Source of the DNA: Xylanibacter ruminicola 23
GTDB taxonomy: Bacteria > Bacteroidota > Bacteroidia > Bacteroidales > Bacteroidaceae
Direction: 5' to 3'
Assembly (NCBI RefSeq): GCF_000025925.1
Contig: NC_014033.1
Location: 390,001 to 422,000 of the forward strand
Length of the DNA stretch: 32,000 bases
The notes under the pieces: generated by a model
Seen by the model: the letters and a program-made list of their open reading frames with translations, nothing else
The model's database searches: none
Told to the model about the DNA's origin: nothing
Shown here: piece after piece, positions 1-32,000 of the stretch
How the letters are laid out: each line of letters begins with the position of its first letter
Position numbering within the stretch: position 1 is the first letter of the stretch
Translations under genes and position numbers: made by a program

Positions 1-920
1 TCCTGCGGTATAACAAAGACCCCATGCTTTGTGGTTGGCAGCACTACATATCCATTACTACCGTTGCGGAACATCTCCGAAGGGTTGTCAAACGACGCCC
101 GGATAAGGACGGATCCTGTCGAGATGTCTGCTTCACCGCTAACGGCATCGAAGTGCCCTTTCTGCGGAAGTTCTTCACCCCAGGTAGTATAGAGCGAGAC
201 AGGAGGCAACTTTTTCAGCAGTTCGTCGGAAGTACTGCAGCCGTACTCATCGAACAAGTTCACGAGCAATTCCTCTGACAACGTGACATAAGCATAGATA
301 TGCTTGTTGGCCGCTACGGTGGCAATAGGCAGACTGCTGGTAGGGAACACGACATTATCTTCGAGGAAATTCAGAATACTAATGGTTCCGTCAACAGGGC
401 TGTAGATGGTAGTGTAATTCAGGTTGGAACGCGCAGATGCCAGTTCCGCCTGGGCAGCCTCGAGTTGGGCCGCAGCATCTTCTTTGGCATAACGCGCCCG
501 GAGTAGGTCATTCTCACCCACCATCTGCTGTGCATAGAGCTTCTCTTTACCATCTAAGTTCAGTTGCGCCGTGGAGAGTGCAGCACGGGCTGTCCTCACC
601 TTGGCTTTTGCGGCATTGGCAGCAGCGATGTAGGGAGCTTGGTCGATGATGAAGAGCGGCTGCCCTTTCTTCACGCGACTACCTTCCTTCACGCAAACCT
701 TCTTCAATGTCCCTCCAATAAGAGCACACACATCCACATTCTCTTTGCCCTCTATCTTTGCCACAAACCGGCGCTCTAACGTGTAGTTCTGTTTCTCTAC
801 ACGCAACGTCTTATATGTGTTGGCGGGGCTGGATGCTGTTTCCCCGCAGCCGGTCACCAATGTCTGTATGCACAAAAGCATCAGAAAGCTCCATAAAGTG
901 TATCGTGAAAATCTTTTCAT
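1..920 (-). CDS. Efflux transporter periplasmic adaptor subunit (HlyD/membrane-fusion family lipoprotein); the N-terminal ~306 codons are present and the C-terminus runs off the left edge
   Basis: Absent from the ORF track because it is open at the window edge. Reverse translation from the ATG (918-920) gives MKRFSRYTLWSFLMLLCIQTLVTGCGETAS (signal peptide plus lipobox). It continues ...KKGQPLFIIDQAPYIAAANAAKAKVRTARAALSTAQLNLDGKEKLYAQQ...NLNYTTIYSPVDGTISI, the lipoyl/coiled-coil-hairpin layout of AcrA/HlyD-type adaptors. Its ATG overlaps the MATE stop codon (ATGA, 917-920). Confidence 0.8.
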   Translation of the reverse strand, partial: MKRFSRYTLWSFLMLLCIQTLVTGCGETASSPANTYKTLRVEKQNYTLERRFVAKIEGKENVDVCALIGGTLKKVCVKEGSRVKKGQPLFIIDQAPYIAAANAAKAKVRTARAALSTAQLNLDGKEKLYAQQMVGENDLLRARYAKEDAAAQLEAAQAELASARSNLNYTTIYSPVDGTISILNFLEDNVVFPTSSLPIATVAANKHIYAYVTLSEELLVNLFDEYGCSTSDELLKKLPPVSLYTTWGEELPQKGHFDAVSGEADISTGSVLIRASFDNPSEMFRNGSNGYVVLPTTKHGVFVIPQ

Positions 921-2287
921 ACTTTATTATTTTGAATGTTCTTGTAATTCTGAAGCAATTTGAATAGGATGATCACTGTTACAGTTCCAACCACGACATC
1001 AGTCGCAGGCTGTGCCAGGAATACACCCATATCGGCATGATCTGTCAGTAGGCGAGGCAGGAGCCAAACAAAAGGTACAAGCAGAAGCAATGTACGTGAG
1101 ATGCCTATCCAGAAAGTGAGTACGGGCCGGTTCATGGCCTGCAGCGTACACTGGCTGGCAAACTGCACTGTAGCCACGAAGAACACCACGAACGAGAGGC
1201 GAACCATCGGTACGGCGTAGTCCACCATAGGACCATCGCCAACAACCAATCGTACCACCGGCTCTGTCAGGATCATCATCAACAGGCACACCATCATGGA
1301 CCATACTAATGTAAATGCGAGCAACAACTTGACATTGTCCCATACCCGCTGCCATTTTCCAGCCCCCAGATTATAACTCGTTATTGGTTGGGAACCATAA
1401 GCCATGCCACGGACAGGAAAGAAAAGGAAGTCGTGAAGCATGATGACGAGTGCCATCGTGCCAACGCCCCAATCGCCAGCCAGATGGTAGAGTGTCTGGT
1501 TGTAAACGCCCATCTGCGCTGTTTCGGCCAGCATCATCGCCATGGGTGCTGTTCCCAAAGCCAGGCAAGGCACTATATGCCGCCAGTCCAGACTCAGAAG
1601 CTTCATCCGGATCCGCAGATTGCCCACACGTGCAAGCATCACAATAGCGACGACGGCAGAAGTTACCTCAGCCACAGTGGTAGCCCATGCTGCTCCGGCT
1701 ATACCCCAACCAAACAGGAATATAAAGATGGGGTCGAGTATCATGTTAATCACGATACCAGACCCGATTACAAAGAGTGCTTCGTTGGAGTATCCCTGAA
1801 CGAGCAGAAACGGTGCCAGCATGCTTGATATGATGCATGCCGCATTGCCGGGGGTGGAAATGCGCAGATAGCACTCGGCCATGGCAGCTGTCTGTGGACT
1901 ACCGCCAAAAATACGTATAAGTTCGGGGCAGAATACTTCTACTAAAAGCAAGGTGAGTATGGCTAACAAAATACTGAACGCCATCATGCTGCCAAGTGTG
2001 CGTTCGGCCTGATGGTGATGGCCCTGGCCCAATATCAAACCTACACGCGATGAGATGCCCGTACCCGTCAGTTCGGCTAGCGCAATAATCATATATACAA
2101 TAGGTACGCAAACCCCCGATGCCGTGAAAGCCAACTGCCCCACGTCGGGTATATGGGCTATCCAGATACGGTCCACAACATTATTCAGCAACATCAATAG
2201 TTGCTGTAACACCACTGGCACCGTCATCGATACGAACAGCCTGCGGATGGGTTCCGTGCCTAATCTCTGGTCAGTCAAAATCGTCAA
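917..2287 (-). CDS. MATE family efflux transporter
   Basis: 456-aa polytopic hydrophobic protein. The N-terminus ...IRRLFVSMTVPVVLQQLLMLLNNVVDRIWIAHIPDVGQLAFTASGV... is typical of MATE/NorM-like proteins. It is translationally coupled to the downstream adaptor gene. A TATATTTG -7 box lies upstream (complement of 2328-2335). Confidence 0.85.
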   Translation of the reverse strand: MTILTDQRLGTEPIRRLFVSMTVPVVLQQLLMLLNNVVDRIWIAHIPDVGQLAFTASGVCVPIVYMIIALAELTGTGISSRVGLILGQGHHHQAERTLGSMMAFSILLAILTLLLVEVFCPELIRIFGGSPQTAAMAECYLRISTPGNAACIISSMLAPFLLVQGYSNEALFVIGSGIVINMILDPIFIFLFGWGIAGAAWATTVAEVTSAVVAIVMLARVGNLRIRMKLLSLDWRHIVPCLALGTAPMAMMLAETAQMGVYNQTLYHLAGDWGVGTMALVIMLHDFLFFPVRGMAYGSQPITSYNLGAGKWQRVWDNVKLLLAFTLVWSMMVCLLMMILTEPVVRLVVGDGPMVDYAVPMVRLSFVVFFVATVQFASQCTLQAMNRPVLTFWIGISRTLLLLVPFVWLLPRLLTDHADMGVFLAQPATDVVVGTVTVIILFKLLQNYKNIQNNKV

Positions 2288-2451
2288 TCAATTAGAGCCC
2301 CTATTTGGGCGTTTTTGGTTTTGATAACAAATATAAGCAAAAGAATCCACACCTCCAAGTTAAAATGGTGTGGTGATTTGTATTTTACGGTTTTTTAAAT
2401 AATTTTGCAAAATTTGGCATTTTGAACGGCTGAATGTAAGGGATTATACCT

Positions 2452-2459
2452 TATATTTG
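2452..2459 (+). promoter_or_regulatory. Canonical Bacteroidetes -7 promoter box (TATATTTG)
   Basis: Matches the TAnnTTTG consensus and sits 18 nt upstream of the ATG at 2477. Confidence 0.5.
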
Positions 2460-2476
2460 CAAAAAATATAAATATT

Positions 2477-3235
2477 ATGAGAAAGGTTTTTAATTGGCTG
2501 ATGGCTGCCATCCTTACATTATGCGGTATGGGTGCGTTGGTGTCGTGTGGCAATAGTGATAATCGTACCACACCCAATGTAACACCGCTCACAAAGTGGC
2601 AGGCCGGTAAGATCGTAAGTGCTGAGGCTATAGAAGCCTACGGTGGTATCGACAAGTGTTTTGCTGCAGAACCGATACCCGACGACGTTTGGGAGCGCAT
2701 GCAGGGCAAAACCTACAAGGAGAACCCCTATATCGGACGCGACGACCTGCGCCATGTACGCGCTCTGCATTGGGACTACGACAACCGTATGCACGTGGGC
2801 GAGATGGTGTGCAACAAGCAGATAGCCGACTGCGTGGCTGGTATCCTGCGAAAGCTGTTCGATGCCAAATATCCCATCCAGCGCATGCTGTTGCCCGATG
2901 TGTATGATGCCGACGACGAGACACAGATGCGCGACAACAACTCGTCGTGTTTCTGTTATCGAAGTATCGCTGGCTCTGCCAATCTGTCGAAGCATGCCCG
3001 CGGTTTGGCCATCGACATCAATACGCTCTACAACCCCTATTATAAGGTGCGCCAGGATGGCACATTGTTTGTCCAGCCCGCCACGGCAGAGGCCTATTGC
3101 AATCGCGACTGGGACTTCCCCTACAAGATAGACCACGACGATCTCTGCTTCAAGCTCTTCATTGAGGCTGGTTTCGAGTGGGGTGGCGACTGGACCACGT
3201 GTAAGGACTATCAACATTTTGAATTAGTAGAATAA
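2477..3235 (+). CDS. M15 family zinc metallopeptidase (VanX/VanY-like D-Ala-D-Ala peptidase), probable lipoprotein
   Basis: Signal peptide plus lipobox (ALVSCGNS). SxHxxGxAxD motif (SKHARGLAIDIN). C-terminal GFEWGGDW...DYQHFE, typical of LAS/M15 peptidases. Confidence 0.8.
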   Translation: MRKVFNWLMAAILTLCGMGALVSCGNSDNRTTPNVTPLTKWQAGKIVSAEAIEAYGGIDKCFAAEPIPDDVWERMQGKTYKENPYIGRDDLRHVRALHWDYDNRMHVGEMVCNKQIADCVAGILRKLFDAKYPIQRMLLPDVYDADDETQMRDNNSSCFCYRSIAGSANLSKHARGLAIDINTLYNPYYKVRQDGTLFVQPATAEAYCNRDWDFPYKIDHDDLCFKLFIEAGFEWGGDWTTCKDYQHFELVE

Positions 3236-3296
3236 CAATTCGTCCCACCATCACCAACGGCCTCATGGCCTGTTTCGTAACCGAAACGGAGAAGTG

Positions 3297-3380
3297 AAAA
3301 ATCCAAAAGTAGGGGCAAAAAATCGCCATTTTTATCCAAAAGTAGGGGCAAAAACACTATTTGTTTAATGAACTTACAAA
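3297..3380. repeat. 84-bp direct repeat, left copy (identical to 4820-4903)
   Basis: aaaaatccaaaagtaggggcaaaaaatcgccatttttatccaaaagtaggggcaaaaacactatttgtttaatgaacttacaaa, compared base by base with the right copy without finding a mismatch. Contains an internal 2x ATCCAAAAGTAGGGGCAAAAA sub-repeat. Confidence 0.95.
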
Positions 3381-3416
3381 CTGCGCTAAATTATCCACAC
3401 AGTTTGTACCAAGAAA

Positions 3417-3450
3417 ATGGATGCAGGCCGCTAATCGCGCCTGCATCCAT
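3417..3450 (-). terminator. Intrinsic terminator-like hairpin downstream of the AAA ATPase gene
   Basis: 12-bp perfect stem (atggatgcaggc / gcctgcatccat) with a 10-nt loop, immediately after the stop codon (3451-3453). It is followed in the transcript sense by TTTTCTT. Confidence 0.7.
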
Positions 3451-4719
3451 CTATTTCAATAACCACTTCCAAACAGGTATGACCTCGATGGTACCGTGCT
3501 GATCGGTGATGGTTTCTTCTTCATCGTAGGTAAGTATAATACGACGGTTGCATGTCAGACGGCGAGGGAGCTTCTGGAGAGCTTCCGTCTCGCGTTTTCG
3601 GGTGTCTTCATCGTGCAGGGAGTAACTTACTTGGATAGCCAGCTCGGCTTCAGGAACATAAAAGTCAACTTCAAAGCTATCGTTATAAAAGAACACACGC
3701 TCGTTTTCTGGATCGTGGCCATAAATGCGGAACAATTGGAGGGCTACAAGATTCTCGAGCTGCATGGCGTCTTTGTCGATAAGGAACAAACCGAGTATGC
3801 CGGTGTCGATGAAATAGTATTTGCAGTTACTTTCCTTATCTGCTAATGCTGATGAGTAGTTACGCAGTCGTAGTAACAACCAGGCATCTTCGCAGTATTC
3901 TACATATTTGATAGTAGTGGCAAGGCTGAGCTTACCGCCAACACTTGAAAGCAGGTTGTTTATGCGGTTATAGGAGATTGGACGGCATACGCTCTCTGCC
4001 ATTTTCCTTACCAATACACGGATACCAGAAACGTTGGTAATCTTGTTACGGGCGATGATGTCACCCATGTATATCTTTTGATATACACTGCTCAGATAGT
4101 TGCGCTTGGCTGGTAGCAGTGCAGCTGCGGGCAATCCGCCATCGTGAAGATAGTCATCGAAACAACGTATAATTTTAGCGCGTCCTTCGGTAGAGAGAAT
4201 GTCTAATTCGGCAGTAGGCACCTGATGTACAGCCAAGAACTCCTTGAAACTGTAGGGATAGACTTCGGCTATTAGAAAACGCCCACCAAGGGTGGTGTTT
4301 ATCTCACCCGAAAGCATCTTTGCGTTTGAACCAGTGATAAAGATGGTATATTGGCTGTCGGCCATTCTTCGTGCAAATTTGTGCCAACAATCAATGTTTT
4401 GAATCTCGTCGAGAAAAAGCATGGGGCGTTTGCCATACATCTCCTGATGACATTCCAACAGACGGTTGAAGTCGTCGGTATCGAAGTTTTCAAGGCGCTC
4501 ATCCTCAAAACTGAGATATAGCATTTCGTCCCACTTATGTCCTTGGGCAAGTAATTGCTGGATGACATGATATAGCATATATGATTTGCCAGCTCTGCGC
4601 ACACCAACCAGTACTCGACAGGGAAAGTCGTCGAGCTTAAGGTCTCGAGGTTCTACTACATATCGCTCCACCTCCTGTTGATTGTCCCTAAGGATCTGCT
4701 TCAAAATCTGCTTGTCCAT
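3451..4719 (-). CDS. AAA family ATPase with DUF4143-type C-terminal domain
   Basis: 422 aa. Walker A GVRRAGKS and Walker B MLFLDEIQ. The overall layout matches the AAA_14/DUF4143 ATP-binding proteins common in Bacteroidales. Confidence 0.85.
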   Translation of the reverse strand: MDKQILKQILRDNQQEVERYVVEPRDLKLDDFPCRVLVGVRRAGKSYMLYHVIQQLLAQGHKWDEMLYLSFEDERLENFDTDDFNRLLECHQEMYGKRPMLFLDEIQNIDCWHKFARRMADSQYTIFITGSNAKMLSGEINTTLGGRFLIAEVYPYSFKEFLAVHQVPTAELDILSTEGRAKIIRCFDDYLHDGGLPAAALLPAKRNYLSSVYQKIYMGDIIARNKITNVSGIRVLVRKMAESVCRPISYNRINNLLSSVGGKLSLATTIKYVEYCEDAWLLLRLRNYSSALADKESNCKYYFIDTGILGLFLIDKDAMQLENLVALQLFRIYGHDPENERVFFYNDSFEVDFYVPEAELAIQVSYSLHDEDTRKRETEALQKLPRRLTCNRRIILTYDEEETITDQHGTIEVIPVWKWLLK

Positions 4720-4746
4720 TGTTCGTTCGTTTTATAAATCTGGGAG

Positions 4747-4754
4747 CAAATATA
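4747..4754 (-). promoter_or_regulatory. Canonical -7 promoter box (TATATTTG on minus strand) for the ATPase gene
   Basis: The complement of caaatata matches TAnnTTTG and lies about 28 nt upstream of the ATG at 4719. Confidence 0.5.
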
Positions 4755-4819
4755 CGAATTGTTTAATGAATTTACAAATAATTCGCCATTTTTATTTAAT
4801 GAATTAAACAAAATTACAC

Positions 4820-4903
4820 AAAAATCCAAAAGTAGGGGCAAAAAATCGCCATTTTTATCCAAAAGTAGGGGCAAAAACACTATTTGTTTAATGAACTTAC
4901 AAA
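4820..4903. repeat. 84-bp direct repeat, right copy (identical to 3297-3380)
   Basis: Same 84-nt string as 3297-3380. Degenerate fragments of it (tcgccatttttat, ttgtttaatgaatttacaaa, tttgtttaatgagttaaacaaa) also occur at 4759-4810 and 4914-4937. Confidence 0.95.
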
Positions 4904-4971
4904 TATTTCCTTGTTTTTGTTTAATGAGTTAAACAAAACAGGCTATAAGTGGTGCCTCCGATAAAATATCC

Positions 4972-5008
4972 CTTCCTGTTTATGTGAATAAATGAATACT
5001 TGAATATA
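4972..5008 (+). repeat. Repeat family A copy 1 (CTTCCTGT..ATGTGAATAAATGAATAnTTGAATA)
   Basis: cttcctgtttatgtgaataaatgaatacttgaatata. TGAATA occurs three times at an 8-nt period (4985, 4993, 5001). The last unit is part of the 12-nt palindrome tgaatatattca (5001-5012). Confidence 0.8.
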
Positions 5009-5086
5009 TTCATACGTATGAATTGTTTTTCTGATTTCCATCCAACATACTATACTTAATCCTCAGAAACAATAATACTGTTGCGT

Positions 5087-5329
5087 ATGAGATACAATAA
5101 ACAAGTCTGGGGCGGTGTGTGGAAATATACAAAGCTGTATTTGTTTATTTTCCTTTTTACCTATTTCGCTGCTGACGTGTGGCGTCTGGCAACAGGAGAT
5201 CTGTTCCCCCTAAGGAAGAAAGGCATACTGGTCGAATGGCTGGTTCAAAAATCCGACGACCAAGCATACACAGCCGTCAGGGTTACATACACATACCACG
5301 AACCTCTTCCTGTACATGTGAATAAATGA
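5087..5329 (+). CDS. Small membrane protein (about 80 aa), paralogous N-terminus to ORF 8037-8243
   Basis: Taking the ATG at 5087 (the track starts at TTG 5081) gives MRYNKQVWGGVWKYTKLYLFIFLFTYFAADVW..., with one hydrophobic helix. The N-terminus parallels MRFYKKVWGIIWEF of ORF 8037-8243. The 3' end overlaps repeat A copy 2, so it is uncertain whether this ORF is really coding. Confidence 0.4.
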   Translation: MRYNKQVWGGVWKYTKLYLFIFLFTYFAADVWRLATGDLFPLRKKGILVEWLVQKSDDQAYTAVRVTYTYHEPLPVHVNK

Positions 5330-5340
5330 ATATTTGAATA
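5306..5340 (+). repeat. Repeat family A copy 2
   Basis: cttcctgtacatgtgaataaatgaatatttgaata, followed 8 nt later by island promoter motif m1. Confidence 0.8.
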
Positions 5341-5347
5341 CTTTCCT

Positions 5348-5385
5348 TGTTAGATATTTCCCTTTTCGTGTACTAATACTATAGA
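5348..5385 (+). promoter_or_regulatory. Island promoter-like motif m1 (TGTTAGAT-N12-GTGT-ACTA-ATACTATAGA)
   Basis: tgttagatatttcccttttcgtgtactaatactataga, with TGTTAGAT 63 nt upstream of the ATG at 5411. A TTAAAAAC leader element follows. Confidence 0.6.
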
Positions 5386-5410
5386 ATGTTTCATTAAAAA
5401 CGTAATAATT

Positions 5411-5959
5411 ATGGCTTTATACAGTATTGAAAGCGAGCAGTGCCTCGGAATGTCCCATCACGGTGCAGTAACAGTAAACGGTGAGAGTGCAGTAGAACTC
5501 TCTGACGAGGAAGTGAACATCCTCGTCCAGCTTATCAAAGAGAAGGGAACCACCGATGTCGATGAGCTTGGCATCGCTACAACTCATCCTGATCTTTACG
5601 AGAAACTCGACGATGCTTATCGTAATATGGCCTACAAAGCTGAAGAGCTCCACTGGCTATGGGAGGGTTATCACAACGGGTACTTTGAGTATGATACCGA
5701 GGAACTGATGAACTATTGCGAGCAGGAACTTGGTTTTAGTTTTGAATCTGATGAGACAGACTGCGATTCTGATGATGTTGAAGAAGAAAAGTATGATGCC
5801 TTCTATGAGTGGCTCGATGACTACGTCAACGAACTGTCGGATGATGAGGCTGCATCCTTCTTCTATAATCATATGAATGCTAGTCTTGACATGGACTATG
5901 TGGAATATTCTGTTGAGATTCCTGCAGGTATAATCAAAAAATCTCAGGAGGTGTGTTAG
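5411..5959 (+). CDS. Hypothetical highly acidic protein (182 aa)
   Basis: Intact ORF behind motif m1. D/E-rich, especially ...FESDETDCDSDDVEEEKYDAFYEWLDDYVNELSDDEAASFF.... No family recognised. Confidence 0.6.
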   Translation: MALYSIESEQCLGMSHHGAVTVNGESAVELSDEEVNILVQLIKEKGTTDVDELGIATTHPDLYEKLDDAYRNMAYKAEELHWLWEGYHNGYFEYDTEELMNYCEQELGFSFESDETDCDSDDVEEEKYDAFYEWLDDYVNELSDDEAASFFYNHMNASLDMDYVEYSVEIPAGIIKKSQEVC

Positions 5960-5991
5960 AATTTCCATATCTTGTGTACTAAGTATATGAA
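5954..5991 (+). promoter_or_regulatory. Island promoter-like motif m2
   Basis: tgttagaatttccatatcttgtgtactaagtatatgaa. It overlaps the stop codon of the acidic-protein gene and lies 83 nt upstream of the rmuC ATG. A GTTGTTAAAAC leader element follows. Confidence 0.6.
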
Positions 5992-6036
5992 GGTTGTTAA
6001 AACTAAGATTATTGTTTAATTTAAATTGATATAATT

Positions 6037-7491
6037 ATGGAATTAATGATTATTGCAATTGTGAGTGTTGTTTTTGGCGTGTTAGTGGGAGTTTGGGCTA
6101 TGCAGAACCGCCAGAAGATGCTTCAGAACCAAGTAGAGAATCTTCAGTCTCAGATGCAACATGTCAAGGATGAGGCTCAAGAGAAACTGGAAACTGTCTT
6201 GGCTGAAAAGGATAAGGCCTGTGAGAACATGATTGAGGCTAAGGACAAGGCCTGCAATAACCTGATTGATGCTCAGGAGAAGCGACATCAAGAAAGTATC
6301 GCTGCCCAGGAAACGCGTCATCAGCAGACACTTGAAGCTCAGGAAAAGAGGCACAAGGAGGCTATTGCTGCGCAGGAGAAGAGACAGCAAGAAGCACTAT
6401 CAGCCCAGCAGTCACGCTTCAATGAAACTATGCAGAAAGTTACTGCACAGGTCAAATCGGCTACCGAAGATCTTCTGAAAAAGCGTCAGGAGGAGTTTGC
6501 TGCGGCGAGTAATGAGAATATTGGCCAGATTGTAAACCCACTCAAGGAGTCGCTCGACAAGATGAAACGAGCTATGGATGAGAGTACCCTTAAGCAGACA
6601 GAAATGGGGGGAGAGATGAAGTCTCAAATTTCTATCATGATGAGACAGAGTGAAGCTGCCAAGAAGAGTGCTGATGAACTTGCAAATGTCCTCAAACACC
6701 GTTCAAAGGTACAGGGTGACTGGGGTGAGACTGTTCTCGATGAATTGCTGGAGTCTCAGGGACTTACCAGAGGTGTACATTACGATGTGCAGCCCTATCT
6801 CAGAGACAAGAATGGCGACATCATTGTGTCAGACGAAGGTTCGAAGATGCGCCCAGACGTGATACTTCACTTGGATAAACAGCGCGAAGTGATTATCGAC
6901 TCAAAAGTGTCGTTGACAGCTTTTATGGACTACGCGAATGCAGAGAACGAGGAAGATAGGGATAGATTCCTGAAGGCACATGTCGATAGTATTAACAAAC
7001 ATGTGAAGGAACTGTCAACTAAAGACTACTCTTCATACATCAAGGCGCCCAAGGTTAAGATGGACTACGTCATCATGTTTGTGCCTCACACTGGTGCCCT
7101 TTGGACTGCACTGAATGCACAACCCGACCTTTGGCGAAAGGCTATGGATAAGAATGTGTTCATTGCCGATGAGCAGTCGCTGTTCGCTGCACTGCGTATC
7201 ATCAATCTTACCTGGACTCAGATCGCCCAGGCTCAGAATCAGGAGGAAGTATTCAGACTGGCTAATGAGATTCTCGACAGAGTAGGGCAGTTCATGAAAA
7301 AGTATCAGGCTATCGGCAAAGCCTTGAGTAATGCTACTGAAGCCTACAATGATGGCGAAAAGAAGCTGCAGCCCAGCGGTCAGAGCATCCTGCAGTCTTG
7401 TGGCAAGCTCATTAAGGTCGGTGCCAAGCAGAGTGTCAGGAATCCATTACCACAGCTTGCTGACGACGGAACTGATGTTTTATGTGCATAG
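6037..7491 (+). CDS. rmuC: DNA recombination protein RmuC (N-terminal TM helix, coiled coil, RmuC nuclease-like domain)
   Basis: 484 aa. N-terminal hydrophobic helix, then a long coiled coil. The C-terminal region ...RPDVILHLDKQREVIIDSKVSLTAF...DYVIMFVPHTGAL... is typical of the RmuC family (restriction-endonuclease-like fold). Confidence 0.85.
   Translation: MELMIIAIVSVVFGVLVGVWAMQNRQKMLQNQVENLQSQMQHVKDEAQEKLETVLAEKDKACENMIEAKDKACNNLIDAQEKRHQESIAAQETRHQQTLEAQEKRHKEAIAAQEKRQQEALSAQQSRFNETMQKVTAQVKSATEDLLKKRQEEFAAASNENIGQIVNPLKESLDKMKRAMDESTLKQTEMGGEMKSQISIMMRQSEAAKKSADELANVLKHRSKVQGDWGETVLDELLESQGLTRGVHYDVQPYLRDKNGDIIVSDEGSKMRPDVILHLDKQREVIIDSKVSLTAFMDYANAENEEDRDRFLKAHVDSINKHVKELSTKDYSSYIKAPKVKMDYVIMFVPHTGALWTALNAQPDLWRKAMDKNVFIADEQSLFAALRIINLTWTQIAQAQNQEEVFRLANEILDRVGQFMKKYQAIGKALSNATEAYNDGEKKLQPSGQSILQSCGKLIKVGAKQSVRNPLPQLADDGTDVLCA
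6202..6420 (+). repeat. Tandem 33-bp (11-residue) repeats inside the rmuC coiled-coil region
   Basis: AEKDKACENMIE / AKDKACNNLID / AQEKRHQESIA / AQETRHQQTLE / AQEKRHKEAIA / AQEKRQQEALS / AQQSRF. The repeats are also visible at DNA level as gctcaggagaag-type units. Confidence 0.8.
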
Positions 7492-7527
7492 CACTTTTCG
7501 CTCTGTTTCTCAATAATCAGGTCTTTC

Positions 7528-7565
7528 AAATGGGCGGATCTTCATGATTCGCTCATTTTTTTCGT
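7528..7565 (+). terminator. Terminator-like hairpin after rmuC
   Basis: aaatgggcg ... cgctcattt forms a 9-bp stem with one mismatch, followed by a T-run (tttttttcg). Confidence 0.5.
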
Positions 7566-7571
7566 CCATGA

Positions 7572-7609
7572 TGTTAGATTTGTACTTTTCTGTGTACTAA
7601 TACATATGA
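7572..7609 (+). promoter_or_regulatory. Island promoter-like motif m3
   Basis: tgttagatttgtacttttctgtgtactaatacatatga, 85 nt upstream of the ATG at 7657. A CTGTTTAAAAC leader element follows. Confidence 0.6.
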
Positions 7610-7656
7610 GAGCTGTTTAAAACGGATTTATTGTTAAATTAAAAAATATTACAATT

Positions 7657-8040
7657 ATGACAGAACTGAGAAACAATTCCGAGTGCATGACACCCAGCAT
7701 GAACGCCCCTGTGCGTAACATCCACATCATCCCTGCCGGTGACATCCCTTATGAGGTGCGAATGAAGTACATCCTCAGAGCTTATCGTAAAGACAAGGAA
7801 CGTCTCGAGCAACTTCAACGCTATGCTGAGGGGCTAGAAGAGGAAAACGTTGCCCTTCAGAAGCAGCTCGAACAGAAGAAACTGGACAAAGAGGTTTCTA
7901 CTAAGAGAAAGAAGAAAATCTTTGAATTGACGCATCTTACCCAGAGTCAGAAGGTCTATATCGGTAGTCTTCAGCTTCTTCTTGCTGAACACGGTATACC
8001 TTTCCATGAAATGAAAACATTAATAACAATAACGAAATGA
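7657..8040 (+). CDS. Hypothetical coiled-coil protein (127 aa)
   Basis: Intact ORF behind motif m3. The central segment KDKERLEQLQRYAEGLEEENVALQKQLEQKKLDKE is coiled-coil-like. An ATGA overlap couples it to the next ORF. Confidence 0.55.
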   Translation: MTELRNNSECMTPSMNAPVRNIHIIPAGDIPYEVRMKYILRAYRKDKERLEQLQRYAEGLEEENVALQKQLEQKKLDKEVSTKRKKKIFELTHLTQSQKVYIGSLQLLLAEHGIPFHEMKTLITITK

Positions 8041-8243
8041 GATTTTATAAAAAAGTTTGGGGTATTATCTGGGAGTTTAACTCCATAGGTGAGTATATTA
8101 GTTTCTGCATTGGTAGGCTCTTGGGCGCCATCATATTCTTTGTTGGCCTGTATCTACTGGTAGAGTGTAGTGGCTCCGATGCCACTACCAATCCAGAATA
8201 CGACTACGAGCCCATCCCCGCCAGTTTCTATCAGTATGACTAA
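8037..8243 (+). CDS. Small membrane protein (68 aa), paralog of ORF 5087-5329
   Basis: MRFYKKVWGIIWEF... followed by a hydrophobic helix (LLGAIIFFVGLYLLV). Start/stop overlap (ATGA at 8037-8040) with the upstream ORF. Confidence 0.45.
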   Translation: MRFYKKVWGIIWEFNSIGEYISFCIGRLLGAIIFFVGLYLLVECSGSDATTNPEYDYEPIPASFYQYD

Positions 8244-8270
8244 GAGATGGGCCCGCCTTGTTGTGGTATT

Positions 8271-8840
8271 CTATTCGAATGAGATTCTTCCGCTGCCTAT
8301 TTCACTATATGCTTTTGCTGAGAGACTGCCGATGTGGAGCTTTCCGGCTGCTACACGTTCGCCATTATCCCTGATAAAGTCTTCGTTGGTGCCGATGAGA
8401 TAGGCAACTTCTTCTTCAGCAGGCTTATATAGGAAACAATCCTGATTGAATATTTCCGAAAGCTTATACAGGTTCTCGTAAAAGTCCGGATCATTGTTCC
8501 GGTCGAATACCAGAAAACTATTTTCCTTGCTCACATCTTGACCTACTTCAGCATAAAAACCTTGGAGCTTGATAATTCCATAACCCATGGCACGAAGCGC
8601 TTCCTGGAGTTTGCGGTTATTCGCATCATTTTCTGCACGTTTATTGCCAGACCTCCACGCAGTGATGTTGGCACAATCGGTTTTGTTTATCCAATACACT
8701 GCCCGATTAAGCGATGCATTTACAGGAAGAACACTCAGGTCTATTTCTTCTGCCTGAGGAGTGGGGGCTTTTGCAACAGCCTGTTCTTCTACGAGATCTT
8801 CAATCTCAAAAACTGGTAATAATACTTCAATTTTTTTCAT
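8271..8840 (-). CDS. Hypothetical protein (189 aa), last gene of the lower Ntn-pair operon
   Basis: Intact ORF starting 12 nt downstream of the Ntn gene stop codon. No family recognised. Confidence 0.6.
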   Translation of the reverse strand: MKKIEVLLPVFEIEDLVEEQAVAKAPTPQAEEIDLSVLPVNASLNRAVYWINKTDCANITAWRSGNKRAENDANNRKLQEALRAMGYGIIKLQGFYAEVGQDVSKENSFLVFDRNNDPDFYENLYKLSEIFNQDCFLYKPAEEEVAYLIGTNEDFIRDNGERVAAGKLHIGSLSAKAYSEIGSGRISFE

Positions 8841-8852
8841 GCTTTTTCGAAT

Positions 8853-9815
8853 TCAAATACCAAATTTACCATATTGTCCGCCTTTCGATGGTTCATACCA
8901 ACTTTTTCGGTTGAGCCATTGAAAACCATCTTCGCGAGTAATGACTGCGAGGTCGACAAGACCACCTACAGATTCTTGTCTGGAAGTTATTTTTCGATGT
9001 AATTCTGTGGCCTTAATCAGATTCTCTGCTAGGCAGGCCATTTTCTGGAGATCAAATTCTTTTATGGCTTCCAGGTGTTGGCGCAAATGCTCACGTCCAC
9101 TTTCTTTAATAATGTCCGTTACCTCTTGACGAATAGCGGGATAGTTTATCTTGCTTTTTAGGGAATCAAGCATGTTCTCATTTAGCAGATTATCAATGAG
9201 ATCTTGGAATTTTCTGCGGATAACACTAACACGGTCATCTTGTATGCCCAATTCTATGGCATCGATAATGTCGGATTGGCCACTCGTGAAAATATTGCTT
9301 TCTTGCTCATCTGATATGCTAGCACATCCGCAAGATTGCCATTGTAGTTTCGATTTGGATATTCCGATAACCTTATACTGGCAGATACTAGGGTAGGACT
9401 CTTCTTGACCATATCCAGCAAATACCAGATGTGTTATTTCTGCTTCTTCGAATGAATACTCCTTATTTATATACTTTGGTATTATTTCTGATTCTATAAA
9501 CTCTTTGAAATTATTAATATAGTCTTGAAATGTGGGAAAACCAGAACTATCATTCTGCTTGCGATACCACCTGATGATGACATCCCATGGAAGTTTTGTC
9601 AATAAAGCGTTGCCAACAATCATAACAGCAACAGGCTGTTTATCTTTTAATCGTAGCATTTTATCGCCAGAATTAACAACCTTGTCTTTGATTGAAATCA
9701 CTTTTTCATTCTTATTCTGAATGGTGACTTCCTGAATTGCATTGGTAAACGTCACAGCACTGTCGGCTGCGATGGCAATGCCTCTCTTATTTAAAATACC
9801 TACTATCGCTGTCAT
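8853..9815 (-). CDS. Proteasome beta/HslV-like N-terminal-nucleophile (Thr1) hydrolase, predicted active subunit (pair 1)
   Basis: The N-terminus MTAIVGILNKRGIAIAADSAVT places Thr at position 1 after Met removal and Asp at position 17. A conserved Lys lies in NSGDKMLRL, followed by VAVMIVG. A mid-protein VFAGYGQEESYP resembles the proteasome AGxD..gP.LY segment. The C-terminus ESVGGLVDLAVITREDGFQWL closes the match. It is clearly paralogous to ORF 19840-21165. Confidence 0.6.
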   Translation of the reverse strand: MTAIVGILNKRGIAIAADSAVTFTNAIQEVTIQNKNEKVISIKDKVVNSGDKMLRLKDKQPVAVMIVGNALLTKLPWDVIIRWYRKQNDSSGFPTFQDYINNFKEFIESEIIPKYINKEYSFEEAEITHLVFAGYGQEESYPSICQYKVIGISKSKLQWQSCGCASISDEQESNIFTSGQSDIIDAIELGIQDDRVSVIRRKFQDLIDNLLNENMLDSLKSKINYPAIRQEVTDIIKESGREHLRQHLEAIKEFDLQKMACLAENLIKATELHRKITSRQESVGGLVDLAVITREDGFQWLNRKSWYEPSKGGQYGKFGI

Positions 9816-9830
9816 ATTTACTCCTTTCCT

Positions 9831-10616
9831 TTAAGCACCATAGAGACTATGTTTGATATATACGAAACCTTCTGCAAGGGTTACTATTCCAATCTCGCGT
9901 GTAGGAGAAATGATAGAATCATTTGAACCAAGCAGACCTTCTGTCTCAATAAGATTCTCCGCCATTGACACCATGTCTTTAATGGTGAAATCAGAGACAA
10001 CTTGAGTTACTTTTGCGTCTTCCTGTATTTCCGTGAACATCTTTGCAATACTGTTTCTATCTCCTTCAATTAGGCCTGCGGCGGCATCCTTGTTGCCCAT
10101 TATATTGCCTAGAGTCTTATGTAACAAACTGCCCATTTTGTTTATAATATCTTCAGACACTCCTCCAGACAAAATACGGATATTCTCACAATTGCCTAGA
10201 TTTATTTGAAATACTGGTTTTCTTAAGCTTATTTCGTATTCATTTTTAAAGATGTTGAAGCCTTTTTCATTAGCAGAGATGTTAATAACTCCTGCACGAG
10301 GAAAAATGTCCTTAGGTTCGTAACCTACGCACACGATTATTTTATTGTTTTCCTTAGCCATGGTGTCTTTATCTACATGACTAAACGCTTCTTTAAGATA
10401 GTAGTAGAAGTCTTTTACGCTTTCATCGAAAGTGTTTTCTTGTGTAAGGCTTTTCTTGGCCTGATAGGCCATGATGATGTCGTCCCACCTTAGTCCAGAA
10501 GTCGGATCAACCATAATCGCAAAAGGTATTTTTTCGCTGTAGCGAAAAATGGTGTGGTCGCGACTGGATGCGCATACTGCACCATGCATGTTCATCATTA
10601 AAATTGCTGCTGCCAT
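9831..10616 (-). CDS. Proteasome-like Ntn-fold paralog, catalytically degenerate subunit (pair 1)
   Basis: 261 aa with the same layout as the downstream gene (AILMMNMHGAVCASS..., ...WDDIIMAYQAKK, IVCVGYEPKDIFP, ...IGIVTLAEGFVYIKH). The Thr1 and Asp17 equivalents are Ala and Ser in a hand alignment. Confidence 0.5.
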   Translation of the reverse strand: MAAAILMMNMHGAVCASSRDHTIFRYSEKIPFAIMVDPTSGLRWDDIIMAYQAKKSLTQENTFDESVKDFYYYLKEAFSHVDKDTMAKENNKIIVCVGYEPKDIFPRAGVINISANEKGFNIFKNEYEISLRKPVFQINLGNCENIRILSGGVSEDIINKMGSLLHKTLGNIMGNKDAAAGLIEGDRNSIAKMFTEIQEDAKVTQVVSDFTIKDMVSMAENLIETEGLLGSNDSIISPTREIGIVTLAEGFVYIKHSLYGA

Positions 10617-10632
10617 ATTGCTTCAGATTTTT

Positions 10633-10660
10633 TTGTTACTTCTGATTGCAAAAGTAACAA
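10633..10660 (-). promoter_or_regulatory. Hairpin (9-bp stem) embedding a canonical -7 box (TACTTTTG) upstream of the Ntn pair 1 genes
   Basis: ttgttactt / aagtaacaa inverted repeat. The complement of 10649-10656 reads TACTTTTG (TAnnTTTG), about 33 nt upstream of the ATG at 10616. The hairpin could also terminate the upstream sigma gene. Confidence 0.45.
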
Positions 10661-10709
10661 AAATACCTGAAACAACAAAACAGAAAAGAGAAAAAGTACG
10701 TTCTTATAT

Positions 10710-11441
10710 TTACGCCGCCTTTGCGTAGGCCTTCTGCAGTTGGTGCAGAATAGCCTTCTCGCGAAGGTCGGCAATGATGGCCTTCATTCTCCTGATGGGC
10801 AGCCCGTACTTCTTGGCAAGGTCGGAAACGGAATACCCGTCATACACCATCTGTGCCAAGTCCATCATCAGGTTTACATCGCTGGGATAGTACCACTTAC
10901 TTAGGAAAGAGCGCAGCCCCTCCTTGGTTTCCTCAAAGTCGCGAAGCATTTCACTGCTCAATGGTGCAGCGGGTATGCGGTCTATAAGGTCGCGGCTCCA
11001 GTTGTCATCATCTGTATCGTGACAGTCGTCAAGCGACAGACAGGCCTGAAGCCCCAGAAGGAGATTGGGGGTCTTGACGGAACATGTCCAGGTCCTGATG
11101 GCCTCGCTGATGGCTCTGCGGATGTGGTGTACCGCATATGAGCAGAAGTGATTATCGAATGAAGGGTTGTAGCGTGCAGCTGCTATGGTCAGACCGTAGT
11201 TGCCAGCTGCGATGAGTTCCTCGATGGGTACGAAGGGAGTGGCCATGTCGATGGCGCAGGTGAGTACAAAGCGCAGGTTGGCTTCGATGAGCTTGTTGCG
11301 AGCAGTGGTGTCGCCTGCCATGATGCGGCGGCCCAGTTCCTGCTCTTCTTCCATAGTGAGAGGCTGATTGTTCTCGATTTGCTCAAGGTAGACGTTGAAA
11401 CCTTCGGCATGATTCTCAAGGAGGTGATGCATTTTACTCAT
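10710..11441 (-). CDS. Sigma-70 family RNA polymerase sigma factor-like protein (243 aa)
   Basis: Region 1.2/2-like: ...PLTMEEEQELGRRIMAGDTTARNKLIEANLRFVLTCAIDMA...ELIAAGNYGLTIAAARYNPSFDNHFCSYAVHHIRRAISEAI. Region 4-like HTH: GYSVSDLAKKYGLPIRRMKAIIADLREKA. Confidence 0.7.
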   Translation of the reverse strand: MSKMHHLLENHAEGFNVYLEQIENNQPLTMEEEQELGRRIMAGDTTARNKLIEANLRFVLTCAIDMATPFVPIEELIAAGNYGLTIAAARYNPSFDNHFCSYAVHHIRRAISEAIRTWTCSVKTPNLLLGLQACLSLDDCHDTDDDNWSRDLIDRIPAAPLSSEMLRDFEETKEGLRSFLSKWYYPSDVNLMMDLAQMVYDGYSVSDLAKKYGLPIRRMKAIIADLREKAILHQLQKAYAKAA

Positions 11442-11466
11442 AATTCTACAGTTTTAATGATTACTA

Positions 11467-11504
11467 TCTATAGTATACAGACACCAAAACCCCGAAATCT
11501 AACA
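11467..11504 (-). promoter_or_regulatory. Island promoter-like motif m7 (upstream of the sigma-70-like gene)
   Basis: The minus-strand sequence reads tgttagatttcggggttttggtgtctgtatactataga. TGTTAGAT is exactly 63 nt upstream of the ATG, as in m1 and m6. GTGT at +20 and ATACTATAGA at +28 are identical to m1. A CATTAAAAC leader element follows. Confidence 0.55.
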
Positions 11505-11516
11505 AAGATCTCGGGG
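11486..11516 (-). terminator. Terminator-like hairpin after the peptidase-RyR gene, overlapping motif m7
   Basis: The minus-strand sense reads ccccgagatc-tttgtta-gatttcgggg (10-bp stem with one mismatch) followed by TTTT. It lies 31 nt downstream of the stop codon at 11548. Confidence 0.5.
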
Positions 11517-11547
11517 AAATATGCTTAAAAGATGTTAATACTGCAGA

Positions 11548-12564
11548 TTATTTATCTTTTGTGATTCTATACCCTAGACGCTGCACAAGTTCGAGAGTGC
11601 CTCGTGCCATAATACGATCGTATTTCTTTTCACTTTCAGTTAGATCGCTGTAGGGAACAAGGTCAGGGTGTTTCTTATGTTTGTCATCGCGTACGTCACC
11701 ATATGTCCACTTATCTTCTATTCTGGCTTTTGCCCAAATGTCATGAGCATTTTCGGCTATGGCTTCCATTAGCTCCTCTAGATCTCCTTCAAGTTTAAAA
11801 CTACTTGCATCAATGGGAGATGGATTGTATTTCCGAACACCTCGCTTTGTTACAGATATAATATAATAATGTGAATCCTGCCATGCAAACATAAAGTTAG
11901 TAGTAGGATGAGTTTCTTCCTGGGCATGCTGTGGGTCGTAGATACGTACCTGTTTGTCGTTGGCAGATAGAACCACTACGGCATGATTAGGTATATTCCG
12001 TTCCGTATTGTTGCTATATAGTTTGTCGGCATTTACAACTGCTATGATTTTACATCCATCATTTAACTCTTTGTTAATGAGATCGTATTCGCAATCGTAG
12101 CGGCGTACTACCGAGAGACGATAAAATTCTGACAGTAGTCTACCGATATGGTGTAGTGGGGTGCCACCAACCTTAAGCCAACCTTTTCCTCGTGATTGTT
12201 CTGTAAGTGATTCTACCGTAGTTTTTATGCCGAATTGTTGTAATAAGTAATGTTCACAACGAACCACGCAATCGTTAGGAGCTTTCATGTCGTGACCATA
12301 CTCTCTGCTTTTGGCCGCCAGCCTGTACATAGGGAGATATGTTGCCGTCATCGAAATGACATTTGCAGGCGATACCTTTTGGGTTCGCTCTTTACTGATG
12401 TGTATATCTGCCAACTTGTTTGATATTGACATCATGATTTCTATTTCTTCCTTTAGGTCGGGATTTTGCTCCGCCGCTAGGAGTATCATTTCGGTTTCTT
12501 CGCCGGTTGCTTTTCCTGCATAAAACCGCGACATCAGTTCGTTTGTTATTCTTTGCTTAGCCAT
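11548..12564 (-). CDS. Fusion protein: anti-sigma-like N-terminal segment + papain-like (C39-like) cysteine peptidase domain + C-terminal RyR domain
   Basis: The start is taken at Met30 of the track ORF (ATG 12562-12564), which gives an 8-nt overlap with the upstream gene rather than 95 nt. N-terminus: MAKQRITNELMSRFYAGKATGEETEMILLAAEQNPDLKEE, the pattern of an anti-sigma N-terminal helix pair. Middle: Cys/His pair in NDCVVRCEHYLL ... IPNHAVVVL ... IYDPQ. C-terminus: AIAENAHDIWAKARIEDKWTYGDVRDDKHKKHPDLVPYSDLTESEKKYDR, matching the RyR (PF02026-type) consensus. Confidence 0.55.
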   Translation of the reverse strand: MAKQRITNELMSRFYAGKATGEETEMILLAAEQNPDLKEEIEIMMSISNKLADIHISKERTQKVSPANVISMTATYLPMYRLAAKSREYGHDMKAPNDCVVRCEHYLLQQFGIKTTVESLTEQSRGKGWLKVGGTPLHHIGRLLSEFYRLSVVRRYDCEYDLINKELNDGCKIIAVVNADKLYSNNTERNIPNHAVVVLSANDKQVRIYDPQHAQEETHPTTNFMFAWQDSHYYIISVTKRGVRKYNPSPIDASSFKLEGDLEELMEAIAENAHDIWAKARIEDKWTYGDVRDDKHKKHPDLVPYSDLTESEKKYDRIMARGTLELVQRLGYRITKDK

Positions 12565-13246
12565 ATATAATCTTTTTTCCGATTTTGAAAAAGAGTTTGG
12601 TGAATGCCTCATTAGCCCTCTTCCTGTCTTGTGATATATTTGTGGAGTCAATGCTTAAATAAGGCATTTCATCTCCCCAGAATTTTCTTCTCATAATTTC
12701 TGCATATTTCTCATTGTCCATCATGTCAACAACCATTCTGATTCTTTCGTTGATATCATTTTTTATCAAATTTTGTTCAGGATTCAGTTCGGGTTTGTTG
12801 TCTGAAACTAGCGAGGGCACTTCTTTTTGAACTCCCCTTGCTATTATTTCATCATGACGTTTATTCTTTTTTCTTTCAGCACTCCTTTGTTCCTGATAAT
12901 GGGCTATGGCCTTTCTTGCTAACCAGATTATGATGCTACCACCCTCAGTTTCGTATTCGCGCAGTTTACTTTTGTCTTTAAATAGAAAGTAGAGGTTATT
13001 AAAGACTTCTGCTTTTACACTATATGCTTCTCTGTTACGAAAGATACTTTCTTGGATGATTGTAACTACTTCGTCAAATTGACCTCCATAGAAAAGCTGG
13101 TTGATGACGTTTATGTCATCATTAAGCAGCCCTTCATAAATCTCACTATCAGATAAATATTCTTTTTTCTCCTCCATGGGGGCAAAGATACGAATTATAT
13201 CTGGAATAAACAAGATTTTGGTAGAATTATTGTGTAACGTTGACAT
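12557..13246 (-). CDS. ECF-type sigma factor-like protein (alternative start at 13177)
   Basis: Region 2-like: ...VKAEVFNNLYFLFKDKSKL...GGSIIIWLARKAIAHYQEQ. Region 4-like: ...IRMVVDMMDNEKYAEIMRRKFWGDEMPYLSI...RKRANEAFTKLF. It sits directly upstream of, and overlaps, an anti-sigma-like gene. The sequence is divergent, so the call is tentative. Confidence 0.4.
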   Translation of the reverse strand: MSTLHNNSTKILFIPDIIRIFAPMEEKKEYLSDSEIYEGLLNDDINVINQLFYGGQFDEVVTIIQESIFRNREAYSVKAEVFNNLYFLFKDKSKLREYETEGGSIIIWLARKAIAHYQEQRSAERKKNKRHDEIIARGVQKEVPSLVSDNKPELNPEQNLIKNDINERIRMVVDMMDNEKYAEIMRRKFWGDEMPYLSIDSTNISQDRKRANEAFTKLFFKIGKKIIYG

Positions 13247-13255
13247 AAGTGTTGC

Positions 13256-13807
13256 TCAGTTGATGCTTTTTAGCTGGGAGTCGATGATGACTTCCAGCCC
13301 GTTGTATACAGCAGGTATGACGGTGCGGCCGCAATACTGGCGAGGGTTGCCGATGGTAAGTTCCTCGCAGCCTATCATTCTGGCAACGACCTTGCGTACA
13401 AATGCCACAGCCATACTCATCATGTGGTCGAAGTCCTTGGCTGTGTATGCTATCATGCGGTCAGGATTAGCCATGAATATAGCGCGATAGAGACGAGCGA
13501 GCTCAGGGAAATCCTTCTCTGGCTTGTTCAGACTGCGACGCTGATACCCCATGGGGTGGAGTAGGGTGTAGATATATATCAGTTTCGAGTAACGGTCCTC
13601 GAACTTGATGACCTCCTCCGTGTTGTCATCCTTCAGTACGATGACGTCGTAGATGTTAGTACCTGAGATGTCCTTGATGTCGCGATGGCGCACCTCAATA
13701 GCGACGGGTTGGGGTGCCCACTCCTTATCTGCTGCCATGTACTCTGCCAGACGCTGCTGCATTTCTTCTACACTCATTTGCTGGATTGCATCTTGAATTT
13801 TGCTCAT
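13256..13807 (-). CDS. Hypothetical protein (183 aa), first gene behind motif m6
   Basis: Intact ORF, with motif m6 exactly 63 nt upstream of its ATG. No family recognised. Confidence 0.6.
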   Translation of the reverse strand: MSKIQDAIQQMSVEEMQQRLAEYMAADKEWAPQPVAIEVRHRDIKDISGTNIYDVIVLKDDNTEEVIKFEDRYSKLIYIYTLLHPMGYQRRSLNKPEKDFPELARLYRAIFMANPDRMIAYTAKDFDHMMSMAVAFVRKVVARMIGCEELTIGNPRQYCGRTVIPAVYNGLEVIIDSQLKSIN

Positions 13808-13832
13808 AATCTTACTGTTTTTAAGTTCAACT

Positions 13833-13870
13833 TCTATATACTTAGTACAGCAAGAGTGAATTTTCTAACA
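13833..13870 (-). promoter_or_regulatory. Island promoter-like motif m6
   Basis: The minus-strand sequence reads tgttagaaaattcactcttgctgtactaagtatataga, followed by the leader element AACTTAAAAAC. Confidence 0.6.
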
Positions 13871-13954
13871 AGTGATGGAGTGTTTTTTTGCAAGAAGTTA
13901 GAATCTGTGCGCAATTATGCCATCACTATCGTGGCATTATCAAGATTCAGGACC

Positions 13955-16900
13955 TTAACCATTCTTCATCAATTCTTTCAGTGTTGCAATCTTTTCTTCT
14001 GTTTGATGAATGCTGTCATCTGATTCGTTTTGCTCATGTTTGAGTTTCAAGCACAACTCAAACTCTTCAAGAGCCTCGTCATAACGACCAAGGTCTTGAT
14101 AGACAGATGCTAAAGTGTCTATAATATAAGGCGTTTCAGGGAATGCCGCAACAGCTTTCTCTGCCCAAGGCAGGGCTTCTTCGTATCGTCCTGACAAATG
14201 GAGAGTCCATGCAATTCCATTATATGCTTTTTTATAGCCATTCTCAGCTGATTTCTTATACCATTCAATGGCCTTTTCATAATTTTGTTCTGTACCACAC
14301 CCATTCGCATACATCCAGCCGAGATTATTTTGAGCGACAGAGTAACCTCCTTCTGCGGCTTTATAAATTAAATCAAAGGCTTTCTCGCCATTTTGTTCCA
14401 CACCTTGCCCTAATCTGTATTTTACTCCTAATTGATTCTGAGCTAATACATGGCTTTGTTCAGCAGCCATACGATATAATTCAATCGCTTTATCAAGATT
14501 AGGTTCTATTCCTTTACCATATTCATAGATTAATCCCAAATTATATTGTGCTCTGGCGTCTCCTTGTTCAGCAGCTTTACTATACCATTCTGCTGCAACT
14601 ACGTAATTTTTCTCAACTCCTTTACCTATTTCATACATATGACCAATATAAAACTGTGCATTTGTATCTCCAAGAGTAGCTGCTTTCTCAAGCCATTGGC
14701 TTGCCAAATTGTTATCGCCAATATTTAGATAGAGGTGTCCTAGCTTTCTATATGTTCTAACTGTGTCTGGATGTTCTGCCCCCAGTACTTTTTCTCTTAT
14801 TTCTAATGCTATCATGTAATACTCCAGTGCATGGTCGTAATTGCCGATATCTTTGTATAAGACACCGATGTTGTAATATGAGCTTGCCGTGTCAGGATGA
14901 TCCTTGCCATGGACTTTCTTTCGGATTTCCAAGGCCTGCTTGTAATACTCCAGTGCCTTGTCGTAATTTCCGAGATTATTGTATACGTTGCCAATGTTGT
15001 TATATGCCATAGCTGTATTAGGATGTTCCTTGCCAAGGACTTTCTCGCAGATGTCTAAAGCATGCTTATGACATTCCAGCGCTTTGTCATAATTTCCGAG
15101 ATCATTATATGTGTTACCGATATTGTTATATGAACTTGCCGTGTCAGGATGTTCCTTGTCCCAGACTTTCTCTCGGATATCCAAAGCCTTCTTGTGAAAC
15201 TCCAGTGCATGGTCGTAATTGCCGATATCTTTGTATACGTTGCCGATGTTGTTATATGATCCAGCTGTATCAGAATGCTCCTTGCCCAGAATTTTCTCTC
15301 GAATATATAATGCCTTCTTATGAAACTCCAATGCCTTGTCGTAATTGCCGATCTCAGAGTATACGTTGCCGATGTTGCTATATAAGCGTGCTGTACCAAG
15401 GTGTTCTTTGCCCAGAACTTTCTCAAGAATATTCAAAGCCTGCTTTTGATACTCCAATGCCTTGTTGTAATCGCCGAGTTCTAAGTATACGAGTCCAATG
15501 TTGGTATATGCCATAGCTGTATTAGGATGCTCCTTGCCAAGGACTTTCTCGCAGATTTCTAAAGCATGCTTATGATATTCCAGAGCCTTGTCATAATTGC
15601 CTAGATGGTAGTATCCGATGCCGATGTTGTTATACGAACCGGTTGTGTCAAGGTGGTCCTTGCCCAAGACTTTCTCTCGGATATCCAAAGCCTTCTTATG
15701 AAACTCCAGTGCCTTGTCATAATTTCCGAAATCAAAGTAAACAAGACCGATGTTGTTGTATGAGTCGGCTGTGTCAAGATGTTCCTTGCCTAGAACTTTC
15801 TCTCGGATATCCAAAGCATGCTTGTGATATTCCAAAGCCTTGTCGTAATTGCCGAAATCATAATATACGATACCAATATTGCTATATGTGCGTACCGTGT
15901 CAGGATGTTCCTTACCCAGGATTTTTTCTCGGATATTCAAAGCTTGTTCGAAATACTTCAGTGCTTTGTCGTAATTACCCAAACAATCGTTTACGATACC
16001 GATGTTGTTATATGAGCGGGCTGTGTCAGGATGCACCTTGCCATGGAAATCTTCACACATCTTTATTTGTCTGTTGTGTATTTCTATTGCATTGTCGAAA
16101 ATGGCATGGTCACGAAGGAAACCTGAATATTCCCAAAAGAAATCGATATATTTATCTTGATCATAGTTTATCTCCTGTGCAATTGCATCGGCAAGTTTGT
16201 AGATTTCTTCTGCCTGTTTGATGCGTTCATCAATAAGAATACTAGCATCTGCCATAATAGAAGTTGCCTTGAGTGACAACTCTTTGATAGATATAATAAG
16301 ATTCTGTCGTTTCTGTTCTGTTATCTCCTTGCTTTGTTTATACTCGTTCAATAGGCATTTAGCATCTTCTTCTGCTTCATTGAGAATTGTGTTGGCTTCA
16401 CGTACTAGCCCTTCGTTAAGAGCATCCATTGCTCGACGTATACGATCATTAATCTCTTCTCCTTGTAATTTTGCAACACGTTTCGCTGTATTAAACAATA
16501 GTTCTTGATGTTGGGCAAAATCTTCCTTCAACTTATTGTATTTGTTAAGCTTGGGTTGGAGGTTATCAATCAGCTTTTCTACATCCTTTTTTATATAATT
16601 ATAATCCTCCTGACAGTCTTCGTCATCAGGGGTTTCTTCTAACTTTGCCTTTTTGGTATCTAGTCTTCTTTGTTTCTTTTCAAGTTCAATTTGCATCTCC
16701 TCAATTTCTTTGCGAAGTTCATGAATGTCAGTCTGCATTCTGAGAAAATCTTCGTTAGCTGCAGCAAATTTGAGATTCTCCATTTTGGCAAATGGAAGGC
16801 CATTGATGGTTACAACGCCATCTTCTACCTTCACATTATCCATCTGGCTGCTTTCAACCAACTGCAACTGCATTACAAACTGGAACTGAAGGCTTTCGCG

Positions 16901-17314
16901 ATTGTCATAGCGACACCAGTAGTGCCCCATCTCGTCAAAGAGTCTTTTTTTGAATTCCTTCAGTTCGGGTGTTTCTTCTTCTCCTGGTTTCAAATCTTTG
17001 CAATATGTATATACCTTTGGAGATGATTTTTCTTTGAATTCATCTGAAGCTATATTGAACTCCTCTACAGTAAACTCTCCTGCTTTCTTGTGGAATAAGG
17101 CTAAGAAGATATCACTCTGTCGTACATAATCGTTGTATTCGTCCTGTTTACGTTTATCATTATAGGCAGAATCATAGTCTTCCCATTCAAACAGTTTTAT
17201 TCGAATGCCACGTTTCTCATACATATTATCCAAACGACGAACCAGATTACCGAACGCCATTCGATCGTAATCCATTTCCTCTGATGATGCCAGGAATATC
17301 TTGATAGTCTTCAT
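13955..17314 (-). CDS. Large sensor-like protein: DUF4062/TIR-like N-domain + coiled coil + 10-11 TPR (42-aa, KLC-type) + ~4-5 Sel1 repeats
   Basis: 1119 aa. N-domain: MKTIKIFLASSEEMDYDRMAFGNLV...VRQSDIFLALFHKKAGEFTVEEFNIA...PKVYTY (beta-alpha Rossmannoid pattern like DUF4062). Residues about 170-400 are coiled coil. Then ten near-identical HPDTAxSYNNIGxVYxxLGNYDKALEYHKKALDIREKVLGKE units. Then Sel1 units (GDARAQYNLGLIYEYGKGIEPNLDKAIELYRMAAEQ and similar). Confidence 0.7.
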   Translation of the reverse strand: MKTIKIFLASSEEMDYDRMAFGNLVRRLDNMYEKRGIRIKLFEWEDYDSAYNDKRKQDEYNDYVRQSDIFLALFHKKAGEFTVEEFNIASDEFKEKSSPKVYTYCKDLKPGEEETPELKEFKKRLFDEMGHYWCRYDNRESLQFQFVMQLQLVESSQMDNVKVEDGVVTINGLPFAKMENLKFAAANEDFLRMQTDIHELRKEIEEMQIELEKKQRRLDTKKAKLEETPDDEDCQEDYNYIKKDVEKLIDNLQPKLNKYNKLKEDFAQHQELLFNTAKRVAKLQGEEINDRIRRAMDALNEGLVREANTILNEAEEDAKCLLNEYKQSKEITEQKRQNLIISIKELSLKATSIMADASILIDERIKQAEEIYKLADAIAQEINYDQDKYIDFFWEYSGFLRDHAIFDNAIEIHNRQIKMCEDFHGKVHPDTARSYNNIGIVNDCLGNYDKALKYFEQALNIREKILGKEHPDTVRTYSNIGIVYYDFGNYDKALEYHKHALDIREKVLGKEHLDTADSYNNIGLVYFDFGNYDKALEFHKKALDIREKVLGKDHLDTTGSYNNIGIGYYHLGNYDKALEYHKHALEICEKVLGKEHPNTAMAYTNIGLVYLELGDYNKALEYQKQALNILEKVLGKEHLGTARLYSNIGNVYSEIGNYDKALEFHKKALYIREKILGKEHSDTAGSYNNIGNVYKDIGNYDHALEFHKKALDIREKVWDKEHPDTASSYNNIGNTYNDLGNYDKALECHKHALDICEKVLGKEHPNTAMAYNNIGNVYNNLGNYDKALEYYKQALEIRKKVHGKDHPDTASSYYNIGVLYKDIGNYDHALEYYMIALEIREKVLGAEHPDTVRTYRKLGHLYLNIGDNNLASQWLEKAATLGDTNAQFYIGHMYEIGKGVEKNYVVAAEWYSKAAEQGDARAQYNLGLIYEYGKGIEPNLDKAIELYRMAAEQSHVLAQNQLGVKYRLGQGVEQNGEKAFDLIYKAAEGGYSVAQNNLGWMYANGCGTEQNYEKAIEWYKKSAENGYKKAYNGIAWTLHLSGRYEEALPWAEKAVAAFPETPYIIDTLASVYQDLGRYDEALEEFELCLKLKHEQNESDDSIHQTEEKIATLKELMKNG
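14774..16033 (-). repeat. Coding tandem array of 126-bp TPR units with a 504-bp (4-unit) higher-order repeat
   Basis: Ten consecutive 42-codon units. gccatagctgtattaggatg(t/c)tccttgccaaggactttctcgcagat(g/t)tctaaagcatgcttatga occurs at 15006 and again at 15510, exactly 504 nt apart. Spurious repeat-derived ORFs appear in other frames of the track (for example 15055-15426 and 15109-15516). Confidence 0.85.
17043..17314 (-). repeat. Near-identical 272-bp segment shared with 19547-19818 (5' ends of the two TPR genes)
   Basis: Hand comparison finds 4 mismatches in 272 nt, all synonymous. The offset is exactly 2504 nt. Identity falls sharply 3' of this block. Confidence 0.9.
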
Positions 17315-17319
17315 TTCCT

Positions 17320-19818
17320 TTAGTGCAATTTGGTTTGTATTTCTTTCAGTCTATTTTGACTATCAACTGCTTCTGGATGATCTTCTGGTAGCAAATCGAT
17401 AGCCTCTTTGAATTTATTGCGGGCCATTTCCAAATTTCCCATCAAAGCATAGACGCGTCCTAACCTATTGAGATAGCTGGCTTTTGCAGTCGTGTCTTCT
17501 ATCTTTACTGCAATTTCGTAAGCTTTACTTATATACTCAATGGCTTTCTCGTATAACGTCAAGTCCCTATATTGTGCTCCAACATTGTTATATGCAATAG
17601 CGGTTTTAATTGAATTGTTACCCGAATTGCGAAGATGATAATCTATTTCTTTTTGGCGATATATTAAGGCATTATGATAATCTTCAATTTCACGATAAAT
17701 GGTTCCTATAAGATTATAAGATTTGAGAACATCAGGATGATCCTTTCCTAAAACCTTCTCTTGTATATCCAGGGCCTTCTTATAATGCTCAAGTGCTTTA
17801 TGATAATCACCTTGACTGTCATAAATGCCACCGATACAGTAATTTGTCTTGGCAGTTTCAAGGTGTTCCTTTCCCAATGTCCTTTCTTGGATTTCAAGAG
17901 CCTTAAGGTAATAATGTAAAGCTTTCTGATGGTCACCCATTAAGTCATATGGTACCCCAATATTGTGATAGGATTGAGCTGTATGGGGATGATCTTTTCC
18001 CAATACCTTTTCCCTGATTTTTAAAGCCAAAAGATGATTGTCAAGCCCCTTTTGGTATTCACCAATATCATCATATAGGCACCCAATGTTATTATAAACT
18101 TTTGCCGTTTCTGGATGATTGATTCCTAAGGCCTCTTTATCAACGTTTATCGCTTTGTTATAGTAATCTAGTGCCTTCTGATAATCACCCATGTCATGAT
18201 ATACAATACCGATATTGTTATACAACTTTGCCGTCTCAGGATGATTAATGCCTAAGATCTTTTCATCAACAACCAATGCCTTTAGATGGTATTCCAATGC
18301 TTTTGAGTACTCACCCATATCCTCTAAAAGACACCCAATATTATTGTATGCTGTTGAAGTATAATCATTTTCGGCACCAAGTATTCTTTCATAAATATCA
18401 AGCGCTTTCCTGAAATACTCCATAGCTTTGGGGTAGTCAACCATTTGGTTGTATATTAAACCAATATTGTTGTAGGATGTTGCTGTTTGAAGATCAGCCT
18501 TCCCCAGTACTTCTTCACGTATTTCTTGAGCCCTGAAATGATATTTTAATGCATCTGTGTATTTACCCATGTCATCATAAAGACAGCCAACATTATTGTA
18601 AGCTATTGCTGTGTCGGAGTGAATCTCTCCATATATTTCTTCTGACAACACAATCAGTCGTTTATAGATATCTTCGGCTTGTGAATATCGGGCATATTTC
18701 TTTAGAAAATCTCCATAATCGAGAAGGATCTGGGCGAATTTGTTTTTGTCGTACTCAGCAACTTTTGACATTTCATCAGCTTGAGCATATAGGTTCTCTG
18801 TGCTTTCGATACGTTCCTCAATAGGTATGCTTGCATCTGCCATTATGGTGGAGGTCTTCAATAATAACTCTTCGATGGAGTTGATAACTGCTTGGCGTTT
18901 CAAATCAGTAATCTCTTTACTCTGTTTATAATCCTCTAGATTCCTGCGAGCATCTGCTTCTGCTTCATCTAAAATGATATTTGCCTCTCGAACTTTTCCA
19001 TCGTTGAAAGCATCCATAGCTCTTCGCATGCGCTCGGTTATACGTTCGCCCTGTAATTGGGCAATACGTTTGGCCGTATCGAATAGGATTTGTTGGTACT
19101 CATTAAAATCTTTTTTCAACTGGTTGTAACGGTTGAGTTTCGTTTGTAAGTCATCCTGAAGATCTTCATCATCAGGGAATTTCTCGAGACGCAGACGGGC
19201 TTTTTCTATTTTTGGGGGCAAAGATGCCAGTTCCTCATTCATCTTTATGAATTCCTCATTGCGTGATGCAAATTTTAGTTTACCCATTGATGCAATTGGA
19301 AGACCATTGATGGTTACATTCCCGTCTTCAACTTTCATATCCGTCATTTGGTTGCTTTCAACCAATTGCAGTTGCATGACGAACTGGAACTGGAGACTCT
19401 CGCGATTATCATAGCGGCACCAAAAGTGCCCCATCTCATCAAAGAGCTGTTTCTTAAAATCTTTTAGTTCTGGTGTTTCTTCTTCGCCTGTTTTCAAATC
19501 TTTGCAATAGGTATATACCTTTGGAGATGCTTTTTCTTTGAATTCTTCTGAAGCTATATTGAACTCCTCTACAGTAAACTCTCCTGCTTTCTTGTGGAAT
19601 AAGGCTAAGAAGATATCACTCTGTCGTACATAATCGTTGTATTCGTCCTGTTTACGTTTATCATTATAGGCAGAATCATAGTCTTCCCATTCAAACAGTT
19701 TTATTCGAATACCACGTTTCTCATACATATTATCCAAACGACGAACCAGATTACCAAATGCCATTCGATCGTAATCCATTTCCTCTGATGATGCCAGAAA
19801 TATCTTGATAGTCTTCAT
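17320..19818 (-). CDS. Sensor-like protein: DUF4062/TIR-like N-domain + coiled coil + ~9-10 TPR
   Basis: 832 aa. The first 90 residues are identical to ORF 13955-17314 and similarity continues to about residue 165. Then coiled coil and divergent 42-aa TPR units (...TAIAYNNVGCLYDDMGKYTDALKYHFRAQEIREEVLGK...). Confidence 0.7.
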   Translation of the reverse strand: MKTIKIFLASSEEMDYDRMAFGNLVRRLDNMYEKRGIRIKLFEWEDYDSAYNDKRKQDEYNDYVRQSDIFLALFHKKAGEFTVEEFNIASEEFKEKASPKVYTYCKDLKTGEEETPELKDFKKQLFDEMGHFWCRYDNRESLQFQFVMQLQLVESNQMTDMKVEDGNVTINGLPIASMGKLKFASRNEEFIKMNEELASLPPKIEKARLRLEKFPDDEDLQDDLQTKLNRYNQLKKDFNEYQQILFDTAKRIAQLQGERITERMRRAMDAFNDGKVREANIILDEAEADARRNLEDYKQSKEITDLKRQAVINSIEELLLKTSTIMADASIPIEERIESTENLYAQADEMSKVAEYDKNKFAQILLDYGDFLKKYARYSQAEDIYKRLIVLSEEIYGEIHSDTAIAYNNVGCLYDDMGKYTDALKYHFRAQEIREEVLGKADLQTATSYNNIGLIYNQMVDYPKAMEYFRKALDIYERILGAENDYTSTAYNNIGCLLEDMGEYSKALEYHLKALVVDEKILGINHPETAKLYNNIGIVYHDMGDYQKALDYYNKAINVDKEALGINHPETAKVYNNIGCLYDDIGEYQKGLDNHLLALKIREKVLGKDHPHTAQSYHNIGVPYDLMGDHQKALHYYLKALEIQERTLGKEHLETAKTNYCIGGIYDSQGDYHKALEHYKKALDIQEKVLGKDHPDVLKSYNLIGTIYREIEDYHNALIYRQKEIDYHLRNSGNNSIKTAIAYNNVGAQYRDLTLYEKAIEYISKAYEIAVKIEDTTAKASYLNRLGRVYALMGNLEMARNKFKEAIDLLPEDHPEAVDSQNRLKEIQTKLH
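19547..19818 (-). repeat. Near-identical 272-bp segment shared with 17043-17314
   Basis: See 17043-17314. Confidence 0.9.
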
Positions 19819-19839
19819 AAATGCGAATGTTTTAACGAT

Positions 19840-21165
19840 TTATATTCCGAATTTGCCGTAGCGGCCACCTACATCTTTGTGGTGGTACCAGCTTTTGCGA
19901 TTGAGCCAGGTGAATCCATTGTTCTTTGTGATTACGGCCAGGTCTATGGGGCCACCAACACTTTCTTGTGAGAAGGTCATGTGGCGCTCAAAGCTGGTCA
20001 TGGCGATAAGATTCTCTGCCAAGTTTGCCATGTCCTGAACACTATAGTTGTTGAGTGCCTTCAGCCATTGACGACGTTCTTCTACTAGAATCCGTTTTCC
20101 ATATTGCTTGAACTTGCGAGTCAGATCGTTTAATTTCACCTTGTTGAGTATAGCGTCAATCTCTTCGGATTCTTCCACCGACATACAATCAATGGATAGC
20201 TGTTTTTTTATCTCGTTAAACATATTCTCAGAAATACTACAAACATTTCTGAAGAAATGTGGTTCAACTCCTGTAAGCAGAGCATCCATAATATCTGTCT
20301 GAGCATACGGACAGATTGCAACGGGATTGGCATCGGATATGGCATGTATGTCTTCTGGATCAATATAGTAGCAGATGCGATTGTCAAATCCATGGCTGAC
20401 CATTACCCTAATCATTACTGGATATTCCTCGTCACTGCCGTATCCAGAAAATATAAGGTTGGTTTTGCCATACTCATATCCATATGTCATATATGAGAAA
20501 AAGCCTTCTATAAATAATTCTTTGATTTCAGACAATATGTCTTTTGGATATTCGTTTGAAAACGTGTCGTCTTCCTCAAACAAAGGTGAGTCTAAAACGG
20601 CAGTCTTCCTTGCAAAAAGATTATCAACCATAGAGTCGAGATACTCTTTAAATTGGTTGATGGTGTAATCTTTATACATGGGTAGTGGCGTAAACTCATG
20701 GAAGAATTTGATTCCGGATTCAATGCGCTTGTGAAACGCATCAACAATCTGTTTTTTGTTTGTAACTACTCTCTCCTCGTTTATGTTTATATCTGGTACT
20801 TGACACACTGCATCATCCCAGAATGAATGAAGCATGTTTCTTAGATAATTCCGTTGTATTTCCTCTGGAAAGAATATCTTCTCTGTTAACATATACGAGA
20901 AGAAATCATCGATACAGGCTTGGACGGTCGGGAATTGTATGTTGCCACGTTTCTGCCGATAACGGCGTATAATAACATCCCATGGAGTACAAAGAAAGGA
21001 TGCCGAGCCAACTATCATGACGCTAACGGGGCAGGCGTCAGACATTCTCAACATTTTGTTGGCTGAATTCTCAACCTTTTCGTTACCGTCTCGTGTCATC
21101 GTGACGGCACTATCTGCCGCAATTGCAATACCGCGCTTATTTAAAATGCCTACTACTGCTGTCAT
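19840..21165 (-). CDS. Proteasome beta/HslV-like Ntn (Thr1) hydrolase, predicted active subunit (pair 2)
   Basis: The start is preferred at the ATG 21163-21165, giving MTAVVGILNKRGIAIAADSAVTMTRDGNEKVENSANKMLRM (Thr1, Asp17, conserved Lys), as in ORF 8853-9815. The track start at 21195 would add a 10-aa hydrophobic leader (MFIWIIILTI) and overlap the upstream gene by 19 nt. Also contains FSGYGSDEEYP and the C-terminus ESVGGPIDLAVITKNNGFTWLNRKSWY...GKFGI. Confidence 0.6.
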   Translation of the reverse strand: MTAVVGILNKRGIAIAADSAVTMTRDGNEKVENSANKMLRMSDACPVSVMIVGSASFLCTPWDVIIRRYRQKRGNIQFPTVQACIDDFFSYMLTEKIFFPEEIQRNYLRNMLHSFWDDAVCQVPDININEERVVTNKKQIVDAFHKRIESGIKFFHEFTPLPMYKDYTINQFKEYLDSMVDNLFARKTAVLDSPLFEEDDTFSNEYPKDILSEIKELFIEGFFSYMTYGYEYGKTNLIFSGYGSDEEYPVMIRVMVSHGFDNRICYYIDPEDIHAISDANPVAICPYAQTDIMDALLTGVEPHFFRNVCSISENMFNEIKKQLSIDCMSVEESEEIDAILNKVKLNDLTRKFKQYGKRILVEERRQWLKALNNYSVQDMANLAENLIAMTSFERHMTFSQESVGGPIDLAVITKNNGFTWLNRKSWYHHKDVGGRYGKFGI

Positions 21166-21176
21166 AATTGTCAAAA

Positions 21177-22025
21177 TTATAATCCAAATAAACAATGCTT
21201 GATATAAACCACTCCCTCTGTACGGGTAATTACTGCCAGTTCTCTGGCGTGCGGAAGTTCCCCCTTGCCGCCGGCTTTTAGGTGGTCTAACTGCACTTTT
21301 GCATCAACAAAATCCTCAACAACTTTTACCAGGTCCTCAATATTAAATGAGTCTATCGCCGTGTTGATTCGGTCTAATTGTTTATATGTCTGCTTAAAAG
21401 TGTGTTTTTTAAATTCTTCTTCAGTATCGTATTCGCATAGCCTGTTCCGAACACTCTCTTCAAACTTGGTCTCTTTTACAGCTTCCAAAATTCTATTCTT
21501 AAAGACTTCGATAAGCTCAACTTGCTTATCTATTAGTTTAAGGTGTGCTGCATGAGAGATTCCGTACATGATTGGCTGAGTTTTCTCAAAATGACTTAGT
21601 GTGAAGAAATCAGTCTCATTATCATGATCTATACCTCGCTCTATGTTGAAGTCGCATACCAGTTTGTCTGTTTCCTCGTCAATGTGCACCATAATATCTA
21701 CGGCCGAAGGGAATACGTCATCAGTGCCAAAACCTAAGAATATAATATTTCTGTCATCTTCTGTCATTTTCTTCCAGGCAGGATCGACCTCTACAGAACA
21801 AAGATAATTGCAGAAATCACGGGCATAATCGCCGAATACTTCATGCTTGGCTATTTCGCCCTTTTTTAGATAGGTGTTGATGATGGCATCCCAGGGGATG
21901 GGTGAATACGAATTCACGGCAAGAGCTACTGGTTCCTGCCGTGAAAGTGTATATAAGGTCATGTCGGTGTCCGAGGCACAGGCAATTCCTTCTTTGTTTA
22001 GAAATGCTACGAATGATGTGTTCAT
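21177..22025 (-). CDS. Proteasome-like Ntn-fold paralog, probably non-catalytic partner (pair 2)
   Basis: MNTSFVAFLNKEGIACASDTD aligns with TAVVGILNKRGIAIAADSA. Thr3 and the Asp17 equivalent are kept, but the conserved Lys position appears to be lost. Also contains IIFLGFGTDDVFP and the C-terminus RELAVITRTEGVVYIKH, which matches the pair 1 partner. Confidence 0.5.
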   Translation of the reverse strand: MNTSFVAFLNKEGIACASDTDMTLYTLSRQEPVALAVNSYSPIPWDAIINTYLKKGEIAKHEVFGDYARDFCNYLCSVEVDPAWKKMTEDDRNIIFLGFGTDDVFPSAVDIMVHIDEETDKLVCDFNIERGIDHDNETDFFTLSHFEKTQPIMYGISHAAHLKLIDKQVELIEVFKNRILEAVKETKFEESVRNRLCEYDTEEEFKKHTFKQTYKQLDRINTAIDSFNIEDLVKVVEDFVDAKVQLDHLKAGGKGELPHARELAVITRTEGVVYIKHCLFGL

Positions 22026-22327
22026 GTTAACTTTGATTTCTTGATTTCAAATCCTTGGGATACAATAAACTTCAGGGTGGCGAAGGCCGTATTTCGATCG
22101 TAGGCTTTCTCCTCCTCTGATAGTTCTTCATAGGGAACCAGACATGGAGTCTGTCGTTTCTCGTCGTCACGTACGGGGCCGTATGTCCAGCCTTCGTTCA
22201 TGCGGTTCAGGGCCCATACCTCATGTACATTCTTTGAGATGGCCTCTGCAAGTACTGTTAGTTCTTCTGGCAGTTTCACGTTAGTAGTGTCAACTGGAGC
22301 AGGCTTGTAATCATAGTTTTTAGTCAT
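22022..22327 (-). CDS. Stand-alone RyR domain protein (101 aa)
   Basis: AISKNVHEVWALNRMNEGWTYGPVRDDEKRQTPCLVPYEELSEEEKAYDRNTAFATLKFIVSQGFEI matches the RyR-domain consensus and the C-terminus of ORF 11548-12564. An ATGA overlap couples it to the next gene. Confidence 0.7.
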   Translation of the reverse strand: MTKNYDYKPAPVDTTNVKLPEELTVLAEAISKNVHEVWALNRMNEGWTYGPVRDDEKRQTPCLVPYEELSEEEKAYDRNTAFATLKFIVSQGFEIKKSKLT

Positions 22328-22344
22328 AATACAATATCATTTGG

Positions 22345-22352
22345 CAAAATTA
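22345..22352 (-). promoter_or_regulatory. Canonical -7 box (TAATTTTG on minus strand) for the RyR-Ntn-TPR operon
   Basis: The complement of caaaatta matches TAnnTTTG, about 18 nt upstream of the ATG at 22327. Confidence 0.45.
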
Positions 22353-22434
22353 AACATTTGTGCTGAAATATACAAGCAAAATTGCATTTATTTGTTTTTC
22401 TTATATCTATAAGTTCGATAAAAAGCAATGGTTC

Positions 22435-22500
22435 CTTCCTGTACATGTGAATAATTGAATAGTTGAATATTTTTTATCAAATCCTTGGAAGTTTGATGAG
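22435..22500 (+). repeat. Repeat family A copy 3 (core plus hairpin-like tail)
   Basis: cttcctgtacatgtgaataattgaatagttgaatat, then atcaaatccttggaagtttgat. Both the core and the tail are homologous to copy 4. Confidence 0.8.
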
Positions 22501-22507
22501 AAACACC

Positions 22508-22515
22508 TATCTTTG
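22508..22515 (+). promoter_or_regulatory. Canonical -7 box (TATCTTTG) for the Nudix gene
   Basis: Matches TAnnTTTG, 47 nt upstream of the ATG at 22562. Confidence 0.45.
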
Positions 22516-22561
22516 CGGCACAAATGATAAATAGCATTTCAATAACTATAATGTAAAGCAA

Positions 22562-22981
22562 ATGAGCTACACCTATAAATATCCACGTCCGGCAGTTACT
22601 GCCGACATGATTGTTCTGGCAGATAAGTCGGAACCTAAAATACTATTGATTCAACGTAGAGATGAACCCTTCAAAGGCTGTTGGGCATTTCCTGGCGGTT
22701 TTATGGATATGGATGAGACTACTGAACAATGCGCTATTCGCGAACTCAAGGAGGAAACAGGCCTTGAGGTAGGGGAGGTAAAACAAGTAGGCGCCTATTC
22801 ATCAGTCGACCGCGATCCACGTGGTCGCACCATCACTGTGGCTTACGTTGCTCACATACCTCAGGCACTTCCTGTTATGGGGCTCGACGATGCTGCCGAA
22901 GCCAAGTGGTGGCCTATTGATGCACTTCCACCACTGGCCTTCGATCATGCACAGATACTGCAAGATGCTTTAAAGGGATAA
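22562..22981 (+). CDS. NUDIX hydrolase (ADP-ribose pyrophosphatase-like size class)
   Basis: Perfect Nudix box GX5EX7REUXEEXGU: GFMDMDETTEQCAIRELKEETGL. 139 aa. Confidence 0.85.
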   Translation: MSYTYKYPRPAVTADMIVLADKSEPKILLIQRRDEPFKGCWAFPGGFMDMDETTEQCAIRELKEETGLEVGEVKQVGAYSSVDRDPRGRTITVAYVAHIPQALPVMGLDDAAEAKWWPIDALPPLAFDHAQILQDALKG

Positions 22982-23452
22982 TCATTTTTTTATCTTTATG
23001 TGCTCTTTGCTGATAACGCCATCGCGTACCAGTTCGATGATGTCATTTTCGGTCAGGCATCCATGGCAGAACAAGTGGAGGGCAGCTACCCCCCAGTCTA
23101 TAAATGGAGATGCATCGCTGTCATCTGTTTTTAGAGGTGCGCCGAGCGCTGCGTCATCAATGTATATGTTACCATATACTTTTGGTGATGAAGTCCAATC
23201 CTTCTGGCTGGGATTCTCATTCACACCATATAGTGGAATGTCACGTTCCTTAAACCAATCGAGTGCGGGCTGGAGTGTGTCTACGCCTTCAGAATCATGA
23301 CTTCTCATGGTGCTCAACAGTAGTTTATGCCCATTGTTTACCAATTTCCTTAATACTGGTACTGATCCTATATCTTCTCCGACGGCAGGGTAGCGATGCT
23401 TCACTACCGTACCGTCGAAGTCGAGTACTATGTAATAACTGTATTGAATCAT
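22982..23452 (-). CDS. Small HAD-superfamily phosphatase-like protein
   Basis: Motif I DxDxT (VLDFDGTV) and a distal acidic motif (IYIDDAA). 156 aa. It directly abuts the kinase gene stop codon (0-nt gap) and the convergent Nudix stop codon (0-nt gap). Confidence 0.65.
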   Translation of the reverse strand: MIQYSYYIVLDFDGTVVKHRYPAVGEDIGSVPVLRKLVNNGHKLLLSTMRSHDSEGVDTLQPALDWFKERDIPLYGVNENPSQKDWTSSPKVYGNIYIDDAALGAPLKTDDSDASPFIDWGVAALHLFCHGCLTENDIIELVRDGVISKEHIKIKK

Positions 23453-26086
23453 TTAGTCAAGTTTAATGTTCTCACATCCGGGGAAGAGGTTGAGGAAAGC
23501 CTGAGCATTAACAGGCCTTTCGTTTACGAATTGATAAAGGCCTTCAGCTATCGCCTCCTTCATTAGATCAGTACACTCAAGCATATCAAACATTATGTAT
23601 TTATCAGCATCCACGGTAATAGGTTTTGGAAGTTTTCCAGATAACATAGTGAATAATGTCGCAGCCACACTGTAGATGTCTGACTGGGGGCAGAAGTGCT
23701 TCATCGTACCTCTGGTGTTTTCTGGAGCCGAGAATCTGTCGTAGGAGTGTATATCTCCTCTTATTTCTGTGATATCCCCATTATCGTCATATTGCTGTGA
23801 TACTCCAAAGTCGATGAGCACAGCCTCGCCATTCTCGTCTATAACAATATTGTCTGGTTTGATGTCTAGATGTAGAATCCTGTGACTGTGCATAGCATGG
23901 AGAGCTTTACACAATGGGATGACGATCTTGTCTATAATCAGTTTCTCAGATGATGGAACTTGATCGTTGATTATCATGTCTTTGAGCGACTCTCCTGCAT
24001 AGAATTTCATTACGTAATATGTAGTGCCAGTAGCTTCATATTCAAATAATGACTTAACTTCTGTTACATGATTGTCAGCTATGTCGGCCATGCTAAGAAG
24101 GAATACAGGTTCACTACGGAACATTTTTCGCAGCGATTCAAACTCTGCCTCAAGTGTTTCATCGTACATTACTCTGCATGTCTTCTCGTTTTCTCGATAA
24201 CATGTGAGATCCCCAATTCCTCTTGGATAGAACTCCTTAATAGCAACGATTTCCTTCGAACCATTACTGCAATTAAGCATCTCTGCGCGATAGGTATAGC
24301 CAAATGCACCGCAAGAGATATAGTTTAAGATGGTGTATCTCTTGTTGTCATCTGTTAATTCGAATCCAGGAGGCAGGGCATCAGCTCCTTCTTCTTGTAT
24401 TTGTGCAGGTGCTTCAGCATTCTCTACGTCTGGCAGATCAAAATCTTCTACCTCTATATATAATATAAGGTTTAGGTAATCTTCTTCTGTCAATGGTTCT
24501 GGCACCATTTCATTTTGGCCATAGGGATGAAGTTGACGCCTTACATACGATTGGCTTAACTCGTCTGCAAGCCATTGTGGGTTTTCAAATCCATTAAGTG
24601 CAAATGCATAACCATCTTCAAAGAATGCTGATCCTATATCCGCATTGAAAAGTCTGGGCTCAGCAGGTCCTGAAGCATTAACTATTAAGCAGTCTTCGTC
24701 TAGGTAATAAGCCGGATTGAATAAGTTCTTGATAGGTCTTCTTTCAATATTCTCATCCCATCGATTACCATAATAGGTCTCGTTCCGGTTTATATAGGCC
24801 AGAATATGCTCATCTTCATCTATATTGTCAAGGTTATAAACCGCACGTGGTATCTTTGAGACAATATCACCTAACCTAACTTTTCCAAATCCTTTGCGAT
24901 CAGGCAGTTCTGATACGATAAGAGATTTGAGATACCCCTTTTTCTTGGCATTGCTAACCTTGATATATTCTGAGAACATATCATCCTCGATGAGTTCCTG
25001 CATAGATGTATGCTGGGCCAGTGGGTTCGTGCCATCTATAAACCGAATGAGTCCTTTAAAAACAGTGGTTTTCTGGGCATTTATCAATACGGCTACTTCT
25101 CCGAAGGGAAGCAAGGCGATGGTTTCAATCCAGTCGCGCTTCAGGGCTTCCTTAAAGTTTGCCGTCTCTTTCTCGAAGATCTCCTTCGGTAATACCATAC
25201 CTGCATAGCGACCTTTGAAGTCTGGATCATTCAAACATTTGCCTAGGCAAAAATCGAAGGCTGACTCGCCATTGATGAATCCGGTATATGTGGTGATAAC
25301 ATAGTCAATCTGCTTGCCGTTGAGCCATTGAGTAGAATCGCGCTGCAGGAAGTGCTCGTTTGATACCCCCATGCCGTAGTTCAGCAATAGTCCACCTGCA
25401 TAAATCTTGTCATTGGTATCACCATCACCAAAGTAATTGGTTTTTGATTGCAACATCGCACCTGCGATAGGACAACCGGCAAACGGGTTGTACACCAGTC
25501 CTTTGCCATCATATTGTAATAGCGCTTTCAGGGCATGGGCCACTCTCAAACGTGGACGCTTAGGTTGTATACCGGATTTATTCCAAATATGATTGAAGAT
25601 GTTCAGATACCTATCTTTTATATACGAAACTGGTGTGTTAAGCAGGGCTTCGGCTAGAACGAATGTTGCATACTGGCGCTGTGCTTTCTCGCTGGCTTCG
25701 TTGCTCGAATGATGCACCAGACGTCCTATCCTGTGATGATATTCGCGAACCACGTCTCGTTCATCGTTGTTCTTCAGAGTCGTATAAATCTGAAGCAGGC
25801 TGCGGCCAATCTCCATTTCCACTGCAATAGATGTTATTCCATCCTTAATCCATTTATTGACTCTTCGCTTCAGAGTCGCATCAAGATCCACCCACTCATA
25901 GTCGATAATTTCTTTGGGGTTGAGCACACATGCTGCAGTCTCAGGTTTGCTGTTTCCTGTAGCAATTCTTAGTTTTCCATTTGCAGCCAATGCCACCATC
26001 ATCAGCGGCATAAGCGTGTCTGGATTGTAGTGGTAGTAGTTTTCCACTGCATCAAAAAGTCTACTGGAGAATTCCTTTTTTGCCAT
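23453..26086 (-). CDS. Fusion protein: N-terminal N6-methyltransferase-like (apparently degenerate) region + C-terminal Ser/Thr protein kinase
   Basis: Kinase motifs: Gly loop CGAFGYTY, VAIKEF, catalytic loop HRILHLDIKPDNIV, LIDFGVS, FSAPE. The N-terminal ~400 aa contain LVYNPFAGCPIAGA (compare MTase motif I vyDPaCGsG) and WIETIALLPFGEVAV, but no clear NPPY/F motif. Confidence 0.7.
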   Translation of the reverse strand: MAKKEFSSRLFDAVENYYHYNPDTLMPLMMVALAANGKLRIATGNSKPETAACVLNPKEIIDYEWVDLDATLKRRVNKWIKDGITSIAVEMEIGRSLLQIYTTLKNNDERDVVREYHHRIGRLVHHSSNEASEKAQRQYATFVLAEALLNTPVSYIKDRYLNIFNHIWNKSGIQPKRPRLRVAHALKALLQYDGKGLVYNPFAGCPIAGAMLQSKTNYFGDGDTNDKIYAGGLLLNYGMGVSNEHFLQRDSTQWLNGKQIDYVITTYTGFINGESAFDFCLGKCLNDPDFKGRYAGMVLPKEIFEKETANFKEALKRDWIETIALLPFGEVAVLINAQKTTVFKGLIRFIDGTNPLAQHTSMQELIEDDMFSEYIKVSNAKKKGYLKSLIVSELPDRKGFGKVRLGDIVSKIPRAVYNLDNIDEDEHILAYINRNETYYGNRWDENIERRPIKNLFNPAYYLDEDCLIVNASGPAEPRLFNADIGSAFFEDGYAFALNGFENPQWLADELSQSYVRRQLHPYGQNEMVPEPLTEEDYLNLILYIEVEDFDLPDVENAEAPAQIQEEGADALPPGFELTDDNKRYTILNYISCGAFGYTYRAEMLNCSNGSKEIVAIKEFYPRGIGDLTCYRENEKTCRVMYDETLEAEFESLRKMFRSEPVFLLSMADIADNHVTEVKSLFEYEATGTTYYVMKFYAGESLKDMIINDQVPSSEKLIIDKIVIPLCKALHAMHSHRILHLDIKPDNIVIDENGEAVLIDFGVSQQYDDNGDITEIRGDIHSYDRFSAPENTRGTMKHFCPQSDIYSVAATLFTMLSGKLPKPITVDADKYIMFDMLECTDLMKEAIAEGLYQFVNERPVNAQAFLNLFPGCENIKLD

Positions 26087-26128
26087 AGGTCTTAGATATT
26101 AATGTAGAGTATAATACTTATTTTCCTG

Positions 26129-26136
26129 CAAATATA
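26129..26136 (-). promoter_or_regulatory. Canonical -7 box (TATATTTG on minus strand) for the kinase-HAD operon
   Basis: The complement of caaatata matches TAnnTTTG, about 43 nt upstream of the ATG at 26086. Confidence 0.45.
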
Positions 26137-26186
26137 TGCAATTCCTGTCTTTTTCCAAAGGAAAATCAAAAAAAGTTGCTATAATG

Positions 26187-26224
26187 TGTTAGATATTTCC
26201 TTTTTCGTGTACTATTATTATATA
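26187..26224 (+). promoter_or_regulatory. Island promoter-like motif m4
   Basis: tgttagatatttcctttttcgtgtactattattatata, 67 nt upstream of the ATG at 26254. It is preceded by CAAAAAAAGTTGCT, which is also present upstream of m5. Confidence 0.6.
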
Positions 26225-26253
26225 CGAATTATTTATCTAAACCCGTTTTATAT

Positions 26254-26802
26254 ATGGCAAATCTATTAGCAATCAGCATTCCTGTTAAGCGCGATCCTTC
26301 CTGGTCCGACTGGGCCAAGCGCACTCGTGCTAGTATCAAGGCTGCAGGTGTTCCTGTCAGCAGGTGGCAATTGTTGTTTTACCACATGACTATCCTATTC
26401 ATCGACGAAGACGCCTGTGTCGCCGACCTCACACCCGGCTTCGCTCAGGTCTTGAAATCATGTCCTGCCATACCGTTTATTGTCAATAAACTCGATGCCT
26501 TCACCACCACTAATGGTGCCGAACACATCATCTGTCTGTTGTCTACTCAGGTGCCACAGCAGATCCACAACCTTGCCAGCGACTCAAGGACGATGGCCGA
26601 CGGCCTCAATGCCAAATACGATCATCGTCCATTCATCCCCCATATCACCTTTGGACATGTGCCAGCCGACAAAATCTCGCTCCAGGAGTTGCGCACCATT
26701 CTTGAGGCTCTGCCACAGCCCTCATTCCATTGCCTTCTCAACGAGGCCGAACATCGCTATCGCCGCGGCAACGGCACCATCAAGAAATGGCGCCTCCGCT
26801 GA
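26254..26802 (+). CDS. 2H phosphoesterase superfamily protein (LigT/cyclic phosphodiesterase-like)
   Basis: Two HxT motifs at the expected spacing (YHMTILF and PHITFGH). 182 aa, the typical size for LigT-like proteins. Confidence 0.65.
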   Translation: MANLLAISIPVKRDPSWSDWAKRTRASIKAAGVPVSRWQLLFYHMTILFIDEDACVADLTPGFAQVLKSCPAIPFIVNKLDAFTTTNGAEHIICLLSTQVPQQIHNLASDSRTMADGLNAKYDHRPFIPHITFGHVPADKISLQELRTILEALPQPSFHCLLNEAEHRYRRGNGTIKKWRLR

Positions 26803-26816
26803 TAGTGCACTTTTTC

Positions 26817-26842
26817 CTCTCAAATACTTGCAAGTTTGAGAG
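26817..26842 (+). terminator. Terminator-like hairpin after the 2H phosphoesterase gene
   Basis: ctctcaaa-tacttgcaag-tttgagag, an 8-bp perfect stem 15 nt after the stop codon. No strong T-tract follows. Confidence 0.45.
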
Positions 26843-26850
26843 AAAATGTT

Positions 26851-26858
26851 TATCTTTG
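26851..26858 (+). promoter_or_regulatory. Canonical -7 box (TATCTTTG) for the PARG-NADAR-sigma-409aa operon
   Basis: Matches TAnnTTTG, 34 nt upstream of the ATG at 26892. Confidence 0.5.
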
Positions 26859-26891
26859 CAATATCAATAATAACTAAAAACAATTGTAATT

Positions 26892-27698
26892 ATGAATAAG
26901 TCGGATTATAGAAAGATTAACCGTGAAGTGATGACCGACACTAAACTCCAGTATGAAACAATACCAGAGTTGAAGGAGGCCGTGGAGAACTCGATTGAGC
27001 GACAGTATATGGTATCCCAAGAGGATAACATTGACCAACCAGTAGTCGACAGCAGCCATACCAAGTATCTCTGCTCTGGCAAGAGAAGCTTTGAGGCAGC
27101 TAAGGATTACAAGGGCAAGAAGGTTGCTGTGCTGAATTTCGCTAACAACCACACGATTGGAGGTGCACCATTCTCTGCAGGTGCCCAAGAGGAGTCGCTC
27201 TGCAGATGCTCTACATTGCTACCTTGCCTTGAAGCCATGAGCGAACCCTTCTACCAGAAGCATATTCGCCAATTCGAGTCAGGAGAGATTAACTATATGG
27301 GTAATGATGACTTGATCTACACCCCTGATGTGGTGGTCTTTAAAACAGATGAGCGCACTGACCCTATCTATCCTAAGATGATGGATCGAAGCGAATGGTA
27401 TAAGGTGGATGTAATTACAAGTGCAGCTCCGCAGTTGAGGAGAGTTCGCACACTCCCCGTCAACTACAATGACGTAATCTTTGGCCGCATTAAGAAGATA
27501 TTGGATGTGGCTGCCAAAGAGCATGTCGAAGTGCTGATTCTGGGAGCATGGGGCTGTGGAGCCTTCAAGAATGATGCAAAAGTAGTATCGGATACATTCT
27601 ATACATTACTGAAGAATTACAACTTCGAGGTAGTAGAATTTGCACTGTCTGACCCTGCCTACGTCACCAATTCCCCATTTAATAAGTGTAATAGTTAA
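26892..27698 (+). CDS. Bacterial-type poly(ADP-ribose) glycohydrolase-like macrodomain protein (TIGR02452/DUF2263 family)
   Basis: Family signature VAVLNFANNHTIGGAPFSAGAQEESLCRCSTL (GG-X-QEE PARG loop). C-terminal ...VLILGAWGCGAFKND. Confidence 0.8.
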   Translation: MNKSDYRKINREVMTDTKLQYETIPELKEAVENSIERQYMVSQEDNIDQPVVDSSHTKYLCSGKRSFEAAKDYKGKKVAVLNFANNHTIGGAPFSAGAQEESLCRCSTLLPCLEAMSEPFYQKHIRQFESGEINYMGNDDLIYTPDVVVFKTDERTDPIYPKMMDRSEWYKVDVITSAAPQLRRVRTLPVNYNDVIFGRIKKILDVAAKEHVEVLILGAWGCGAFKNDAKVVSDTFYTLLKNYNFEVVEFALSDPAYVTNSPFNKCNS

Positions 27699-27712
27699 TC
27701 CAAATTTCTAGT

Positions 27713-28213
27713 ATGAGAGTTACAGATAAACATATTTGTTTCTGGAATGAATGGCCCAGCAATTGGCATCCAGCCGAGTTTGATGTTGAAGTTAATGGTG
27801 TGAAATGTCATTTCTACAACACCGAACAGTACTTTATGTATATGAAGGCCATCGTGTTTGGCGATGAAGAAATTGCCAAACAGATATTGGAGGTAAGCGA
27901 CCCCAAGAAGGTAAAAGCACTTGGACGTAAGGTACAGAATTATGATGAGGCTGTATGGAACGAAAAGCGCTACCAGGTCATGCTTAAAGCCAACGTAGCA
28001 AAGTTCAGCCAGAACGAAGATCTAAAGCAATTGCTTCTCTCTCCAGAGTACGAAGGACATGGATTCGTAGAGGCCTCGCCTTATGATAAAGTCTGGGGTG
28101 TGCGAATGTTTGAGAGTAATCCCGACATTGATGACGAAACCAAATGGAAGGGACTCAACCTCCTGGGTAAAGTCCTCGACGAAACCCGCCGAATTGTAAG
28201 CCTATTAAAATAG
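27713..28213 (+). CDS. NADAR (DUF1768/YbiA-like) family protein
   Basis: FWNEWPSNWHPAEF...YNTEQYFMYMKA...ALGRKVQNYDEAVWNEKRYQVMLKANVAKFSQNEDLKQLLL...FVEASPYDKVWGV matches the NADAR family pattern. Confidence 0.85.
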   Translation: MRVTDKHICFWNEWPSNWHPAEFDVEVNGVKCHFYNTEQYFMYMKAIVFGDEEIAKQILEVSDPKKVKALGRKVQNYDEAVWNEKRYQVMLKANVAKFSQNEDLKQLLLSPEYEGHGFVEASPYDKVWGVRMFESNPDIDDETKWKGLNLLGKVLDETRRIVSLLK

Positions 28214-28220
28214 TATTAAG

Positions 28221-28937
28221 ATGTTTAAATCTGTTTCAAAGAATTATACCCCTGATTTCCTAGAGAGTTTCATGGCTAGGATTAGGGGAGTTAAAGCCCT
28301 TGACGAAGAACAAGAGGTTTATTTGGCTCAAAGGATCAAAGCTGGCGATACTAAGGCCGAAGAGCAAATGATTAAATCAAATCTGAAATTGGTTGTTTCA
28401 ATTGCCAACTCCTACCGCCCGATGATGTCTATGGAAGACTTGATTCAGAACGGCAATATCGGATTAATCAAGGCTGTTCGCGAATTTAATCCGGAACTCG
28501 GCTATCGTTTTGTCTTCTATGCCTCCATGATGATACGCAAATATATCATCATGGGCATTAGAAATGACTCCGGAATTGTCCATAGCTCTGATTATGAACA
28601 GGCTTTTATTTCGTCGGAATCTTTGGACGTGCCGGGTTCTGGCGGCTATAAAGATACATCCAAGGCCGATATGTTAGTAGGAGATATGGATGTGGAGTCT
28701 GATCTCGATAGTCTGTCCGCCGATTTGAAAAGAGCAATGTGCTCAGTTTTATCCCCCTGTGCGGTTGATATCGTGTGTAAGGTGATGGGCCTAGGTTGTA
28801 CTCCGATGTATACAGAAAGTATTGGAAAGGAACTGAACATGCCAAAGTCGCGTGTTCGTAAGATTTATCAAGAATCAATTGGAATTCTTCAGAACAATGA
28901 AAGAGTGAAAAAATTGCTTTCCTGCTATCAGCGTTAA
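28221..28937 (+). CDS. Sigma-70 family RNA polymerase sigma factor-like protein (238 aa)
   Basis: LDEEQEVYLAQRIKAGDTKAEEQMIKSNLKLVVSIANSYR...LIQNGNIGLIKAVREFNPELGYRFVFYASMMIRKYIIMGI (regions 1.2-2). C-terminal HTH-like IGKELNMPKSRVRKIYQESI. Same architecture as ORF 10710-11441, but the sequence is divergent. Confidence 0.7.
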   Translation: MFKSVSKNYTPDFLESFMARIRGVKALDEEQEVYLAQRIKAGDTKAEEQMIKSNLKLVVSIANSYRPMMSMEDLIQNGNIGLIKAVREFNPELGYRFVFYASMMIRKYIIMGIRNDSGIVHSSDYEQAFISSESLDVPGSGGYKDTSKADMLVGDMDVESDLDSLSADLKRAMCSVLSPCAVDIVCKVMGLGCTPMYTESIGKELNMPKSRVRKIYQESIGILQNNERVKKLLSCYQR

Positions 28938-28975
28938 GCTACTAACAAAGTGTAACAATCTAATAAGAGTATATT

Positions 28976-30205
28976 ATGAGAAAACTGTGTTTTGATGAAG
29001 ATAAGTTGAATGAGTATTATTCTAACCATTTTGTTAGTGATCTGGAAGACTATTTTAGTATTCCCAATGATACGAATGAGATCAAGTATGTGGGTAAACC
29101 CCATTGGCCTTCCAGGATATTCTATCATTCCTCTGCCGAAGACCAGATGATGTTCATCGCCCTGACATCATATATGTTGGCAGCTGAGGAAGTCCTCATG
29201 CGCATAATCCCCAGTTCCCCGAACTATGAATTCTATGAGTGCCTGAATTTGTTTGGATATCCGATTGCGCCTATCGCAAAAGCCCGATACGGCCTTGAGA
29301 GTATGCTCGAACATTGTGAAATCAGTCAGAAATTCTGGTGCTTCGATGAGGTTGCTGCTTTGAGAGATGCTATGAAGGTTGTAGAACCCTTTATGAACGA
29401 AAGGTTCCAGCACCATATGAAGACATGGAACAACGGCTACTTCGCTGAGTATATAACCGATGACATCCCGGCCAAGATTCATCGTGTTATTACCGAAGGT
29501 CTTCAAATGCTCTATAGCAAACATTATACTTATCAGGGACTGACAGGAACAGTTCTGACTCACCGCGACTTTGCTGACTACTTCCCAAACCGCTTTTTTG
29601 AGCAGTTTAGGAAGTACTTTAGCTGTGCCACTGATAATGGCAACCATCTCGAGGTGCTGTATGTGTATGATCATGGTAATGAGCGGTGGGCTGATGAGAT
29701 GCCTGGGCAGACAGCGAAGGAAAACCTGCTCTTCGCCAGCATCATGCTCTATCAGGTGATTGCTGAGCAGAGTATTCTCGACGTCGCCCCTAAGGCTAGT
29801 AACGATTTCCACAAAGCATTCGGATGGCCTATGATCAGTTCCGGTCCAGGTGGTGGTCCTTATCTCCACCCATTGAAGATGCTGGAGTATGCCGGTCTGT
29901 CGCCCATGAAATATGAGGCACCTTTGCTCCTTGAGTATGTCAAGAAGGTGTTCTACTATCTTCGTCAGGAGATGAATACCATCCTCAATCGCAGAGATTC
30001 TGTCATCAAGGACAAGGAAGCTGCCAGTCGTTTCTTTGAACAGTGTGATGGTCATGCGAGGTCCAGAATCCGTAAATACTTAGACCGCCAGGAGAAGAGT
30101 ATTCAGGAGTTACTTGTCAAATGGACCACTTCGCCCGAAGACTGCTGGTACAAGATGCTTGAGAGCGAAGGCATACCCCTTATGATGCCTATAAAGGATT
30201 CATAA
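28976..30205 (+). CDS. Hypothetical protein (409 aa) with an internal two-fold duplication
   Basis: AEDQMMFIALTSYMLAAEEVLMRIIPSSPNYEFYECLNLFGYPI... parallels AKENLLFASIMLYQVIAEQSILDVAPKASNDFHKAFGWPMI.... It lies 38 nt downstream of the sigma-like gene. No family recognised. Confidence 0.6.
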   Translation: MRKLCFDEDKLNEYYSNHFVSDLEDYFSIPNDTNEIKYVGKPHWPSRIFYHSSAEDQMMFIALTSYMLAAEEVLMRIIPSSPNYEFYECLNLFGYPIAPIAKARYGLESMLEHCEISQKFWCFDEVAALRDAMKVVEPFMNERFQHHMKTWNNGYFAEYITDDIPAKIHRVITEGLQMLYSKHYTYQGLTGTVLTHRDFADYFPNRFFEQFRKYFSCATDNGNHLEVLYVYDHGNERWADEMPGQTAKENLLFASIMLYQVIAEQSILDVAPKASNDFHKAFGWPMISSGPGGGPYLHPLKMLEYAGLSPMKYEAPLLLEYVKKVFYYLRQEMNTILNRRDSVIKDKEAASRFFEQCDGHARSRIRKYLDRQEKSIQELLVKWTTSPEDCWYKMLESEGIPLMMPIKDS

Positions 30206-30237
30206 TCAGATTTCTACAGCATGAGGTGTAATACCCC

Positions 30238-30302
30238 CTTCCTGTACATGTGAATTAATGAATGTAGAATAATTCCCCTCAAATCCATGGTGGTTTGAGG
30301 GG
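30238..30302 (+). repeat. Repeat family A copy 4 (core plus 9-bp-stem hairpin 30275-30302 that may terminate the preceding operon)
   Basis: cttcctgtacatgtgaattaatgaatgtagaataatt, then cccctcaaa-tccatggtgg-tttgagggg, followed by aaatttctgtttt. Confidence 0.8.
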
Positions 30303-30359
30303 AAATTTCTGTTTTGTACATGCTCTCCAATAAAAAACTCAAAAAAAGTTGCTCATATA

Positions 30360-30397
30360 TGTTAGATATTCCATTTCTCGTGTGCTATATATATGAA
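30360..30397 (+). promoter_or_regulatory. Island promoter-like motif m5
   Basis: tgttagatattccatttctcgtgtgctatatatatgaa, 94 nt upstream of the ATG at 30454. It is preceded by CAAAAAAAGTTGCT, as in m4. Confidence 0.6.
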
Positions 30398-30453
30398 CGC
30401 CGGTTCAAACAGCGATTTTAAATTCACATTATTAATATATAAATTTAGATTAT

Positions 30454-32000
30454 ATGGAAGCAAGAACCATTTCAATTAACGGAGTCATTCAGCGAAACAC
30501 TTTGTTGCGTATCCCTTATTTCCAGCGTCGTTACGTTTGGGGTGAGGAAGACTGGAAACGCTTTGCTATCGACATGGAGTCGACTCTCGACAGCGACCGC
30601 TGCTATTTCCTTGGTGCCATCATCCTCAAGGAGGAGCCTGTAACCATGGCTGACCGTCGTAATGGCATCGCCAAGCGCCAGTTAGTCATCGATGGACAGC
30701 AGCGTCTTACTACTCTGAGCATCTTCATGAAGGTTCTTCACATGATGATTGGTAAGAACGATGATTTCGCAAATCAGTTCCTTCAGGCCGACGCCGTGAA
30801 GTCGCCTGTCATCATCCACAGCTGCGATGATATGCCTCAGTTCAGCAACATCATGCATCTCGATGTCCCCAATGAATTGCAGGCCGACAGCAATATCGTA
30901 AATGCGTACAACTACTTCCGTACATATCTCGAAGGTCGTCGTGCCGCTGGTGTTAACCTCAACGACTTGCTGAACACTATCAATGCCTGTGTTACTTTCG
31001 TTTCTATCTCTCTGACTCGTGACGACGACGAGCAGCAGATATTCGACACCATCAACTCTCTTGGCGTGCCCCTTACTACGGGCGACCTCATGAAGAACTT
31101 CCTCTACGAAGCTGCCGACGAGGCTGCCTATCGAGATAGCTGGCGCCCGATGTTCGATGTCGACGAGGCCCGTAAGTTCTGGGATGCTGATGCCTCTGCT
31201 GCTCATCATAGCAAGTCAAAGGATAATGCTACTATCGAGCGCTTCTTCCACGCATTCGTTCGCCTGAAGATGTGGGATTTCAAGGACCGTCTTACCGAGG
31301 CACAGCGCAAAAGCTTCGTCAAAGCCGAGAATATCTTCTCTACCTGCAAGGCATTTGTCGGTGAGTTCGGCATGGATAAGCAGCAGTTAGCCAAGGAGAT
31401 ACTCGAATACGCTAAGCTGTTTAAGGACAATCTCAATGAGGATATCCTCGATACCCGCATTCCTCAGCATGCTGGCATCAAGCGCATCTCGTGCATCATC
31501 AATACCACCAAGAACTACGTTGTTCTGCCTTATGTACTCTATGTACTCCACGAGGTGGCCGATGAGGCTGAGCGCAACAAGATATTCGATTATCTCGAAA
31601 CCTACCTTGTTCGCCGAATCATTACCAAGAATCCTAACAAGGACTATTTTGGCCTCTTCTCTGAGTACCTTATCTGCCAGAAGACTGTAACTTACGATGC
31701 GCTCAAGGCATACATCGAGGATAAGGATGATAGCAAGAACCTGGCCATGCCTTCAGATGCTCGTATCCGACTCGCTCTTAACAACAATAAGTTCGATGAG
31801 CAGTACGCACGCCTGATACTCTATCTGTTTGAGACGAAGCTTACCAAGACTTCTGACAACATGATGACTGGCGGTATTTCGGCCTACTATGCCGAGTCGT
31901 TCATGCCTCGCCCTTGCCTGACAGCCAATCCCAACTGGGCTACGCATACCGACCCTGCCGATGAGGAAAATCGTCGTCAGCTGATAGGTACTATTGGCAA
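30454..32000 (+). CDS. DUF262 domain protein (GmrSD-like type IV restriction / ParB-like nuclease N-domain); partial, runs off the right edge
   Basis: Absent from the ORF track (open at the edge). MEARTISINGVIQRNTLLRIPYFQRRYVWGEEDWKRF...FLGAIIL...VIDGQQRLTTLSIF...DDEQQIFDTINSLGVPLTTGDLMKNF carries the pYFQR.yvW and DGQQR signatures of DUF262. Confidence 0.75.
   Translation, partial: MEARTISINGVIQRNTLLRIPYFQRRYVWGEEDWKRFAIDMESTLDSDRCYFLGAIILKEEPVTMADRRNGIAKRQLVIDGQQRLTTLSIFMKVLHMMIGKNDDFANQFLQADAVKSPVIIHSCDDMPQFSNIMHLDVPNELQADSNIVNAYNYFRTYLEGRRAAGVNLNDLLNTINACVTFVSISLTRDDDEQQIFDTINSLGVPLTTGDLMKNFLYEAADEAAYRDSWRPMFDVDEARKFWDADASAAHHSKSKDNATIERFFHAFVRLKMWDFKDRLTEAQRKSFVKAENIFSTCKAFVGEFGMDKQQLAKEILEYAKLFKDNLNEDILDTRIPQHAGIKRISCIINTTKNYVVLPYVLYVLHEVADEAERNKIFDYLETYLVRRIITKNPNKDYFGLFSEYLICQKTVTYDALKAYIEDKDDSKNLAMPSDARIRLALNNNKFDEQYARLILYLFETKLTKTSDNMMTGGISAYYAESFMPRPCLTANPNWATHTDPADEENRRQLIGTIG

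Follow-up and report, generated by a model that had tools for sequence, protein, structure and literature searches.

A rare bipartite sequence element with fixed spacing, motif A, stands 5' of nine or more genes in a Prevotellaceae anti-phage island. It is probably the promoter by which this defence or conflict island runs a regulon of its own, read via a sigma1/sigma2-family sigma factor that the island itself encodes. The window, by which we mean the whole 32 kb stretch of DNA analysed, had earlier been interpreted from its letters as holding a dedicated regulon, a proposal that our analysis partly supports. When both strands were searched with the pattern TGTTAGAW-N12-STGT, i.e. TGTTAGAW-N12-(G/C)TGT, the seven copies listed in that sequence-only reading (5348, 5954, 7572, 26187 and 30360 on the plus strand; 11504 and 13870 on the minus strand) were all recovered, against 0.77 expected, and 0/100 shuffles got to seven:

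Motif A copy 1: 5348..5385, plus strand, 63 nt 5' of the ATG of an acidic 182-aa protein (5411-5959; pI 4.05); PWM score 47.7 bits
Motif A copy 2: 5954..5991, plus strand, 83 nt 5' of rmuC (6037-7491)
Motif A copy 3: 7572..7609, plus strand, 85 nt 5' of the gene for a basic 127-aa protein (7657-8040)
Motif A copy 4: 11467..11504, minus strand, 63 nt 5' of the sigma2 gene
Motif A copy 5: 13833..13870, minus strand, 63 nt 5' of the 183-aa gene
Motif A copy 6: 26187..26224, plus strand, 67 nt 5' of a 2H/LigT phosphoesterase gene (26254-26802), with an A-tract and GTTGCT at 26167-26180
Motif A copy 7: 30360..30397, plus strand, 94 nt 5' of a GmrSD-like gene (30454 onwards), with an A-tract and GTTGCT at 30340-30353

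The window is 88% coding, and on either strand of its 32 kb the heptamer TGTTAGA occurs only at these seven copies. All of them (7/7) lie 5' of a start codon and point to it, as had been described, although the copy at 5954 overlaps the TAG stop of the preceding ORF. The fixed spacing is real, with TGT at motif positions 21-23 in 7/7 copies (a CTGT variant in the one at 13870), as are the distance of exactly 63 nt to the ATG in three copies (5348 to 5411, 11504 to 11441, 13870 to 13807) and the common upstream sequence CAAAAAAAGTTGCT at 26167 and 30340. Five leaders have a TTAAAAC element and then (A/G)ATTAT, but as an approximate TTAAAA(A)C rather than in the exact form reported, and the ACTA part of motif A is not kept in other genomes. 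Just past the right end of the window there are two more copies (L031:14090 and L031:16142, equivalent to window coordinates 32310 and 34362). The genes behind the motif encode the acidic protein, RmuC, the 127-aa protein, the 183-aa operon, a sigma-70 family gene, the 2H/LigT phosphoesterase and GmrSD_N. The sigma genes and other features of the island that bear on its regulation are as follows:

sigma1: 28221..28937, plus strand, sigma-70 family with regions 1.2, 2 and 4 and no region 3; third gene of the operon PARG-NADAR-sigma1-409aa
Housekeeping-type promoter of the sigma1 operon: 26820..26865, plus strand, palindrome TCAAATACTTGCAAGTTTGA with its central TTG 20 nt 5' of TATCTTTG
sigma2: 10710..11441, minus strand, sigma-70 family, paralog of sigma1, no region 3
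Inverted repeat CCCCGAGATCT-N5-AGATTTCGGGG: 11490..11516, minus strand, overlapping the TGTTAGA of the sigma2 promoter
Operon 183-aa / 229-aa / C39-RyR: minus strand, its first gene being the 183-aa gene behind motif A copy 5
229-aa protein: 12557..13246, minus strand, 'ECF-like' in the earlier annotation
Seven-gene module 183 aa / 229 aa / C39-RyR / sigma2 / 261 aa / 320 aa / SAM-lyase-like: 8271..13807, minus strand

Promoters of the Bacteroidetes primary sigma factor (sigma ABfr) have TTTG at -33 and TAnnTTTG at -7 (PMC7366714), and the TAnnTTTG consensus for our box scan was taken from the same source. Such boxes stand before five units (kinase, Nudix, PARG, RyR and 9831-10616); they are absent 5' of the motif-led genes, where the sole regex match (TAGATTTG) falls inside the motif at 7572. 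Motif A has no TAnnTTTG box and represents, as proposed, a promoter-like class distinct from the Bacteroidetes housekeeping type, which we interpret as belonging to an alternative sigma. A sigma-54 GG/GC signature was sought in motif A and none was found. The palindrome and box at the sigma1 operon occur likewise 5' of sigma1 in L001.

Three sigma-like genes had been claimed for the island, and two of these, sigma1 and sigma2, are demonstrable members of the sigma-70 family, both lying above the TIGR02937 cut-off. They are 33-36% identical to each other over regions 1.2-2 and dissimilar in region 4; relative to Bacteroidetes RpoD both are missing ~40 aa of region 3 and have MM or HH in place of the melting residues WW. 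The sigma nature of the third, the 229-aa protein, is weakly indicated: it had no Pfam, NCBIfam or PDB sequence match, profile comparison with the sigma1 family gave a probability of 1.6%, and its model was poor (pLDDT 51), with non-significant fold matches that were mostly ECF sigmas. The nearest relatives outside the sigma1/sigma2 family are the primary RpoD proteins of Bacteroidetes at ~30% identity, and 50,697 phage records held no close relative of sigma1, the best matches reaching no more than ~31% identity across most of the protein. Loss of region 3 together with the changed WW leads one to expect an altered promoter specificity and ECF-like spacing, and the loss in both sigmas fits the rigid spacing of motif A.

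Elsewhere, motif A was listed in 31 copies plus one CGTTAGA variant from at least nine independent genomic contexts, all of them Prevotellaceae-type conflict islands or contigs encoding a relative of sigma1 or sigma2, at 59-94 nt from the ATG (or 142-147 nt for the two divergent contigs). Nor is the element a generic repeat: a search of 185,579 species genomes with its strict form gave only 27 scattered single matches, close to the ~35 estimated by chance, with no clustered matches and none in Prevotella. The motif is kept at orthologs (RmuC, 320-aa, 127/94-aa, 183-aa and sigma2) though the flanking intergenic DNA has diverged and the proteins are only 59-83% identical between genomes. In L001 it is retained at the promoter of the RmuC ortholog and at the 127-aa ortholog (17498), in L113, L118, L120, L121, L122 and L124 it also stands 5' of the sigma2 gene, and in L113, L118 and L124 the 183-aa gene promoter again lies 62-63 nt from the ATG. 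L113 has a spacer longer by 1 nt and distances to the ATG that differ by no more than 2 nt, a variation that promoter spacers tolerate. The seven-gene module has an identical order in L118, L121 and L124 and largely so in L113 and L122. Variable sub-blocks of the motif are genome-specific, with GTGTACTA in the window, GTGTCCCT in L001 and CGCACCCT in L045, which suggests that the sites coevolve with a factor acting in trans.

Homogenised sub-blocks within a genome would also be produced if the copies were a promoter-plus-leader cassette that spreads, or a repeat tied to recombination or to cassette boundaries, and owed their likeness to recent duplication or gene conversion. The islands are mosaic, with genes moving along with the motif, some copies share at least 65 nt including the leader (repeat family D7), and the copies at 5954 and 13870 form an inverted pair (I1). 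We nevertheless regard this origin as very improbable, given that conservation is position-specific with variable spacers rather than block-wise, that the motif persists at the diverged orthologs described above, and that every copy faces a gene at 59-94 nt; a recombinase or integrase was sought in the window and none was found.

That the motif travels with the island sigma genes across independent genomes was borne out by the sigma1/sigma2 relatives at motif-bearing loci. PWM matches of at least 18 bits numbered 16 per 143 kb at sigma1/2 loci and 0 per 446 kb at other sigma-70 loci, which are controls not taxonomically matched, and contigs of only 1.0-1.3 kb encoding a (truncated) sigma1 relative still have one or two copies. 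The sigma1/sigma2 family is the only protein family common to all 7/7 motif-bearing loci compared, motif loci having all been retrieved via a sigma1 or sigma2 relative and surveyed over 10 kb either side, beyond which a second sigma or other factor could lie. With this family alone common to the motif islands, the island probably has its own transcription switch.

The invariance of TGTTAGA in sigma1-only and sigma2-only loci, despite their unlike region 4, would be awkward if region 4 of both sigmas reads it. A third, common factor would explain it, and motif A could then be the site of a non-sigma transcription factor of the island or host (a class II/MotA-like activator or a repressor) that works with a host sigma. 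TGTTAGA and a sigma-54-type core are fused in the divergent contigs, as though TGTTAGA were a separable upstream module, and several island proteins without assigned function, the basic 127-aa, 183-aa and 409-aa proteins among them, are available as the factor. We consider such a factor unlikely, however: no non-sigma candidate is common to all motif-bearing loci, the island ORFs have no HTH-type Pfam/NCBIfam matches besides the sigmas, and host sigma A would still need a -7 box, whereas the motif-led genes have no housekeeping box. An asymmetric, bipartite motif with a rigid spacer, always at promoter distance, fits a promoter better than an operator.

Somewhat less likely again is a host alternative sigma (e.g. 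one of the many Bacteroidetes ECF sigmas) that reads motif A in a regulon extending beyond the island, the island sigmas acting otherwise. The TGTTAGA-N14-TGTAC geometry does resemble that of ECF promoters, further copies may exist outside the island, whose DNA is the part of the source genome that was scanned, and Bacteroides has few known motifs for alternative sigmas (PMC7366714). Against a host sigma stand the 185,579 species genomes without clustered or Prevotella strict matches, the lack of PWM matches in 446 kb of control loci, the retrieval of each motif locus through a sigma1 or sigma2 relative, and the motif 5' of the sigma2 gene, a position typical of alternative sigmas that regulate their own gene.

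The leaders themselves are strongly conserved between orthologs and keep the TTAAAA(A)C and ATTAT elements, as they might if motif A were an RNA-level leader or riboswitch. Bacteroidetes also have RNA-guided transcription with ECF sigmas (PMC13472631), a precedent for motif A as a target of dCas12f-sigmaE-type transcription, for which the uncharacterised 409-aa gene that follows sigma1 in the window could be enlisted. Both possibilities seem to us extremely remote. RNAalifold on 12 motif A copies found 0 conserved pairs, an Rfam search with the motif gave no match, and any plausible start of transcription would fall downstream of the invariant part; conservation is confined to short blocks of letters that make up no contiguous target of guide length, the island ORFs showed no Cas12f/TnpB-type domain, and the 409-aa protein had no match in a PDB sequence search, its gene not being adjacent to sigma1 in L001.

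We therefore prefer motif A as a promoter read by an island sigma, and infer the binding sigma, the -35/-10 assignment, the start site and the inducing signal within the following model. RNA polymerase carrying a sigma1/sigma2-family sigma, derived from the Bacteroidetes primary sigma A minus region 3, would read TGTTAGA(W)(W)T as a -35-type element and the T-run plus (G)TG(T/C)N-C at motif positions 15-25 as a -10-type element, the gap from TGTTAGA to the TG of the T-run block being a near-invariant 14 nt. ECF-type promoters have a like layout, and their sigmas too consist of domains 2 and 4 alone. The A-tract and GTTGC located 7-19 nt upstream may be a UP-like element. Transcription would start at motif positions ~34-42, within or just past the TATA(G/T)GA(G/A) box, so that copies 63 nt from the ATG would have AT-rich leaders of ~20-30 nt. 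The -10 candidate has no conserved A at the -11 equivalent in some genomes (CCCT), and another register is possible, with TAnnAT at positions 28-34 and a Bacteroidetes-like spacer of 21-22 nt.

Upstream of the regulon, sigma1 would be made from its housekeeping-type promoter, where the overlapping conserved palindrome is probably an operator. All sigma2 loci examined have motif A ahead of the sigma2 gene (as the CGTTAGA variant in L124), and sigma2 may on this account be self-amplifying or turned on by sigma1. The cascade put forward earlier, in which the sigma encoded at 28221 drives the motif-bearing genes and with them the second sigma, has no advantage over the alternatives, for L113, L118, L121, L122 and L124 have motif A and sigma2 with no sigma1 within 10 kb either side. 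The order from sigma1 to sigma2 is uncertain on these grounds, and autoregulation of sigma2 is at least as likely. The inverted repeat at 11490..11516, kept in the same five loci, may be an operator that serves the sigma2 gene specifically.

Among known systems, the proposed promoter resembles those of ECF sigmas in its two-part structure with rigid spacing, in being read by sigmas limited to domains 2 and 4, and in its place before the sigma's own gene, an ECF sigma gene usually being preceded by its own promoter. The E. coli sigmaE (ECF, group 4) promoter is GGAACTT-N16-TCAAA, whereas motif A is without AAC or CGT cores, and sigma1 and sigma2, unlike ECF sigmas, have region 1.2 and are closest, outside their family, to RpoD. 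With sigma ABfr the link is one of descent, and other island operons use its promoter type, from which motif A differs in conserved letters and spacing. The TcdR/UviA/BotR/TetR group of toxin and bacteriocin loci and phage-encoded sigmas are likewise small, divergent sigmas of accessory loci that transcribe their own locus alone from non-standard promoters, a likeness by description. MzaA of the MZA anti-phage system (NCBIfam NF041931), the only PADLOC match for both sigma1 and sigma2, offers a sigma-70 region 2 domain in a defence context, but only region 2 of this ~700 aa protein aligns, scoring 95 and 41 bits where the cut-off is 800. A counterpart in kind is DdvS/DdvA of Myxococcus xanthus, in which an island-encoded alternative sigma drives promoters P1-P4 of a CBASS and CRISPR-Cas island, so that a dedicated sigma within a defence island makes the whole immune locus one regulon (PMC11506125). 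DdvS belongs to the classical ECF sigmas and is sequestered by an anti-sigma that spans the membrane, binds zinc and has a TPR-CHAT domain (PMC11506125), whereas the present island has no identified anti-sigma and has two paralogous sigmas that stem from sigma A and retain region 1.2; phylum, promoter sequence and defence gene content are all unlike. Sigma-controlled defence islands are thus already known from DdvS/DdvA, and the variant described here is new.

Exact matching of the pattern TGTTAGAW-N12-STGT (motif A) gave seven copies in the window, against a mean of 0.77 expected over dinucleotide-preserving shuffles, none of which reached seven; the seven copies with fixed spacing claimed in the sequence-only reading are thereby confirmed. 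The heptamer TGTTAGA occurs only seven times in the 32 kb, and all seven occurrences are the motif A copies, located as follows.

Motif A copies in the window (pattern TGTTAGAW-N12-STGT)
5348, 5954, 7572, 26187 and 30360, plus strand, motif A
11504 and 13870, minus strand, motif A

Although 88% of the window is coding, all seven copies lie upstream of a start codon and point toward it, and measurement bore out that three of them stand exactly 63 nt from the ATG. The earlier description of every copy as intergenic and gene-facing stood for orientation, but the copy at 5954 shares bases with the TAG stop codon of the ORF before it. The list of genes behind the motif also held, comprising those for an acidic 182-aa protein, RmuC, a basic 127-aa protein, an operon led by a 183-aa gene, a sigma-70 family gene, a 2H/LigT phosphoesterase and a GmrSD-like protein; two additional copies, just past the right end of the window, precede genes of 246 aa and 320 aa.

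The box TAnnTTTG, at about -7, characterizes housekeeping (sigma ABfr) promoters of Bacteroidetes (PMC7366714). As the sequence-only reading had proposed, it was found at the other operons of the island (the kinase, Nudix, PARG-NADAR-sigma, RyR-led and 9831-10616 units), and motif A is of a different type: TAnnTTTG occurs between motif and ATG in 0/7 copies, which rules out a housekeeping promoter as its identity. A scan for E. coli-type promoters marked a single motif A copy (26190-26218) and is uninformative for this phylum. Promoters of sigma-54 (RpoN) have as their hallmark GG at -24 separated by 10 nt from GC at -12 (TGGCAC-N5-TTGC), and this identity was rejected as well for the window copies, with GG-N10-GC present in none of the nine copies of the window genome. 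A function of motif A at the RNA level is likewise disfavoured, since no conserved pairs, and hence no consensus structure, were found for the motif, and a search of the window against Rfam 15 gave no match at the gathering score. A system like dCas12f-sigmaE, in which transcription is RNA-guided (PMC13472631), is probably not at work here: no Cas12f/TnpB-like domain was found in the island ORFs, and the conserved letters of the motif are non-contiguous, offering no guide-length target.

Related loci were retrieved through relatives of the two confirmed sigma-70 family genes of the window, sigma1 (28221-28937, plus strand) and sigma2 (10710-11441, minus strand), with identities given below relative to the window's proteins.

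Motif A in loci related to sigma1 or sigma2
L001: sigma1, 84% identity; three motif copies, ahead of RmuC, a 319-aa gene and a 94-aa gene
L045 and L046 (contigs of 1.0-1.3 kb): truncated sigma1 relative, about 55%; one to two copies, one upstream of the sigma gene
L118: sigma2, 70%; three motif copies
L113: sigma2, 78%; two motif copies
L121: sigma2-like, 36%; one motif copy
L122: sigma2-like, 42%; four motif copies
L124: sigma2, 75%; four motif copies, and CGTTAGA ahead of sigma2

In total, 31 copies of motif A and the CGTTAGA variant were tallied in at least nine contexts, all directed toward an ATG, and for copies with an assigned downstream gene the distance to that ATG was 59-94 nt, except in two divergent contigs, where it was 142-147 nt. 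The motif precedes sigma2 in the window and in L113, L118, L120, L121, L122 and L124 (as the CGTTAGA variant in L124), that is, in every sigma2 locus examined. With a position weight matrix at a threshold of at least 18 bits, 16 matches were found in 143 kb of sigma1/2 loci, several of them outside the set from which the matrix was built, versus 0 in 446 kb of other sigma-70 loci. A strict scan of 185,579 species genomes, a collection that does not include the source genome, returned 27 single matches in unrelated phyla, with about 35 estimated by chance, and two motif scans of viral contigs returned four and two single matches, which is chance level. That a host-encoded sigma reads motif A is disfavoured by this restricted distribution over the loci and collections scanned.

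The three motif-led genes of L001 are orthologs of motif-led genes of the window genome, with altered gene order and diverged flanking intergenic DNA. A duplicated cassette or recombination site is disfavoured, because conservation is position-specific across diverged orthologous promoters and no recombinase was found in the window. The variable sub-blocks of the motif are uniform inside a genome and different between genomes, and this genome-specific variation, compared with sigma type as a guide to which of the two sigmas reads the motif, shows no partition into sigma1 and sigma2 loci. ACTA, which had been read as part of the motif, is not conserved between genomes.

When all ORFs were clustered, sigma1/sigma2 was the only protein family present in 7/7 of the larger motif-bearing loci. 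Binding of motif A by a non-sigma factor would account for an invariant TGTTAGA despite the differing region 4 sequences of sigma1 and sigma2; we consider it unlikely, as no such factor is common to all motif loci and the motif-led genes lack the box needed by host sigma A.

Sigma-54-like sequences were encountered in more distant relatives. A sigma1-like gene (45-56% identity) lies behind a textbook sigma-54-type promoter, TTTGGCA(T/C)-N5-TTTGCA, in L003 (at about 9940-9990), L042, L110, L111, L112 and L047. The gene before the sigma1-like gene in L003, L042 and L110 is preceded by TGTTAGATTTGGCAC-N5-(A/G)TGC(A/C)CC, in which TGTTAGA is fused to a sigma-54-like core, and motif A aligns with this sequence column by column but without the GG and GC; GG-N10-GC is present in two divergent relatives, L110 and L003. 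A phage identity of L003 is not supported: apart from the sigma, it has no PHROGs matches.

Three sigma-like genes had been proposed for the island, and the results support two confirmed and one weak. Pfam regions 1.2 (PF00140) and 2 were detected in both sigma1 and sigma2, and TIGR02937 scored 80.5 and 51.1 bits for the genes at 28221 and 10710, respectively, against a cut-off of 42.9, with the alignment reaching into region 4. Alignment with the Bacteroidetes primary RpoD revealed that about 40 residues of region 3 are missing in both, and that the conserved WW of region 2.3 is replaced by MM in sigma1 and by HH in sigma2. Assignment to the ECF (group 4) class was rejected, since region 3 is absent but region 1.2 is present and the nearest relatives are primary RpoD. 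The sigma1 family is very small, a search of 5.8 billion proteins giving 19 clusters at 45-98% identity and then a drop to RpoD at about 30%, and the sigma2 family is larger, with roughly 70 clusters in Prevotellaceae. Viral contigs yielded no sigma1 relatives, and 50,697 phage records no close ones, with Lak phages reaching only 26%. For the third candidate, a 229-aa protein (12557-13246, minus strand) read earlier as ECF-like, there was no match in Pfam, NCBIfam or PADLOC, nor in a sequence search of the PDB, and its profile aligned to the sigma1 family with an hhalign probability of 1.6%. Its AF2 model is of low confidence (pLDDT 51), and the best Foldseek matches, although mostly ECF sigmas, are all non-significant (E >= 0.12).

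The 409-aa protein downstream of sigma1 matched no family and no PDB sequence, and its single-sequence model was unusable (pLDDT 33). On the two rumen-type contigs L045 (39-524) and L046 (37-447), the truncated sigma1 relative contains regions 1.2-2 only and is 136 aa long from the methionine of MGLKM, the L045 ORF being 161 aa from an upstream GTG. Motif A stands ahead of it, a second copy leads a 62-aa ORF, and the gene may represent either a pseudogene or a split sigma.

The information profile of motif A, with consensus aaAaaa-n-tgc-N7-TGTTAGAttT..c..TtTT.gTGtaCtaa...taT..aa, peaks at positions 0-9 and 15-25, specifically at TGTTAGA, W-W-T (7-9), a T-run (15-18), TG (21-22) and C25. The gap of 14 nt between TGTTAGA and TG is near-invariant (one nt longer in two tabulated copies from one genome), and the flanks commonly include an upstream A-tract and, downstream, AT-rich sequence followed or accompanied by a GA(G/A)A box. 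The geometry is equal to that of ECF promoters such as GGAACTT-N14-TGTCAAA of sigmaE, which are read by sigmas with only domains 2 and 4. Loss of region 3 in sigma1 and sigma2 would leave domains 2 and 4 joined by a short, rigid link, from which a fixed spacer is expected. Judged by this anatomy, motif A is most likely an alternative-sigma promoter, the observation being well supported and the mechanism moderately so. In an alternative register, TAnnAT at positions 28-34, 21-22 nt after TGTTAGA, would give the long Bacteroidetes spacing, and transcription is predicted to start near position 35 or near 41, depending on the register.

The promoters of the two sigma genes carry additional repeats, of which the first is a palindrome found at the following sites.

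Palindrome TCAAATCCTTGGNGGTTTGA, often extended to CCCCTCAAA...TTTGAGGGG
Window: 22477-22496, 26820-26839 and 30279-30298
L001: 8819, 9937, 18290 and 18571

The sigma1 operon has a promoter of the housekeeping type, with its -33 TTG at the centre of TCAAATCCTTGGNGGTTTGA. This central TTG lies 20 nt upstream of TAnnTTTG at the Nudix and PARG-NADAR-sigma1 promoters of the window and, in L001, at those of sigma1, Nudix and TIR, and the palindrome is probably a candidate operator or repressor site over the -33 element; the copy at 30279 scores also as an intrinsic terminator. The sigma2 promoter of the window (11490-11516, minus strand) contains a conserved inverted repeat, CCCCGAGATCT-N5-AGATTTCGGGG, overlapping TGTTAGA. 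The same repeat lies ahead of sigma2 in L113, L118, L121, L122 and L124, the other motif copies being without it, and this placement of the motif, ahead of sigma2 and inside the repeat, suggests sigma2 autoregulation with an extra operator. A third repeat, CTTCCTGTACATGTGAATAAATGAATA, confined to this genome among all loci retrieved, has four copies (4972-5010, 5306-5344, 22435-22473 and 30238-30276), three of them directly upstream of a motif A copy or palindrome. At the left edge of the island, a perfect 84-nt direct repeat (3297-3380 and 4820-4903) flanks an AAA_14/DUF4143 ATPase gene (3451-4719, minus strand) and looks like a duplication from insertion.

Motif A lies in a defence or conflict island with genes for a PD-T4-6/mad6-like kinase, GmrSD, RmuC, PARG, NADAR, Nudix and 2H proteins, for RyR-domain and giant TPR proteins, and, just past the window, for a TIR-Macro protein without a motif copy upstream. 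Sigma2 belongs to a seven-gene module (8271-13807, minus strand) encoding, in order, proteins of 183 aa and of about 200-230 aa (the latter questionably ECF-like), a C39-peptidase-like-RyR protein, sigma2, proteins of about 265 aa and about 320 aa (the latter with a weak proteasome/Ntn-like match), and a SAM-lyase-like protein. This order is kept in several Prevotellaceae contigs, adjoining TPR, NACHT or TIR genes. Sigma1 lies in a tight PARG-NADAR-(Nudix)-sigma1 operon, with PARG and NADAR in the window (26892-28937) and also Nudix in the related locus L041 (1-2427), and this conservation ties ADP-ribose-processing enzymes to the sigma gene. The giant TPR proteins are adjacent (13955-19818, minus strand), 1119 and 832 aa long and 54% identical over 858 aa, and are composed of tandem units of 126 nt (42 aa). 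At the N-terminus of the second, DUF4062 matches weakly, below threshold.

The sequence-only reading had sigma1, expressed from a housekeeping promoter, switching on the motif-bearing genes, including sigma2. Such a cascade is possible, but five loci with the motif (L113, L118, L121, L122 and L124) show only sigma2 within 10 kb on either side, so that direct reading by sigma2 is at least as plausible as by sigma1. We offer as a possible, though doubtful, model that a sigma A-derived pair has converged on the ECF-like two-domain design and forms a self-amplifying inducible immune switch, sigma1 first and the motif A genes thereafter, in Prevotellaceae conflict islands. Convergence would have been independent in sigma1 and sigma2, each losing region 3 and having its melting residues WW replaced by MM or HH. 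An operator-controlled housekeeping promoter would yield sigma1 together with the ADP-ribose-processing enzymes (PARG, NADAR and sometimes Nudix), after which motif A promoters would activate sigma2 and effectors such as RmuC, GmrSD and 2H, among others, with the possible third ECF-like protein and the C39-RyR protease-like protein as putative partners.

The activation of anti-phage islands is a matter of current interest, since many of their effectors kill the host cell, and to our knowledge only a few dedicated regulators are known, e.g. DdvS/DdvA, CapH/CapP and CapK/CapS. Given a private sigma whose promoter code can be recognised, the genes of one co-induced programme in these poorly understood Prevotella islands, including many of unknown function, could be picked out from sequence alone, and a lineage that arose from the primary sigma by losing region 3 would inform sigma evolution. 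If true, the model would describe a new lineage of sigmas that recognise a promoter code of their own and would provide a candidate orthogonal sigma/promoter pair for Bacteroidota, of interest to researchers in both phage defence and Bacteroidota transcription. Very few alternative-sigma motifs are known in this phylum (PMC7366714), and our literature search found no description of motif A or of the sigma1 and sigma2 families.

Among known systems, MzaA of the MZA anti-phage system was rejected as the identity of the two sigmas, which score 95.3 and 41.5 bits, far under the NCBIfam cut-off of 800, and align over region 2 only. ECF sigmas have been noted earlier in conflict systems (PMC8195603), and in Myxococcus the DdvS/DdvA defence island is run by its own sigma through island promoters P1-P4 (PMC11506125). 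The concept of a defence island with its own sigma and several island promoters is thus already established. Unlike DdvS/DdvA, however, the island sigmas described here are sigma A-derived, with region 1.2 kept and region 3 missing, and occur as two paralogs, and the promoter sequence, the phylum, the gene content and the conserved seven-gene sigma2 module are different as well.

Follow-up and report, generated by a model that had tools for sequence, protein, structure and literature searches.

What does a bacterium do with an RyR domain, a proteasome-like protein pair and sigma factor-like proteins encoded side by side? A 32,000-nucleotide stretch of Xylanibacter ruminicola 23 DNA (the window) contains seven ORFs of this kind at positions 8271-13807, all on the minus strand and with the coordinates given in an earlier note. 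That note proposed RyR plus an Ntn pair as a conserved core whose output in this variant may be transcriptional; the interpretation is supported in part, and it overlooked an upstream TIR-like gene that is the likely input. Most probably the cluster represents an as yet undescribed form of anti-phage immunity, a branch based on NAD-derived signals, and no described system matches it. More specifically, it may be the downstream half of a two-module defence-island system acting as a nucleotide-signal-controlled protease and sigma switch, a scheme whose functional steps we infer throughout and which we hold tentatively, at slightly less than an even chance.

Conservation and distribution of the module

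The gene order of the module was found again at ∼40 Prevotellaceae/Bacteroidales loci, and the hosts of the cluster are gut and rumen Bacteroidales. Content and order are kept across 44-69% NtnA identity (loci L001-L004 and L084-L091), and ∼25 more metagenome loci have the same layout. The most conserved member is p183 (13256-13807, minus strand), an uncharacterised protein that is 77-78% identical in L001, L087 and L090, where NtnA is ∼45-69% identical. Only 45 representatives of p183 exist among 1.84 billion proteins, and these 45 yielded no Pfam domain accounting for it. At the other end lies a variable "tail slot", occupied in the window by a 189-aa protein (8271-8840, minus strand). Previously called uncharacterised, this protein belongs to the S-AdoMet-lyase family (PF23780, E = 2.9e-14, 53.6 bits, cutoff 28), best known by the phage anti-restriction enzyme T3 SAMase. 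In L087-89 the slot is filled by a Macro plus ThsB-type TIR protein, and in L090 by unrelated genes.

A degenerate and an active Ntn gene adjoin RyR in 15 of the 16 loci with such a pair. The sixteenth, L005, is a MAG contig fragment, and the RyR genes of the same MAG are on its other contig, L007. As a conserved core, RyR plus the Ntn pair holds up within a narrow Bacteroidales clade, but the 75 other Bacteroidota loci sampled have a single Ntn gene with neither partner nor RyR, and a second (type-II) family of RyR-peptidase and sigma-like pairs has no Ntn gene at all. Judged by these sequences, the combination is not a universal core.

A proteasome-like pair in two paralogous modules

NtnA (8853-9815, minus strand, 320 aa) is predicted to be an active proteasome-like Ntn hydrolase. 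Its AF2 model (pLDDT 80.5) was compared with the PDB by Foldseek, and the best 50 matches listed are all 20S proteasome subunits (E ∼1e-5, probability 1.00). The protein matches phrog_5990 (E = 3e-52), and Thr2, Asp18 and Lys52 are invariant among 39 homologues, as is E281-V-G-G; Thr2 would become N-terminal upon removal of Met. NtnD (9831-10616, minus strand, 261 aa) is a catalytically dead paralogue (active versus degenerate, BLASTP E = 1e-5) with the N-terminus MAAA..., and in the alignment it lacks Thr1, the Lys-bearing segment and the GG motif.

Module 1 (17320-22327, minus strand) consists, in transcription order, of a stand-alone RyR gene (22022-22327), NtnD (21177-22025), NtnA (19840-21165) and a TIR-like/TPR gene (17320-19818). 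The NtnA proteins of the two modules are clear paralogues (BLASTP E = 2e-35 and 6e-29), as are the degenerate partners (E = 4e-22), and the tail ESVGG..DLAVIT..WLNRKSWY..GKFGI is almost the same in both active proteins. The paralogy suggested earlier is real, and the divergence is ancient. The start of the module 1 active gene, formerly placed at 21195, is the methionine of MTAVVG at 21165. Module 1 genes also cluster in L004, L006, L007 and L111, and in L008, but there with RyR after the TPR gene.

An RyR-peptidase fusion overlaps a sigma-like gene

The fusion protein (11548-12564, minus strand, 338 aa) comprises a helical N-terminus (residues ∼1-70), a C39-like Cys/His/Asp peptidase and an RyR domain (PF02026, E = 7e-33). 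The Peptidase_C39 match is sub-threshold (E = 1.5e-3; 18.8 bits, cutoff 22). In six aligned homologues from related loci C99, H194, D210, H274, W277 and D316 are invariant, so the papain-like Cys/His pair on which the earlier peptidase assignment hung (C99 and H194, with D210) is conserved. The anti-sigma-like character ascribed to the N-terminus found no statistical support, similarity of this segment to anti-sigma domains being undetectable. The N-terminus and peptidase part occur only fused to RyR (33 of 34 clusters), which fits a ligand-controlled enzyme.

The stop of p229 (12557-13246, minus strand, 229 aa), a divergent ECF-like protein, overlaps the start of the fusion gene by 8 nt (ATGGCTAA), an overlap that direct reading of the sequence bears out. 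The two genes are adjacent in both fusion families, either overlapping or with a 3-36 nt gap where the sigma-like gene precedes. The earlier designation of p229 as an ECF-like sigma factor has no significant match to sigma families by sequence and no Pfam match of its own behind it; at the level of fold, the AF2 model (pLDDT 70) weakly suggests an ECF sigma. Sigma factors make up 49 of the best 50 Foldseek matches listed (best AlgU, E = 0.02, probability 0.98, TM ∼0.3), and distant homologues of p229 match Sigma70_r4/r4_2 below threshold.

Sig243 (10710-11441, minus strand, 243 aa), between the fusion gene and the Ntn pair, was correctly recognised as sigma-70-like. It has regions 1.2, 2 and 4, with matches to Sigma70_r1_2 (E = 8e-6), Sigma70_r2 (E = 1.5e-5), TIGR02937 (E = 1.2e-13, above cutoff) and PADLOC MzaA (E = 2.7e-8), and a paralogue at 28221-28937. 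Control of CBASS and CRISPR loci by a sigma/anti-sigma pair (PMC11506125) provides a precedent.

RyR domains as receptors or as off-switches

Phage proteins with an RyR domain use H75, W78, H100 and D117 to bind 2'cADPR and 3'cADPR or to cleave them (PMC13232231), and H274, W277, H299 and D316 of the fusion have the identical spacing (+3, +22, +17). The H, W and D of this set are invariant; the phosphate-binding His varies between H, S and N in fusions and is replaced by Thr in the stand-alone RyR. Animal R12 domains are described as binding adenine nucleotides, ADP and ATP analogues among them (PMC12627627).

Because the RyDEP-catalytic H/D dyad is kept and is invariant in the fusion RyR, the domain could destroy a signal instead of sensing it. 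The most probable of the alternatives, though unlikely, is that the defence system is the same and its RyR proteins are not receptors: their task would be to break down or capture cADPR-type signals, as a threshold or off-switch, with the peptidase, sigma and Ntn proteins controlled otherwise. Those RyR proteins of prokaryotic viruses that have been tested are 2'/3'cADPR glycosidases or sponges (PMC13232231), the island is rich in ADPR-processing genes (NUDIX, PARG, NADAR and 2H/LigT, with Macro in L087), and the operon includes the S-AdoMet-lyase relative, a fold for which a host enzyme degrading the signal in CRISPR defence is described (PMC12255297). However, 6 of 8 phage homologues bound without cleaving despite high conservation (PMC13232231), and the dyad is therefore no guide to catalysis. 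A pure off-switch would also need neither a covalent link to a peptidase found only with RyR nor translational coupling with a sigma-like protein, a coupling present in two divergent families.

A promoter-like element is shared across the island

We identified a promoter-like element, TGTTAGA-N14-TGTACTA, that in most related loci precedes p183 and the sigma gene by ∼60 nt. Its core box occurs seven times in the window against 0.54 expected. The related loci contain 35 element matches in 484 kb, as compared to one in 1.19 Mb of control Bacteroidota loci. Of 36 copies, 32 stand in sense orientation ahead of p183, sig243 or p229, at a distance of 59-175 nt. An alignment of 11 copies shows no variation in TGTTAGA and TGT. 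Two window copies are on the minus strand: P5 (13834-13872, CTTGTTAGA-N14-TGTACTAAGTATATAG), 62 nt upstream of p183, with the same element ahead of p183 in 15 related loci, and P4 (11464-11506, TTGTTAGA-N-TGT..TACTATAG), ∼60 nt upstream of sig243, with an equivalent at 59-66 nt in 15 related loci. The others are on the plus strand. P1 (5346-5384) and P3 (7570-7608) precede uncharacterised ORFs, one acidic (5411-5959, 182 aa) and one basic (7657-8040, 127 aa); P2 (5952-5990) precedes an RmuC-family gene (6037-7491; Pfam E = 3e-82, PADLOC RTasRmuC E = 7e-67); P6 (26185-26223) precedes a LigT(2H)-PARG-NADAR-Sig238-p409 operon (26254-30205); and P7 (30358-30396), closely similar to P6 in the element and its upstream flank, has no ORF behind it. 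L087-89 have an inserted RmuC gene that separates sig243 from NtnD.

Position and conservation suggest that the element is a private promoter. It stands before the p183 operon, sig243 and five more island sites, which makes the transcriptional output proposed for this variant more plausible.

NtnD has an ordinary Bacteroidetes-type promoter (10633-10660, minus strand, −7 box TACTTTTG), which is seen when the intergenic regions of the window, L004 and L090 are aligned and which lies within a 9-bp inverted repeat (TTGTTACTT/AAGTAACAA). L001, L084 and L087 have boxes of the Bacteroidetes −7 consensus TAnnTTTG at the same position. Right behind the fusion gene is a terminator-like G+C-rich hairpin of 10-11 bp followed by TTTT (11490-11516, minus strand), whose 3' arm overlaps the TGTTAGA box and which is kept in L001, L004, L084, L087 and L090.

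An upstream TIR-like gene and a proposed mechanism

Outside the module, just upstream of p183, lies a gene (13955-17314, minus strand) for a 1119-aa protein with a TIR-like (DUF4062-like) N-domain, a coiled coil, a TPR_12 array and Sel1 repeats. The TPR and Sel1 repeats are Pfam matches; the N-domain alone matches DUF4062 below threshold (E = 3.6e-4, 21.1 bits against 24.7) and shares the putative catalytic Glu85 invariantly with bona fide DUF4062 proteins. L001 has an orthologue (64% identity) directly upstream of p183, and DUF4062-STAND-TPR (NB-ARC/NACHT) proteins take this position in L084, L087 and L090. Nearly all loci have such a TIR-like TPR/Sel1 or STAND gene just upstream, L105 being an exception; the divergent type-II fusion adjoins a DUF4062-NACHT-TPR protein (DUF4062 E = 2e-11), and TIR_2 or ThsB_TIR proteins occur within or next to the tail slot at related loci. 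The 1119-aa protein is probably the sensor and signal generator of the module. Preprints describe DUF4062 domains as TIR-like NADases in defence (10.64898/2026.05.01.722283, 10.64898/2026.09.04.749371), although NAD+ is, in the account of one, simply hydrolysed to ADPR with no dedicated cyclic signal, which counts against our main reading.

In the protease and sigma switch that we propose, the TIR-like TPR/Sel1 or STAND protein would detect infection and convert NAD+ to ADP-ribose or a cyclic ADPR-type signal, to be bound by the fusion RyR and likewise by the stand-alone RyR of module 1. Binding would activate the C39-like cysteine peptidase, probably through dimerisation, and the active peptidase would release or modify the translationally coupled p229 and thereby Sig243. 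The private sigma could then read TGTTAGA-N14-TGTACTA and turn on an island regulon, in the window RmuC, the two small uncharacterised genes and the LigT-PARG-NADAR-Sig238-p409 operon. With the element before both the p183-p229-fusion operon and sig243 itself, the circuit would have positive feedback. The Ntn pair, one active subunit plus one that is dead, alpha/beta-like, may be a standing protease effector or processing enzyme under a host-type promoter, and the last operon gene an exchangeable metabolite- or signal-directed enzyme, here the S-AdoMet-lyase relative and elsewhere Macro-TIR.

Host immunity, mobile cargo or stress response

PADLOC matches in the island are a PD-T4-6/mad6 kinase, RTasRmuC, PDC-M42C, PDC-S01 and MzaA, and at other loci restriction and GmrSD genes adjoin the module. 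Alternatively, though we regard it as improbable, a mobile element or prophage remnant could carry these genes as cargo for counter-defence or takeover. RyR would then sponge Thoeris signals, the SAM lyase would block restriction-modification, PARG, NADAR, NUDIX and LigT would reverse ADP-ribosylation, and the private sigmas and promoters would run the element's early programme; non-host promoters with a private sigma are a typical phage strategy. RyR domains act against Thoeris and are present in 245 phage records, the Ntn family (PHROG 5990) occurs in 13 phage or satellite records, L004 is flanked by the element-like genes AAA_25, HU-HIG and Amidase_2, and one phage-encoded S-AdoMet-lyase family protein has been proposed to be an anti-CRISPR (PMC12255297). 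Against such an origin, the 32-kb window has no genes for structural proteins, replication, integration or conjugation and no tRNA, pattern-based scans of IMG/VR found neither the fusion nor close NtnA relatives, and the promoter element has 17 single matches there, about chance level. The TIR-like-STAND-TPR sensors, the PD-T4-6-like kinase and the remaining genes with PADLOC matches are hallmarks of defence.

Least probable of all is a phage-unrelated housekeeping or stress regulon, with an alternative sigma under regulated proteolysis by the C39 peptidase and proteasome-like protease and with RyR sensing cellular adenine-nucleotide or NAD status: sigma/anti-sigma and protease logic is classical in stress responses such as those described for RsiV and RsiP, the nucleotides reported for R12 domains (PMC12627627) would suit it and an ordinary host promoter precedes the Ntn pair, but the distribution is patchy and narrow, two diverged copies share one island, the neighbours and tail gene vary, and the module keeps company, atypically for core physiology, with TIR, DUF4062-STAND, restriction, GmrSD and kinase defence genes.

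Organization of the module

Seven tightly packed genes occupy the minus strand from 13807 down to 8271, as read from the ORFs of the window. In transcription order they encode p183, a conserved protein (13256-13807); p229, a sigma-like protein (12557-13246); a 338-aa fusion of a C39-like peptidase and an RyR domain (11548-12564); Sig243, a sigma-70-family protein (10710-11441); the proteasome-like subunits NtnD (9831-10616) and NtnA (8853-9815); and a 189-aa protein (8271-8840). This arrangement confirms and extends what the earlier note had observed, including the 8-nt overlap of the p229 stop and the fusion start, which reads directly as ATGGCTAA. Homologue comparison places the fusion start at the ATG at 12564 and not at a TTG further upstream. 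Searches of the 32-kb window returned neither tRNA genes nor Rfam families, and no phage or conjugation genes were found within it.

RyR domain and peptidase of the fusion protein

The RyR domain of the fusion matches PF02026 with E = 7e-33 (113 bits, cutoff 27.4), and the stand-alone RyR protein of module 1, the related gene block at 17320-22327, scores 119 bits against the same cutoff. Bacterial RyR structures in the PDB (3NRT, 6UAG) are matched with E = 1e-29. The phage RyR proteins known as RyDEP have a pocket of H75, W78, H100 and D117, described by their authors as conserved in animal R12 domains (PMC13232231). Residues H274, W277, H299 and D316 of the fusion have identical spacing, an equivalence drawn from spacing and not from alignment with RyDEP. 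Among the fusions H, W and D do not vary, and residue 299 can be H, S or N; the stand-alone RyR has Thr there. Another study reports binding of ADP and AMP-PCP by the R12 domain as well (PMC12627627). As in RyDEP, the domain in the fusion is of the PF02026 family, has candidates for the four pocket residues at matching spacing and is a single repeat that should dimerise. RyDEP proteins are viral, stand-alone or otherwise fused, and anti-defence (PMC13232231), whereas the RyR domains here are encoded in a host island, either joined to a peptidase or sited within an Ntn operon, and lie beside putative signal makers. The main rival to a receptor role is an off-switch, in which RyR cleaves or buffers the signal; we judge it unlikely. 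A receptor role fits the obligatory fusion of the two domains, the peptidase part never occurring without RyR in the homologue clusters.

Against Peptidase_C39 the fusion scores below threshold (E = 1.5e-3, 18.8 bits, cutoff 22), and 17/34 fusion homologue clusters have a precomputed PF03412 match. Cys99, His194 and Asp210 are invariant in six aligned proteins, which bears out the papain-like Cys/His pair proposed from the sequence; the His-to-Asp spacing of 16 is that of C39 peptidases. The same NDCVV, NHAVV and YDPQ motifs are found in a second family of fusions, termed type II, as in the type I family of this module. The N-terminus (residues ~1-70) had been called anti-sigma-like, which profile searches did not support: five homologues gave no anti-sigma Pfam match at E up to 10, the resemblance being one of pattern seen by eye only (L..F/Y..G..T.EE......AA...P).

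The Ntn pair

Sequence comparison relates NtnA to proteasome beta subunits weakly (Pfam, E = 0.008; profile against PDB, E = 0.07). An AlphaFold2 model built from 39 homologues (pLDDT 80.5) has the alpha-beta-beta-alpha Ntn sandwich of the 20S beta/HslV type: in a Foldseek search of the PDB the 50 best matches listed are 20S proteasome subunits (E = 1e-5 to 2e-4, probability 1.00), with TM scores of just 0.35-0.59 because of insertions. The N-terminus of NtnA is MTAIVG, and all 39 sequences compared have Thr2, Asp18, Lys52 and E281-x-V-G-G (the ESVGG motif). NtnA has an N-terminal Thr nucleophile, equivalents of Asp17 and Lys33 and a Gly-rich C-terminal motif, assigned at the level of sequence; in the profile comparison the GG region falls on residues 174-193 of the Thermoplasma beta subunit, with a borderline E = 0.07. 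NtnD is a paralogue of NtnA (E = 1e-5) that lacks Thr1, the Lys-bearing segment and the GG motif in the alignment, and on these losses the pair is predicted to be one active subunit (NtnA) and one dead subunit (NtnD). Both genes are paralogous to the Ntn pair of module 1 at 19840-22025, as had been claimed, with E = 2e-35 for NtnA and 4e-22 for NtnD. Identity between the two pairs is only 25-50%, and therefore the duplication is old.

There are ~1900 homologous clusters of NtnA, and a Pfam domain is present in 0/120 of the clusters listed. Among the 22 uncharacterised proteasome homologues described by Fuchs, Alva and Lupas (2021), several have multiple insertions (PMC8665760). The Ntn family resembles, for example, their PMI "multiple insertions" groups in having Thr1 directly after Met, no propeptide, large insertions and a spread over bacteria and phages, and may be among the 22. 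The accessible text contains no operon context (the word "operon" is absent), and no active/dead heteropair or linkage to RyR or TIR-like proteins is apparent in it. For the invariant C-terminal tail of NtnA (residues 303-320, ..WYEPSKGGQYGKFGI) the model predicts disorder (pLDDT <50). The tail might serve in docking, with neighbouring TPR/Sel1 proteins or the dead partner among the candidate binders.

p183, the tail protein and the TIR-like proteins

An exhaustive HMMER search found 45 representatives of p183 in total. Ten of them share no Pfam domain, in line with the earlier description of the 183-aa protein as uncharacterised; Cellulase and TPR were rejected as p183 domains, the matches lying in unrelated parts or in chimeras. 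The protein is by far the most conserved of the module, with 77-78% identity in the related loci L001, L087 and L090, where NtnA is ~45-69% and p229 27-46% identical. In L084-86 p183 is split into ORFs of 81 and 101 aa, a sign of either a frameshift or faulty assembly. The 189-aa protein at the other end had also been called uncharacterised; it belongs to the S-AdoMet lyase family (PF23780, 53.6 bits, cutoff 28) and may act on SAM or a SAM-derived signal.

Two TIR-like TPR proteins of 1119 aa (13955-17314) and 832 aa (17320-19818) are encoded beside the modules. The 1119-aa gene is orthologous to the one that precedes p183 in L001 (64% identity), and its product has a Sel1 C-terminus in common with the DUF4062-NB-ARC protein of L084; it was therefore assigned to module 2, the module studied here, and its 832-aa paralogue to module 1. 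Both N-domains fall just below the DUF4062 threshold (21.1 bits, cutoff 24.7) with full-length profile coverage, and their Glu85 is invariant together with the clear DUF4062 proteins of L084, L087 and L090. According to recent 2026 preprints, DUF4062 comprises TIR-like NADases with a role in phage defence. The first 90 residues of the two proteins are identical (17050-17314 and 19554-19818, minus strand), against 54% identity overall, which suggests that gene conversion has recently equalised the N-domains of the two modules.

Sigma factors

Sig243 exceeds the curated thresholds for Sigma70_r1_2 (26.1 bits, cutoff 22), Sigma70_r2 (25.1 bits, cutoff 24) and TIGR02937 (51.1 bits, cutoff 42.9; residues 47-229). 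These profiles cover regions 1.2, 2 and 4 and place Sig243 in the sigma-70 family, as the earlier note had read the gene between the fusion and the Ntn pair. The other proposed sigma factor, p229, has no sequence match in Pfam, NCBIfam, PHROGs, PADLOC or PDB, and a profile-profile comparison with the Sig243 family (hhalign) gave the right register without significance. In Foldseek its model (pLDDT 70) returns little but sigma factors from the PDB, weakly, with ECF sigmas first: AlgU (E = 0.02, probability 0.98), sigmaE, SigH and SigL. The C-termini of distant p229 homologues match Sigma70_r4_2 (E = 4e-4) and Sigma70_r4 (E = 6e-3) below threshold. An ECF-like sigma factor, as the earlier note had it, is therefore a plausible, weakly supported identity for p229, favoured by the structural matches and lacking a match in sequence.

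Both Sig243 (E = 2.7e-8) and its paralogue Sig238 (E = 1.8e-18) match the PADLOC model of MzaA, a protein with sigma-70 region 2 inside the MZA defence system (NCBIfam NF041931). Only region 2 matches, MzaA is ~700 aa long, and no other Mza component was matched by the window proteins scanned.

A shared promoter-like element

By aligning intergenic regions across loci we found the same element upstream of p183 (13834-13872) and sig243 (11464-11506), with the consensus tTGTTAGAtttt-N8-(g/c)TGTACTAAgTATATAgAAG, ~60 nt ahead of the ATG. The combined pattern occurs 2 times in the window (0.00 expected), and the TGTTAGA box with its flank 7 times (0.54 expected). Full sense elements lie upstream of orf 5411, RmuC (6037), orf 7657, sig243, p183 and the LigT-PARG-NADAR-Sig238-p409 operon (26254), and a seventh, at 30358, has no gene behind it. 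We counted 35 elements in 484 kb of type I loci as compared to 1 in 1.19 Mb of control Bacteroidota loci, and 0 in 169 kb of type II loci. In the fetched loci 32/36 copies are 59-175 nt upstream of p183, sig243 or p229, and presence of the element correlates with Sig243-type sigmas. NtnD, the stand-alone RyR gene and the type II sigma-like genes have TAnnTTTG boxes instead, the ordinary Bacteroidetes -7 box. The element looks like a -35/-10 pair foreign to the main sigma factor of the host. We infer a private sigma/promoter regulon with positive feedback, for which Sig243, Sig238 and p229 are the candidate readers. A scan with the sigma-70 consensus found 49 sites where 40 were expected, this consensus being uninformative for a Bacteroidetes genome. 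Identity as a phage promoter was set aside, the 17 single exact matches in IMG/VR being at about chance level.

The fusion gene is followed by a conserved hairpin, rich in G+C and ending in a T-run (11490-11516), which shares positions with the TGTTAGA box ahead of sig243; this suggests two transcription units. The NtnD promoter (10633-10660) is overlapped by a perfect 9-bp inverted repeat, TTGTTACTT/AAGTAACAA, a possible operator that L004 and L090 have kept as well. The RmuC gene at 6037-7491 lies 1 kb beyond the module and has the same private element, and therefore may be part of the same regulon. The two elements at 26170-26230 and 30343-30400 also have an upstream flank in common (AAAAAGTTGCT...TGTTAGATATT) and bracket the LigT-PARG-NADAR-Sig238-p409 cassette (26254-30205) like direct repeats; the second of them, with no ORF behind it, is located at the G+C rise that ends the island.

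Distribution of the module

All contigs with NtnA homologues of 44-69% identity carry the same block, ordered as a large DUF4062 or DUF4062-like protein, p183, p229, RyR-peptidase fusion, Sig243, NtnD, NtnA and a variable last gene. In the first protein the DUF4062 or DUF4062-like N-domain is joined to NB-ARC/NACHT and/or TPR/Sel1, and the last position holds an S-AdoMet-lyase relative (L001-4, L084-86), a protein with Macro and ThsB-type TIR domains (L087-89) or other genes (L090). An RmuC-family gene lies between sig243 and NtnD in L087-L089 (7562-9043), and L106-L108 have ORFs of 400-494 aa in this slot.

A survey of Ntn genes at one genome per species yielded 79 loci, from Flavobacterium, Pedobacter, Chitinophaga, Dyadobacter, Saprospiraceae and others. 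Nearly all have a lone ~430-aa Ntn gene, for which iterative searching, too, turned up neither a dead partner nor RyR. RyR is present in 15/91 Ntn loci, exactly those with an NtnD/NtnA pair, the exception being L005, one of two contigs of the same MAG, the other of which (L007) has RyR genes. RyR and Ntn are thus rejected as a universal pair; the conserved core that the earlier note saw in them stands for the loci with both subunits and fails for the remainder. A metagenome scan for the fusion recovered two families. Type I (~335 aa) comes with the full module, and type II (~440 aa) is 33-39% identical, has two tandem RyR repeats, is preceded by a longer p229-like protein and adjoins a DUF4062-NACHT-TPR protein. 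No Ntn, Sig243 or p183 was found in type II loci. Since these loci have no Ntn and most Ntn loci no RyR, the tightest recurring unit is the sigma-like protein plus peptidase-RyR fusion beside a TIR-like sensor. In this Bacteroidales clade the Ntn pair was joined to RyR on two occasions, as an accessory.

The sigma-like partner in type II loci L117-L135 is 311-411 aa long (e.g. L119, 9021-11320; L118, 11420-14902), and a neighbouring operon, divergently oriented, encodes an AAA+ (Cdc48/ClpB-like) ATPase and a WG-repeat protein. A contig labelled "unverified bacteriophage" (L136) has an RyR gene of 61% identity with no Ntn beside it.

Defence context

Further island genes are matched by PADLOC models: an 877-aa kinase by PD-T4-6/mad6 (E = 5e-30), RmuC by RTasRmuC (E = 7e-67), NADAR by PDC-M42C and an AAA_14 gene by PDC-S01. 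Related loci are flanked by restriction, McrBC-like, GmrSD and Schlafen-like genes. The 877-aa protein (23453-26086) has its PD-T4-6/mad6-like Ser/Thr kinase domain at the C-terminus and a long N-terminal region without assignment; a 156-aa protein (22982-23452) directly follows, and in L084-86 the same kinase and a ~154-aa protein come after module 2. Pattern scans of IMG/VR found no fusion and no close NtnA relatives, and no enrichment of the promoter. Both fusion families have TIR-like genes at their flanks, TIR_2 or ThsB_TIR genes are in or beside the tail slot, the variable last position of the block, and the island has NUDIX, PARG, NADAR and 2H-phosphoesterase genes, which point to NAD-derived chemistry.

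Among the closest known systems is Thoeris, which combines a ThsB TIR with a ThsA-type effector whose SLOG or Macro sensor is joined to SIR2 or TM. The loci here have no ThsA-like protein and no PADLOC Thoeris match, and the ThsB_TIR domain is confined to the tail gene of L087-89. Thoeris reportedly also has a TIR-to-protease signalling branch (2025). By analogy the locus may work like Thoeris without being a member: a putative NAD+-consuming protein of the TIR superfamily stands in a defence island beside a protease and a protein with a putative domain for ADPR-derived nucleotides. Unlike in Thoeris, the putative sensor is RyR and not SLOG, Macro or a known Thoeris receptor, the TIR-like domain, of DUF4062 type, is attached to TPR/Sel1 or STAND, C39-like and proteasome-like proteases take the place of caspase-like ones, and sigma factors with a private promoter are added.

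In the type III CRISPR system CalpL-CalpT-CalpS, a cA4-activated SAVED-Lon protease cleaves an anti-sigma factor and so releases an ECF sigma, and Craspase-Csx30-sigma is a kindred type III CRISPR switch. The module would share their logic, with a putative nucleotide sensor fused to a protease, gene-coupled to an ECF-like sigma, and a transcriptional immune output. Its parts are non-homologous (RyR versus SAVED, C39-like versus Lon or CHAT), no CRISPR is present, any anti-sigma would be the protease's own N-terminus, and there are in addition a second, sigma-70-type factor and the Ntn pair. Sigma/anti-sigma control is described for CBASS and CRISPR loci (PMC11506125). For the DUF4062 (NIR) defence proteins Swarozyc, Evangelion and Avs2-NIR, 2026 preprints report as output NAD+ degradation or depletion by DUF4062 itself. 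Related loci likewise carry DUF4062-STAND-TPR genes upstream, and the N-domain in the window would be a diverged relative with the Glu conserved; unlike those proteins, it is accompanied by a multi-gene downstream apparatus. The module belongs neither to Thoeris nor to the CalpL/T/S and Craspase-Csx30 switches, in which RyR sensor, both proteases, p183 and promoter are without counterpart. Several of its parts are unprecedented within nucleotide-signal immunity, and our literature search found no account of bacterial defence that links RyR to Ntn, sigma or C39.

A possible receptor-protease-sigma pathway

A model in which receptor, proteases and sigma factors form a defence system seems to us a little short of an even chance; we infer its mechanism beyond the anatomy. 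TIR-like (DUF4062) sensors would make an ADPR-derived messenger that is bound by RyR. Ligand-bound RyR would switch on the heteromeric proteasome-like Ntn protease as well as the C39 peptidase, whose own N-terminus would hold a sigma factor, and release of this factor would drive an island-wide regulon from the private promoter. The full claim, that host-encoded RyR proteins are the receptors of an unrecognised Bacteroidales immune pathway with all these steps (DUF4062-made ADPR messenger, Ntn and C39 switch-on, sigma release, island regulon), is possible and rather doubtful. Regulated proteolysis with a transcriptional output, the interpretation in the earlier note, is plausible; that reading misidentified the core and missed the TIR-like input and the island-wide promoter.

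Two non-defence readings, a cargo of counter-defence genes and a stress regulon, are improbable even when taken together. The PADLOC matches, the defence flanks, the lack of phage genes in the window and the lack of IMG/VR enrichment lead us to favour host or island immunity over counter-defence cargo.

If the receptor reading is true, the RyR repeat would be an ancestral (c)ADPR receptor module, and TIR-type nucleotide immunity would gain RyR as a new receptor domain along with two new effector types, a proteasome-like pair of one active and one dead subunit and a C39 peptidase fused to its sensor. It would tie NAD-derived immune signalling for the first time to a protease of the proteasome type and to a dedicated sigma/promoter pair, in a bacterial immune system whose own sigma factor(s) and promoter code run a multi-operon regulon that takes in RmuC and ADP-ribose-processing enzymes. 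It would also bear on an old question of animal physiology, whether the RyR repeat is a direct (cyclic) ADP-ribose sensor, a question made testable by small soluble bacterial RyR proteins encoded beside presumptive signal synthases. The proteasome-homologue family, with its ~1900 clusters across Bacteroidota and also in prophages and Streptococcus satellites, would receive its first functional context.

Ntn genes outside the module

Distant Ntn relatives (~30% identity) are found at the extremities of the Streptococcus satellite phages Javan (records H2-H11) and in a Porphyromonas prophage (record H1), in all cases annotated as hypothetical proteins; such positions are typical of accessory cargo. 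The single Ntn gene (~430 aa) of Bacteroidota loci L009-L078 is followed on the same strand, 0-20 nt downstream, by a conserved ORF of ~70-80 aa (e.g. L011, 11276-11497; L016; L019), which is absent from the window. This small ORF has the motif ...DVLSVFKQ....IQQGMS.KEISEIVSEKII.VVKEQFE.TK, and together with the single Ntn gene it looks like a two-gene module of Ntn and a small protein.

What the first reader, a model, noticed from the sequence alone, without database searches (positions are those of the whole stretch)
13955..22327. Five-gene operon RyR / proteasome-like Ntn pair / two TIR-like-coiled-coil-TPR giants: candidate undescribed conflict (defence) system
Seen in the sequence:
- Five co-directional ORFs are packed with an ATGA start/stop overlap (22022-22025) and spacers of 11, 21 and 5 nt, behind a TAATTTTG -7 box.
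- Product (i) is a 101-aa stand-alone RyR domain.
- Products (ii) and (iii) are two paralogous proteins whose N-termini align by hand with proteasome beta/HslV (Thr1, Asp17, a conserved Lys, then an AGYG..YP segment).
- Products (iv) and (v) are 832-aa and 1119-aa paralogs. Each has a ~165-aa alpha/beta N-domain (IKIFLASSEE...SDIFLALFHKKAGEFTVEEF) resembling DUF4062/TIR-like Rossmannoid domains, a long coiled coil and TPR arrays. The longer one also has Sel1 repeats.

Established knowledge: TPR and Sel1 arrays are protein or ligand-binding sensor modules. TIR-like/DUF4062 and bacterial RyR domains recur in prokaryotic conflict loci. Thr1 Ntn peptidases are self-compartmentalising proteases.

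Inference: this is a sensor (TPR) plus effector or processing protease system, possibly using an NAD-directed N-domain. I do not know of a named defence system with this gene content. It sits at the centre of a defence-island context (RmuC, GmrSD-like gene, ADP-ribose enzymes).
Basis: partly seen in the sequence, partly recalled or inferred. Interest (0 to 1): 0.88.

Follow-up and report, generated by a model that had tools for sequence, protein, structure and literature searches.

The report
RyR–proteasome-like–TIR-like NADase defence operon
A rumen Prevotella-group bacterium carries an unannotated operon linking a small nucleotide-binding RyR protein, a two-subunit proteasome-like protease and hypervariable TIR-like NADase sensors, which looks like an undescribed kind of anti-phage immune pathway but has not been tested in any experiment.

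Summary
Five tightly packed minus-strand genes (13955-22327) encode:
- a RyR/R12 domain protein;
- a pair of homologous proteasome-beta-like proteins;
- two paralogous DUF4062/TIR-like–coiled-coil–TPR proteins.

- Only the 441-aa Ntn protein keeps Thr1, Asp17 and Lys33. The 282-aa partner has lost the Lys33 loop and the conserved Thr, so it is probably non-catalytic.
- The unit is larger. The same strand continues with a 183-aa gene, a divergent ECF sigma factor, a C39-peptidase–RyR fusion, a sigma-70-like factor, a second Ntn pair and a SAM-lyase gene. This whole array recurs in other Bacteroidales.

Evidence for a functional link:
- In relatives, 23 of 26 loci with the Ntn pair have a TIR-like gene nearby. 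None of 66 loci with the lone Ntn gene does.
- In strains with an identical RyR protein the sensors are only 32-65% identical.
- The island also holds GmrSD, Macro-TIR, PDC-M33 and a PD-T4-6-like kinase.

Three 2026 preprints show DUF4062 is a defence NADase. Two more show RyR domains bind cyclic ADP-ribose (cADPR-type) signals.

Best reading: a Thoeris-like, ADP-ribose-centred defence system with a new proteasome-type module. Every mechanistic step is inferred, none tested. I found no published description of this gene set.

The parts
22345..22352 (-). TAATTTTG, a Bacteroidetes-type -7 promoter box 17 nt upstream of the RyR start codon
   Evidence: Function as a promoter is inferred from the known Bacteroides TAnnTTTG consensus.
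22022..22327 (-). A: stand-alone RyR/R12 domain protein, 101 aa. Candidate binder of ADP-ribose-derived nucleotides.
   Evidence: Pfam RyR E 1e-34. Matches PDB 3NRT and 6UAG, 'putative ryanodine receptor', at E 2e-32. The H..W and YD ligand-pocket residues are invariant. The second His is always Thr in the stand-alone form.
21177..22025 (-). B: 282-aa degenerate paralogue of C. It lacks the Lys33 loop and a conserved Thr1, so it is a probable non-catalytic partner subunit.
   Evidence: No Pfam, NCBIfam or PADLOC hit.
19840..21165 (-). C: 441-aa proteasome-beta/HslV-like Ntn protein with large helical insertions. Thr2, Asp18, Lys37 and Gly404-Gly405 are invariant. It has a conserved C-terminal tail.
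   Evidence: It matches phrog_5990, unknown function, at E 1e-71.
17320..19818 (-). D: 832-aa protein. It has a DUF4062/NIR-type TIR-like N-domain (aa 1-170, candidate catalytic Glu84/Glu85), a helical or coiled-coil stalk, and a TPR_12/TPR_10 array.
13955..17314 (-). E: 1119-aa paralogue of D with a longer TPR array plus 4 Sel1 repeats and terminal TPRs. The TPR array comprises ten 126-nt units at 14702-16135.
13256..13807 (-). p183: conserved 183-aa gene of unknown function that always follows the variable sensor slot
12557..13246 (-). p229: divergent ECF-type sigma factor
   Evidence: 8 of 10 family members match TIGR02937 sigma70-ECF, best E 9e-11. The family profile's top PDB hits are FliA and SigL. 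The window copy alone has no hit.
11548..12564 (-). C39-like cysteine peptidase fused to a second RyR domain. A conserved N-terminal segment may act as an anti-sigma element. The gene overlaps the end of p229.
   Evidence: RyR E 6e-33; Peptidase_C39 E 8e-4, below the Pfam cut-off. Invariant Cys (DCVVRCE), His (PNHAVV) and RyR His/Trp/Asp. The anti-sigma role is inferred from position only.
11490..11516 (-). Terminator-like hairpin (11 bp, 6 GC pairs, T-run) between the C39-RyR gene and the next gene
10710..11441 (-). SIG: sigma-70-like factor (regions 1.2 and 2) heading the second module. It is paralogous to the gene at 28221-28937.
9831..10616 (-). B': 261-aa second copy of the non-catalytic subunit, 25% identical to B
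8853..9815 (-). C': 320-aa second copy of the Thr1 Ntn subunit. It starts MTAIVGILNKRGIAIAADSAVT and lacks one helical insertion.
   Evidence: Pfam Proteasome E 0.008 for aa 2-47.
8271..8840 (-). S-adenosylmethionine lyase family gene that closes the conserved array
22982..26086 (-). An 877-aa protein with a C-terminal Ser/Thr kinase domain (PD-T4-6/mad6-like), followed by a 156-aa protein. The pair lies directly after C in other loci (L006, L120-L122).
22562..22981 (+). NUDIX hydrolase, transcribed divergently from the operon
26254..28213 (+). LigT/2H phosphoesterase, microbial PARG and NADAR: ADP-ribose-processing genes of the island

Best explanation
This is a chromosomal anti-phage island in Xylanibacter (Prevotella) ruminicola built around ADP-ribose chemistry.

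**Components.**
- D and E are sensor-effectors. A TPR/Sel1 array recognises an invader component. A coiled-coil stalk mediates assembly. An N-terminal DUF4062/NIR-type TIR-like domain then cleaves NAD+.
- A is a RyR/R12 domain protein that binds an ADP-ribose-derived product of that reaction.
- B plus C form a hetero-oligomeric proteasome-like protease. C is catalytic: its Thr is exposed by Met removal, as in HslV, and it keeps Asp17 and Lys33. B is a non-catalytic partner. The protease is switched or tuned by the ligand-bound RyR protein and acts as a second effector or amplifier.
- Downstream, a second RyR domain is fused to a C39 cysteine peptidase encoded just after an ECF sigma factor. 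This module would turn the same nucleotide signal into proteolytic release of the sigma factor. That would induce the second module: the sigma-70-like factor, B', C' and the SAM lyase.

**Shown here.** Domain identities, catalytic-residue conservation, synteny, hypervariability of the sensors and the defence-island context.

**Taken from the literature.** DUF4062 is a defence NADase. RyR domains bind 2'/3'-cADPR and ADPR.

**Inferred only.** That these parts talk to each other, the direction of signalling and the protease targets.
For: **Domain identities.**
- RyR: Pfam E 1e-34.
- C: the AlphaFold2 model (pLDDT 84, pTM 0.80) has proteasome beta, Anbu or BPH as all 50 best PDB matches.
- The C-family profile's three best PDB sequence hits are Thermoplasma proteasome beta. 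Thr1, Glu17, Lys33 and the SGG motif align in register. The N-terminus also aligns in register with HslV.
- T2, D18, K37 and G404-G405 are invariant in 48 sequences.
- B is homologous to C (probability 99.6%) but lacks the Lys33 loop.
- N-domain: 25 of 35 family members match DUF4062 and 8 match TIR_2. T82, E84 and E85 are at least 90% conserved at the start of helix C.

**Linkage.**
- A TIR-like gene lies within five genes in 23 of 26 type-1 B+C loci, and a RyR gene in 20 of 26. Both are 0 of 66 for loci where the C family occurs without B.
- The link survives rearrangement. RyR lies before B or after C. The slot after C holds a TIR-WD40 protein in L001 and kinase, TIR and RyR genes in L006 and L120.
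- In relatives the slot after C holds only N-CC-TPR or canonical DUF4062-NACHT-TPR proteins.

**Diversification.** In strains with an identical RyR protein, B is 98-99% identical and C 94-99%. The sensor is 32-65% identical, and its TPR part 18-40%.

**Second RyR as a signalling domain.** It is fused to a peptidase with invariant Cys and His, and its gene overlaps an ECF sigma gene.

**Context.** GmrSD/HEC-06, Macro-TIR, PDC-M33ABC and a PD-T4-6-like kinase. PARG, NADAR, LigT and NUDIX.

**Literature.**
- DUF4062/NIR NADase defence: bioRxiv 10.64898/2026.09.04.749371, 10.64898/2026.05.01.722283 and 10.64898/2026.06.25.731849.
- RyR domains bind or cleave cADPR isomers: PMC13232231 and 10.64898/2026.06.04.730250.
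- TIR signalling to a protease effector: bioRxiv 10.1101/2024.10.24.620036.
Against: **No functional data.** There is no experimental or expression evidence of any kind.

**The parts may be independent.**
- Published DUF4062/NIR proteins act as self-sufficient NAD+-depleting effectors, not signal generators. D and E may therefore need no partner.
- The C family works without any TIR-like or RyR gene in 66 of 66 distant loci, where a ~55-80-aa ORF follows it instead. The protease is therefore not intrinsically nucleotide-controlled.
- Some loci have B+C without a nearby sensor (L005, L125). One has RyR plus sensor without a type-1 B+C pair (L142).

**Sampling.** Many of the 26 loci are related rumen or gut Prevotellaceae islands, so the counts are not independent.

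**RyR residues and precedent.**
- The stand-alone RyR protein has Thr where the phosphate-binding His sits in RyDEP.
- All characterised prokaryote-associated RyR proteins are phage anti-defence factors.

**Weak domain calls.**
- Foldseek of the N-domain model gave only generic flavodoxin-like and Ras-like matches, with no TIR among the top 50.
- D itself scores below the Pfam DUF4062 cut-off: 20.9 bits against 24.7.
- C does not reach any curated proteasome model threshold.
Confidence: 0.45

Rival explanations
1. Independent neighbours in a defence hotspot. D and E are stand-alone single-gene NIR/DUF4062 NADase defence proteins of the Vulcan/Swarozyc type. RyR-B-C and the sigma/C39-RyR genes form a separate system or a conserved frame, and variable defence genes are inserted between them. 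Tight spacing would then reflect island compaction, not a shared pathway.
For: - Single DUF4062 plus auxiliary-domain proteins protect on their own (bioRxiv 10.64898/2026.09.04.749371, 10.64898/2026.05.01.722283).
- The slot after C behaves like a hotspot with conserved flanks.
- B+C occur without a sensor in L005 and L125. RyR plus sensor occur without a type-1 B+C pair in L142.
- The C family is independent of TIR-like genes in 66 of 66 distant loci.
Against: - The slot is filled only by TIR-like/DUF4062 repeat proteins. It never holds other kinds of defence system.
- The association persists when gene order changes (L001, L006, L104, L119, L120).
- Spacers of 5-21 nt and a start/stop overlap suggest co-transcription.
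- The RyR domain's known ligands are products of TIR-type enzymes.
Confidence: 0.3
2. Counter-defence arsenal of a mobile element.
- The RyR proteins are sponges or glycosidases for Thoeris cADPR signals.
- SAM lyase, PARG, NADAR, NUDIX and LigT neutralise host restriction, ADP-ribosylation and nucleotide signals.
- The Ntn and C39 peptidases degrade host immune proteins.
For: - All characterised non-animal RyR-domain proteins are phage anti-Thoeris factors (PMC13232231; 10.64898/2026.06.04.730250).
- The SAM lyase family is a classical phage anti-restriction function (established knowledge).
- C-family genes sit in moron-like positions in phages, in phage satellites and on plasmids.
Against: - The locus is chromosomal. 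It lies between efflux/MatE/RmuC genes and further defence genes. No integrase, conjugation or phage structural gene lies within 10 kb on either side.
- No B-family gene was found in IMG/VR viral contigs.
- The array contains canonical DUF4062-NACHT-TPR (Avs/NLR-like) defence genes.
- One RyR domain is built into a peptidase encoded next to a sigma factor. That is a signalling architecture, not a sponge.
Confidence: 0.12
3. Housekeeping or stress-response proteolysis. On this reading a specialised proteasome-like protease with TPR adaptor proteins and dedicated sigma factors handles protein quality control or a developmental or stress programme. It would be unrelated to conflict.
For: TPR and Sel1 proteins and sigma/anti-sigma pairs are common in ordinary regulation. 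HslV-like proteases are housekeeping enzymes (established knowledge).
Against: - Distribution is patchy and strain-variable, with hypervariable sensors.
- The family is present on phages, satellites and plasmids.
- The neighbours are defence genes.
- The N-domain belongs to the TIR-like NADase family.
Confidence: 0.05

Closest known systems
Single-gene DUF4062/NIR NADase defence proteins: Vulcan (NIR + HEAT repeats), Swarozyc (DUF4062 + helical stalk/auxiliary domain), Evangelion, and NIR-Avs2 (2026 preprints)
   Same: - D and E have an N-terminal DUF4062-type TIR-like domain with a conserved Glu at the start of helix C.
- That domain is followed by a beta-hairpin and a helical stalk, then a helical-repeat sensor.
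- They lie in a defence island, and the C-terminal sensor region is hypervariable.
   Different: - The repeats are TPR_12/TPR_10 plus Sel1, not HEAT, and there is no STAND NTPase.
- The genes sit inside a conserved multi-gene array with RyR proteins, proteasome-like peptidases and sigma factors. None of these papers mentions such partners: searches for 'proteasome' and 'RyR' found no occurrence in two of them.
- The window protein itself scores below the Pfam cut-off.
Thoeris, especially type IV (TIR protein makes a cADPR-type signal that activates a caspase-like protease; bioRxiv 10.1101/2024.10.24.620036)
   Same: A TIR-superfamily enzyme is encoded with a protease and with a small protein domain known to bind TIR-derived ADPR nucleotides. 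It lies in a defence island.
   Different: - The protease is a Thr-Ntn proteasome-like heteromer, not a caspase-like one.
- The putative receptor is a RyR/R12 domain, not SLOG or Macro.
- The TIR-like domain is of the DUF4062 type, which so far is shown only to deplete NAD+.
- No PADLOC Thoeris model matches the operon.
HslV / 20S proteasome beta / Anbu / BPH (MEROPS family T1)
   Same: - C has the Ntn sandwich fold.
- Met-Thr at the N-terminus, as in HslV.
- Asp17 and Lys33 equivalents and a GG motif before the last strands.
- It is paired with a non-catalytic paralogue, as in alpha/beta rings.
   Different: - There are about 250 residues of helical insertions and a conserved C-terminal tail.
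- C does not reach any curated proteasome model threshold.
- No HslU, PAN or Mpa-type ATPase lies in the window. An unrelated AAA gene lies two genes upstream in some relatives.
- The distribution is accessory and mobile.
Phage RyR-domain anti-Thoeris proteins RyDEP and RyR Tad (PMC13232231; 10.64898/2026.06.04.730250)
   Same: - The same Pfam domain, PF02026.
- Conserved His..Trp and Asp pocket residues.
- Small dimer-sized proteins.
   Different: - Here the genes are chromosomal and lead an operon with TIR-like enzymes.
- One copy is fused to a cysteine peptidase next to a sigma factor.
- The stand-alone copy has Thr in place of the phosphate-binding His.
CalpL-CalpT-CalpS (type III CRISPR: a cA4-activated protease cleaves an anti-sigma factor and releases an ECF-like sigma factor; recalled from the literature, not checked here)
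   Same: A nucleotide-sensor domain is coupled to a protease and encoded next to an ECF-type sigma factor, inside an immune locus.
   Different: - Sensor, protease and the putative anti-sigma segment are one polypeptide.
- The sensor is RyR, not SAVED. The protease is C39 papain-like, not Lon-like.
- No known anti-sigma family matches the N-terminal segment.

Membership tests
Proteasome beta / HslV (MEROPS T1, Pfam PF00227) | Ntn alpha-beta-beta-alpha sandwich fold | tested here: met
   The AlphaFold2 model of C has pLDDT 84. All 50 best Foldseek PDB matches are proteasome beta, Anbu or BPH. Best E 7e-4; TM about 0.5 normalised to the target.
Proteasome beta / HslV (MEROPS T1, Pfam PF00227) | N-terminal Thr nucleophile with Asp/Glu17 and Lys33 | tested here: met
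   For C and C': T2, D18 and K37 are invariant in 48 sequences. They align in register with Thermoplasma beta and with HslV. For B and B': not met. Exposure of Thr by Met removal is inferred.
Proteasome beta / HslV (MEROPS T1, Pfam PF00227) | Score above the curated family threshold | tested here: not met
   C has no Pfam hit. Its NCBIfam archaeal proteasome beta score is 14 bits against a cut-off of 224. C' scores Pfam Proteasome E 0.008, 16.3 bits against 22.4.
Proteasome beta / HslV (MEROPS T1, Pfam PF00227) | Self-compartmentalising ring assembly and peptidase activity | not testable with these tools
   No multimer prediction or biochemistry was available.
DUF4062 / NIR TIR-like NADase (PF13271) | Sequence match to the family model | tested here: inconclusive
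   D aa 5-94: E 4e-4, 20.9 bits, below the 24.7 cut-off. At family level 25 of 35 homologues match DUF4062 (best E 1e-5) and 8 match TIR_2.
DUF4062 / NIR TIR-like NADase (PF13271) | Conserved catalytic Glu after strand C (E97, E98, E103 or E108 in characterised proteins) | tested here: met
   T82, E84 and E85 are at least 90% conserved. They lie at the start of helix 80-96, after strand 69-74. Equivalence to the published Glu is by position, not by direct alignment.
DUF4062 / NIR TIR-like NADase (PF13271) | TIR-like flavodoxin fold recognisable by structure search | tested here: inconclusive
   The model (pLDDT 82) is a five-strand alpha/beta sandwich. Foldseek returned only generic ArsH, Ras and lumazine synthase matches.
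DUF4062 / NIR TIR-like NADase (PF13271) | NAD+ hydrolysis on phage sensing | not testable with these tools
   This needs biochemistry or infection assays.
RyR / R12 domain (PF02026) | Family model above threshold | tested here: met
   A scores 119 bits and the C39 fusion 113 bits, against a cut-off of 27.4.
RyR / R12 domain (PF02026) | Ligand-pocket residues (His, Trp, His, Asp of RyDEP) | tested here: inconclusive
   His..Trp and Asp are invariant in 33 sequences. The second His is present in most fused copies and is always Thr in the stand-alone copies.
Thoeris-type TIR signalling systems | Match to known ThsA/ThsB or other system models | tested here: not met
   PADLOC gives only generic TPR hits for D and E, and nothing for A or B. 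C has only a weak chance-level AriB hit.
Thoeris-type TIR signalling systems | TIR enzyme makes a nucleotide that activates a co-encoded effector | not testable with these tools
   Only co-occurrence is shown: 23 of 26 against 0 of 66.
Vulcan (NIR + HEAT single-gene system) | Direct fusion of NIR to HEAT repeats | tested here: not met
   The repeats are TPR_12/TPR_10/Sel1, with a long helical linker.
ECF sigma / anti-sigma pair (downstream module) | ECF sigma factor | tested here: met
   8 of 10 p229 family members match TIGR02937 (best E 9e-11). The family profile's top PDB hits are FliA and SigL. The window copy alone gives no hit.
ECF sigma / anti-sigma pair (downstream module) | Recognisable anti-sigma domain in the next gene | tested here: not met
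   There is no Pfam anti-sigma family in the C39-RyR protein at E up to 0.5. The idea rests on gene overlap and a conserved N-terminal segment.

The most novel reading that the evidence does not exclude
RyR/R12 domains are cellular receptors for ADP-ribose-derived immune nucleotides made by TIR-like (DUF4062/NIR) sensors. In this island they switch on two new kinds of output.
- The first is a heteromeric proteasome-type Thr-Ntn protease, with one active and one dead subunit.
- The second is a cysteine-peptidase anti-sigma factor that releases an ECF sigma factor.

That would be a Thoeris-like pathway with a proteasome-class effector. It would also suggest that the nucleotide-binding R12 domain of animal ryanodine receptors descends from a bacterial immune second-messenger sensor, and not only from phage sponges.
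Probability: 0.3. Interest if true: 0.9.

Novelty: new variant of a known kind. Interest (0 to 1): 0.74.

Why it matters
If the parts work together, three things would follow.
- A proteasome-like protease would join the list of bacterial immune effectors.
- The RyR domain, so far known only from phage counter-defence and animal calcium channels, would gain a host-side signalling role.
- The island would be an example of immune signalling wired to sigma-factor release.

The catalytic subunit family is large: 1387 homologues in the protein search and at least 473 loci in species-representative genomes. It spans many phyla, phages, satellites and plasmids, and it is entirely unannotated (phrog_5990, 'hypothetical protein'). 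Even a partial functional assignment would therefore annotate many genes.

The hypervariable sensor slot flanked by near-identical genes in gut and rumen Prevotellaceae is also a ready-made natural experiment on sensor diversification.

Tried and rejected
**Searches that found nothing useful.**
- tRNA and Rfam scans of the window: nothing.
- PADLOC on the five proteins: no system. The AriB hit to C (E 6e-4, helical insertion only) was treated as chance.
- Foldseek of the N-domain model: non-specific, so not usable as evidence for TIR.
- hhalign of the N-domain family against one canonical DUF4062 protein: no significant match, probability 2%.
- BLASTP of p229 against the sigma-70-like gene: no similarity. 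The sigma assignment came only from family-level scans.
- IMG/VR scan for the B family: none.
- Pfam on the 669-693-aa membrane protein that follows RyR in some loci: only an RCK domain and no RyR, so the idea of a RyR-gated channel was dropped.

**Hypothesis rejected.** I considered that the C family is a phage capsid or prohead protein, because it lies between the portal and neck genes in a Porphyromonas phage. I rejected this for three reasons:
- That phage has its major capsid and prohead protease annotated elsewhere.
- Other phages carry the gene as an isolated moron.
- The fold is proteasome-like.

**Literature.** Searches for proteasome-like proteases in phage defence, and for RyR together with conflict systems, found no prior description.

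Full report
**Source and annotation.** The window is from the chromosome of Xylanibacter (Prevotella) ruminicola, assembly GCA_019973335.1, contig BPTT01000001.1 of 3.58 Mb. Some of the proteins also occur with identical sequence in strain 23. Public records call the operon's proteins only 'hypothetical protein', 'RyR domain-containing protein' and 'tetratricopeptide repeat protein'.

**The observation.**
- A, 22022-22327, 101 aa.
- B, 21177-22025, 282 aa.
- C, 19840-21165, 441 aa from the ATG.
- D, 17320-19818, 832 aa.
- E, 13955-17314, 1119 aa.

A and B overlap in ATGA, and the spacers are 11, 21 and 5 nt. A TAATTTTG box lies 17 nt upstream of A at 22345-22352. No tRNA or Rfam element is present.

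**A is a RyR domain.** Pfam RyR matches at E 1e-34. The protein also matches solved 'putative ryanodine receptor' structures 3NRT, 4N05 and 6UAG at about E 1e-32.

**C is a divergent proteasome-beta/HslV-type Ntn protein.**
- It has 1387 homologues, none with a Pfam domain or a name.
- A 48-sequence alignment shows invariant T2, D18, K37 and G404-G405, and a conserved C-terminal tail.
- The three best PDB sequence hits of its profile are Thermoplasma proteasome beta chains, E 0.01. Thr1, Glu17, Lys33 and the SGG motif align in register.
- The N-terminus also aligns in register with E. coli HslV, whose sequence I recalled from memory.
- An AlphaFold2 model (pLDDT 84, pTM 0.80) shows the two beta-sheets, interrupted by long helical insertions at about residues 62-230 and 290-397.
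- All 50 best Foldseek matches in the PDB are proteasome beta, Anbu, BPH or mycobacterial proteasome chains.
- C does not reach any curated proteasome model threshold. I therefore call it a distant relative and not a member of PF00227.

**B is a paralogue of C but is probably not catalytic.** Profile-profile comparison gives probability 99.6% and E 5e-24 over 272 columns. B lacks the roughly 15-residue loop that carries Lys33. The residue aligned with Thr1 varies (T, A, P or S) and is preceded by one or two residues. The pair therefore resembles an active subunit plus a dead partner.

**D and E.**
- They carry 9 and 12 TPR_12 stretches, and E adds four Sel1 repeats.
- They are 55% identical overall and about 95% identical in the first 170 residues.
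- D's N-domain alone is below the Pfam DUF4062 cut-off. Among 35 family members, 25 match DUF4062 and 8 match TIR_2.
- T82, E84 and E85 are nearly invariant. They sit at the start of a helix following a strand in the AlphaFold2 model (pLDDT 82). This is the position of the catalytic Glu in TIR-type NADases.
- The structure search itself was uninformative.

**The unit is larger than reported.** On the same strand the five genes are followed by:
- a 183-aa gene;
- a 229-aa gene whose family is a divergent ECF sigma factor;
- a protein with a C39-like cysteine peptidase and a second RyR domain, with invariant Cys and His;
- a strong terminator-like hairpin;
- a sigma-70-like factor;
- a second Ntn pair: B' is 25% identical to B, and C' is 34-50% identical to C with the same MT..AADSAVT start;
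- a SAM-lyase family gene.

Upstream lie a kinase-containing 877-aa gene and a 156-aa gene. These sit directly after C in other genomes.

**Synteny and association.**
- Neighbourhoods of C homologues, 80 genome loci, 55 metagenome loci found with the B family and loci found through the RyR protein show one recurring array. Its order is: AAA, DUF2130, RyR, B, C, variable slot, p183, ECF sigma, C39-RyR, sigma-70-like, B', C', SAM lyase.
- Among loci with a type-1 B+C pair and at least six scored neighbours, 23 of 26 have a TIR-like gene within five genes. These are the N-domain family in 19, canonical DUF4062-NACHT-TPR in 9 and TIR or Macro-TIR in 7. A RyR gene is present in 20 of 26.
- Among loci where the C family occurs without B, both counts are 0 of 66.
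- The link survives rearrangements. RyR lies before B or after C. A TIR_2-WD40 protein replaces the TPR protein in L001. Kinase, TIR and RyR genes follow C in L006 and L120.
- These loci are phylogenetically related, so the counts overstate independence.

**Hypervariable sensors.** Four strains share an identical RyR protein. In them B is 98-99% identical, C 94-99% and DUF2130 98-100%. The protein after C is only 32-65% identical: its N-domain is 84-97% identical and its TPR part 18-40%. The slot holds one or two genes of 744-1282 aa. All are N-domain family or DUF4062-NACHT proteins.

**Context.**
- The window also holds NUDIX, LigT, PARG, NADAR and a GmrSD-type gene.
- Just beyond the right edge lie a Macro-TIR protein and a complete PDC-M33ABC candidate system.
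- The 877-aa protein's kinase domain matches PD-T4-6 and mad6 models.
- To the left are RmuC, MatE and RND efflux genes.
- No integrase or conjugation gene was seen within 10 kb of either side.

**Literature.**
- Three 2026 preprints show that DUF4062 (renamed NIR) is a TIR-like NADase. It acts as the effector of Avs2, Vulcan (NIR + HEAT), Vesta, Swarozyc and Evangelion.
- Two 2026 preprints show that phage RyR-domain proteins bind or cleave 2'cADPR, 3'cADPR and cADPR through His, Trp, His/Lys and Asp pocket residues.
- A 2024 preprint describes TIR signalling to a caspase-like protease.
- None of the papers I searched mentions this gene set, a proteasome-like protease in defence, or a host-side RyR sensor.

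**Interpretation.** The best reading is an ADP-ribose-centred defence system.
- Variable TPR sensors carry a NIR-type NADase domain.
- The RyR domains read an ADPR-derived product.
- The outputs are a heteromeric proteasome-like protease and, through the C39-RyR protein, an ECF sigma factor.
- What is shown is domain identity, residue conservation, linkage, sensor diversification and context. The coupling between the parts is inferred.

**The main rival.** D and E could be self-sufficient single-gene defence proteins inserted in a conserved hotspot frame. Two points favour this: published NIR systems need no partner, and the C family functions without TIR-like genes elsewhere. Two points count against it: the slot contains TIR-like repeat proteins exclusively, and the association persists through rearrangements.

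**Other rivals.** A counter-defence reading and a housekeeping reading fit the chromosomal, defence-rich, NLR-containing context less well.

**Verdict.** The finding is real and more extensive than reported. Its parts now have partial precedents from 2026, but the combination is undescribed in what I could search. That combination includes the proteasome-like pair and the sigma/C39-RyR module. I rate it a new variant of a known kind (TIR/NADase-based immunity), interest 0.74.

Noticed in passing
Loci L010-L084 (for example L016:1236-2480 plus the next ORF); phage records BK068103.1 25469-26905, OM816834.1 18364-19614, MK448317.1 9274-10653: Outside the Bacteroidales B+C clade, the ~430-aa C-family gene stands alone. 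In 55 of the 75 loci where it occurs without B it is followed within a few bases by a ~55-80-aa ORF. Many of these ORFs share a C-terminal helix motif (EISEIVSDKLI..VK.QFE). This two-gene cassette occurs in many bacterial phyla and some archaea. It also occurs in prophages as a moron-like gene, at the ends of Streptococcus phage satellites, and on plasmids. It matches phrog_5990, unknown function.
   Followed up: partly
L150-L154 (metagenome contigs), slot at about 12530-20100 of each locus: A hypervariable slot lies between near-identical flanks in a widely sampled Prevotellaceae lineage. One RyR protein sequence is indexed in 377 blocks of the collection. The slot holds one or two genes of 744-1282 aa that differ strongly between strains.
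   Followed up: yes
L144:11479-21106 (chromosome just right of the window) and window 30454-31998: A GmrSD/HEC-06-like type IV restriction gene, a Macro-TIR (ThsB-like) gene and a complete PDC-M33 A/B/C candidate defence system lie directly beyond the window's right edge.
   Followed up: partly
window 23453-26086 (-): An 877-aa protein has a C-terminal Ser/Thr kinase domain matching PD-T4-6 and mad6 defence models and an unassigned ~560-aa N-terminal region. With the 156-aa gene after it, it moves as a pair and sits directly after C in L006 and L120-L122.
   Followed up: partly
L105:6513-8522, L124, L005, L002:13242-15323: In four loci the Ntn pair is followed (in two of them directly after a RyR gene) by a 669-693-aa membrane protein with an RCK/TrkA-like domain, in place of a TPR sensor immediately after C. 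It may be an alternative effector.
   Followed up: partly
window 14702-16135 (-): The TPR array of E is a tandem array of ten 126-nt (42-aa) units about 70% identical at the DNA level. This is a possible substrate for repeat expansion or contraction.
   Followed up: no
window 19840-19890 (-), C residues 423-441: The C family ends in a highly conserved tail, RKSWYHHKDVGGxYGKFG(I/V), that AlphaFold2 leaves unstructured (pLDDT below 50). It may be a docking or gating motif. The B family lacks it.
   Followed up: no
window 10710-11441 (-) and 28221-28937 (+): Two paralogous sigma-70-like genes (33% identity over regions 1.2-2) lie in one island. One heads the second Ntn module. The other follows the LigT-PARG-NADAR genes.
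   Followed up: partly
L097:18395-18820 (-), L153:19762-20187 (-), and other relatives: A 141-aa SprT-like metallopeptidase gene is inserted on the opposite strand between the sigma-70-like gene and B' in many relatives. It is absent from the window.
   Followed up: no
whole window: The Bacteroidetes -7 promoter consensus TAnnTTTG occurs 49 times against 25 expected from shuffles. Copies lie just upstream of B' at 10649-10665 (-).
   Followed up: no

Follow-up and report, generated by a model that had tools for sequence, protein, structure and literature searches.

We propose that each of the two proteasome-like gene pairs in the window (the whole stretch of 32,000 nucleotides of the Xylanibacter ruminicola 23 genome analysed here) is a two-gene module which joins a competent threonine peptidase to a catalytically dead paralog in a setting of phage conflict, and we put the probability of this reading at about 0.68. 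Sequence comparison supports the assignment of a complete Thr1/Asp17/Lys33 set to the downstream gene of each pair; with the full residue set present, its product would be competent for putative peptidase activity. The downstream genes are the following.

8853 to 9815, minus strand: catalytic subunit of pair 1, 320 aa.
19840 to 21165, minus strand: catalytic subunit of pair 2, 441 aa (WP_013064646.1).

The N-terminal sequence is MTAIVGILNKRGIAIAAD in pair 1 and MTAVVGILNKRGIAIAAD in pair 2. The codons of interest are T2 (9810-9812), D18 (9762-9764) and K52 (9660-9662, in NSGDKMLRL) in pair 1, and T2 (21160-21162), D18 (21112-21114) and K37 (21055-21057, in NSANKMLRM) in pair 2. In a HMMER profile of diverse members (A3), T2, D18 and K37 align with Thr1, Glu17 and Lys33 of the mature T. 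acidophilum beta subunit (E 4e-4). The codon check and this placement on homologous positions agree with the initial annotation, which had recognized the Met-Thr starts, the Asp and the Lys in both downstream genes. The residues are unlikely to be there by chance, because among 208 full-length catalytic-type homologs Thr is conserved in 204, Asp in 206 and Lys in 205. An hhalign comparison with E. coli HslV likewise set M1T2/D18 on M1T2/D18. The supporting residues Ser129/Asp166/Ser169 were matched in part only in the sequence alignment: the VGG of the family aligned with S169-G170-G171 of T. acidophilum beta in profile A3, so that the Ser169 equivalent is Val, an invariant Glu lies one position away from the Asp166 equivalent, and the candidate for Gly47 of the oxyanion hole is G, N, Q or S. 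Residues 281-293 of the pair 1 subunit read ESVGGLVDLAVIT, and the pair 2 subunit has E401-x-VGG and D408. The narrow alignment A1 matched the PDB weakly (E 0.1, C-terminal motif only) and the match improved only with the diverse A3; with individual T. acidophilum beta or HslV sequences, hhalign of A1 produced no more than short local matches, and Pfam/NCBIfam scans of the catalytic genes stayed below threshold (PF00227, E 0.008; TIGR03634, E 0.02). Both catalytic subunits matched the phage family phrog_5990 (PHROGs v4, unknown function), that of pair 2 with E 1e-71 over the full length and that of pair 1 strongly, with E 3e-52.

The open reading frame of the pair 2 catalytic gene can be extended mechanically beyond its Met-Thr start.

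21166 to 21195, minus strand: false N-terminal extension MFIWIIILTI from a TTG start at 21195, overlapping the end of the upstream gene.

It had been suggested that these 10 residues were either a hydrophobic propeptide or simply a false start, and the evidence favors the latter. A start at TTG 21195 would create an out-of-frame overlap with the upstream gene over the final 19 nt of the latter, the MT start is conserved in 14/14 homologs examined, and the NCBI annotation gives a protein of 441 aa beginning MTAVV; the leader was accordingly rejected. In two of these homologs (L010 and L004) the mechanical frame, as in the window, extends upstream of the MT start. Since the protein begins at Met-Thr, a beta-type propeptide is absent from the catalytic subunit.

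The upstream genes are, on a supported reading of their sequences, full-length, diverged and catalytically disabled paralogs of the downstream genes.

9831 to 10616, minus strand: non-catalytic paralog of pair 1, 261 aa, with Ala2 and Ser18 and without Lys33.
21177 to 22025, minus strand: non-catalytic paralog of pair 2, 282 aa, with Met-Asn-Thr3, Asp19 and a predicted proteasome fold.

The upstream and downstream families aligned in hhalign with 99.9% probability (E 3e-33) over 262 columns, including the H3/H4 insertion. The two upstream proteins matched each other at E 2e-21 and the downstream proteins at E 1e-5 to 1e-12; Pfam/NCBIfam scans of both upstream genes gave no match. The Ala and Ser that the initial annotation had placed at the Thr1 and Asp17 positions of pair 1 are indeed Ala2 and Ser18, and its view that pair 2 keeps Thr and Asp and loses Lys also held, as hhalign deletes the Lys33 segment from a protein that retains Thr3 and Asp19; the SGG loop is absent as well. 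Across the 158 upstream-type proteins compared, the Lys segment is missing, the Asp17 equivalent is D, S or N, and the Thr1 equivalent is T, A, P or N, mostly after Met-Lys or Met-Asn. The type has residues of its own, with G13, C16, P32, W45, E262, T267, K276 and H277 invariant in the alignment and a conserved motif C-A-S-D-x-D-x-T, and it does not share these with the catalytic type.

It is extremely unlikely that the upstream protein is still an enzyme, with Thr3 exposed by removal of Met-Asn, or Cys16 or Ser18, as nucleophile. Thr (102/158), Asp (132/158) and Cys16 (136/158) are often retained, but whole sub-lineages, pair 1 included, carry A, P or N at the Thr equivalent, and Cys16 is missing from divergent upstream lineages. 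Neither upstream gene offers an exposed N-terminal Thr, having Ala2 in pair 1 and Met-Asn-Thr3 in pair 2, and Met-Asn and Met-Lys are not cleaved by methionine aminopeptidase. Autoprocessing would be left without machinery, because both Lys33 and the SGG loop are missing.

Structural models support a proteasome/Ntn fold, the alpha-beta-beta-alpha sandwich of the MEROPS T1/PF00227 superfamily, for both genes of each pair. The AlphaFold model of the pair 1 downstream protein (pLDDT 80) gave 136 PDB matches at E<=1e-3 in Foldseek, the best 50 of which were proteasome subunits (T. acidophilum beta at rank 2) and one Anbu chain, at probability 1.0. For the pair 2 upstream model (pLDDT 90), the 50 matches listed were proteasome subunits and one Anbu entry (probability 0.97-1.0). 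These models, of one downstream and one upstream gene, are in keeping with the Ntn sandwich that had been anticipated. A search of a viral structure library matched viral proteasome beta and HslV, and a PDB profile search found no solved structure of the family. In both types a large helical segment is inserted between H3 and H4; in the pair 1 catalytic model it consists of helices 193-251, flanked by H3 (181-189) and H4 (256-276). The pair 2 catalytic subunit has a further insertion of ~110 aa after H2 (alignment A1), and that of pair 1 has a long beta-hairpin between S3 and S4 which is short in pair 2. The pair 2 upstream model begins with a strand (5-10), with neither an alpha-type N-terminal helix nor an N-terminal extension. 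Paired catalytic subunits end in a conserved tail, WLNRKSWY..GGxYGKFGI, which is modelled with low confidence, is disordered in the pair 1 model and is different in single-gene forms.

This architecture bears on how far the pairs resemble the 20S proteasome. Heteromeric alpha/beta 20S particles exist in bacteria, namely in Actinobacteria. The pairs share with the 20S particles of archaea, Actinobacteria (PrcA/PrcB) and eukaryotes the fold and the combination of active and inactive paralogs, which lie side by side in prokaryotes, and the N-terminal strand and SGG-loop motifs of T. acidophilum beta are recognizable in the catalytic type. A true 20S-like particle, with upstream proteins as outer, alpha-like gating rings, downstream proteins as inner, beta-like rings and possibly an AAA+ unfoldase, would account for this, and a classical AAA gene (PF00004) does lie directly upstream of the RyR, upstream and downstream genes at one locus (L011). 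Such a particle would be alpha7-beta7-beta7-alpha7 or its six-fold equivalent. We nevertheless consider it very unlikely. The pairs are without the alpha-type H0 helix, the beta propeptide, Pup or ubiquitin and a regular AAA+ partner; an AAA gene is found neither in the window nor at most loci, and HslU neither in the window nor at related loci. The inactive subunit is not orthologous to alpha and would be of independent origin, derived inside the family according to hhalign and the tree, and the pairs lie in a defence island, not among housekeeping genes. Finally, both subunits carry the large H3/H4 insertions, and pair 2 the H2 insertion, at ring-ring or pore positions, and insertions at the H3/H4 and post-H2 sites have been argued to be incompatible with stacked rings (Fuchs et al., 2021, PMC8665760). 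An arrangement in alpha/beta rings like those of 20S is not supported. Of the active/inactive pairing proposed in the initial annotation, the fold, the triad, the disabled paralog and the pairing (15/15) stand; the lack of an H0 helix and of a propeptide, together with the insertions, speaks against a literal alpha/beta analogy.

Another point of comparison is connectase, an archaeal protein ligase which is a precedent for non-degradative chemistry in the proteasome fold (PMC7980362). It too has ring-incompatible additions and an S3/S4 element near the active site. A comparable role of the catalytic subunit would suit its Thr1 without propeptide, its ring-incompatible insertions and, in pair 1, an S3/S4 insertion placed where connectase has its specificity element (PMC8665760); the large conserved neighbors are possible substrates. 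It is nonetheless improbable that the catalytic subunit is a sequence-specific processing enzyme or ligase of this kind, acting on a single partner encoded in the island. Neither sequence nor fold showed any specific likeness to connectase, the top matches being 20S beta subunits, and the S3/S4 insertion is a beta-hairpin, short in pair 2, instead of the connectase helix pair. Connectase itself is monomeric, restricted to methanogens and without H1/H2.

Pairing is obligatory for the upstream type. A catalytic partner lies downstream in 15/15 upstream-type loci examined, three divergent upstream lineages included, at a gap of -4 to 18 nt. In the tree, the upstream clade (support 100/100) and the paired catalytic clade (82/100, nested among single-gene forms) have congruent subtrees, with longer branches on the upstream side. 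By contrast, the catalytic subunit seems to have no intrinsic need for a partner, since most members of the family, put at ~1,600-2,900 clusters at 50% identity by profile search, are single genes; the catalytic type is far commoner than the upstream type. Prophages, phages and phage satellites harbor single-gene relatives, and the single-gene catalytic forms found in GenBank come from 13 phages and satellites. In IMG/VR, 229 contigs encode a relative, and 80/80 of those examined have one catalytic gene and no upstream-type gene. The scan of genome contigs used very strict peptide patterns and found 6 loci, so the taxonomic breadth of the pairs is under-sampled. A 409-aa frame at 28976..30205, after the second sigma gene, was considered as a third family member and rejected, as it matched neither family profile.

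Obligatory pairing and congruent trees fit a two-subunit enzyme with one catalytic and one non-catalytic chain, and a heteromeric assembly of each pair is well motivated by these sequence patterns. It is distinctly improbable that the paralogs do not assemble and that the upstream protein has an independent, non-proteolytic role in the same pathway, such as ligand or peptide binding, under shared regulation. Its private motif and invariant residues would suit such a role, but strict 15/15 adjacency over deep divergence at -4 to 18 nt, with congruent trees, would be unusual for mere co-regulation, and proteasome-fold proteins are typically oligomeric.

The genes around the pairs are listed below.

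8271 to 8840, minus strand: S-adenosylmethionine-lyase-like protein, directly downstream of pair 1.
10710 to 11441, minus strand: small sigma-70-like protein, directly upstream of pair 1 and conserved in L001.
11548 to 12651, minus strand: C39-like peptidase that has an RyR domain at its C terminus and lies upstream of both the sigma gene and pair 1.
13955 to 17314, minus strand: second DUF4062-TPR-Sel1 paralog, its first 160 aa 94% identical to the neighboring paralog.
17320 to 19818, minus strand: DUF4062 (TIR-like) coiled-coil TPR protein, directly downstream of pair 2.
22022 to 22327, minus strand: small RyR-domain protein, with a 4-nt overlap between its stop and the start of the upstream gene of pair 2.
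23453 to 26086, minus strand: 877-aa protein with a C-terminal Ser/Thr kinase domain (PD-T4-6-like).

Several of these neighbors recur at related loci. Orthologs of the DUF4062-TPR protein at 17320..19818 adjoin pairs in L001, L008, L011 and L012; an RyR-domain protein lies upstream of pairs in L010 and L011; the order C39-RyR peptidase, sigma gene, pair 1 is repeated in L001; and the S-adenosylmethionine-lyase-like neighbor is conserved in L001 and L009 (54% identity). The N-terminal 430 aa of the kinase protein are homologous to the gene directly after the pair in L013 and L014, and the protein matches the PADLOC models PD-T4-6 and mad6. Overall, the recurrent context comprises DUF4062/TIR-TPR-Sel1 and RyR proteins, the kinase N-terminal region and an unknown protein of ~650 aa, as well as Macro-TIR, PARG, NADAR, LigT and NUDIX, in combinations that differ from locus to locus. 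Against PADLOC-DB v2, all four proteins of the pairs gave insignificant partial matches only. Because the neighbors vary and no PADLOC model matches the pair, a defence role is one of guilt by association.

On the reading that we prefer, methionine aminopeptidase would expose Thr1 of the downstream protein, with Asp17, Lys33 and the Gly-Gly loop in place and no propeptide. The upstream gene would be a pseudo-enzyme born once, by duplication inside the family; it would afterwards have shed both the SGG loop and the strand segment with Lys33, kept no conserved free N-terminal Thr and been held by purifying selection despite its lost catalysis. The genes of a pair, presumably co-transcribed, translationally coupled and co-diverged, would encode the chains of an obligate hetero-oligomer. 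The task of the dead chain would be to form an interface, to recognize a substrate or ligand, or to control its active partner, and the C-terminal tail, confined to catalytic subunits that have a partner, is a candidate for docking. The module would not be a housekeeping one: the islands that hold it abound in TIR-like/TPR/Sel1, RyR, kinase and NAD/ADP-ribose-processing genes. We infer from this gene content, and from the carriage of single-gene relatives by phages, prophages and satellites, that it may be the proteolytic effector or a processing step of a phage-host conflict system.

Instead of a scaffold, the dead paralog could be a stoichiometric inhibitor, antitoxin-like, which covers the active-site or oligomerization face of the protease and whose release or destruction upon infection frees a toxic protease and leads to abortive infection. 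An upstream gene that comes first and is tightly coupled, as in many toxin-antitoxin or effector-immunity pairs, a faster evolution of its product than of the partner, the defence-island location and the phage single-gene forms, which imply that the protease can work without the upstream paralog, all speak for it. We regard it as unlikely: the upstream protein retains the full fold, the insertion and its own conserved motifs, more like a co-assembling subunit than a plug, and there is no evidence of toxicity. As heteromeric contact would still be needed, this would be a variant of the preferred two-gene module and not an alternative to it.

Among the known bacterial homologs, HslV (ClpQ) is a compact homo-dodecamer of ~175 aa subunits with the AAA+ partner HslU. 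The catalytic subunits resemble it in being bacterial, in a Met-Thr start from which Met removal would expose Thr1, and in an Asp17 in register; unlike HslV, which has no insertions and no inactive paralog, they reach 320-441 aa with insertions. Anbu and BPH are likewise bacterial homologs without a dedicated unfoldase, and Anbu was among the fold matches, but both are homo-oligomeric (PMC5666114, PMC5777263), have no dead partner and lie in different operon contexts. Outside 20S, the prokaryotic homologs characterized by experiment are described as homo-oligomers (HslV, Anbu, BPH) or a monomer (connectase). The broader contrast with bacterial homo-oligomers in the initial annotation needs qualifying, given the actinobacterial 20S and the 22 further prokaryotic families, uncharacterized, that were catalogued in 2021 beyond HslV, Anbu and BPH (PMC8665760).

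Among the latter, the catalytic family probably corresponds to the PMI group, PMI-1 to PMI-6 ("Proteasome homologs with Multiple Insertions"; Fuchs, Alva & Lupas, 2021, Bioinformatics 37:4694, PMC8665760), an assignment made by comparing described features. PMI insertions lie at H3/H4 (PMI-2 to PMI-6), after H1/H2 (PMI-3, PMI-4) and at S3/S4 (PMI-5, PMI-6), and PMI-4, the most abundant type, occurs in Bacteroidetes and phages (PMC8665760). The likeness, especially to PMI-4 and PMI-2, lies in the Thr1/Asp17/Lys33 triad, the missing propeptide and the H3/H4, post-H2 and S3/S4 insertions, and for PMI-4 also in a spread of the catalytic genes and phrog_5990 that includes Bacteroidetes and phages. 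The phrog_5990 members are single-gene phage or satellite forms of the catalytic type, and differ from the paired genes in lacking the upstream paralog and the C-terminal GGxYGKFGI tail. The PMI survey reports no genomic context, partner, inactive subunit, gene pairs or conflict-island setting, and it did not seek dead paralogs because members were chosen by conserved active-site residues (PMC8665760). Literature searches returned nothing relevant on PMI follow-up, phage-defence proteasome-like proteins, RyR-proteasome conflict systems or the PRU locus tags. Both the dead partner and its conflict-island setting with TIR/TPR/RyR genes appear to be undescribed. That no dead copy was met without a live one at the loci examined points to an undescribed two-subunit protease that forms part of phage-conflict islands.

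More tentatively, one may speculate that Bacteroidales independently re-invented the division of labor of the proteasome. Duplication of a single-gene Thr1 protease borne by phages would have given an obligate hetero-oligomer of a catalytic and a pseudo-catalytic chain, with a quaternary structure of its own other than the 20S barrel and held in part by the conserved C-terminal tail, as the proteolytic core of a so far unrecognized multi-gene anti-phage system with TIR-like/TPR sensors and RyR proteins; we regard this fuller scenario as possible, though doubtful. If true, a second, independent pair of active and dead subunits would be a natural experiment on the evolution of the alpha/beta split and would reveal what a pseudo-subunit contributes, be it assembly, gating, specificity or control. 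The enzymes known from phage-host conflict islands would also gain a threonine protease. The pairs place a large orphan family, probably one of the new families for which the 2021 catalogue gave no hint of function, in a genomic context for the first time and so suggest a function that can be tested; experiments are straightforward because the genes lie in the cultured, sequenced strain Xylanibacter ruminicola 23.

By exact sequence match, the window belongs to Xylanibacter (Prevotella) ruminicola 23. The two proteasome-like gene pairs both lie within one long minus-strand array, and all four genes carry the NCBI label "hypothetical protein":

21177..22025, minus strand, upstream gene of pair 2 (up2), 282 aa, PRU_0338
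19840..21165, minus strand, downstream gene of pair 2 (down2), 441 aa, WP_013064646.1; real start ATG at 21165, longer mechanical ORF 19840..21195
9831..10616, minus strand, upstream gene of pair 1 (up1), 261 aa, PRU_0330
8853..9815, minus strand, downstream gene of pair 1 (down1), 320 aa, WP_013065351.1

The TTG at 21195 falls within the 3' end of up2 in a different frame, and a conserved MT start is present in 14/14 downstream-type homologs examined. The hydrophobic "leader" of down2 is therefore a false start, one of the two readings that the initial annotation had offered. NCBI begins down2 at MTAVV, and at two comparison loci outside the window (L010 and L004) the mechanical ORF likewise extends upstream of the MT start.

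When the hand alignment was rechecked, the N-termini of down1 and down2 read MTA(I/V)VGILNKRGIAIAAD, and a Lys within NSxxKMLR was present in both; the Thr after Met, the Asp17 and the Lys described by the initial annotation for the downstream genes are thus all as claimed. Curated-library matches were sub-threshold (PF00227, E 0.008; TIGR03634, E 0.02). A HMMER profile built from 15 diverse members of the family (A3) matched the T. acidophilum beta subunit at E 4e-4 and aligned in register with it, with T2 at Thr1, D18 at Glu17, K37 (down2 numbering) at Lys33 and VGG opposite S169-G170-G171. Using hhalign with an E. coli HslV sequence, M1T2 and D18 fell on M1T2 and D18. Of 208 full-length catalytic-type homologs, 204 carry the Thr, 206 the Asp and 205 the Lys of the triad columns, and an invariant E-x-VGG-xx-D motif comes after them. 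The secondary support residues are matched in part (Val for Ser169; G, N, Q or S at the candidate for Gly47). A paired catalytic-type gene on a cut contig (L017:928-1884) carries Arg at the Lys33 position (NNTRILWLSD), with Thr1 and Asp17 kept.

For the AlphaFold model of down1 (pLDDT 80), 136 chains in the PDB matched at E<=1e-3. Of the 50 matches listed, one was an Anbu chain and the others were proteasome subunits, each with a probability of 1.0; T. acidophilum beta ranked second. In the viral library the model matched a proteasome beta and an HslV of viral origin. For the up2 model (pLDDT 90), the matches listed were proteasome subunits and Anbu throughout, at probabilities of 0.97-1.0. 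These models show a predicted proteasome fold in both the upstream and the downstream type of gene, in keeping with the Ntn assignment made initially. The fold model, the A3 profile and the conservation across the 208 homologs agree on the predicted homology of the residues to Thr1/Asp17/Lys33, and they are stronger than the hints from the curated libraries.

The upstream proteins depart from this pattern at the active site. In hhalign, the up2 family (98 homologs) aligned with the down family over its full length, including the helical insertion (99.9% probability, E 3e-33), with the Lys33-bearing segment deleted and the SGG loop absent. As first read, up1 has Ala and Ser at the Thr1 and Asp17 positions (Ala2 and Ser18), and up2 keeps Thr (Met-Asn-Thr3) and Asp (Asp19) and is without the Lys. 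Across 158 upstream-type proteins, the Thr1-equivalent column holds T (102), A, P or N, usually preceded by Met-Lys, Met-Asn or Met-Ser, and the Asp17-equivalent column holds D (132), S or N. Methionine aminopeptidase leaves Met in place when Asn or Lys follows, and the upstream type is without the machinery for autoprocessing because Lys33 is missing. Residues G13, C16, P32, W45, E262, T267, K276 and H277 are invariant in the upstream type. Judged from their sequences, the upstream proteins are pseudo-enzymes and not genes in decay; the alignments show the two genes to be paralogs, with the predicted catalytic triad kept in the downstream gene and lost in the upstream gene.

Every upstream-type gene is directly followed by a catalytic-type gene, in both pairs of the window and at 13 further loci, with spacing from a 4-nt overlap to an 18-nt gap. 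Genomes of Prevotellaceae, Bacteroidales, Alistipes and Rikenellaceae, together with metagenomes, supplied the loci, among which are three deeply divergent upstream lineages. By BLAST, up1 matched up2 at E 2e-21 and down1 matched down2 at E 1e-35, whereas any comparison of an upstream with a downstream protein reached only E 1e-5 to 1e-12. Neighbour-joining recovered the upstream type as a clade in 100/100 bootstraps and the paired catalytic genes as another in 82/100, the latter nested among single-gene forms, and the upstream and paired-catalytic subtrees group the loci alike. The dead copy is obligately adjacent to the catalytic gene, and the two have co-diverged. Taken together, the strict pairing, the BLAST values and the tree indicate that the pair arose once, that its two genes then diverged in step, and that the entire pair was later duplicated within this island.

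The initial annotation had proposed an alpha/beta-like division of labor in both pairs, a reading that is borne out in part. An active/dead two-subunit module is established, but 20S-like rings are unlikely. The alpha H0 helix and the propeptide are absent from the pair proteins, each subunit has an insertion between H3 and H4 and down2 has another after H2, at sites where the ring-ring and pore contacts of the 20S particle would be, and the inactive subunit arose independently of 20S alpha; a literal 20S-like architecture is therefore not supported. We infer that the upstream and downstream proteins assemble into a hetero-oligomer, to which the dead subunit would contribute an interface, recognition or control. 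The dead subunit may instead be a safety catch that acts as an inhibitor, or the module may carry out specific processing or ligation in the manner of connectase. The active/dead module is directly testable in a cultured strain.

A 2021 survey cataloged 22 new families of prokaryotic proteasome homologs, among them types with multiple insertions (PMI), of which PMI-4 is abundant and occurs in Bacteroidetes and phages (PMC8665760). The insertion sites of the PMI types are exactly those of the catalytic genes here, which very probably belong to the cataloged set. Since candidates in that survey were chosen by conserved active-site residues, the dead paralog, the obligate pairs and the island context are not described there (PMC8665760), and no account of any of the three was found in the later literature searched.

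Used as the profile in an exhaustive search, the upstream alignment matched 2,919 clusters (50% identity) with E<=1e-3, of which 1,657 reached E<=1e-10. Upstream-type proteins (260-300 aa) account for only about 55-60 of the clusters, and catalytic-type proteins (400-450 aa) for the rest. The catalytic type, to which phrog_5990 is a full-length match, is carried alone by phages of Porphyromonas, Stenotrophomonas, Providencia and Streptococcus and by Streptococcus satellite phages, Javan160 being one example. Catalytic-type relatives are encoded on 229 IMG/VR contigs; the 80 examined each carried exactly one catalytic gene (80/80), with the MT..D..K motif retained in 79, and an upstream-type gene in none (0/80). 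In Porphyromonas phage phage022a_WW2931 (L002, BK068103.1:25469-26713), the lone gene sits among the morphogenesis genes, with portal/adaptor on one side and neck/tape measure on the other; its position is accessory in the Stenotrophomonas phage and the Streptococcus satellites. A C-terminal tail, WLNRKSWY..GGxYGKFGI, modeled with low confidence, is common to the paired catalytic subunits and missing from the single-gene phage and prophage forms, whose own tails are unrelated. The dead subunit or another partner may dock on this tail:

8853..8910 and 19840..19900 in the window, also in L001, L005, L008, L012-L015 and L018, C-terminal codons of the catalytic genes: conserved tail

Around the pairs, the following genes were identified:

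23453..26086, minus strand, 877-aa kinase protein, first in transcription order; Ser/Thr kinase domain at its C-terminus, which resembles PD-T4-6 and mad6 in PADLOC
22982..23452, minus strand, 156-aa ORF between the kinase and RyR genes
22022..22327, minus strand, RyR protein (PF02026), 4-nt overlap with up2
17320..19818, minus strand, DUF4062 (TIR-like)-TPR protein, next after down2
13955..17314, minus strand, DUF4062 (TIR-like)-TPR-Sel1 protein, after the DUF4062-TPR protein
12557..13807, minus strand, two unknown proteins, before the C39-RyR gene in transcription order
11548..12651, minus strand, C39-like peptidase with RyR domain, preceding the sigma-70-like gene
10710..11441, minus strand, small sigma-70-like protein directly upstream of up1, regions 1.2 and 2 only, conserved in L001
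8271..8840, minus strand, SAM-lyase-like protein (PF23780, T3 SAMase family), last, directly downstream of down1
28221..28937, plus strand, second small sigma-70-like protein, regions 1.2 and 2 only, then a 409-aa unknown ORF (28976..30205)

NUDIX, LigT, PARG, NADAR, the second sigma-like gene, RmuC and an AAA_14 protein lie near the array. The pair corresponds to none of the PADLOC models. L001 repeats the stretch that runs from pair 2 to the SAM-lyase-like gene. Neighbors of the pairs differ between loci; several nonetheless recur. DUF4062/TIR-TPR-Sel1 orthologs lie near pairs in L001, L005, L008, L011, L012 and L018, L008 also has a Macro-TIR neighbor, and RyR proteins stand immediately upstream of pairs at L010:182-541 and L011:4754-5128. 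The N-terminal 430 aa of the kinase protein, which have no Pfam match, are 45-49% identical to the gene right after the pair at L013:4353-5348 and L014:3539-4849. A protein of about 650-690 aa with no confident Pfam domain lies beside pairs in otherwise different loci (L005:10170-12128, L008:12072-14153, L018:2236-4209; 25-33% identity), and a SAM-lyase-like gene directly follows the pair 1 type at L001:8971-9534 and L009:4747-5430 (54% identity). Such a gene content marks a phage-host conflict island rather than a locus for housekeeping proteolysis, and we infer that the module acts in phage-host conflict.

To our knowledge, none of the new proteasome homologs has a reported AAA+ partner, which makes a single locus notable: in Prevotellaceae MAG RUG14585 (L011:2991-4754), a 587-aa classical AAA protein (PF00004, E 6e-25) is encoded directly upstream of the RyR and paired genes. 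A NAD/ADP-ribose-processing cluster (NUDIX, LigT-like 2H phosphoesterase, microbial PARG and NADAR; 22562..22981 and 26254..28213, plus strand) adjoins the TIR-like genes. Between the two DUF4062 (TIR-like)-TPR paralogs, which stand in tandem, identity is 94% across the first 160 aa (92% in nucleotides) but only 54.5% overall, which suggests a recent gene conversion or swap of the N-terminal head domain. The RyR domains of 22022..22327 and 11548..12651 (PF02026, E about 1e-35) are 46% identical, and the latter is the single case of an RyR domain upstream of a pair being fused to a C39-like peptidase. The TTG start listed for this C39-RyR ORF overlaps the preceding 229-aa ORF (12557..13246, minus strand) by 95 nt, and the true start is probably an ATG further downstream.

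Follow-up and report, generated by a model that had tools for sequence, protein, structure and literature searches.

A transferase-less cluster of predicted ADP-ribose hydrolases in Xylanibacter ruminicola 23 and its possible role in immunity

What is the role of a set of enzymes that remove and dispose of ADP-ribose when no enzyme attaching it is recognised beside them? The question is raised by positions 22562-28213 of the window (the whole 32-kb stretch of DNA that was analysed), described in the initial annotation as one dense cluster of ADP-ribose-related families: Nudix, HAD, 2H, PARG and NADAR. All five signatures were recovered at their positions with intact catalytic motifs. The clustering thus stands; the single unit does not, as the interval holds three: a lone Nudix gene, a kinase and HAD pair, and an operon led by the 2H gene. 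The 877-aa kinase gene had been omitted from that description despite making up 47% of the interval, and two further genes, for a sigma-like factor and a 409-aa protein, lie outside it, both belonging to the same operon. The features are as follows.

22434-22505, plus strand: left copy of repeated intergenic element A (CCTTCCTGTACATGTGAATAATTGAAT...) with a small hairpin, 128 nt 5' of the Nudix start codon
22562-22981, plus strand: Nudix hydrolase, 139 aa, monocistronic (PF00293, 1.2e-24)
22982-23452, minus strand: BT0820-family HAD-type phosphatase, 156 aa (PDB 2OBB, NF046079, phrog_1238)
23453-26086, minus strand: methyltransferase-like/Ser-Thr kinase, 877 aa (Pkinase, 9.4e-25)
26162-26226, plus strand: promoter-like repeated element B (…GTTAGATATTTCCTTTTTCGTGTACTATTATTATA…), in the divergent kinase/2H intergenic region
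26254-26802, plus strand: 2H (LigT/ThpR-like) phosphoesterase, 182 aa, first gene of the operon (PF02834, 8.7e-9; PF13563, 4.1e-8)
26892-27698, plus strand: bacterial-type PARG (TIGR02452/DUF2263 macrodomain), 268 aa (PF10021, 1.6e-23)
27713-28213, plus strand: NADAR-domain ADP-ribosyl (N-glycosidic) hydrolase, 166 aa (PF08719, 3.1e-44)
28221-28937, plus strand: short sigma-70-family factor, 238 aa, with regions 1.2, 2 and 4 (PF04542, PF00140)
28976-30205, plus strand: 409-aa protein, last gene of the operon (AF2 model)
30237-30308, plus strand: right copy of element A, followed by a terminator-like hairpin (13-bp stem, 30273-30304)

Genes and transcription units of the locus

The operon (2H-PARG-NADAR-sigma70-like-409-aa protein) has intergenic gaps of 7-90 nt and is closed at its 3' end by the hairpin at 30273-30304. 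Gaps of 14 nt between PARG and NADAR and of 7 nt between NADAR and the sigma-like gene bear out the earlier proposal that these three are co-transcribed, and the gene coordinates agree with convergent Nudix and HAD genes separated by 0 nt. Element A occurs in four plus-strand copies within the window, with 0 expected by chance; its left and right copies form the direct repeat that flanks a 7.8-kb block, and the right copy together with the hairpin marks the end of both block and operon. Element B ends 28 nt ahead of the 2H start codon, overlaps a match to a TAGATA-17-TATTAT consensus and is present in three strong copies in the window (at 5349, 26188 and 30361; 0 expected by chance). Because the operon combines its own sigma-70-family factor with a promoter-like element common to its island neighbours, this layout suggests island-autonomous expression.

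The enzymes themselves are well supported. Both Pfam scores of the 2H protein exceed their cut-offs, and its two HxT motifs (HMT at 26383-26391, HIT at 26641-26649) are invariant among 24-25 non-identical homologues. Fusions of 2H with PARG are common among homologues; at least 16 of the best 120 PARG homologues are of this kind. PARG itself reaches 131.8 bits against TIGR02452 (cut-off 50) and matches the PARG structures of T. curvata and D. radiodurans (PDB 3SIG and 5ZDA, 3e-19 and 1e-17), with the catalytic QEE and the diphosphate loop GAWGCGxFxND conserved in the alignment. Its loop GGAPFSAGAQEE lies at 27159-27194, and residues G90, G91, Q99, E100 and E101 do not vary across 30 homologues. 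NADAR matches TIGR02464 (145.7 bits), PDB 8BAU (3e-21) and the PADLOC model PDC-M42C (1.4e-37). The Nudix protein carries a perfect Nudix box, GFMDMDETTEQCAIRELKEETGL, at 22697-22765 and belongs to the ADP-ribose pyrophosphatase/NrtR-type clade, its top NCBIfam similarities being NrtR and NadM-Nudix.

The sigma-like protein scores 80.5 bits against TIGR02937 (cut-off 42.9) and resembles MzaA. The 409-aa protein, one of a family of about 50, found no match in Pfam, PHROGs, PADLOC or NCBIfam at E-value cut-offs from 0.001 to 5; its model is all-alpha with two domains (AF2 pLDDT 86.6) and had no match in a PDB fold search.

The kinase-HAD pair interrupts the cluster, yet travels repeatedly with 2H/PARG/NADAR genes. 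While a Pfam search with the HAD protein gave no match, it has a DFDGT motif at 23408-23422 and is homologous to PDB 2OBB (BT_0820; 6e-12), NCBIfam NF046079 ('BT0820 family HAD-type phosphatase', 1e-18) and phrog_1238. Its gene is translationally adjacent to that of the kinase and lies directly downstream of every kinase homologue examined (5/5 independent contexts). HAD is thus above all the constant companion of the kinase and not clearly an ADP-ribose enzyme. At two loci (L081 and L084) it adjoins PARG without the kinase. The kinase protein resembles MAD6 and PD-T4-6. Its C-terminus is a Ser/Thr protein kinase, and its N-terminal ~600 aa are modelled as an N6-adenine DNA methyltransferase-plus-TRD-like fold (AF2 pLDDT 83.6; Foldseek matches to type I/IIG methyltransferases, 1e-10). 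A catalytic NPPY-type motif ([DNS]PP[YFWH]) was found in 0 of 32 family members. The pair would be a separate two-gene module: a Ser/Thr kinase to which a methyltransferase-like but inactive sensor is fused, accompanied by a phosphatase.

PARG neighbourhoods in rumen and gut Bacteroidales

Are these families found together elsewhere? In a comparison of 69 non-redundant PARG loci taken from Bacteroidales of the rumen and gut, their density close to PARG (within 3 kb) is ~8-fold that at distances of 5 kb or more. This figure carries some bias, since the ARH and ART seeds, and some of the NADAR-like ones, came from PARG-proximal genes; many of the contigs are also short. Near and far counts are 17 and 1 loci for 2H, 10 and 0 for NADAR-like genes, 5 and 1 each for ARH and Nudix, and 9 and 0 for sigma-like genes; the clustering near PARG exceeds chance. 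The 116 non-redundant immediate neighbours of PARG give a similar picture, with ADP_ribosyl_GH as the top Pfam family (6 members), LigT (5) joint second with LRR_5 and DUF1810, and NADAR, ART-PolyVal and NUDIX recurring. Nudix orthologues adjoin PARG in six loci (L011, L015, L016, L017, L024 and L026). Multi-hydrolase clusters lacking a transferase occur elsewhere, as in DUF6939-ARH-NrtR-like Nudix-PARG (L011). A homologue of the 409-aa gene lies upstream of PARG in L015, and among strains at 84-93% DNA identity the order is shuffled gene by gene.

Could the cluster then serve plain NAD/ADP-ribose salvage or RNA-end repair, outside any conflict, for instance by disposing of ADP-ribose-1'',2''-cyclic phosphate (Appr>p) and free ADP-ribose or through YbiA-like damage control? 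There is precedent in yeast, where Appr>p is processed consecutively by Cpd1 (2H) and Poa1 (macro). NADAR exceeds the threshold of the 'riboflavin intermediates N-glycosidase' domain model TIGR02464, the Nudix protein has its NadM-Nudix and NrtR resemblance, 2H resembles ThpR, and the PARG gene of D. radiodurans belongs to a ligase-PARG-Pnk repair operon (PMC11833690). The genes, however, are strain-specific, patchily distributed and shuffled one by one, they lie in a low-GC defence island, and genes for NAD biosynthesis, riboflavin, RNA ligase or Tpt1 are absent from their vicinity. Moreover, the PARG-adjacent slot is filled by varying hydrolases (NADAR, ARH, DUF6939) across loci, as is typical of conflict systems. 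We regard a housekeeping role as improbable.

Where would the ADP-ribose come from?

The absence of a recognised ADP-ribosyltransferase from the window, noted at the outset, was corroborated: Pfam searches with all ORFs (E<=0.01) matched no transferase, TIR or sirtuin, nor did searches at E<=5 with nine unassigned ORFs and the kinase N-terminal region, and phmmer with ARTs from related loci found nothing among the window ORFs. The large uncharacterised parts of the cluster model as all-alpha (409-aa protein) and methyltransferase-like (kinase N-terminus). A transferase could lie elsewhere in the 3.58-Mb genome.

A source in cis underlies one of two readings put forward initially, in which the hydrolases are the clean-up or reset arm of a system that consumes NAD, with the TIR-like-TPR proteins of the adjacent TPR/RyR/Ntn module as candidate NAD users. 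A Macro-TIR protein or an unrecognised ART would be further candidates, and the hydrolases could then also act as antitoxins. Indeed, a Macro-TIR gene (TIR_2, 3.7e-17; Macro, 7e-16) follows the operon at a distance of 3 kb, just beyond the window, but has one weak homologue across all loci compared. Upstream, two weakly TIR-like TPR proteins share a near-identical N-domain; this domain has a weak match to DUF4062 (3.4e-4), at 21.2 bits below the Pfam cut-off of 24.7, and the TPR operon is transcribed separately from the hydrolases. ARTs flank PARG at up to 3 kb in only 6/69 loci, including PARG-ART-NADAR (L076/L077) and a PARP-like gene (L048-50), so some family members are true transferase/hydrolase pairs. 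TPR genes come this close to PARG in 3/69 loci and RyR and Ntn genes in 0/69, and the nearest relatives (L015, L026) retain PARG-NADAR-Nudix without TPR, RyR, Ntn or Macro-TIR genes. Together with the negative ART searches, this makes an in-cis reset arm unlikely.

The other initial reading, anti-defence cargo of an integrative element or prophage directed against host immunity based on ADP-ribosylation or ADP-ribose signals (DarTG, CmdTAC, Thoeris and similar), draws on the island's mobile-looking traits. Its GC content is 0.37-0.46, compared to 0.48-0.52 in the core flank; direct repeats bound the 7.8-kb block; a SAM-lyase-like gene lies within the island; a related locus (L101) adjoins a tyrosine integrase; and ART-PolyVal-like genes, typical of mobile elements, occur near PARG in some loci. 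Nudix, HAD, kinase, NADAR and sigma have phage homologues in PHROGs, homologues with <60% identity are found in hundreds of phage genomes, and the matches of PARG, NADAR and sigma include records of Prevotella Lak megaphages (15 Prevotella-phage records per search). Close relatives, however, were absent for PARG from IMG/VR, INPHARED and PLSDB, for the kinase from IMG/VR, and for sigma from IMG/VR and INPHARED. Likewise, the 32-kb window contains no integrase, relaxase, conjugation, phage-structural (capsid, terminase) or tRNA genes, the flanks consist of core genes (RND/MatE efflux, M15 peptidase), and the cluster is surrounded by defence genes (GmrSD, type I/IIG restriction-modification, SLFN_AlbA_2, Mrr, Macro-TIR) instead of an element backbone. 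We therefore consider mobile anti-defence cargo quite unlikely.

A candidate immunity and repair cassette

What survives of the initial proposals is ADP-ribose removal and processing in a conflict setting; both specific versions fit poorly, and a third reading, stand-alone immunity lacking a cognate transferase, fits better than either. As the cassette strips and disposes of ADP-ribose without an attaching enzyme, it most likely protects against ADP-ribosylating toxins. We put the probability that it works without a transferase of its own, providing enzymatic immunity against foreign ADP-ribosylation and repairing its effects, at roughly 0.45.

Going by the biochemistry of the respective families, PARG would cut ADP-ribose from the ribose 2'-OH or terminal phosphate of RNA and DNA, as well as PAR-type ribose-ribose bonds, and NADAR would remove N-glycosidic guanine-ADP-ribose adducts that are out of PARG's reach. 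2H would open 2',3'-cyclic or ADP-ribose-1'',2''-cyclic phosphate ends and, because of this chemistry, would have as its substrate the same damaged nucleic acid or a by-product. Nudix would then degrade the freed ADP-ribose to AMP and ribose-5-phosphate. What the sigma factor, 409-aa protein and kinase-HAD pair contribute to such a scheme can only be inferred.

There is precedent for this division of labour. Bacterial PARGs reverse RhsP2-type 2'-OH ADP-ribosylation of RNA and 5'-phosphate ADP-ribosylation, protecting cells from the toxin, while guanosine ADP-ribosylation is reversed by NADARs, the sole hydrolases to do so; stand-alone PARGs have been proposed as defence enzymes (PMC11833690). 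Stand-alone enzymatic immunity and repair against foreign ADP-ribosylation, as favoured here, was proposed by Lu et al. 2025. If true, the modifications to be reversed would stem from phage-encoded transferases or from toxins of competing bacteria. The cassette lies in a variable island of this rumen Prevotella-like bacterium that is rich in defence genes, highly shuffled and probably of horizontal origin.

Gene content and layout of the ADP-ribose cluster

What does the interval at 22562-28213 encode? Profile searches, motif checks and structural homology confirm that all five family signatures (Nudix, HAD, 2H, PARG and NADAR) read from the sequence in the initial annotation are real, and the Nudix and HAD genes converge at a 0-nt junction, as claimed. 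Three units, not one, make up the interval: a lone Nudix gene, with a repeated element and a promoter-like consensus site in front of it; the gene for the 877-aa kinase and that for HAD, both minus-strand and abutting without a gap; and a 2H-headed operon that continues with PARG, NADAR, a sigma-like gene and a gene for an unassigned 409-aa protein, with gaps of 90, 14, 7 and 38 nt. The two short gaps of 14 and 7 nt join PARG, NADAR and the sigma-like gene in the arrangement originally described. An integron-like cassette was rejected, since gaps of 7-90 nt between genes leave no room for attC sites.

Features of the cluster (window coordinates)
22562-22981: Nudix protein, convergent with HAD
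22982-23452, minus strand: HAD protein of 156 aa (HAD156), BT0820 family
23453-26086, minus strand: 877-aa protein with a C-terminal Ser/Thr kinase domain
26254-26802: 2H (LigT-like) protein
26892-27698: PARG
27713-28213: NADAR of 166 aa (NADAR166)
28976-30205, plus strand: 409-aa protein (u409)
30273-30304: hairpin with a 13-bp stem, terminus of the operon

The Nudix protein matches PF00293 (1.2e-24, 87.2 bits against a cut-off of 21.1) and carries a perfect Nudix box (GX5EX7REUXEEXGU; residues 46-68, nucleotides 22697-22765), which places it within the Nudix family. Its top NCBIfam similarities are NrtR (3.4e-22) and NadM-Nudix (1e-21), all far under the equivalog cut-offs; judged by these scores, it would be nearest to ADP-ribose-binding or -hydrolysing Nudix domains, which fits a role in the disposal of released ADP-ribose. 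For the HAD protein, a Pfam search gave zero matches; its motif I DxDxT nucleophile (DFDGT, residues 11-15) and a homologue with a solved HAD fold (PDB 2OBB, 6e-12 over residues 8-105) assign it to the superfamily, and a score of 67.9 bits against the NCBIfam equivalog NF046079 (cut-off 165) makes it a relative rather than an equivalog. Similarly, the 2H protein belongs to its superfamily by PF02834 (35.9 bits against 23.3), PF13563 (33.9 against 27) and two motifs, H44-M-T and H130-I-T, invariant across 24-25 homologues, and lies outside the ThpR/LigT RNA 2',3'-cyclic phosphodiesterase equivalog TIGR02258 (32 bits against 65.7).

PARG scores 131.8 bits against TIGR02452 (cut-off 50) and 84.1 against PF10021 (cut-off 23.5). 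Its AQEE and GAWGCGAFKND segments align to the T. curvata PARG, and the QEE and diphosphate loop also to the D. radiodurans structure; the signature reads IGG-X7-QEE instead of GGG-X6-8-QEE, the first Gly being replaced. The family models, the catalytic QEE and the diphosphate-binding loop identify a bacterial-type PARG (TIGR02452/PF10021/DUF2263) with predicted glycohydrolase activity. The nearest named relative comes from a rumen Prevotella sp. MAG (79% identity), and a single-protein PARG scan of genome contigs returned three loci. NADAR matches PF08719 (3e-44, 151.6 bits against 35.1), TIGR02464 (145.7 against 73.7) and a solved NADAR homologue (PDB 8BAU, 3e-21), and is hence predicted to be a NADAR ADP-ribosylhydrolase. 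The 238-aa sigma-like protein is a member of the sigma-70 family (TIGR02937, 80.5 bits against 42.9 over residues 46-225; PF04542, 7.5e-13) in which the search picked up regions 2 and 4 but not region 3. The 409-aa protein, one of a family of only ~50, contains an internal tandem duplication; its model (pLDDT 86.6) is all-alpha with two domains. One homologue, P0141, is fused to BspA-type LRRs.

Transferase search and neighbours of PARG

The initial annotation had recognised no ADP-ribosyltransferase in the window, and this holds. Across all window ORFs, Pfam at E<=0.01 gave no hit to ART, PARP, DarT, sirtuin or TIR domains, and a lenient rescan at E<=5, covering the N-terminal region of the kinase and nine unassigned ORFs, likewise returned none. 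Related loci encode ART, PARP-like and ARH proteins; used as phmmer queries, these yielded no match under E=0.1 among six-frame ORFs of the window and of L001, the extended locus (window coordinate = L001 coordinate + 16891). A PDB fold search with the 409-aa model gave zero matches, which argues against an ART; the modelled kinase N-terminus likewise has a non-ART fold. The cognate transferase that marks a reversible toxin-antitoxin system was thus found in neither operon nor locus.

Potential NAD consumers were also sought nearby. Two TPR giants lie in tandem (13955-17314 and 17320-19818, both minus strand); their N-terminal ~150 aa, followed by a coiled coil, are almost identical, which suggests recent duplication or gene conversion. 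This N-domain reaches 21.2 bits against DUF4062, below the cut-off of 24.7, and a PDB sequence search with it gave zero matches. A Macro-TIR fusion of 376 aa (TIR_2 3.7e-17, Macro 7e-16) is encoded just beyond the end of the window, at L001 16302-17432 on the minus strand, that is, ~33193-34323 in window coordinates. The gene sits 3 kb downstream of the operon, beyond GmrSD, has a single weak homologue among all loci, and is the only convincing candidate for an NAD consumer close to the cluster.

PARG belongs to a large clade (2871 matches at E<=1e-10), and 2H-PARG fusions make up at least 16 of the best 120 matches. From 80 metagenomic loci and others we assembled 69 non-redundant loci, nearly all related contigs deriving from rumen or gut metagenomes. 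Queries against the six-frame ORFs of these loci were the window proteins plus proteins observed beside PARG.

Loci (of 69) with each family within 3 kb of PARG (285 kb scanned) and at >=5 kb (206 kb scanned). PARG-proximal genes supplied the seeds for ARH and ART and two of those for NADAR-like, which biases these counts; the 2H, Nudix, NADAR166 and sigma seeds are window-derived and unbiased.
Family: <=3 kb; >=5 kb
2H: 17; 1
NADAR-like: 10; 0
Sigma-like: 9; 0
ART: 6; 1
ARH: 5; 1
Nudix: 5; 1
TPR: 3; 1
RyR: 0; 1
Ntn: 0; 0

These co-occurrence statistics show 2H, NADAR-like and Nudix genes to be denser near PARG than at a distance. They speak against the first of two readings offered previously, in which the cluster serves the neighbouring RyR/Ntn/TIR-like-TPR module as an accessory arm: RyR and Ntn each occur within 3 kb of PARG in 0/69 loci and TPR in 3/69, and the closest relatives (L015 and L026) lack the module. 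A literature search on RyR together with ADP-ribose clusters found nothing useful. Pfam was also used for an independent census of the genes directly beside PARG (116, non-redundant): ADP_ribosyl_GH was counted six times, DUF1810, LRR_5 and LigT_PEase five times each, NADAR, ART-PolyVal/DUF3990 and SprT-like three times each, and NUDIX twice. The uncharacterised DUF1810 (PF08837; 5/116), on which the literature likewise offered nothing useful, is thereby among the commonest neighbours, and zinc-ribbon LRR_5 (5), SprT-like, DUF6717 and DUF2130 proteins also recur.

Strains with 84-93% DNA identity differ in gene order, which is reshuffled one gene at a time: u409-PARG-NADAR-Nudix in L015, PARG-NADAR-Nudix-sigma in L026 and 2H-PARG-NADAR in L014. 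A further transferase-less stack (L011 7553-10807; L063 255-2551) consists of DUF6939, which is weakly NADAR-DarT1-like, ARH, a Nudix domain fused to an NrtR winged helix, and PARG; because of its NrtR-type regulator, such clusters are suggested to be transcribed in response to ADP-ribose. Four small proteins—u182 (5411-5959, plus), u127 (7657-8040, plus), the WG-repeat-like d246 and d114 (L001 15495-16235 and 18571-18915, in the extension of the window)—recur beside PARG or kinase genes (L009, L015, L018-21, L025, L067, L091 and L101) and are members of one shuffled gene pool with the cluster. In one island (L094), a pair of genes for a sigma-70-like protein (~291 aa) and an AAA ATPase (~570 aa) occurs twice (1835-4502 and 17350-19969), together with SLFN_AlbA_2, Metallophos, DUF2130, LRR_5 and HNH genes and a u409 homologue; several island cassettes appear to be headed by sigma-like genes.

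Might the hydrolases nevertheless reset a transferase encoded in cis? A minority of loci carry one. PARG-ART-NADAR arrangements in L076 (65-2282) and L077 (9935-12066) combine an ART of ~198 aa, ART-PolyVal/DUF3990-like at a sub-threshold score, with a NADAR of the gp30.3-like subfamily and are a probable toxin-antitoxin-like variant; homologues of this ART are also found in L075, L057, L065 and L087. In L048-50, a membrane PARP-like protein is encoded 1.2 kb from PARG. A same-operon cognate transferase is absent from the window and from 63/69 loci, and we regard an in-cis reset arm as unlikely here.

The kinase-HAD pair and its island

The 877-aa protein ends in a Ser/Thr kinase domain (Pkinase, 9e-25) that is nearest to MAD6, PD-T4-6 and PglW at scores well under their cut-offs (MAD6: 80.8 against 460 bits). 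Its N-terminal 600 aa, modelled at pLDDT 83.6, resemble type I/IIG N6-adenine DNA methyltransferases with target-recognition domains (Foldseek, 1e-10 to 1e-7). Because the catalytic [DNS]PP[YFWH] motif is missing from all 32 family members inspected, this methyltransferase-like domain is probably a non-catalytic sensor. A profile of the N-terminus had zero sequence-level similarity to methyltransferases in the related loci, precluding motif-by-motif mapping.

The kinase family comprises 227 homologues of uniform ~870-aa architecture. An HAD156 homologue directly follows the kinase in 5/5 contexts (the window and four independent ones), and the HAD is therefore primarily the partner of the kinase. 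Two contexts, with kinases only 49-54% identical, also contain ADP-ribose genes: a single-strand DUF2130-2H-PARG-kinase-HAD run in L098/99 and, in L101/102, a pair adjoined by NADAR, 2H, u182 and TPR that abuts a tyrosine integrase. In L103 the pair is accompanied by SLFN/TPR/AddAB-like genes, and in L104 by SAM-lyase-like genes and a type ISP/IIG enzyme; in L081 and L084, HAD156 adjoins PARG without the kinase. Judging from these gene neighbourhoods, kinase-HAD is a mobile two-gene module that travels often, if not always, with the hydrolases, and it represents a candidate kinase/phosphatase defence module. Searches against PADLOC and NCBIfam defence models gave the pair no match above cut-off. 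With MAD6 of MADS, PD-T4-6 and PglW of BREX, the 877-aa protein shares the Ser/Thr kinase and the association with methyltransferase-type modules and defence islands; it differs in that a methyltransferase-like domain devoid of the catalytic motif is fused to it, and its BT0820-type HAD partner is foreign to those systems. SAM-lyase-family genes (PF23780) recur as well (window 8271-8840, minus strand; L104 6891-7862 and 11306-12340; L005 4648-9222; L058 2511-3089), flanking kinase-HAD in L104 and adjoining PARG in L058; in L005, the similarity is weak and lies inside a 1525-aa type IIG restriction enzyme.

The left flank of the window consists of core genes (RND and MatE efflux, M15 peptidase). 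From ~3.4 kb to past the window end, GC content drops from 0.48-0.52 to 0.37-0.46, and this stretch holds genes of the kind found in defence islands: AAA_14/DUF4143, RmuC, SAM-lyase-like, two sigma-like, RyR, the two TPR giants and GmrSD, plus the Macro-TIR gene past the window end. That the cluster serves housekeeping metabolism appears very unlikely to us. Two intergenic sequences are repeated within the island.

Repeated elements (each ~40 nt, 0 copies expected by chance)
4971-4997, plus strand: element A
5305-5331, plus strand: element A
22434-22460, plus strand: element A
30237-30263, plus strand: element A
5349-5375, plus strand: element B
26188-26214, plus strand: element B
30361-30387, plus strand: element B

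Two copies of element A, those at 22434 and 30237, extend to ~75 nt, include a hairpin and bracket a 7.8-kb block from Nudix to u409. A role as cassette recombination site was not supported, as element A was not found in the loci of other strains. Element B has the look of a classical -35/-10 promoter (TAGATA-17-TATTAT); its copies precede u182, the 2H operon and GmrSD, and weaker ones precede RmuC and the operon of a further gene, u183, and occur in L101 and L103. Sigma-like factors encoded in the island may recognise it as a promoter specific to the island. The window gave zero matches in scans for Rfam families and tRNAs. A search for an 'empty site' without the 7.8-kb block, via exact RmuC and RyR protein matches, recovered only the same strain arrangement, and a seemingly different neighbour in L114 proved to be a spurious ORF. 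Three independent metagenome contigs (L113, L114 and L115), 100% identical to the window, all break at ~21180, the junction of two Ntn-like genes, and one of them has a 33-nt inverted end; that three identical contigs break here points to a strain-variable or repeat-associated breakpoint.

Could the cluster then be anti-defence cargo of a phage, plasmid or ICE, the second reading put forward earlier? The window contains neither element backbone genes nor a tRNA. Megablast of 8000-30300 against phages and plasmids returned nothing relevant, and PARG reaches at best 39% and 51% identity to phage or plasmid proteins. IMG/VR yielded no close relatives of PARG, kinase or sigma (viral-contig scans with the sigma gene and with PARG and kinase alignments); neither did INPHARED for PARG or sigma, nor PLSDB for PARG. 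More distantly, at <60% identity, phage records match NADAR (717), Nudix (372) and sigma (98), and PHROGs includes Nudix, HAD, kinase, NADAR and sigma families. PARG matches 20 phage records, 15 of them from Prevotella phages, those listed being Lak megaphages (MK250019-MK250029; ~31-35% identity); NADAR and the sigma-like protein are likewise each matched by 15 Prevotella-phage records. These enzyme families are therefore deployed phage-side in the host genus, too. For the cluster itself, mobile-element anti-defence seems quite improbable.

Stand-alone hydrolases as a possible defence

Bacterial PARGs remove 2'-OH-linked ADP-ribose from RNA as well as 5'-phosphate-linked ADP-ribose and shield cells from the toxin RhsP2, and guanine-linked ADP-ribose is removed by NADARs alone, so that the substrate linkages of the two are complementary and non-overlapping (PMC11833690). 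In the same 2025 study, orphan PARG/NADAR-type enzymes neutralise RNA-targeting ADP-ribosylating toxins in vitro and in E. coli, and orphan PARGs such as D. radiodurans DRB0099 and S. coelicolor SCO0909 are proposed as a 'defence module against toxic attack' (Lu et al., NAR 2025, PMC11833690). The PARG described here shares with these stand-alone enzymes the family (TIGR02452/PF10021), the retained QEE and diphosphate loop, the lack of a cognate transferase and a patchy, horizontally transferred distribution. It differs in its operon with NADAR, 2H (fused in many relatives), a sigma-70-family factor and the 409-aa protein, and in having Nudix and kinase-HAD alongside in a Bacteroidales defence island, a gene context absent from PMC11833690. 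With the DarT-DarG, DarT1-NADAR, PARP-PARG, Tre1-Tri1 and DraT-DraG pairs the locus has hydrolase families in common (macro/PARG, NADAR, ARH), and a few related loci resemble them in showing PARG-ART-NADAR or PARP-like plus PARG; unlike in those pairs, several hydrolase families are stacked rather than one, and the transferase is mostly missing.

Operons for NAD/ADP-ribose metabolism with macro, ARH and NADAR domains were predicted earlier by de Souza and Aravind (2012), as cited in PMC8120803. To the extent that they are described there, the present clusters match them in the co-clustering of macrodomain, ARH, NADAR and Nudix, established through guilt-by-association; of the sirtuins, Tpt1/KptA or NAD-salvage enzymes typical of those operons, none occurs here, whereas the 2H-PARG fusion, the sigma factor and the methyltransferase-like kinase with its HAD phosphatase would be additions to that account. 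The D. radiodurans operon DRB0100-DRB0099-DRB0098 (RNA/DNA ligase, PARG and HD-phosphatase/polynucleotide kinase) likewise joins PARG to nucleic-acid end-processing, and by analogy the 2H/LigT-like enzyme and the HAD could have end-healing roles. Here, however, ligase and P-loop polynucleotide kinase are lacking, and the kinase is eukaryotic-like and fused to a methyltransferase-like domain.

Taken together, the general idea of the initial annotation, a cluster devoted to ADP-ribose processing, stands, and both of its specific readings are weaker than a third: a stand-alone hydrolase cassette directed against foreign ADP-ribosylation, to which we assign a probability of roughly 0.45. It fits best because complementary hydrolases are stacked, mostly without a transferase, because the slot adjoining PARG varies by locus (NADAR, ARH or DUF6939), and because the setting is a shuffled, low-GC defence island. 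Cpd1 and Poa1 offer an analogy for consecutive action of 2H and macro enzymes. Given the recurrent 2H-PARG fusion, 2H and PARG may act on one substrate or in consecutive steps, for instance on cyclic-phosphate RNA ends or ADP-ribose cyclic phosphate, and the released ADP-ribose would be disposed of by Nudix. Far more speculatively, and with little confidence, all parts might form a self-contained 'counter-takeover' circuit, wherein the island sigma-70 factor reads element B and keeps hydrolases and defence genes expressed while an invader ADP-ribosylates or hijacks transcription and translation, 2H-PARG repairs RNA that is both ADP-ribosylated and cleaved, and kinase/HAD acts as a sensor-switch.

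Many bacterial PARG and NADAR genes are orphans. This locus and ~70 related ones lend natural genomic support to free-standing defence and extend the idea: complementary hydrolases (PARG, NADAR/ARH, 2H and Nudix) are stacked and often fused (2H-PARG), usually with no transferase, amid restriction and abortive-infection genes and sometimes with a dedicated sigma factor and a methyltransferase-like kinase. If true, dominant bacteria of gut and rumen would possess a layer of immunity that works by 'damage-reversal' over a broad spectrum; the loci also provide several testable enzymes, the 2H-PARG fusion among them, as well as the uncharacterised DUF1810 family recurring beside PARG.
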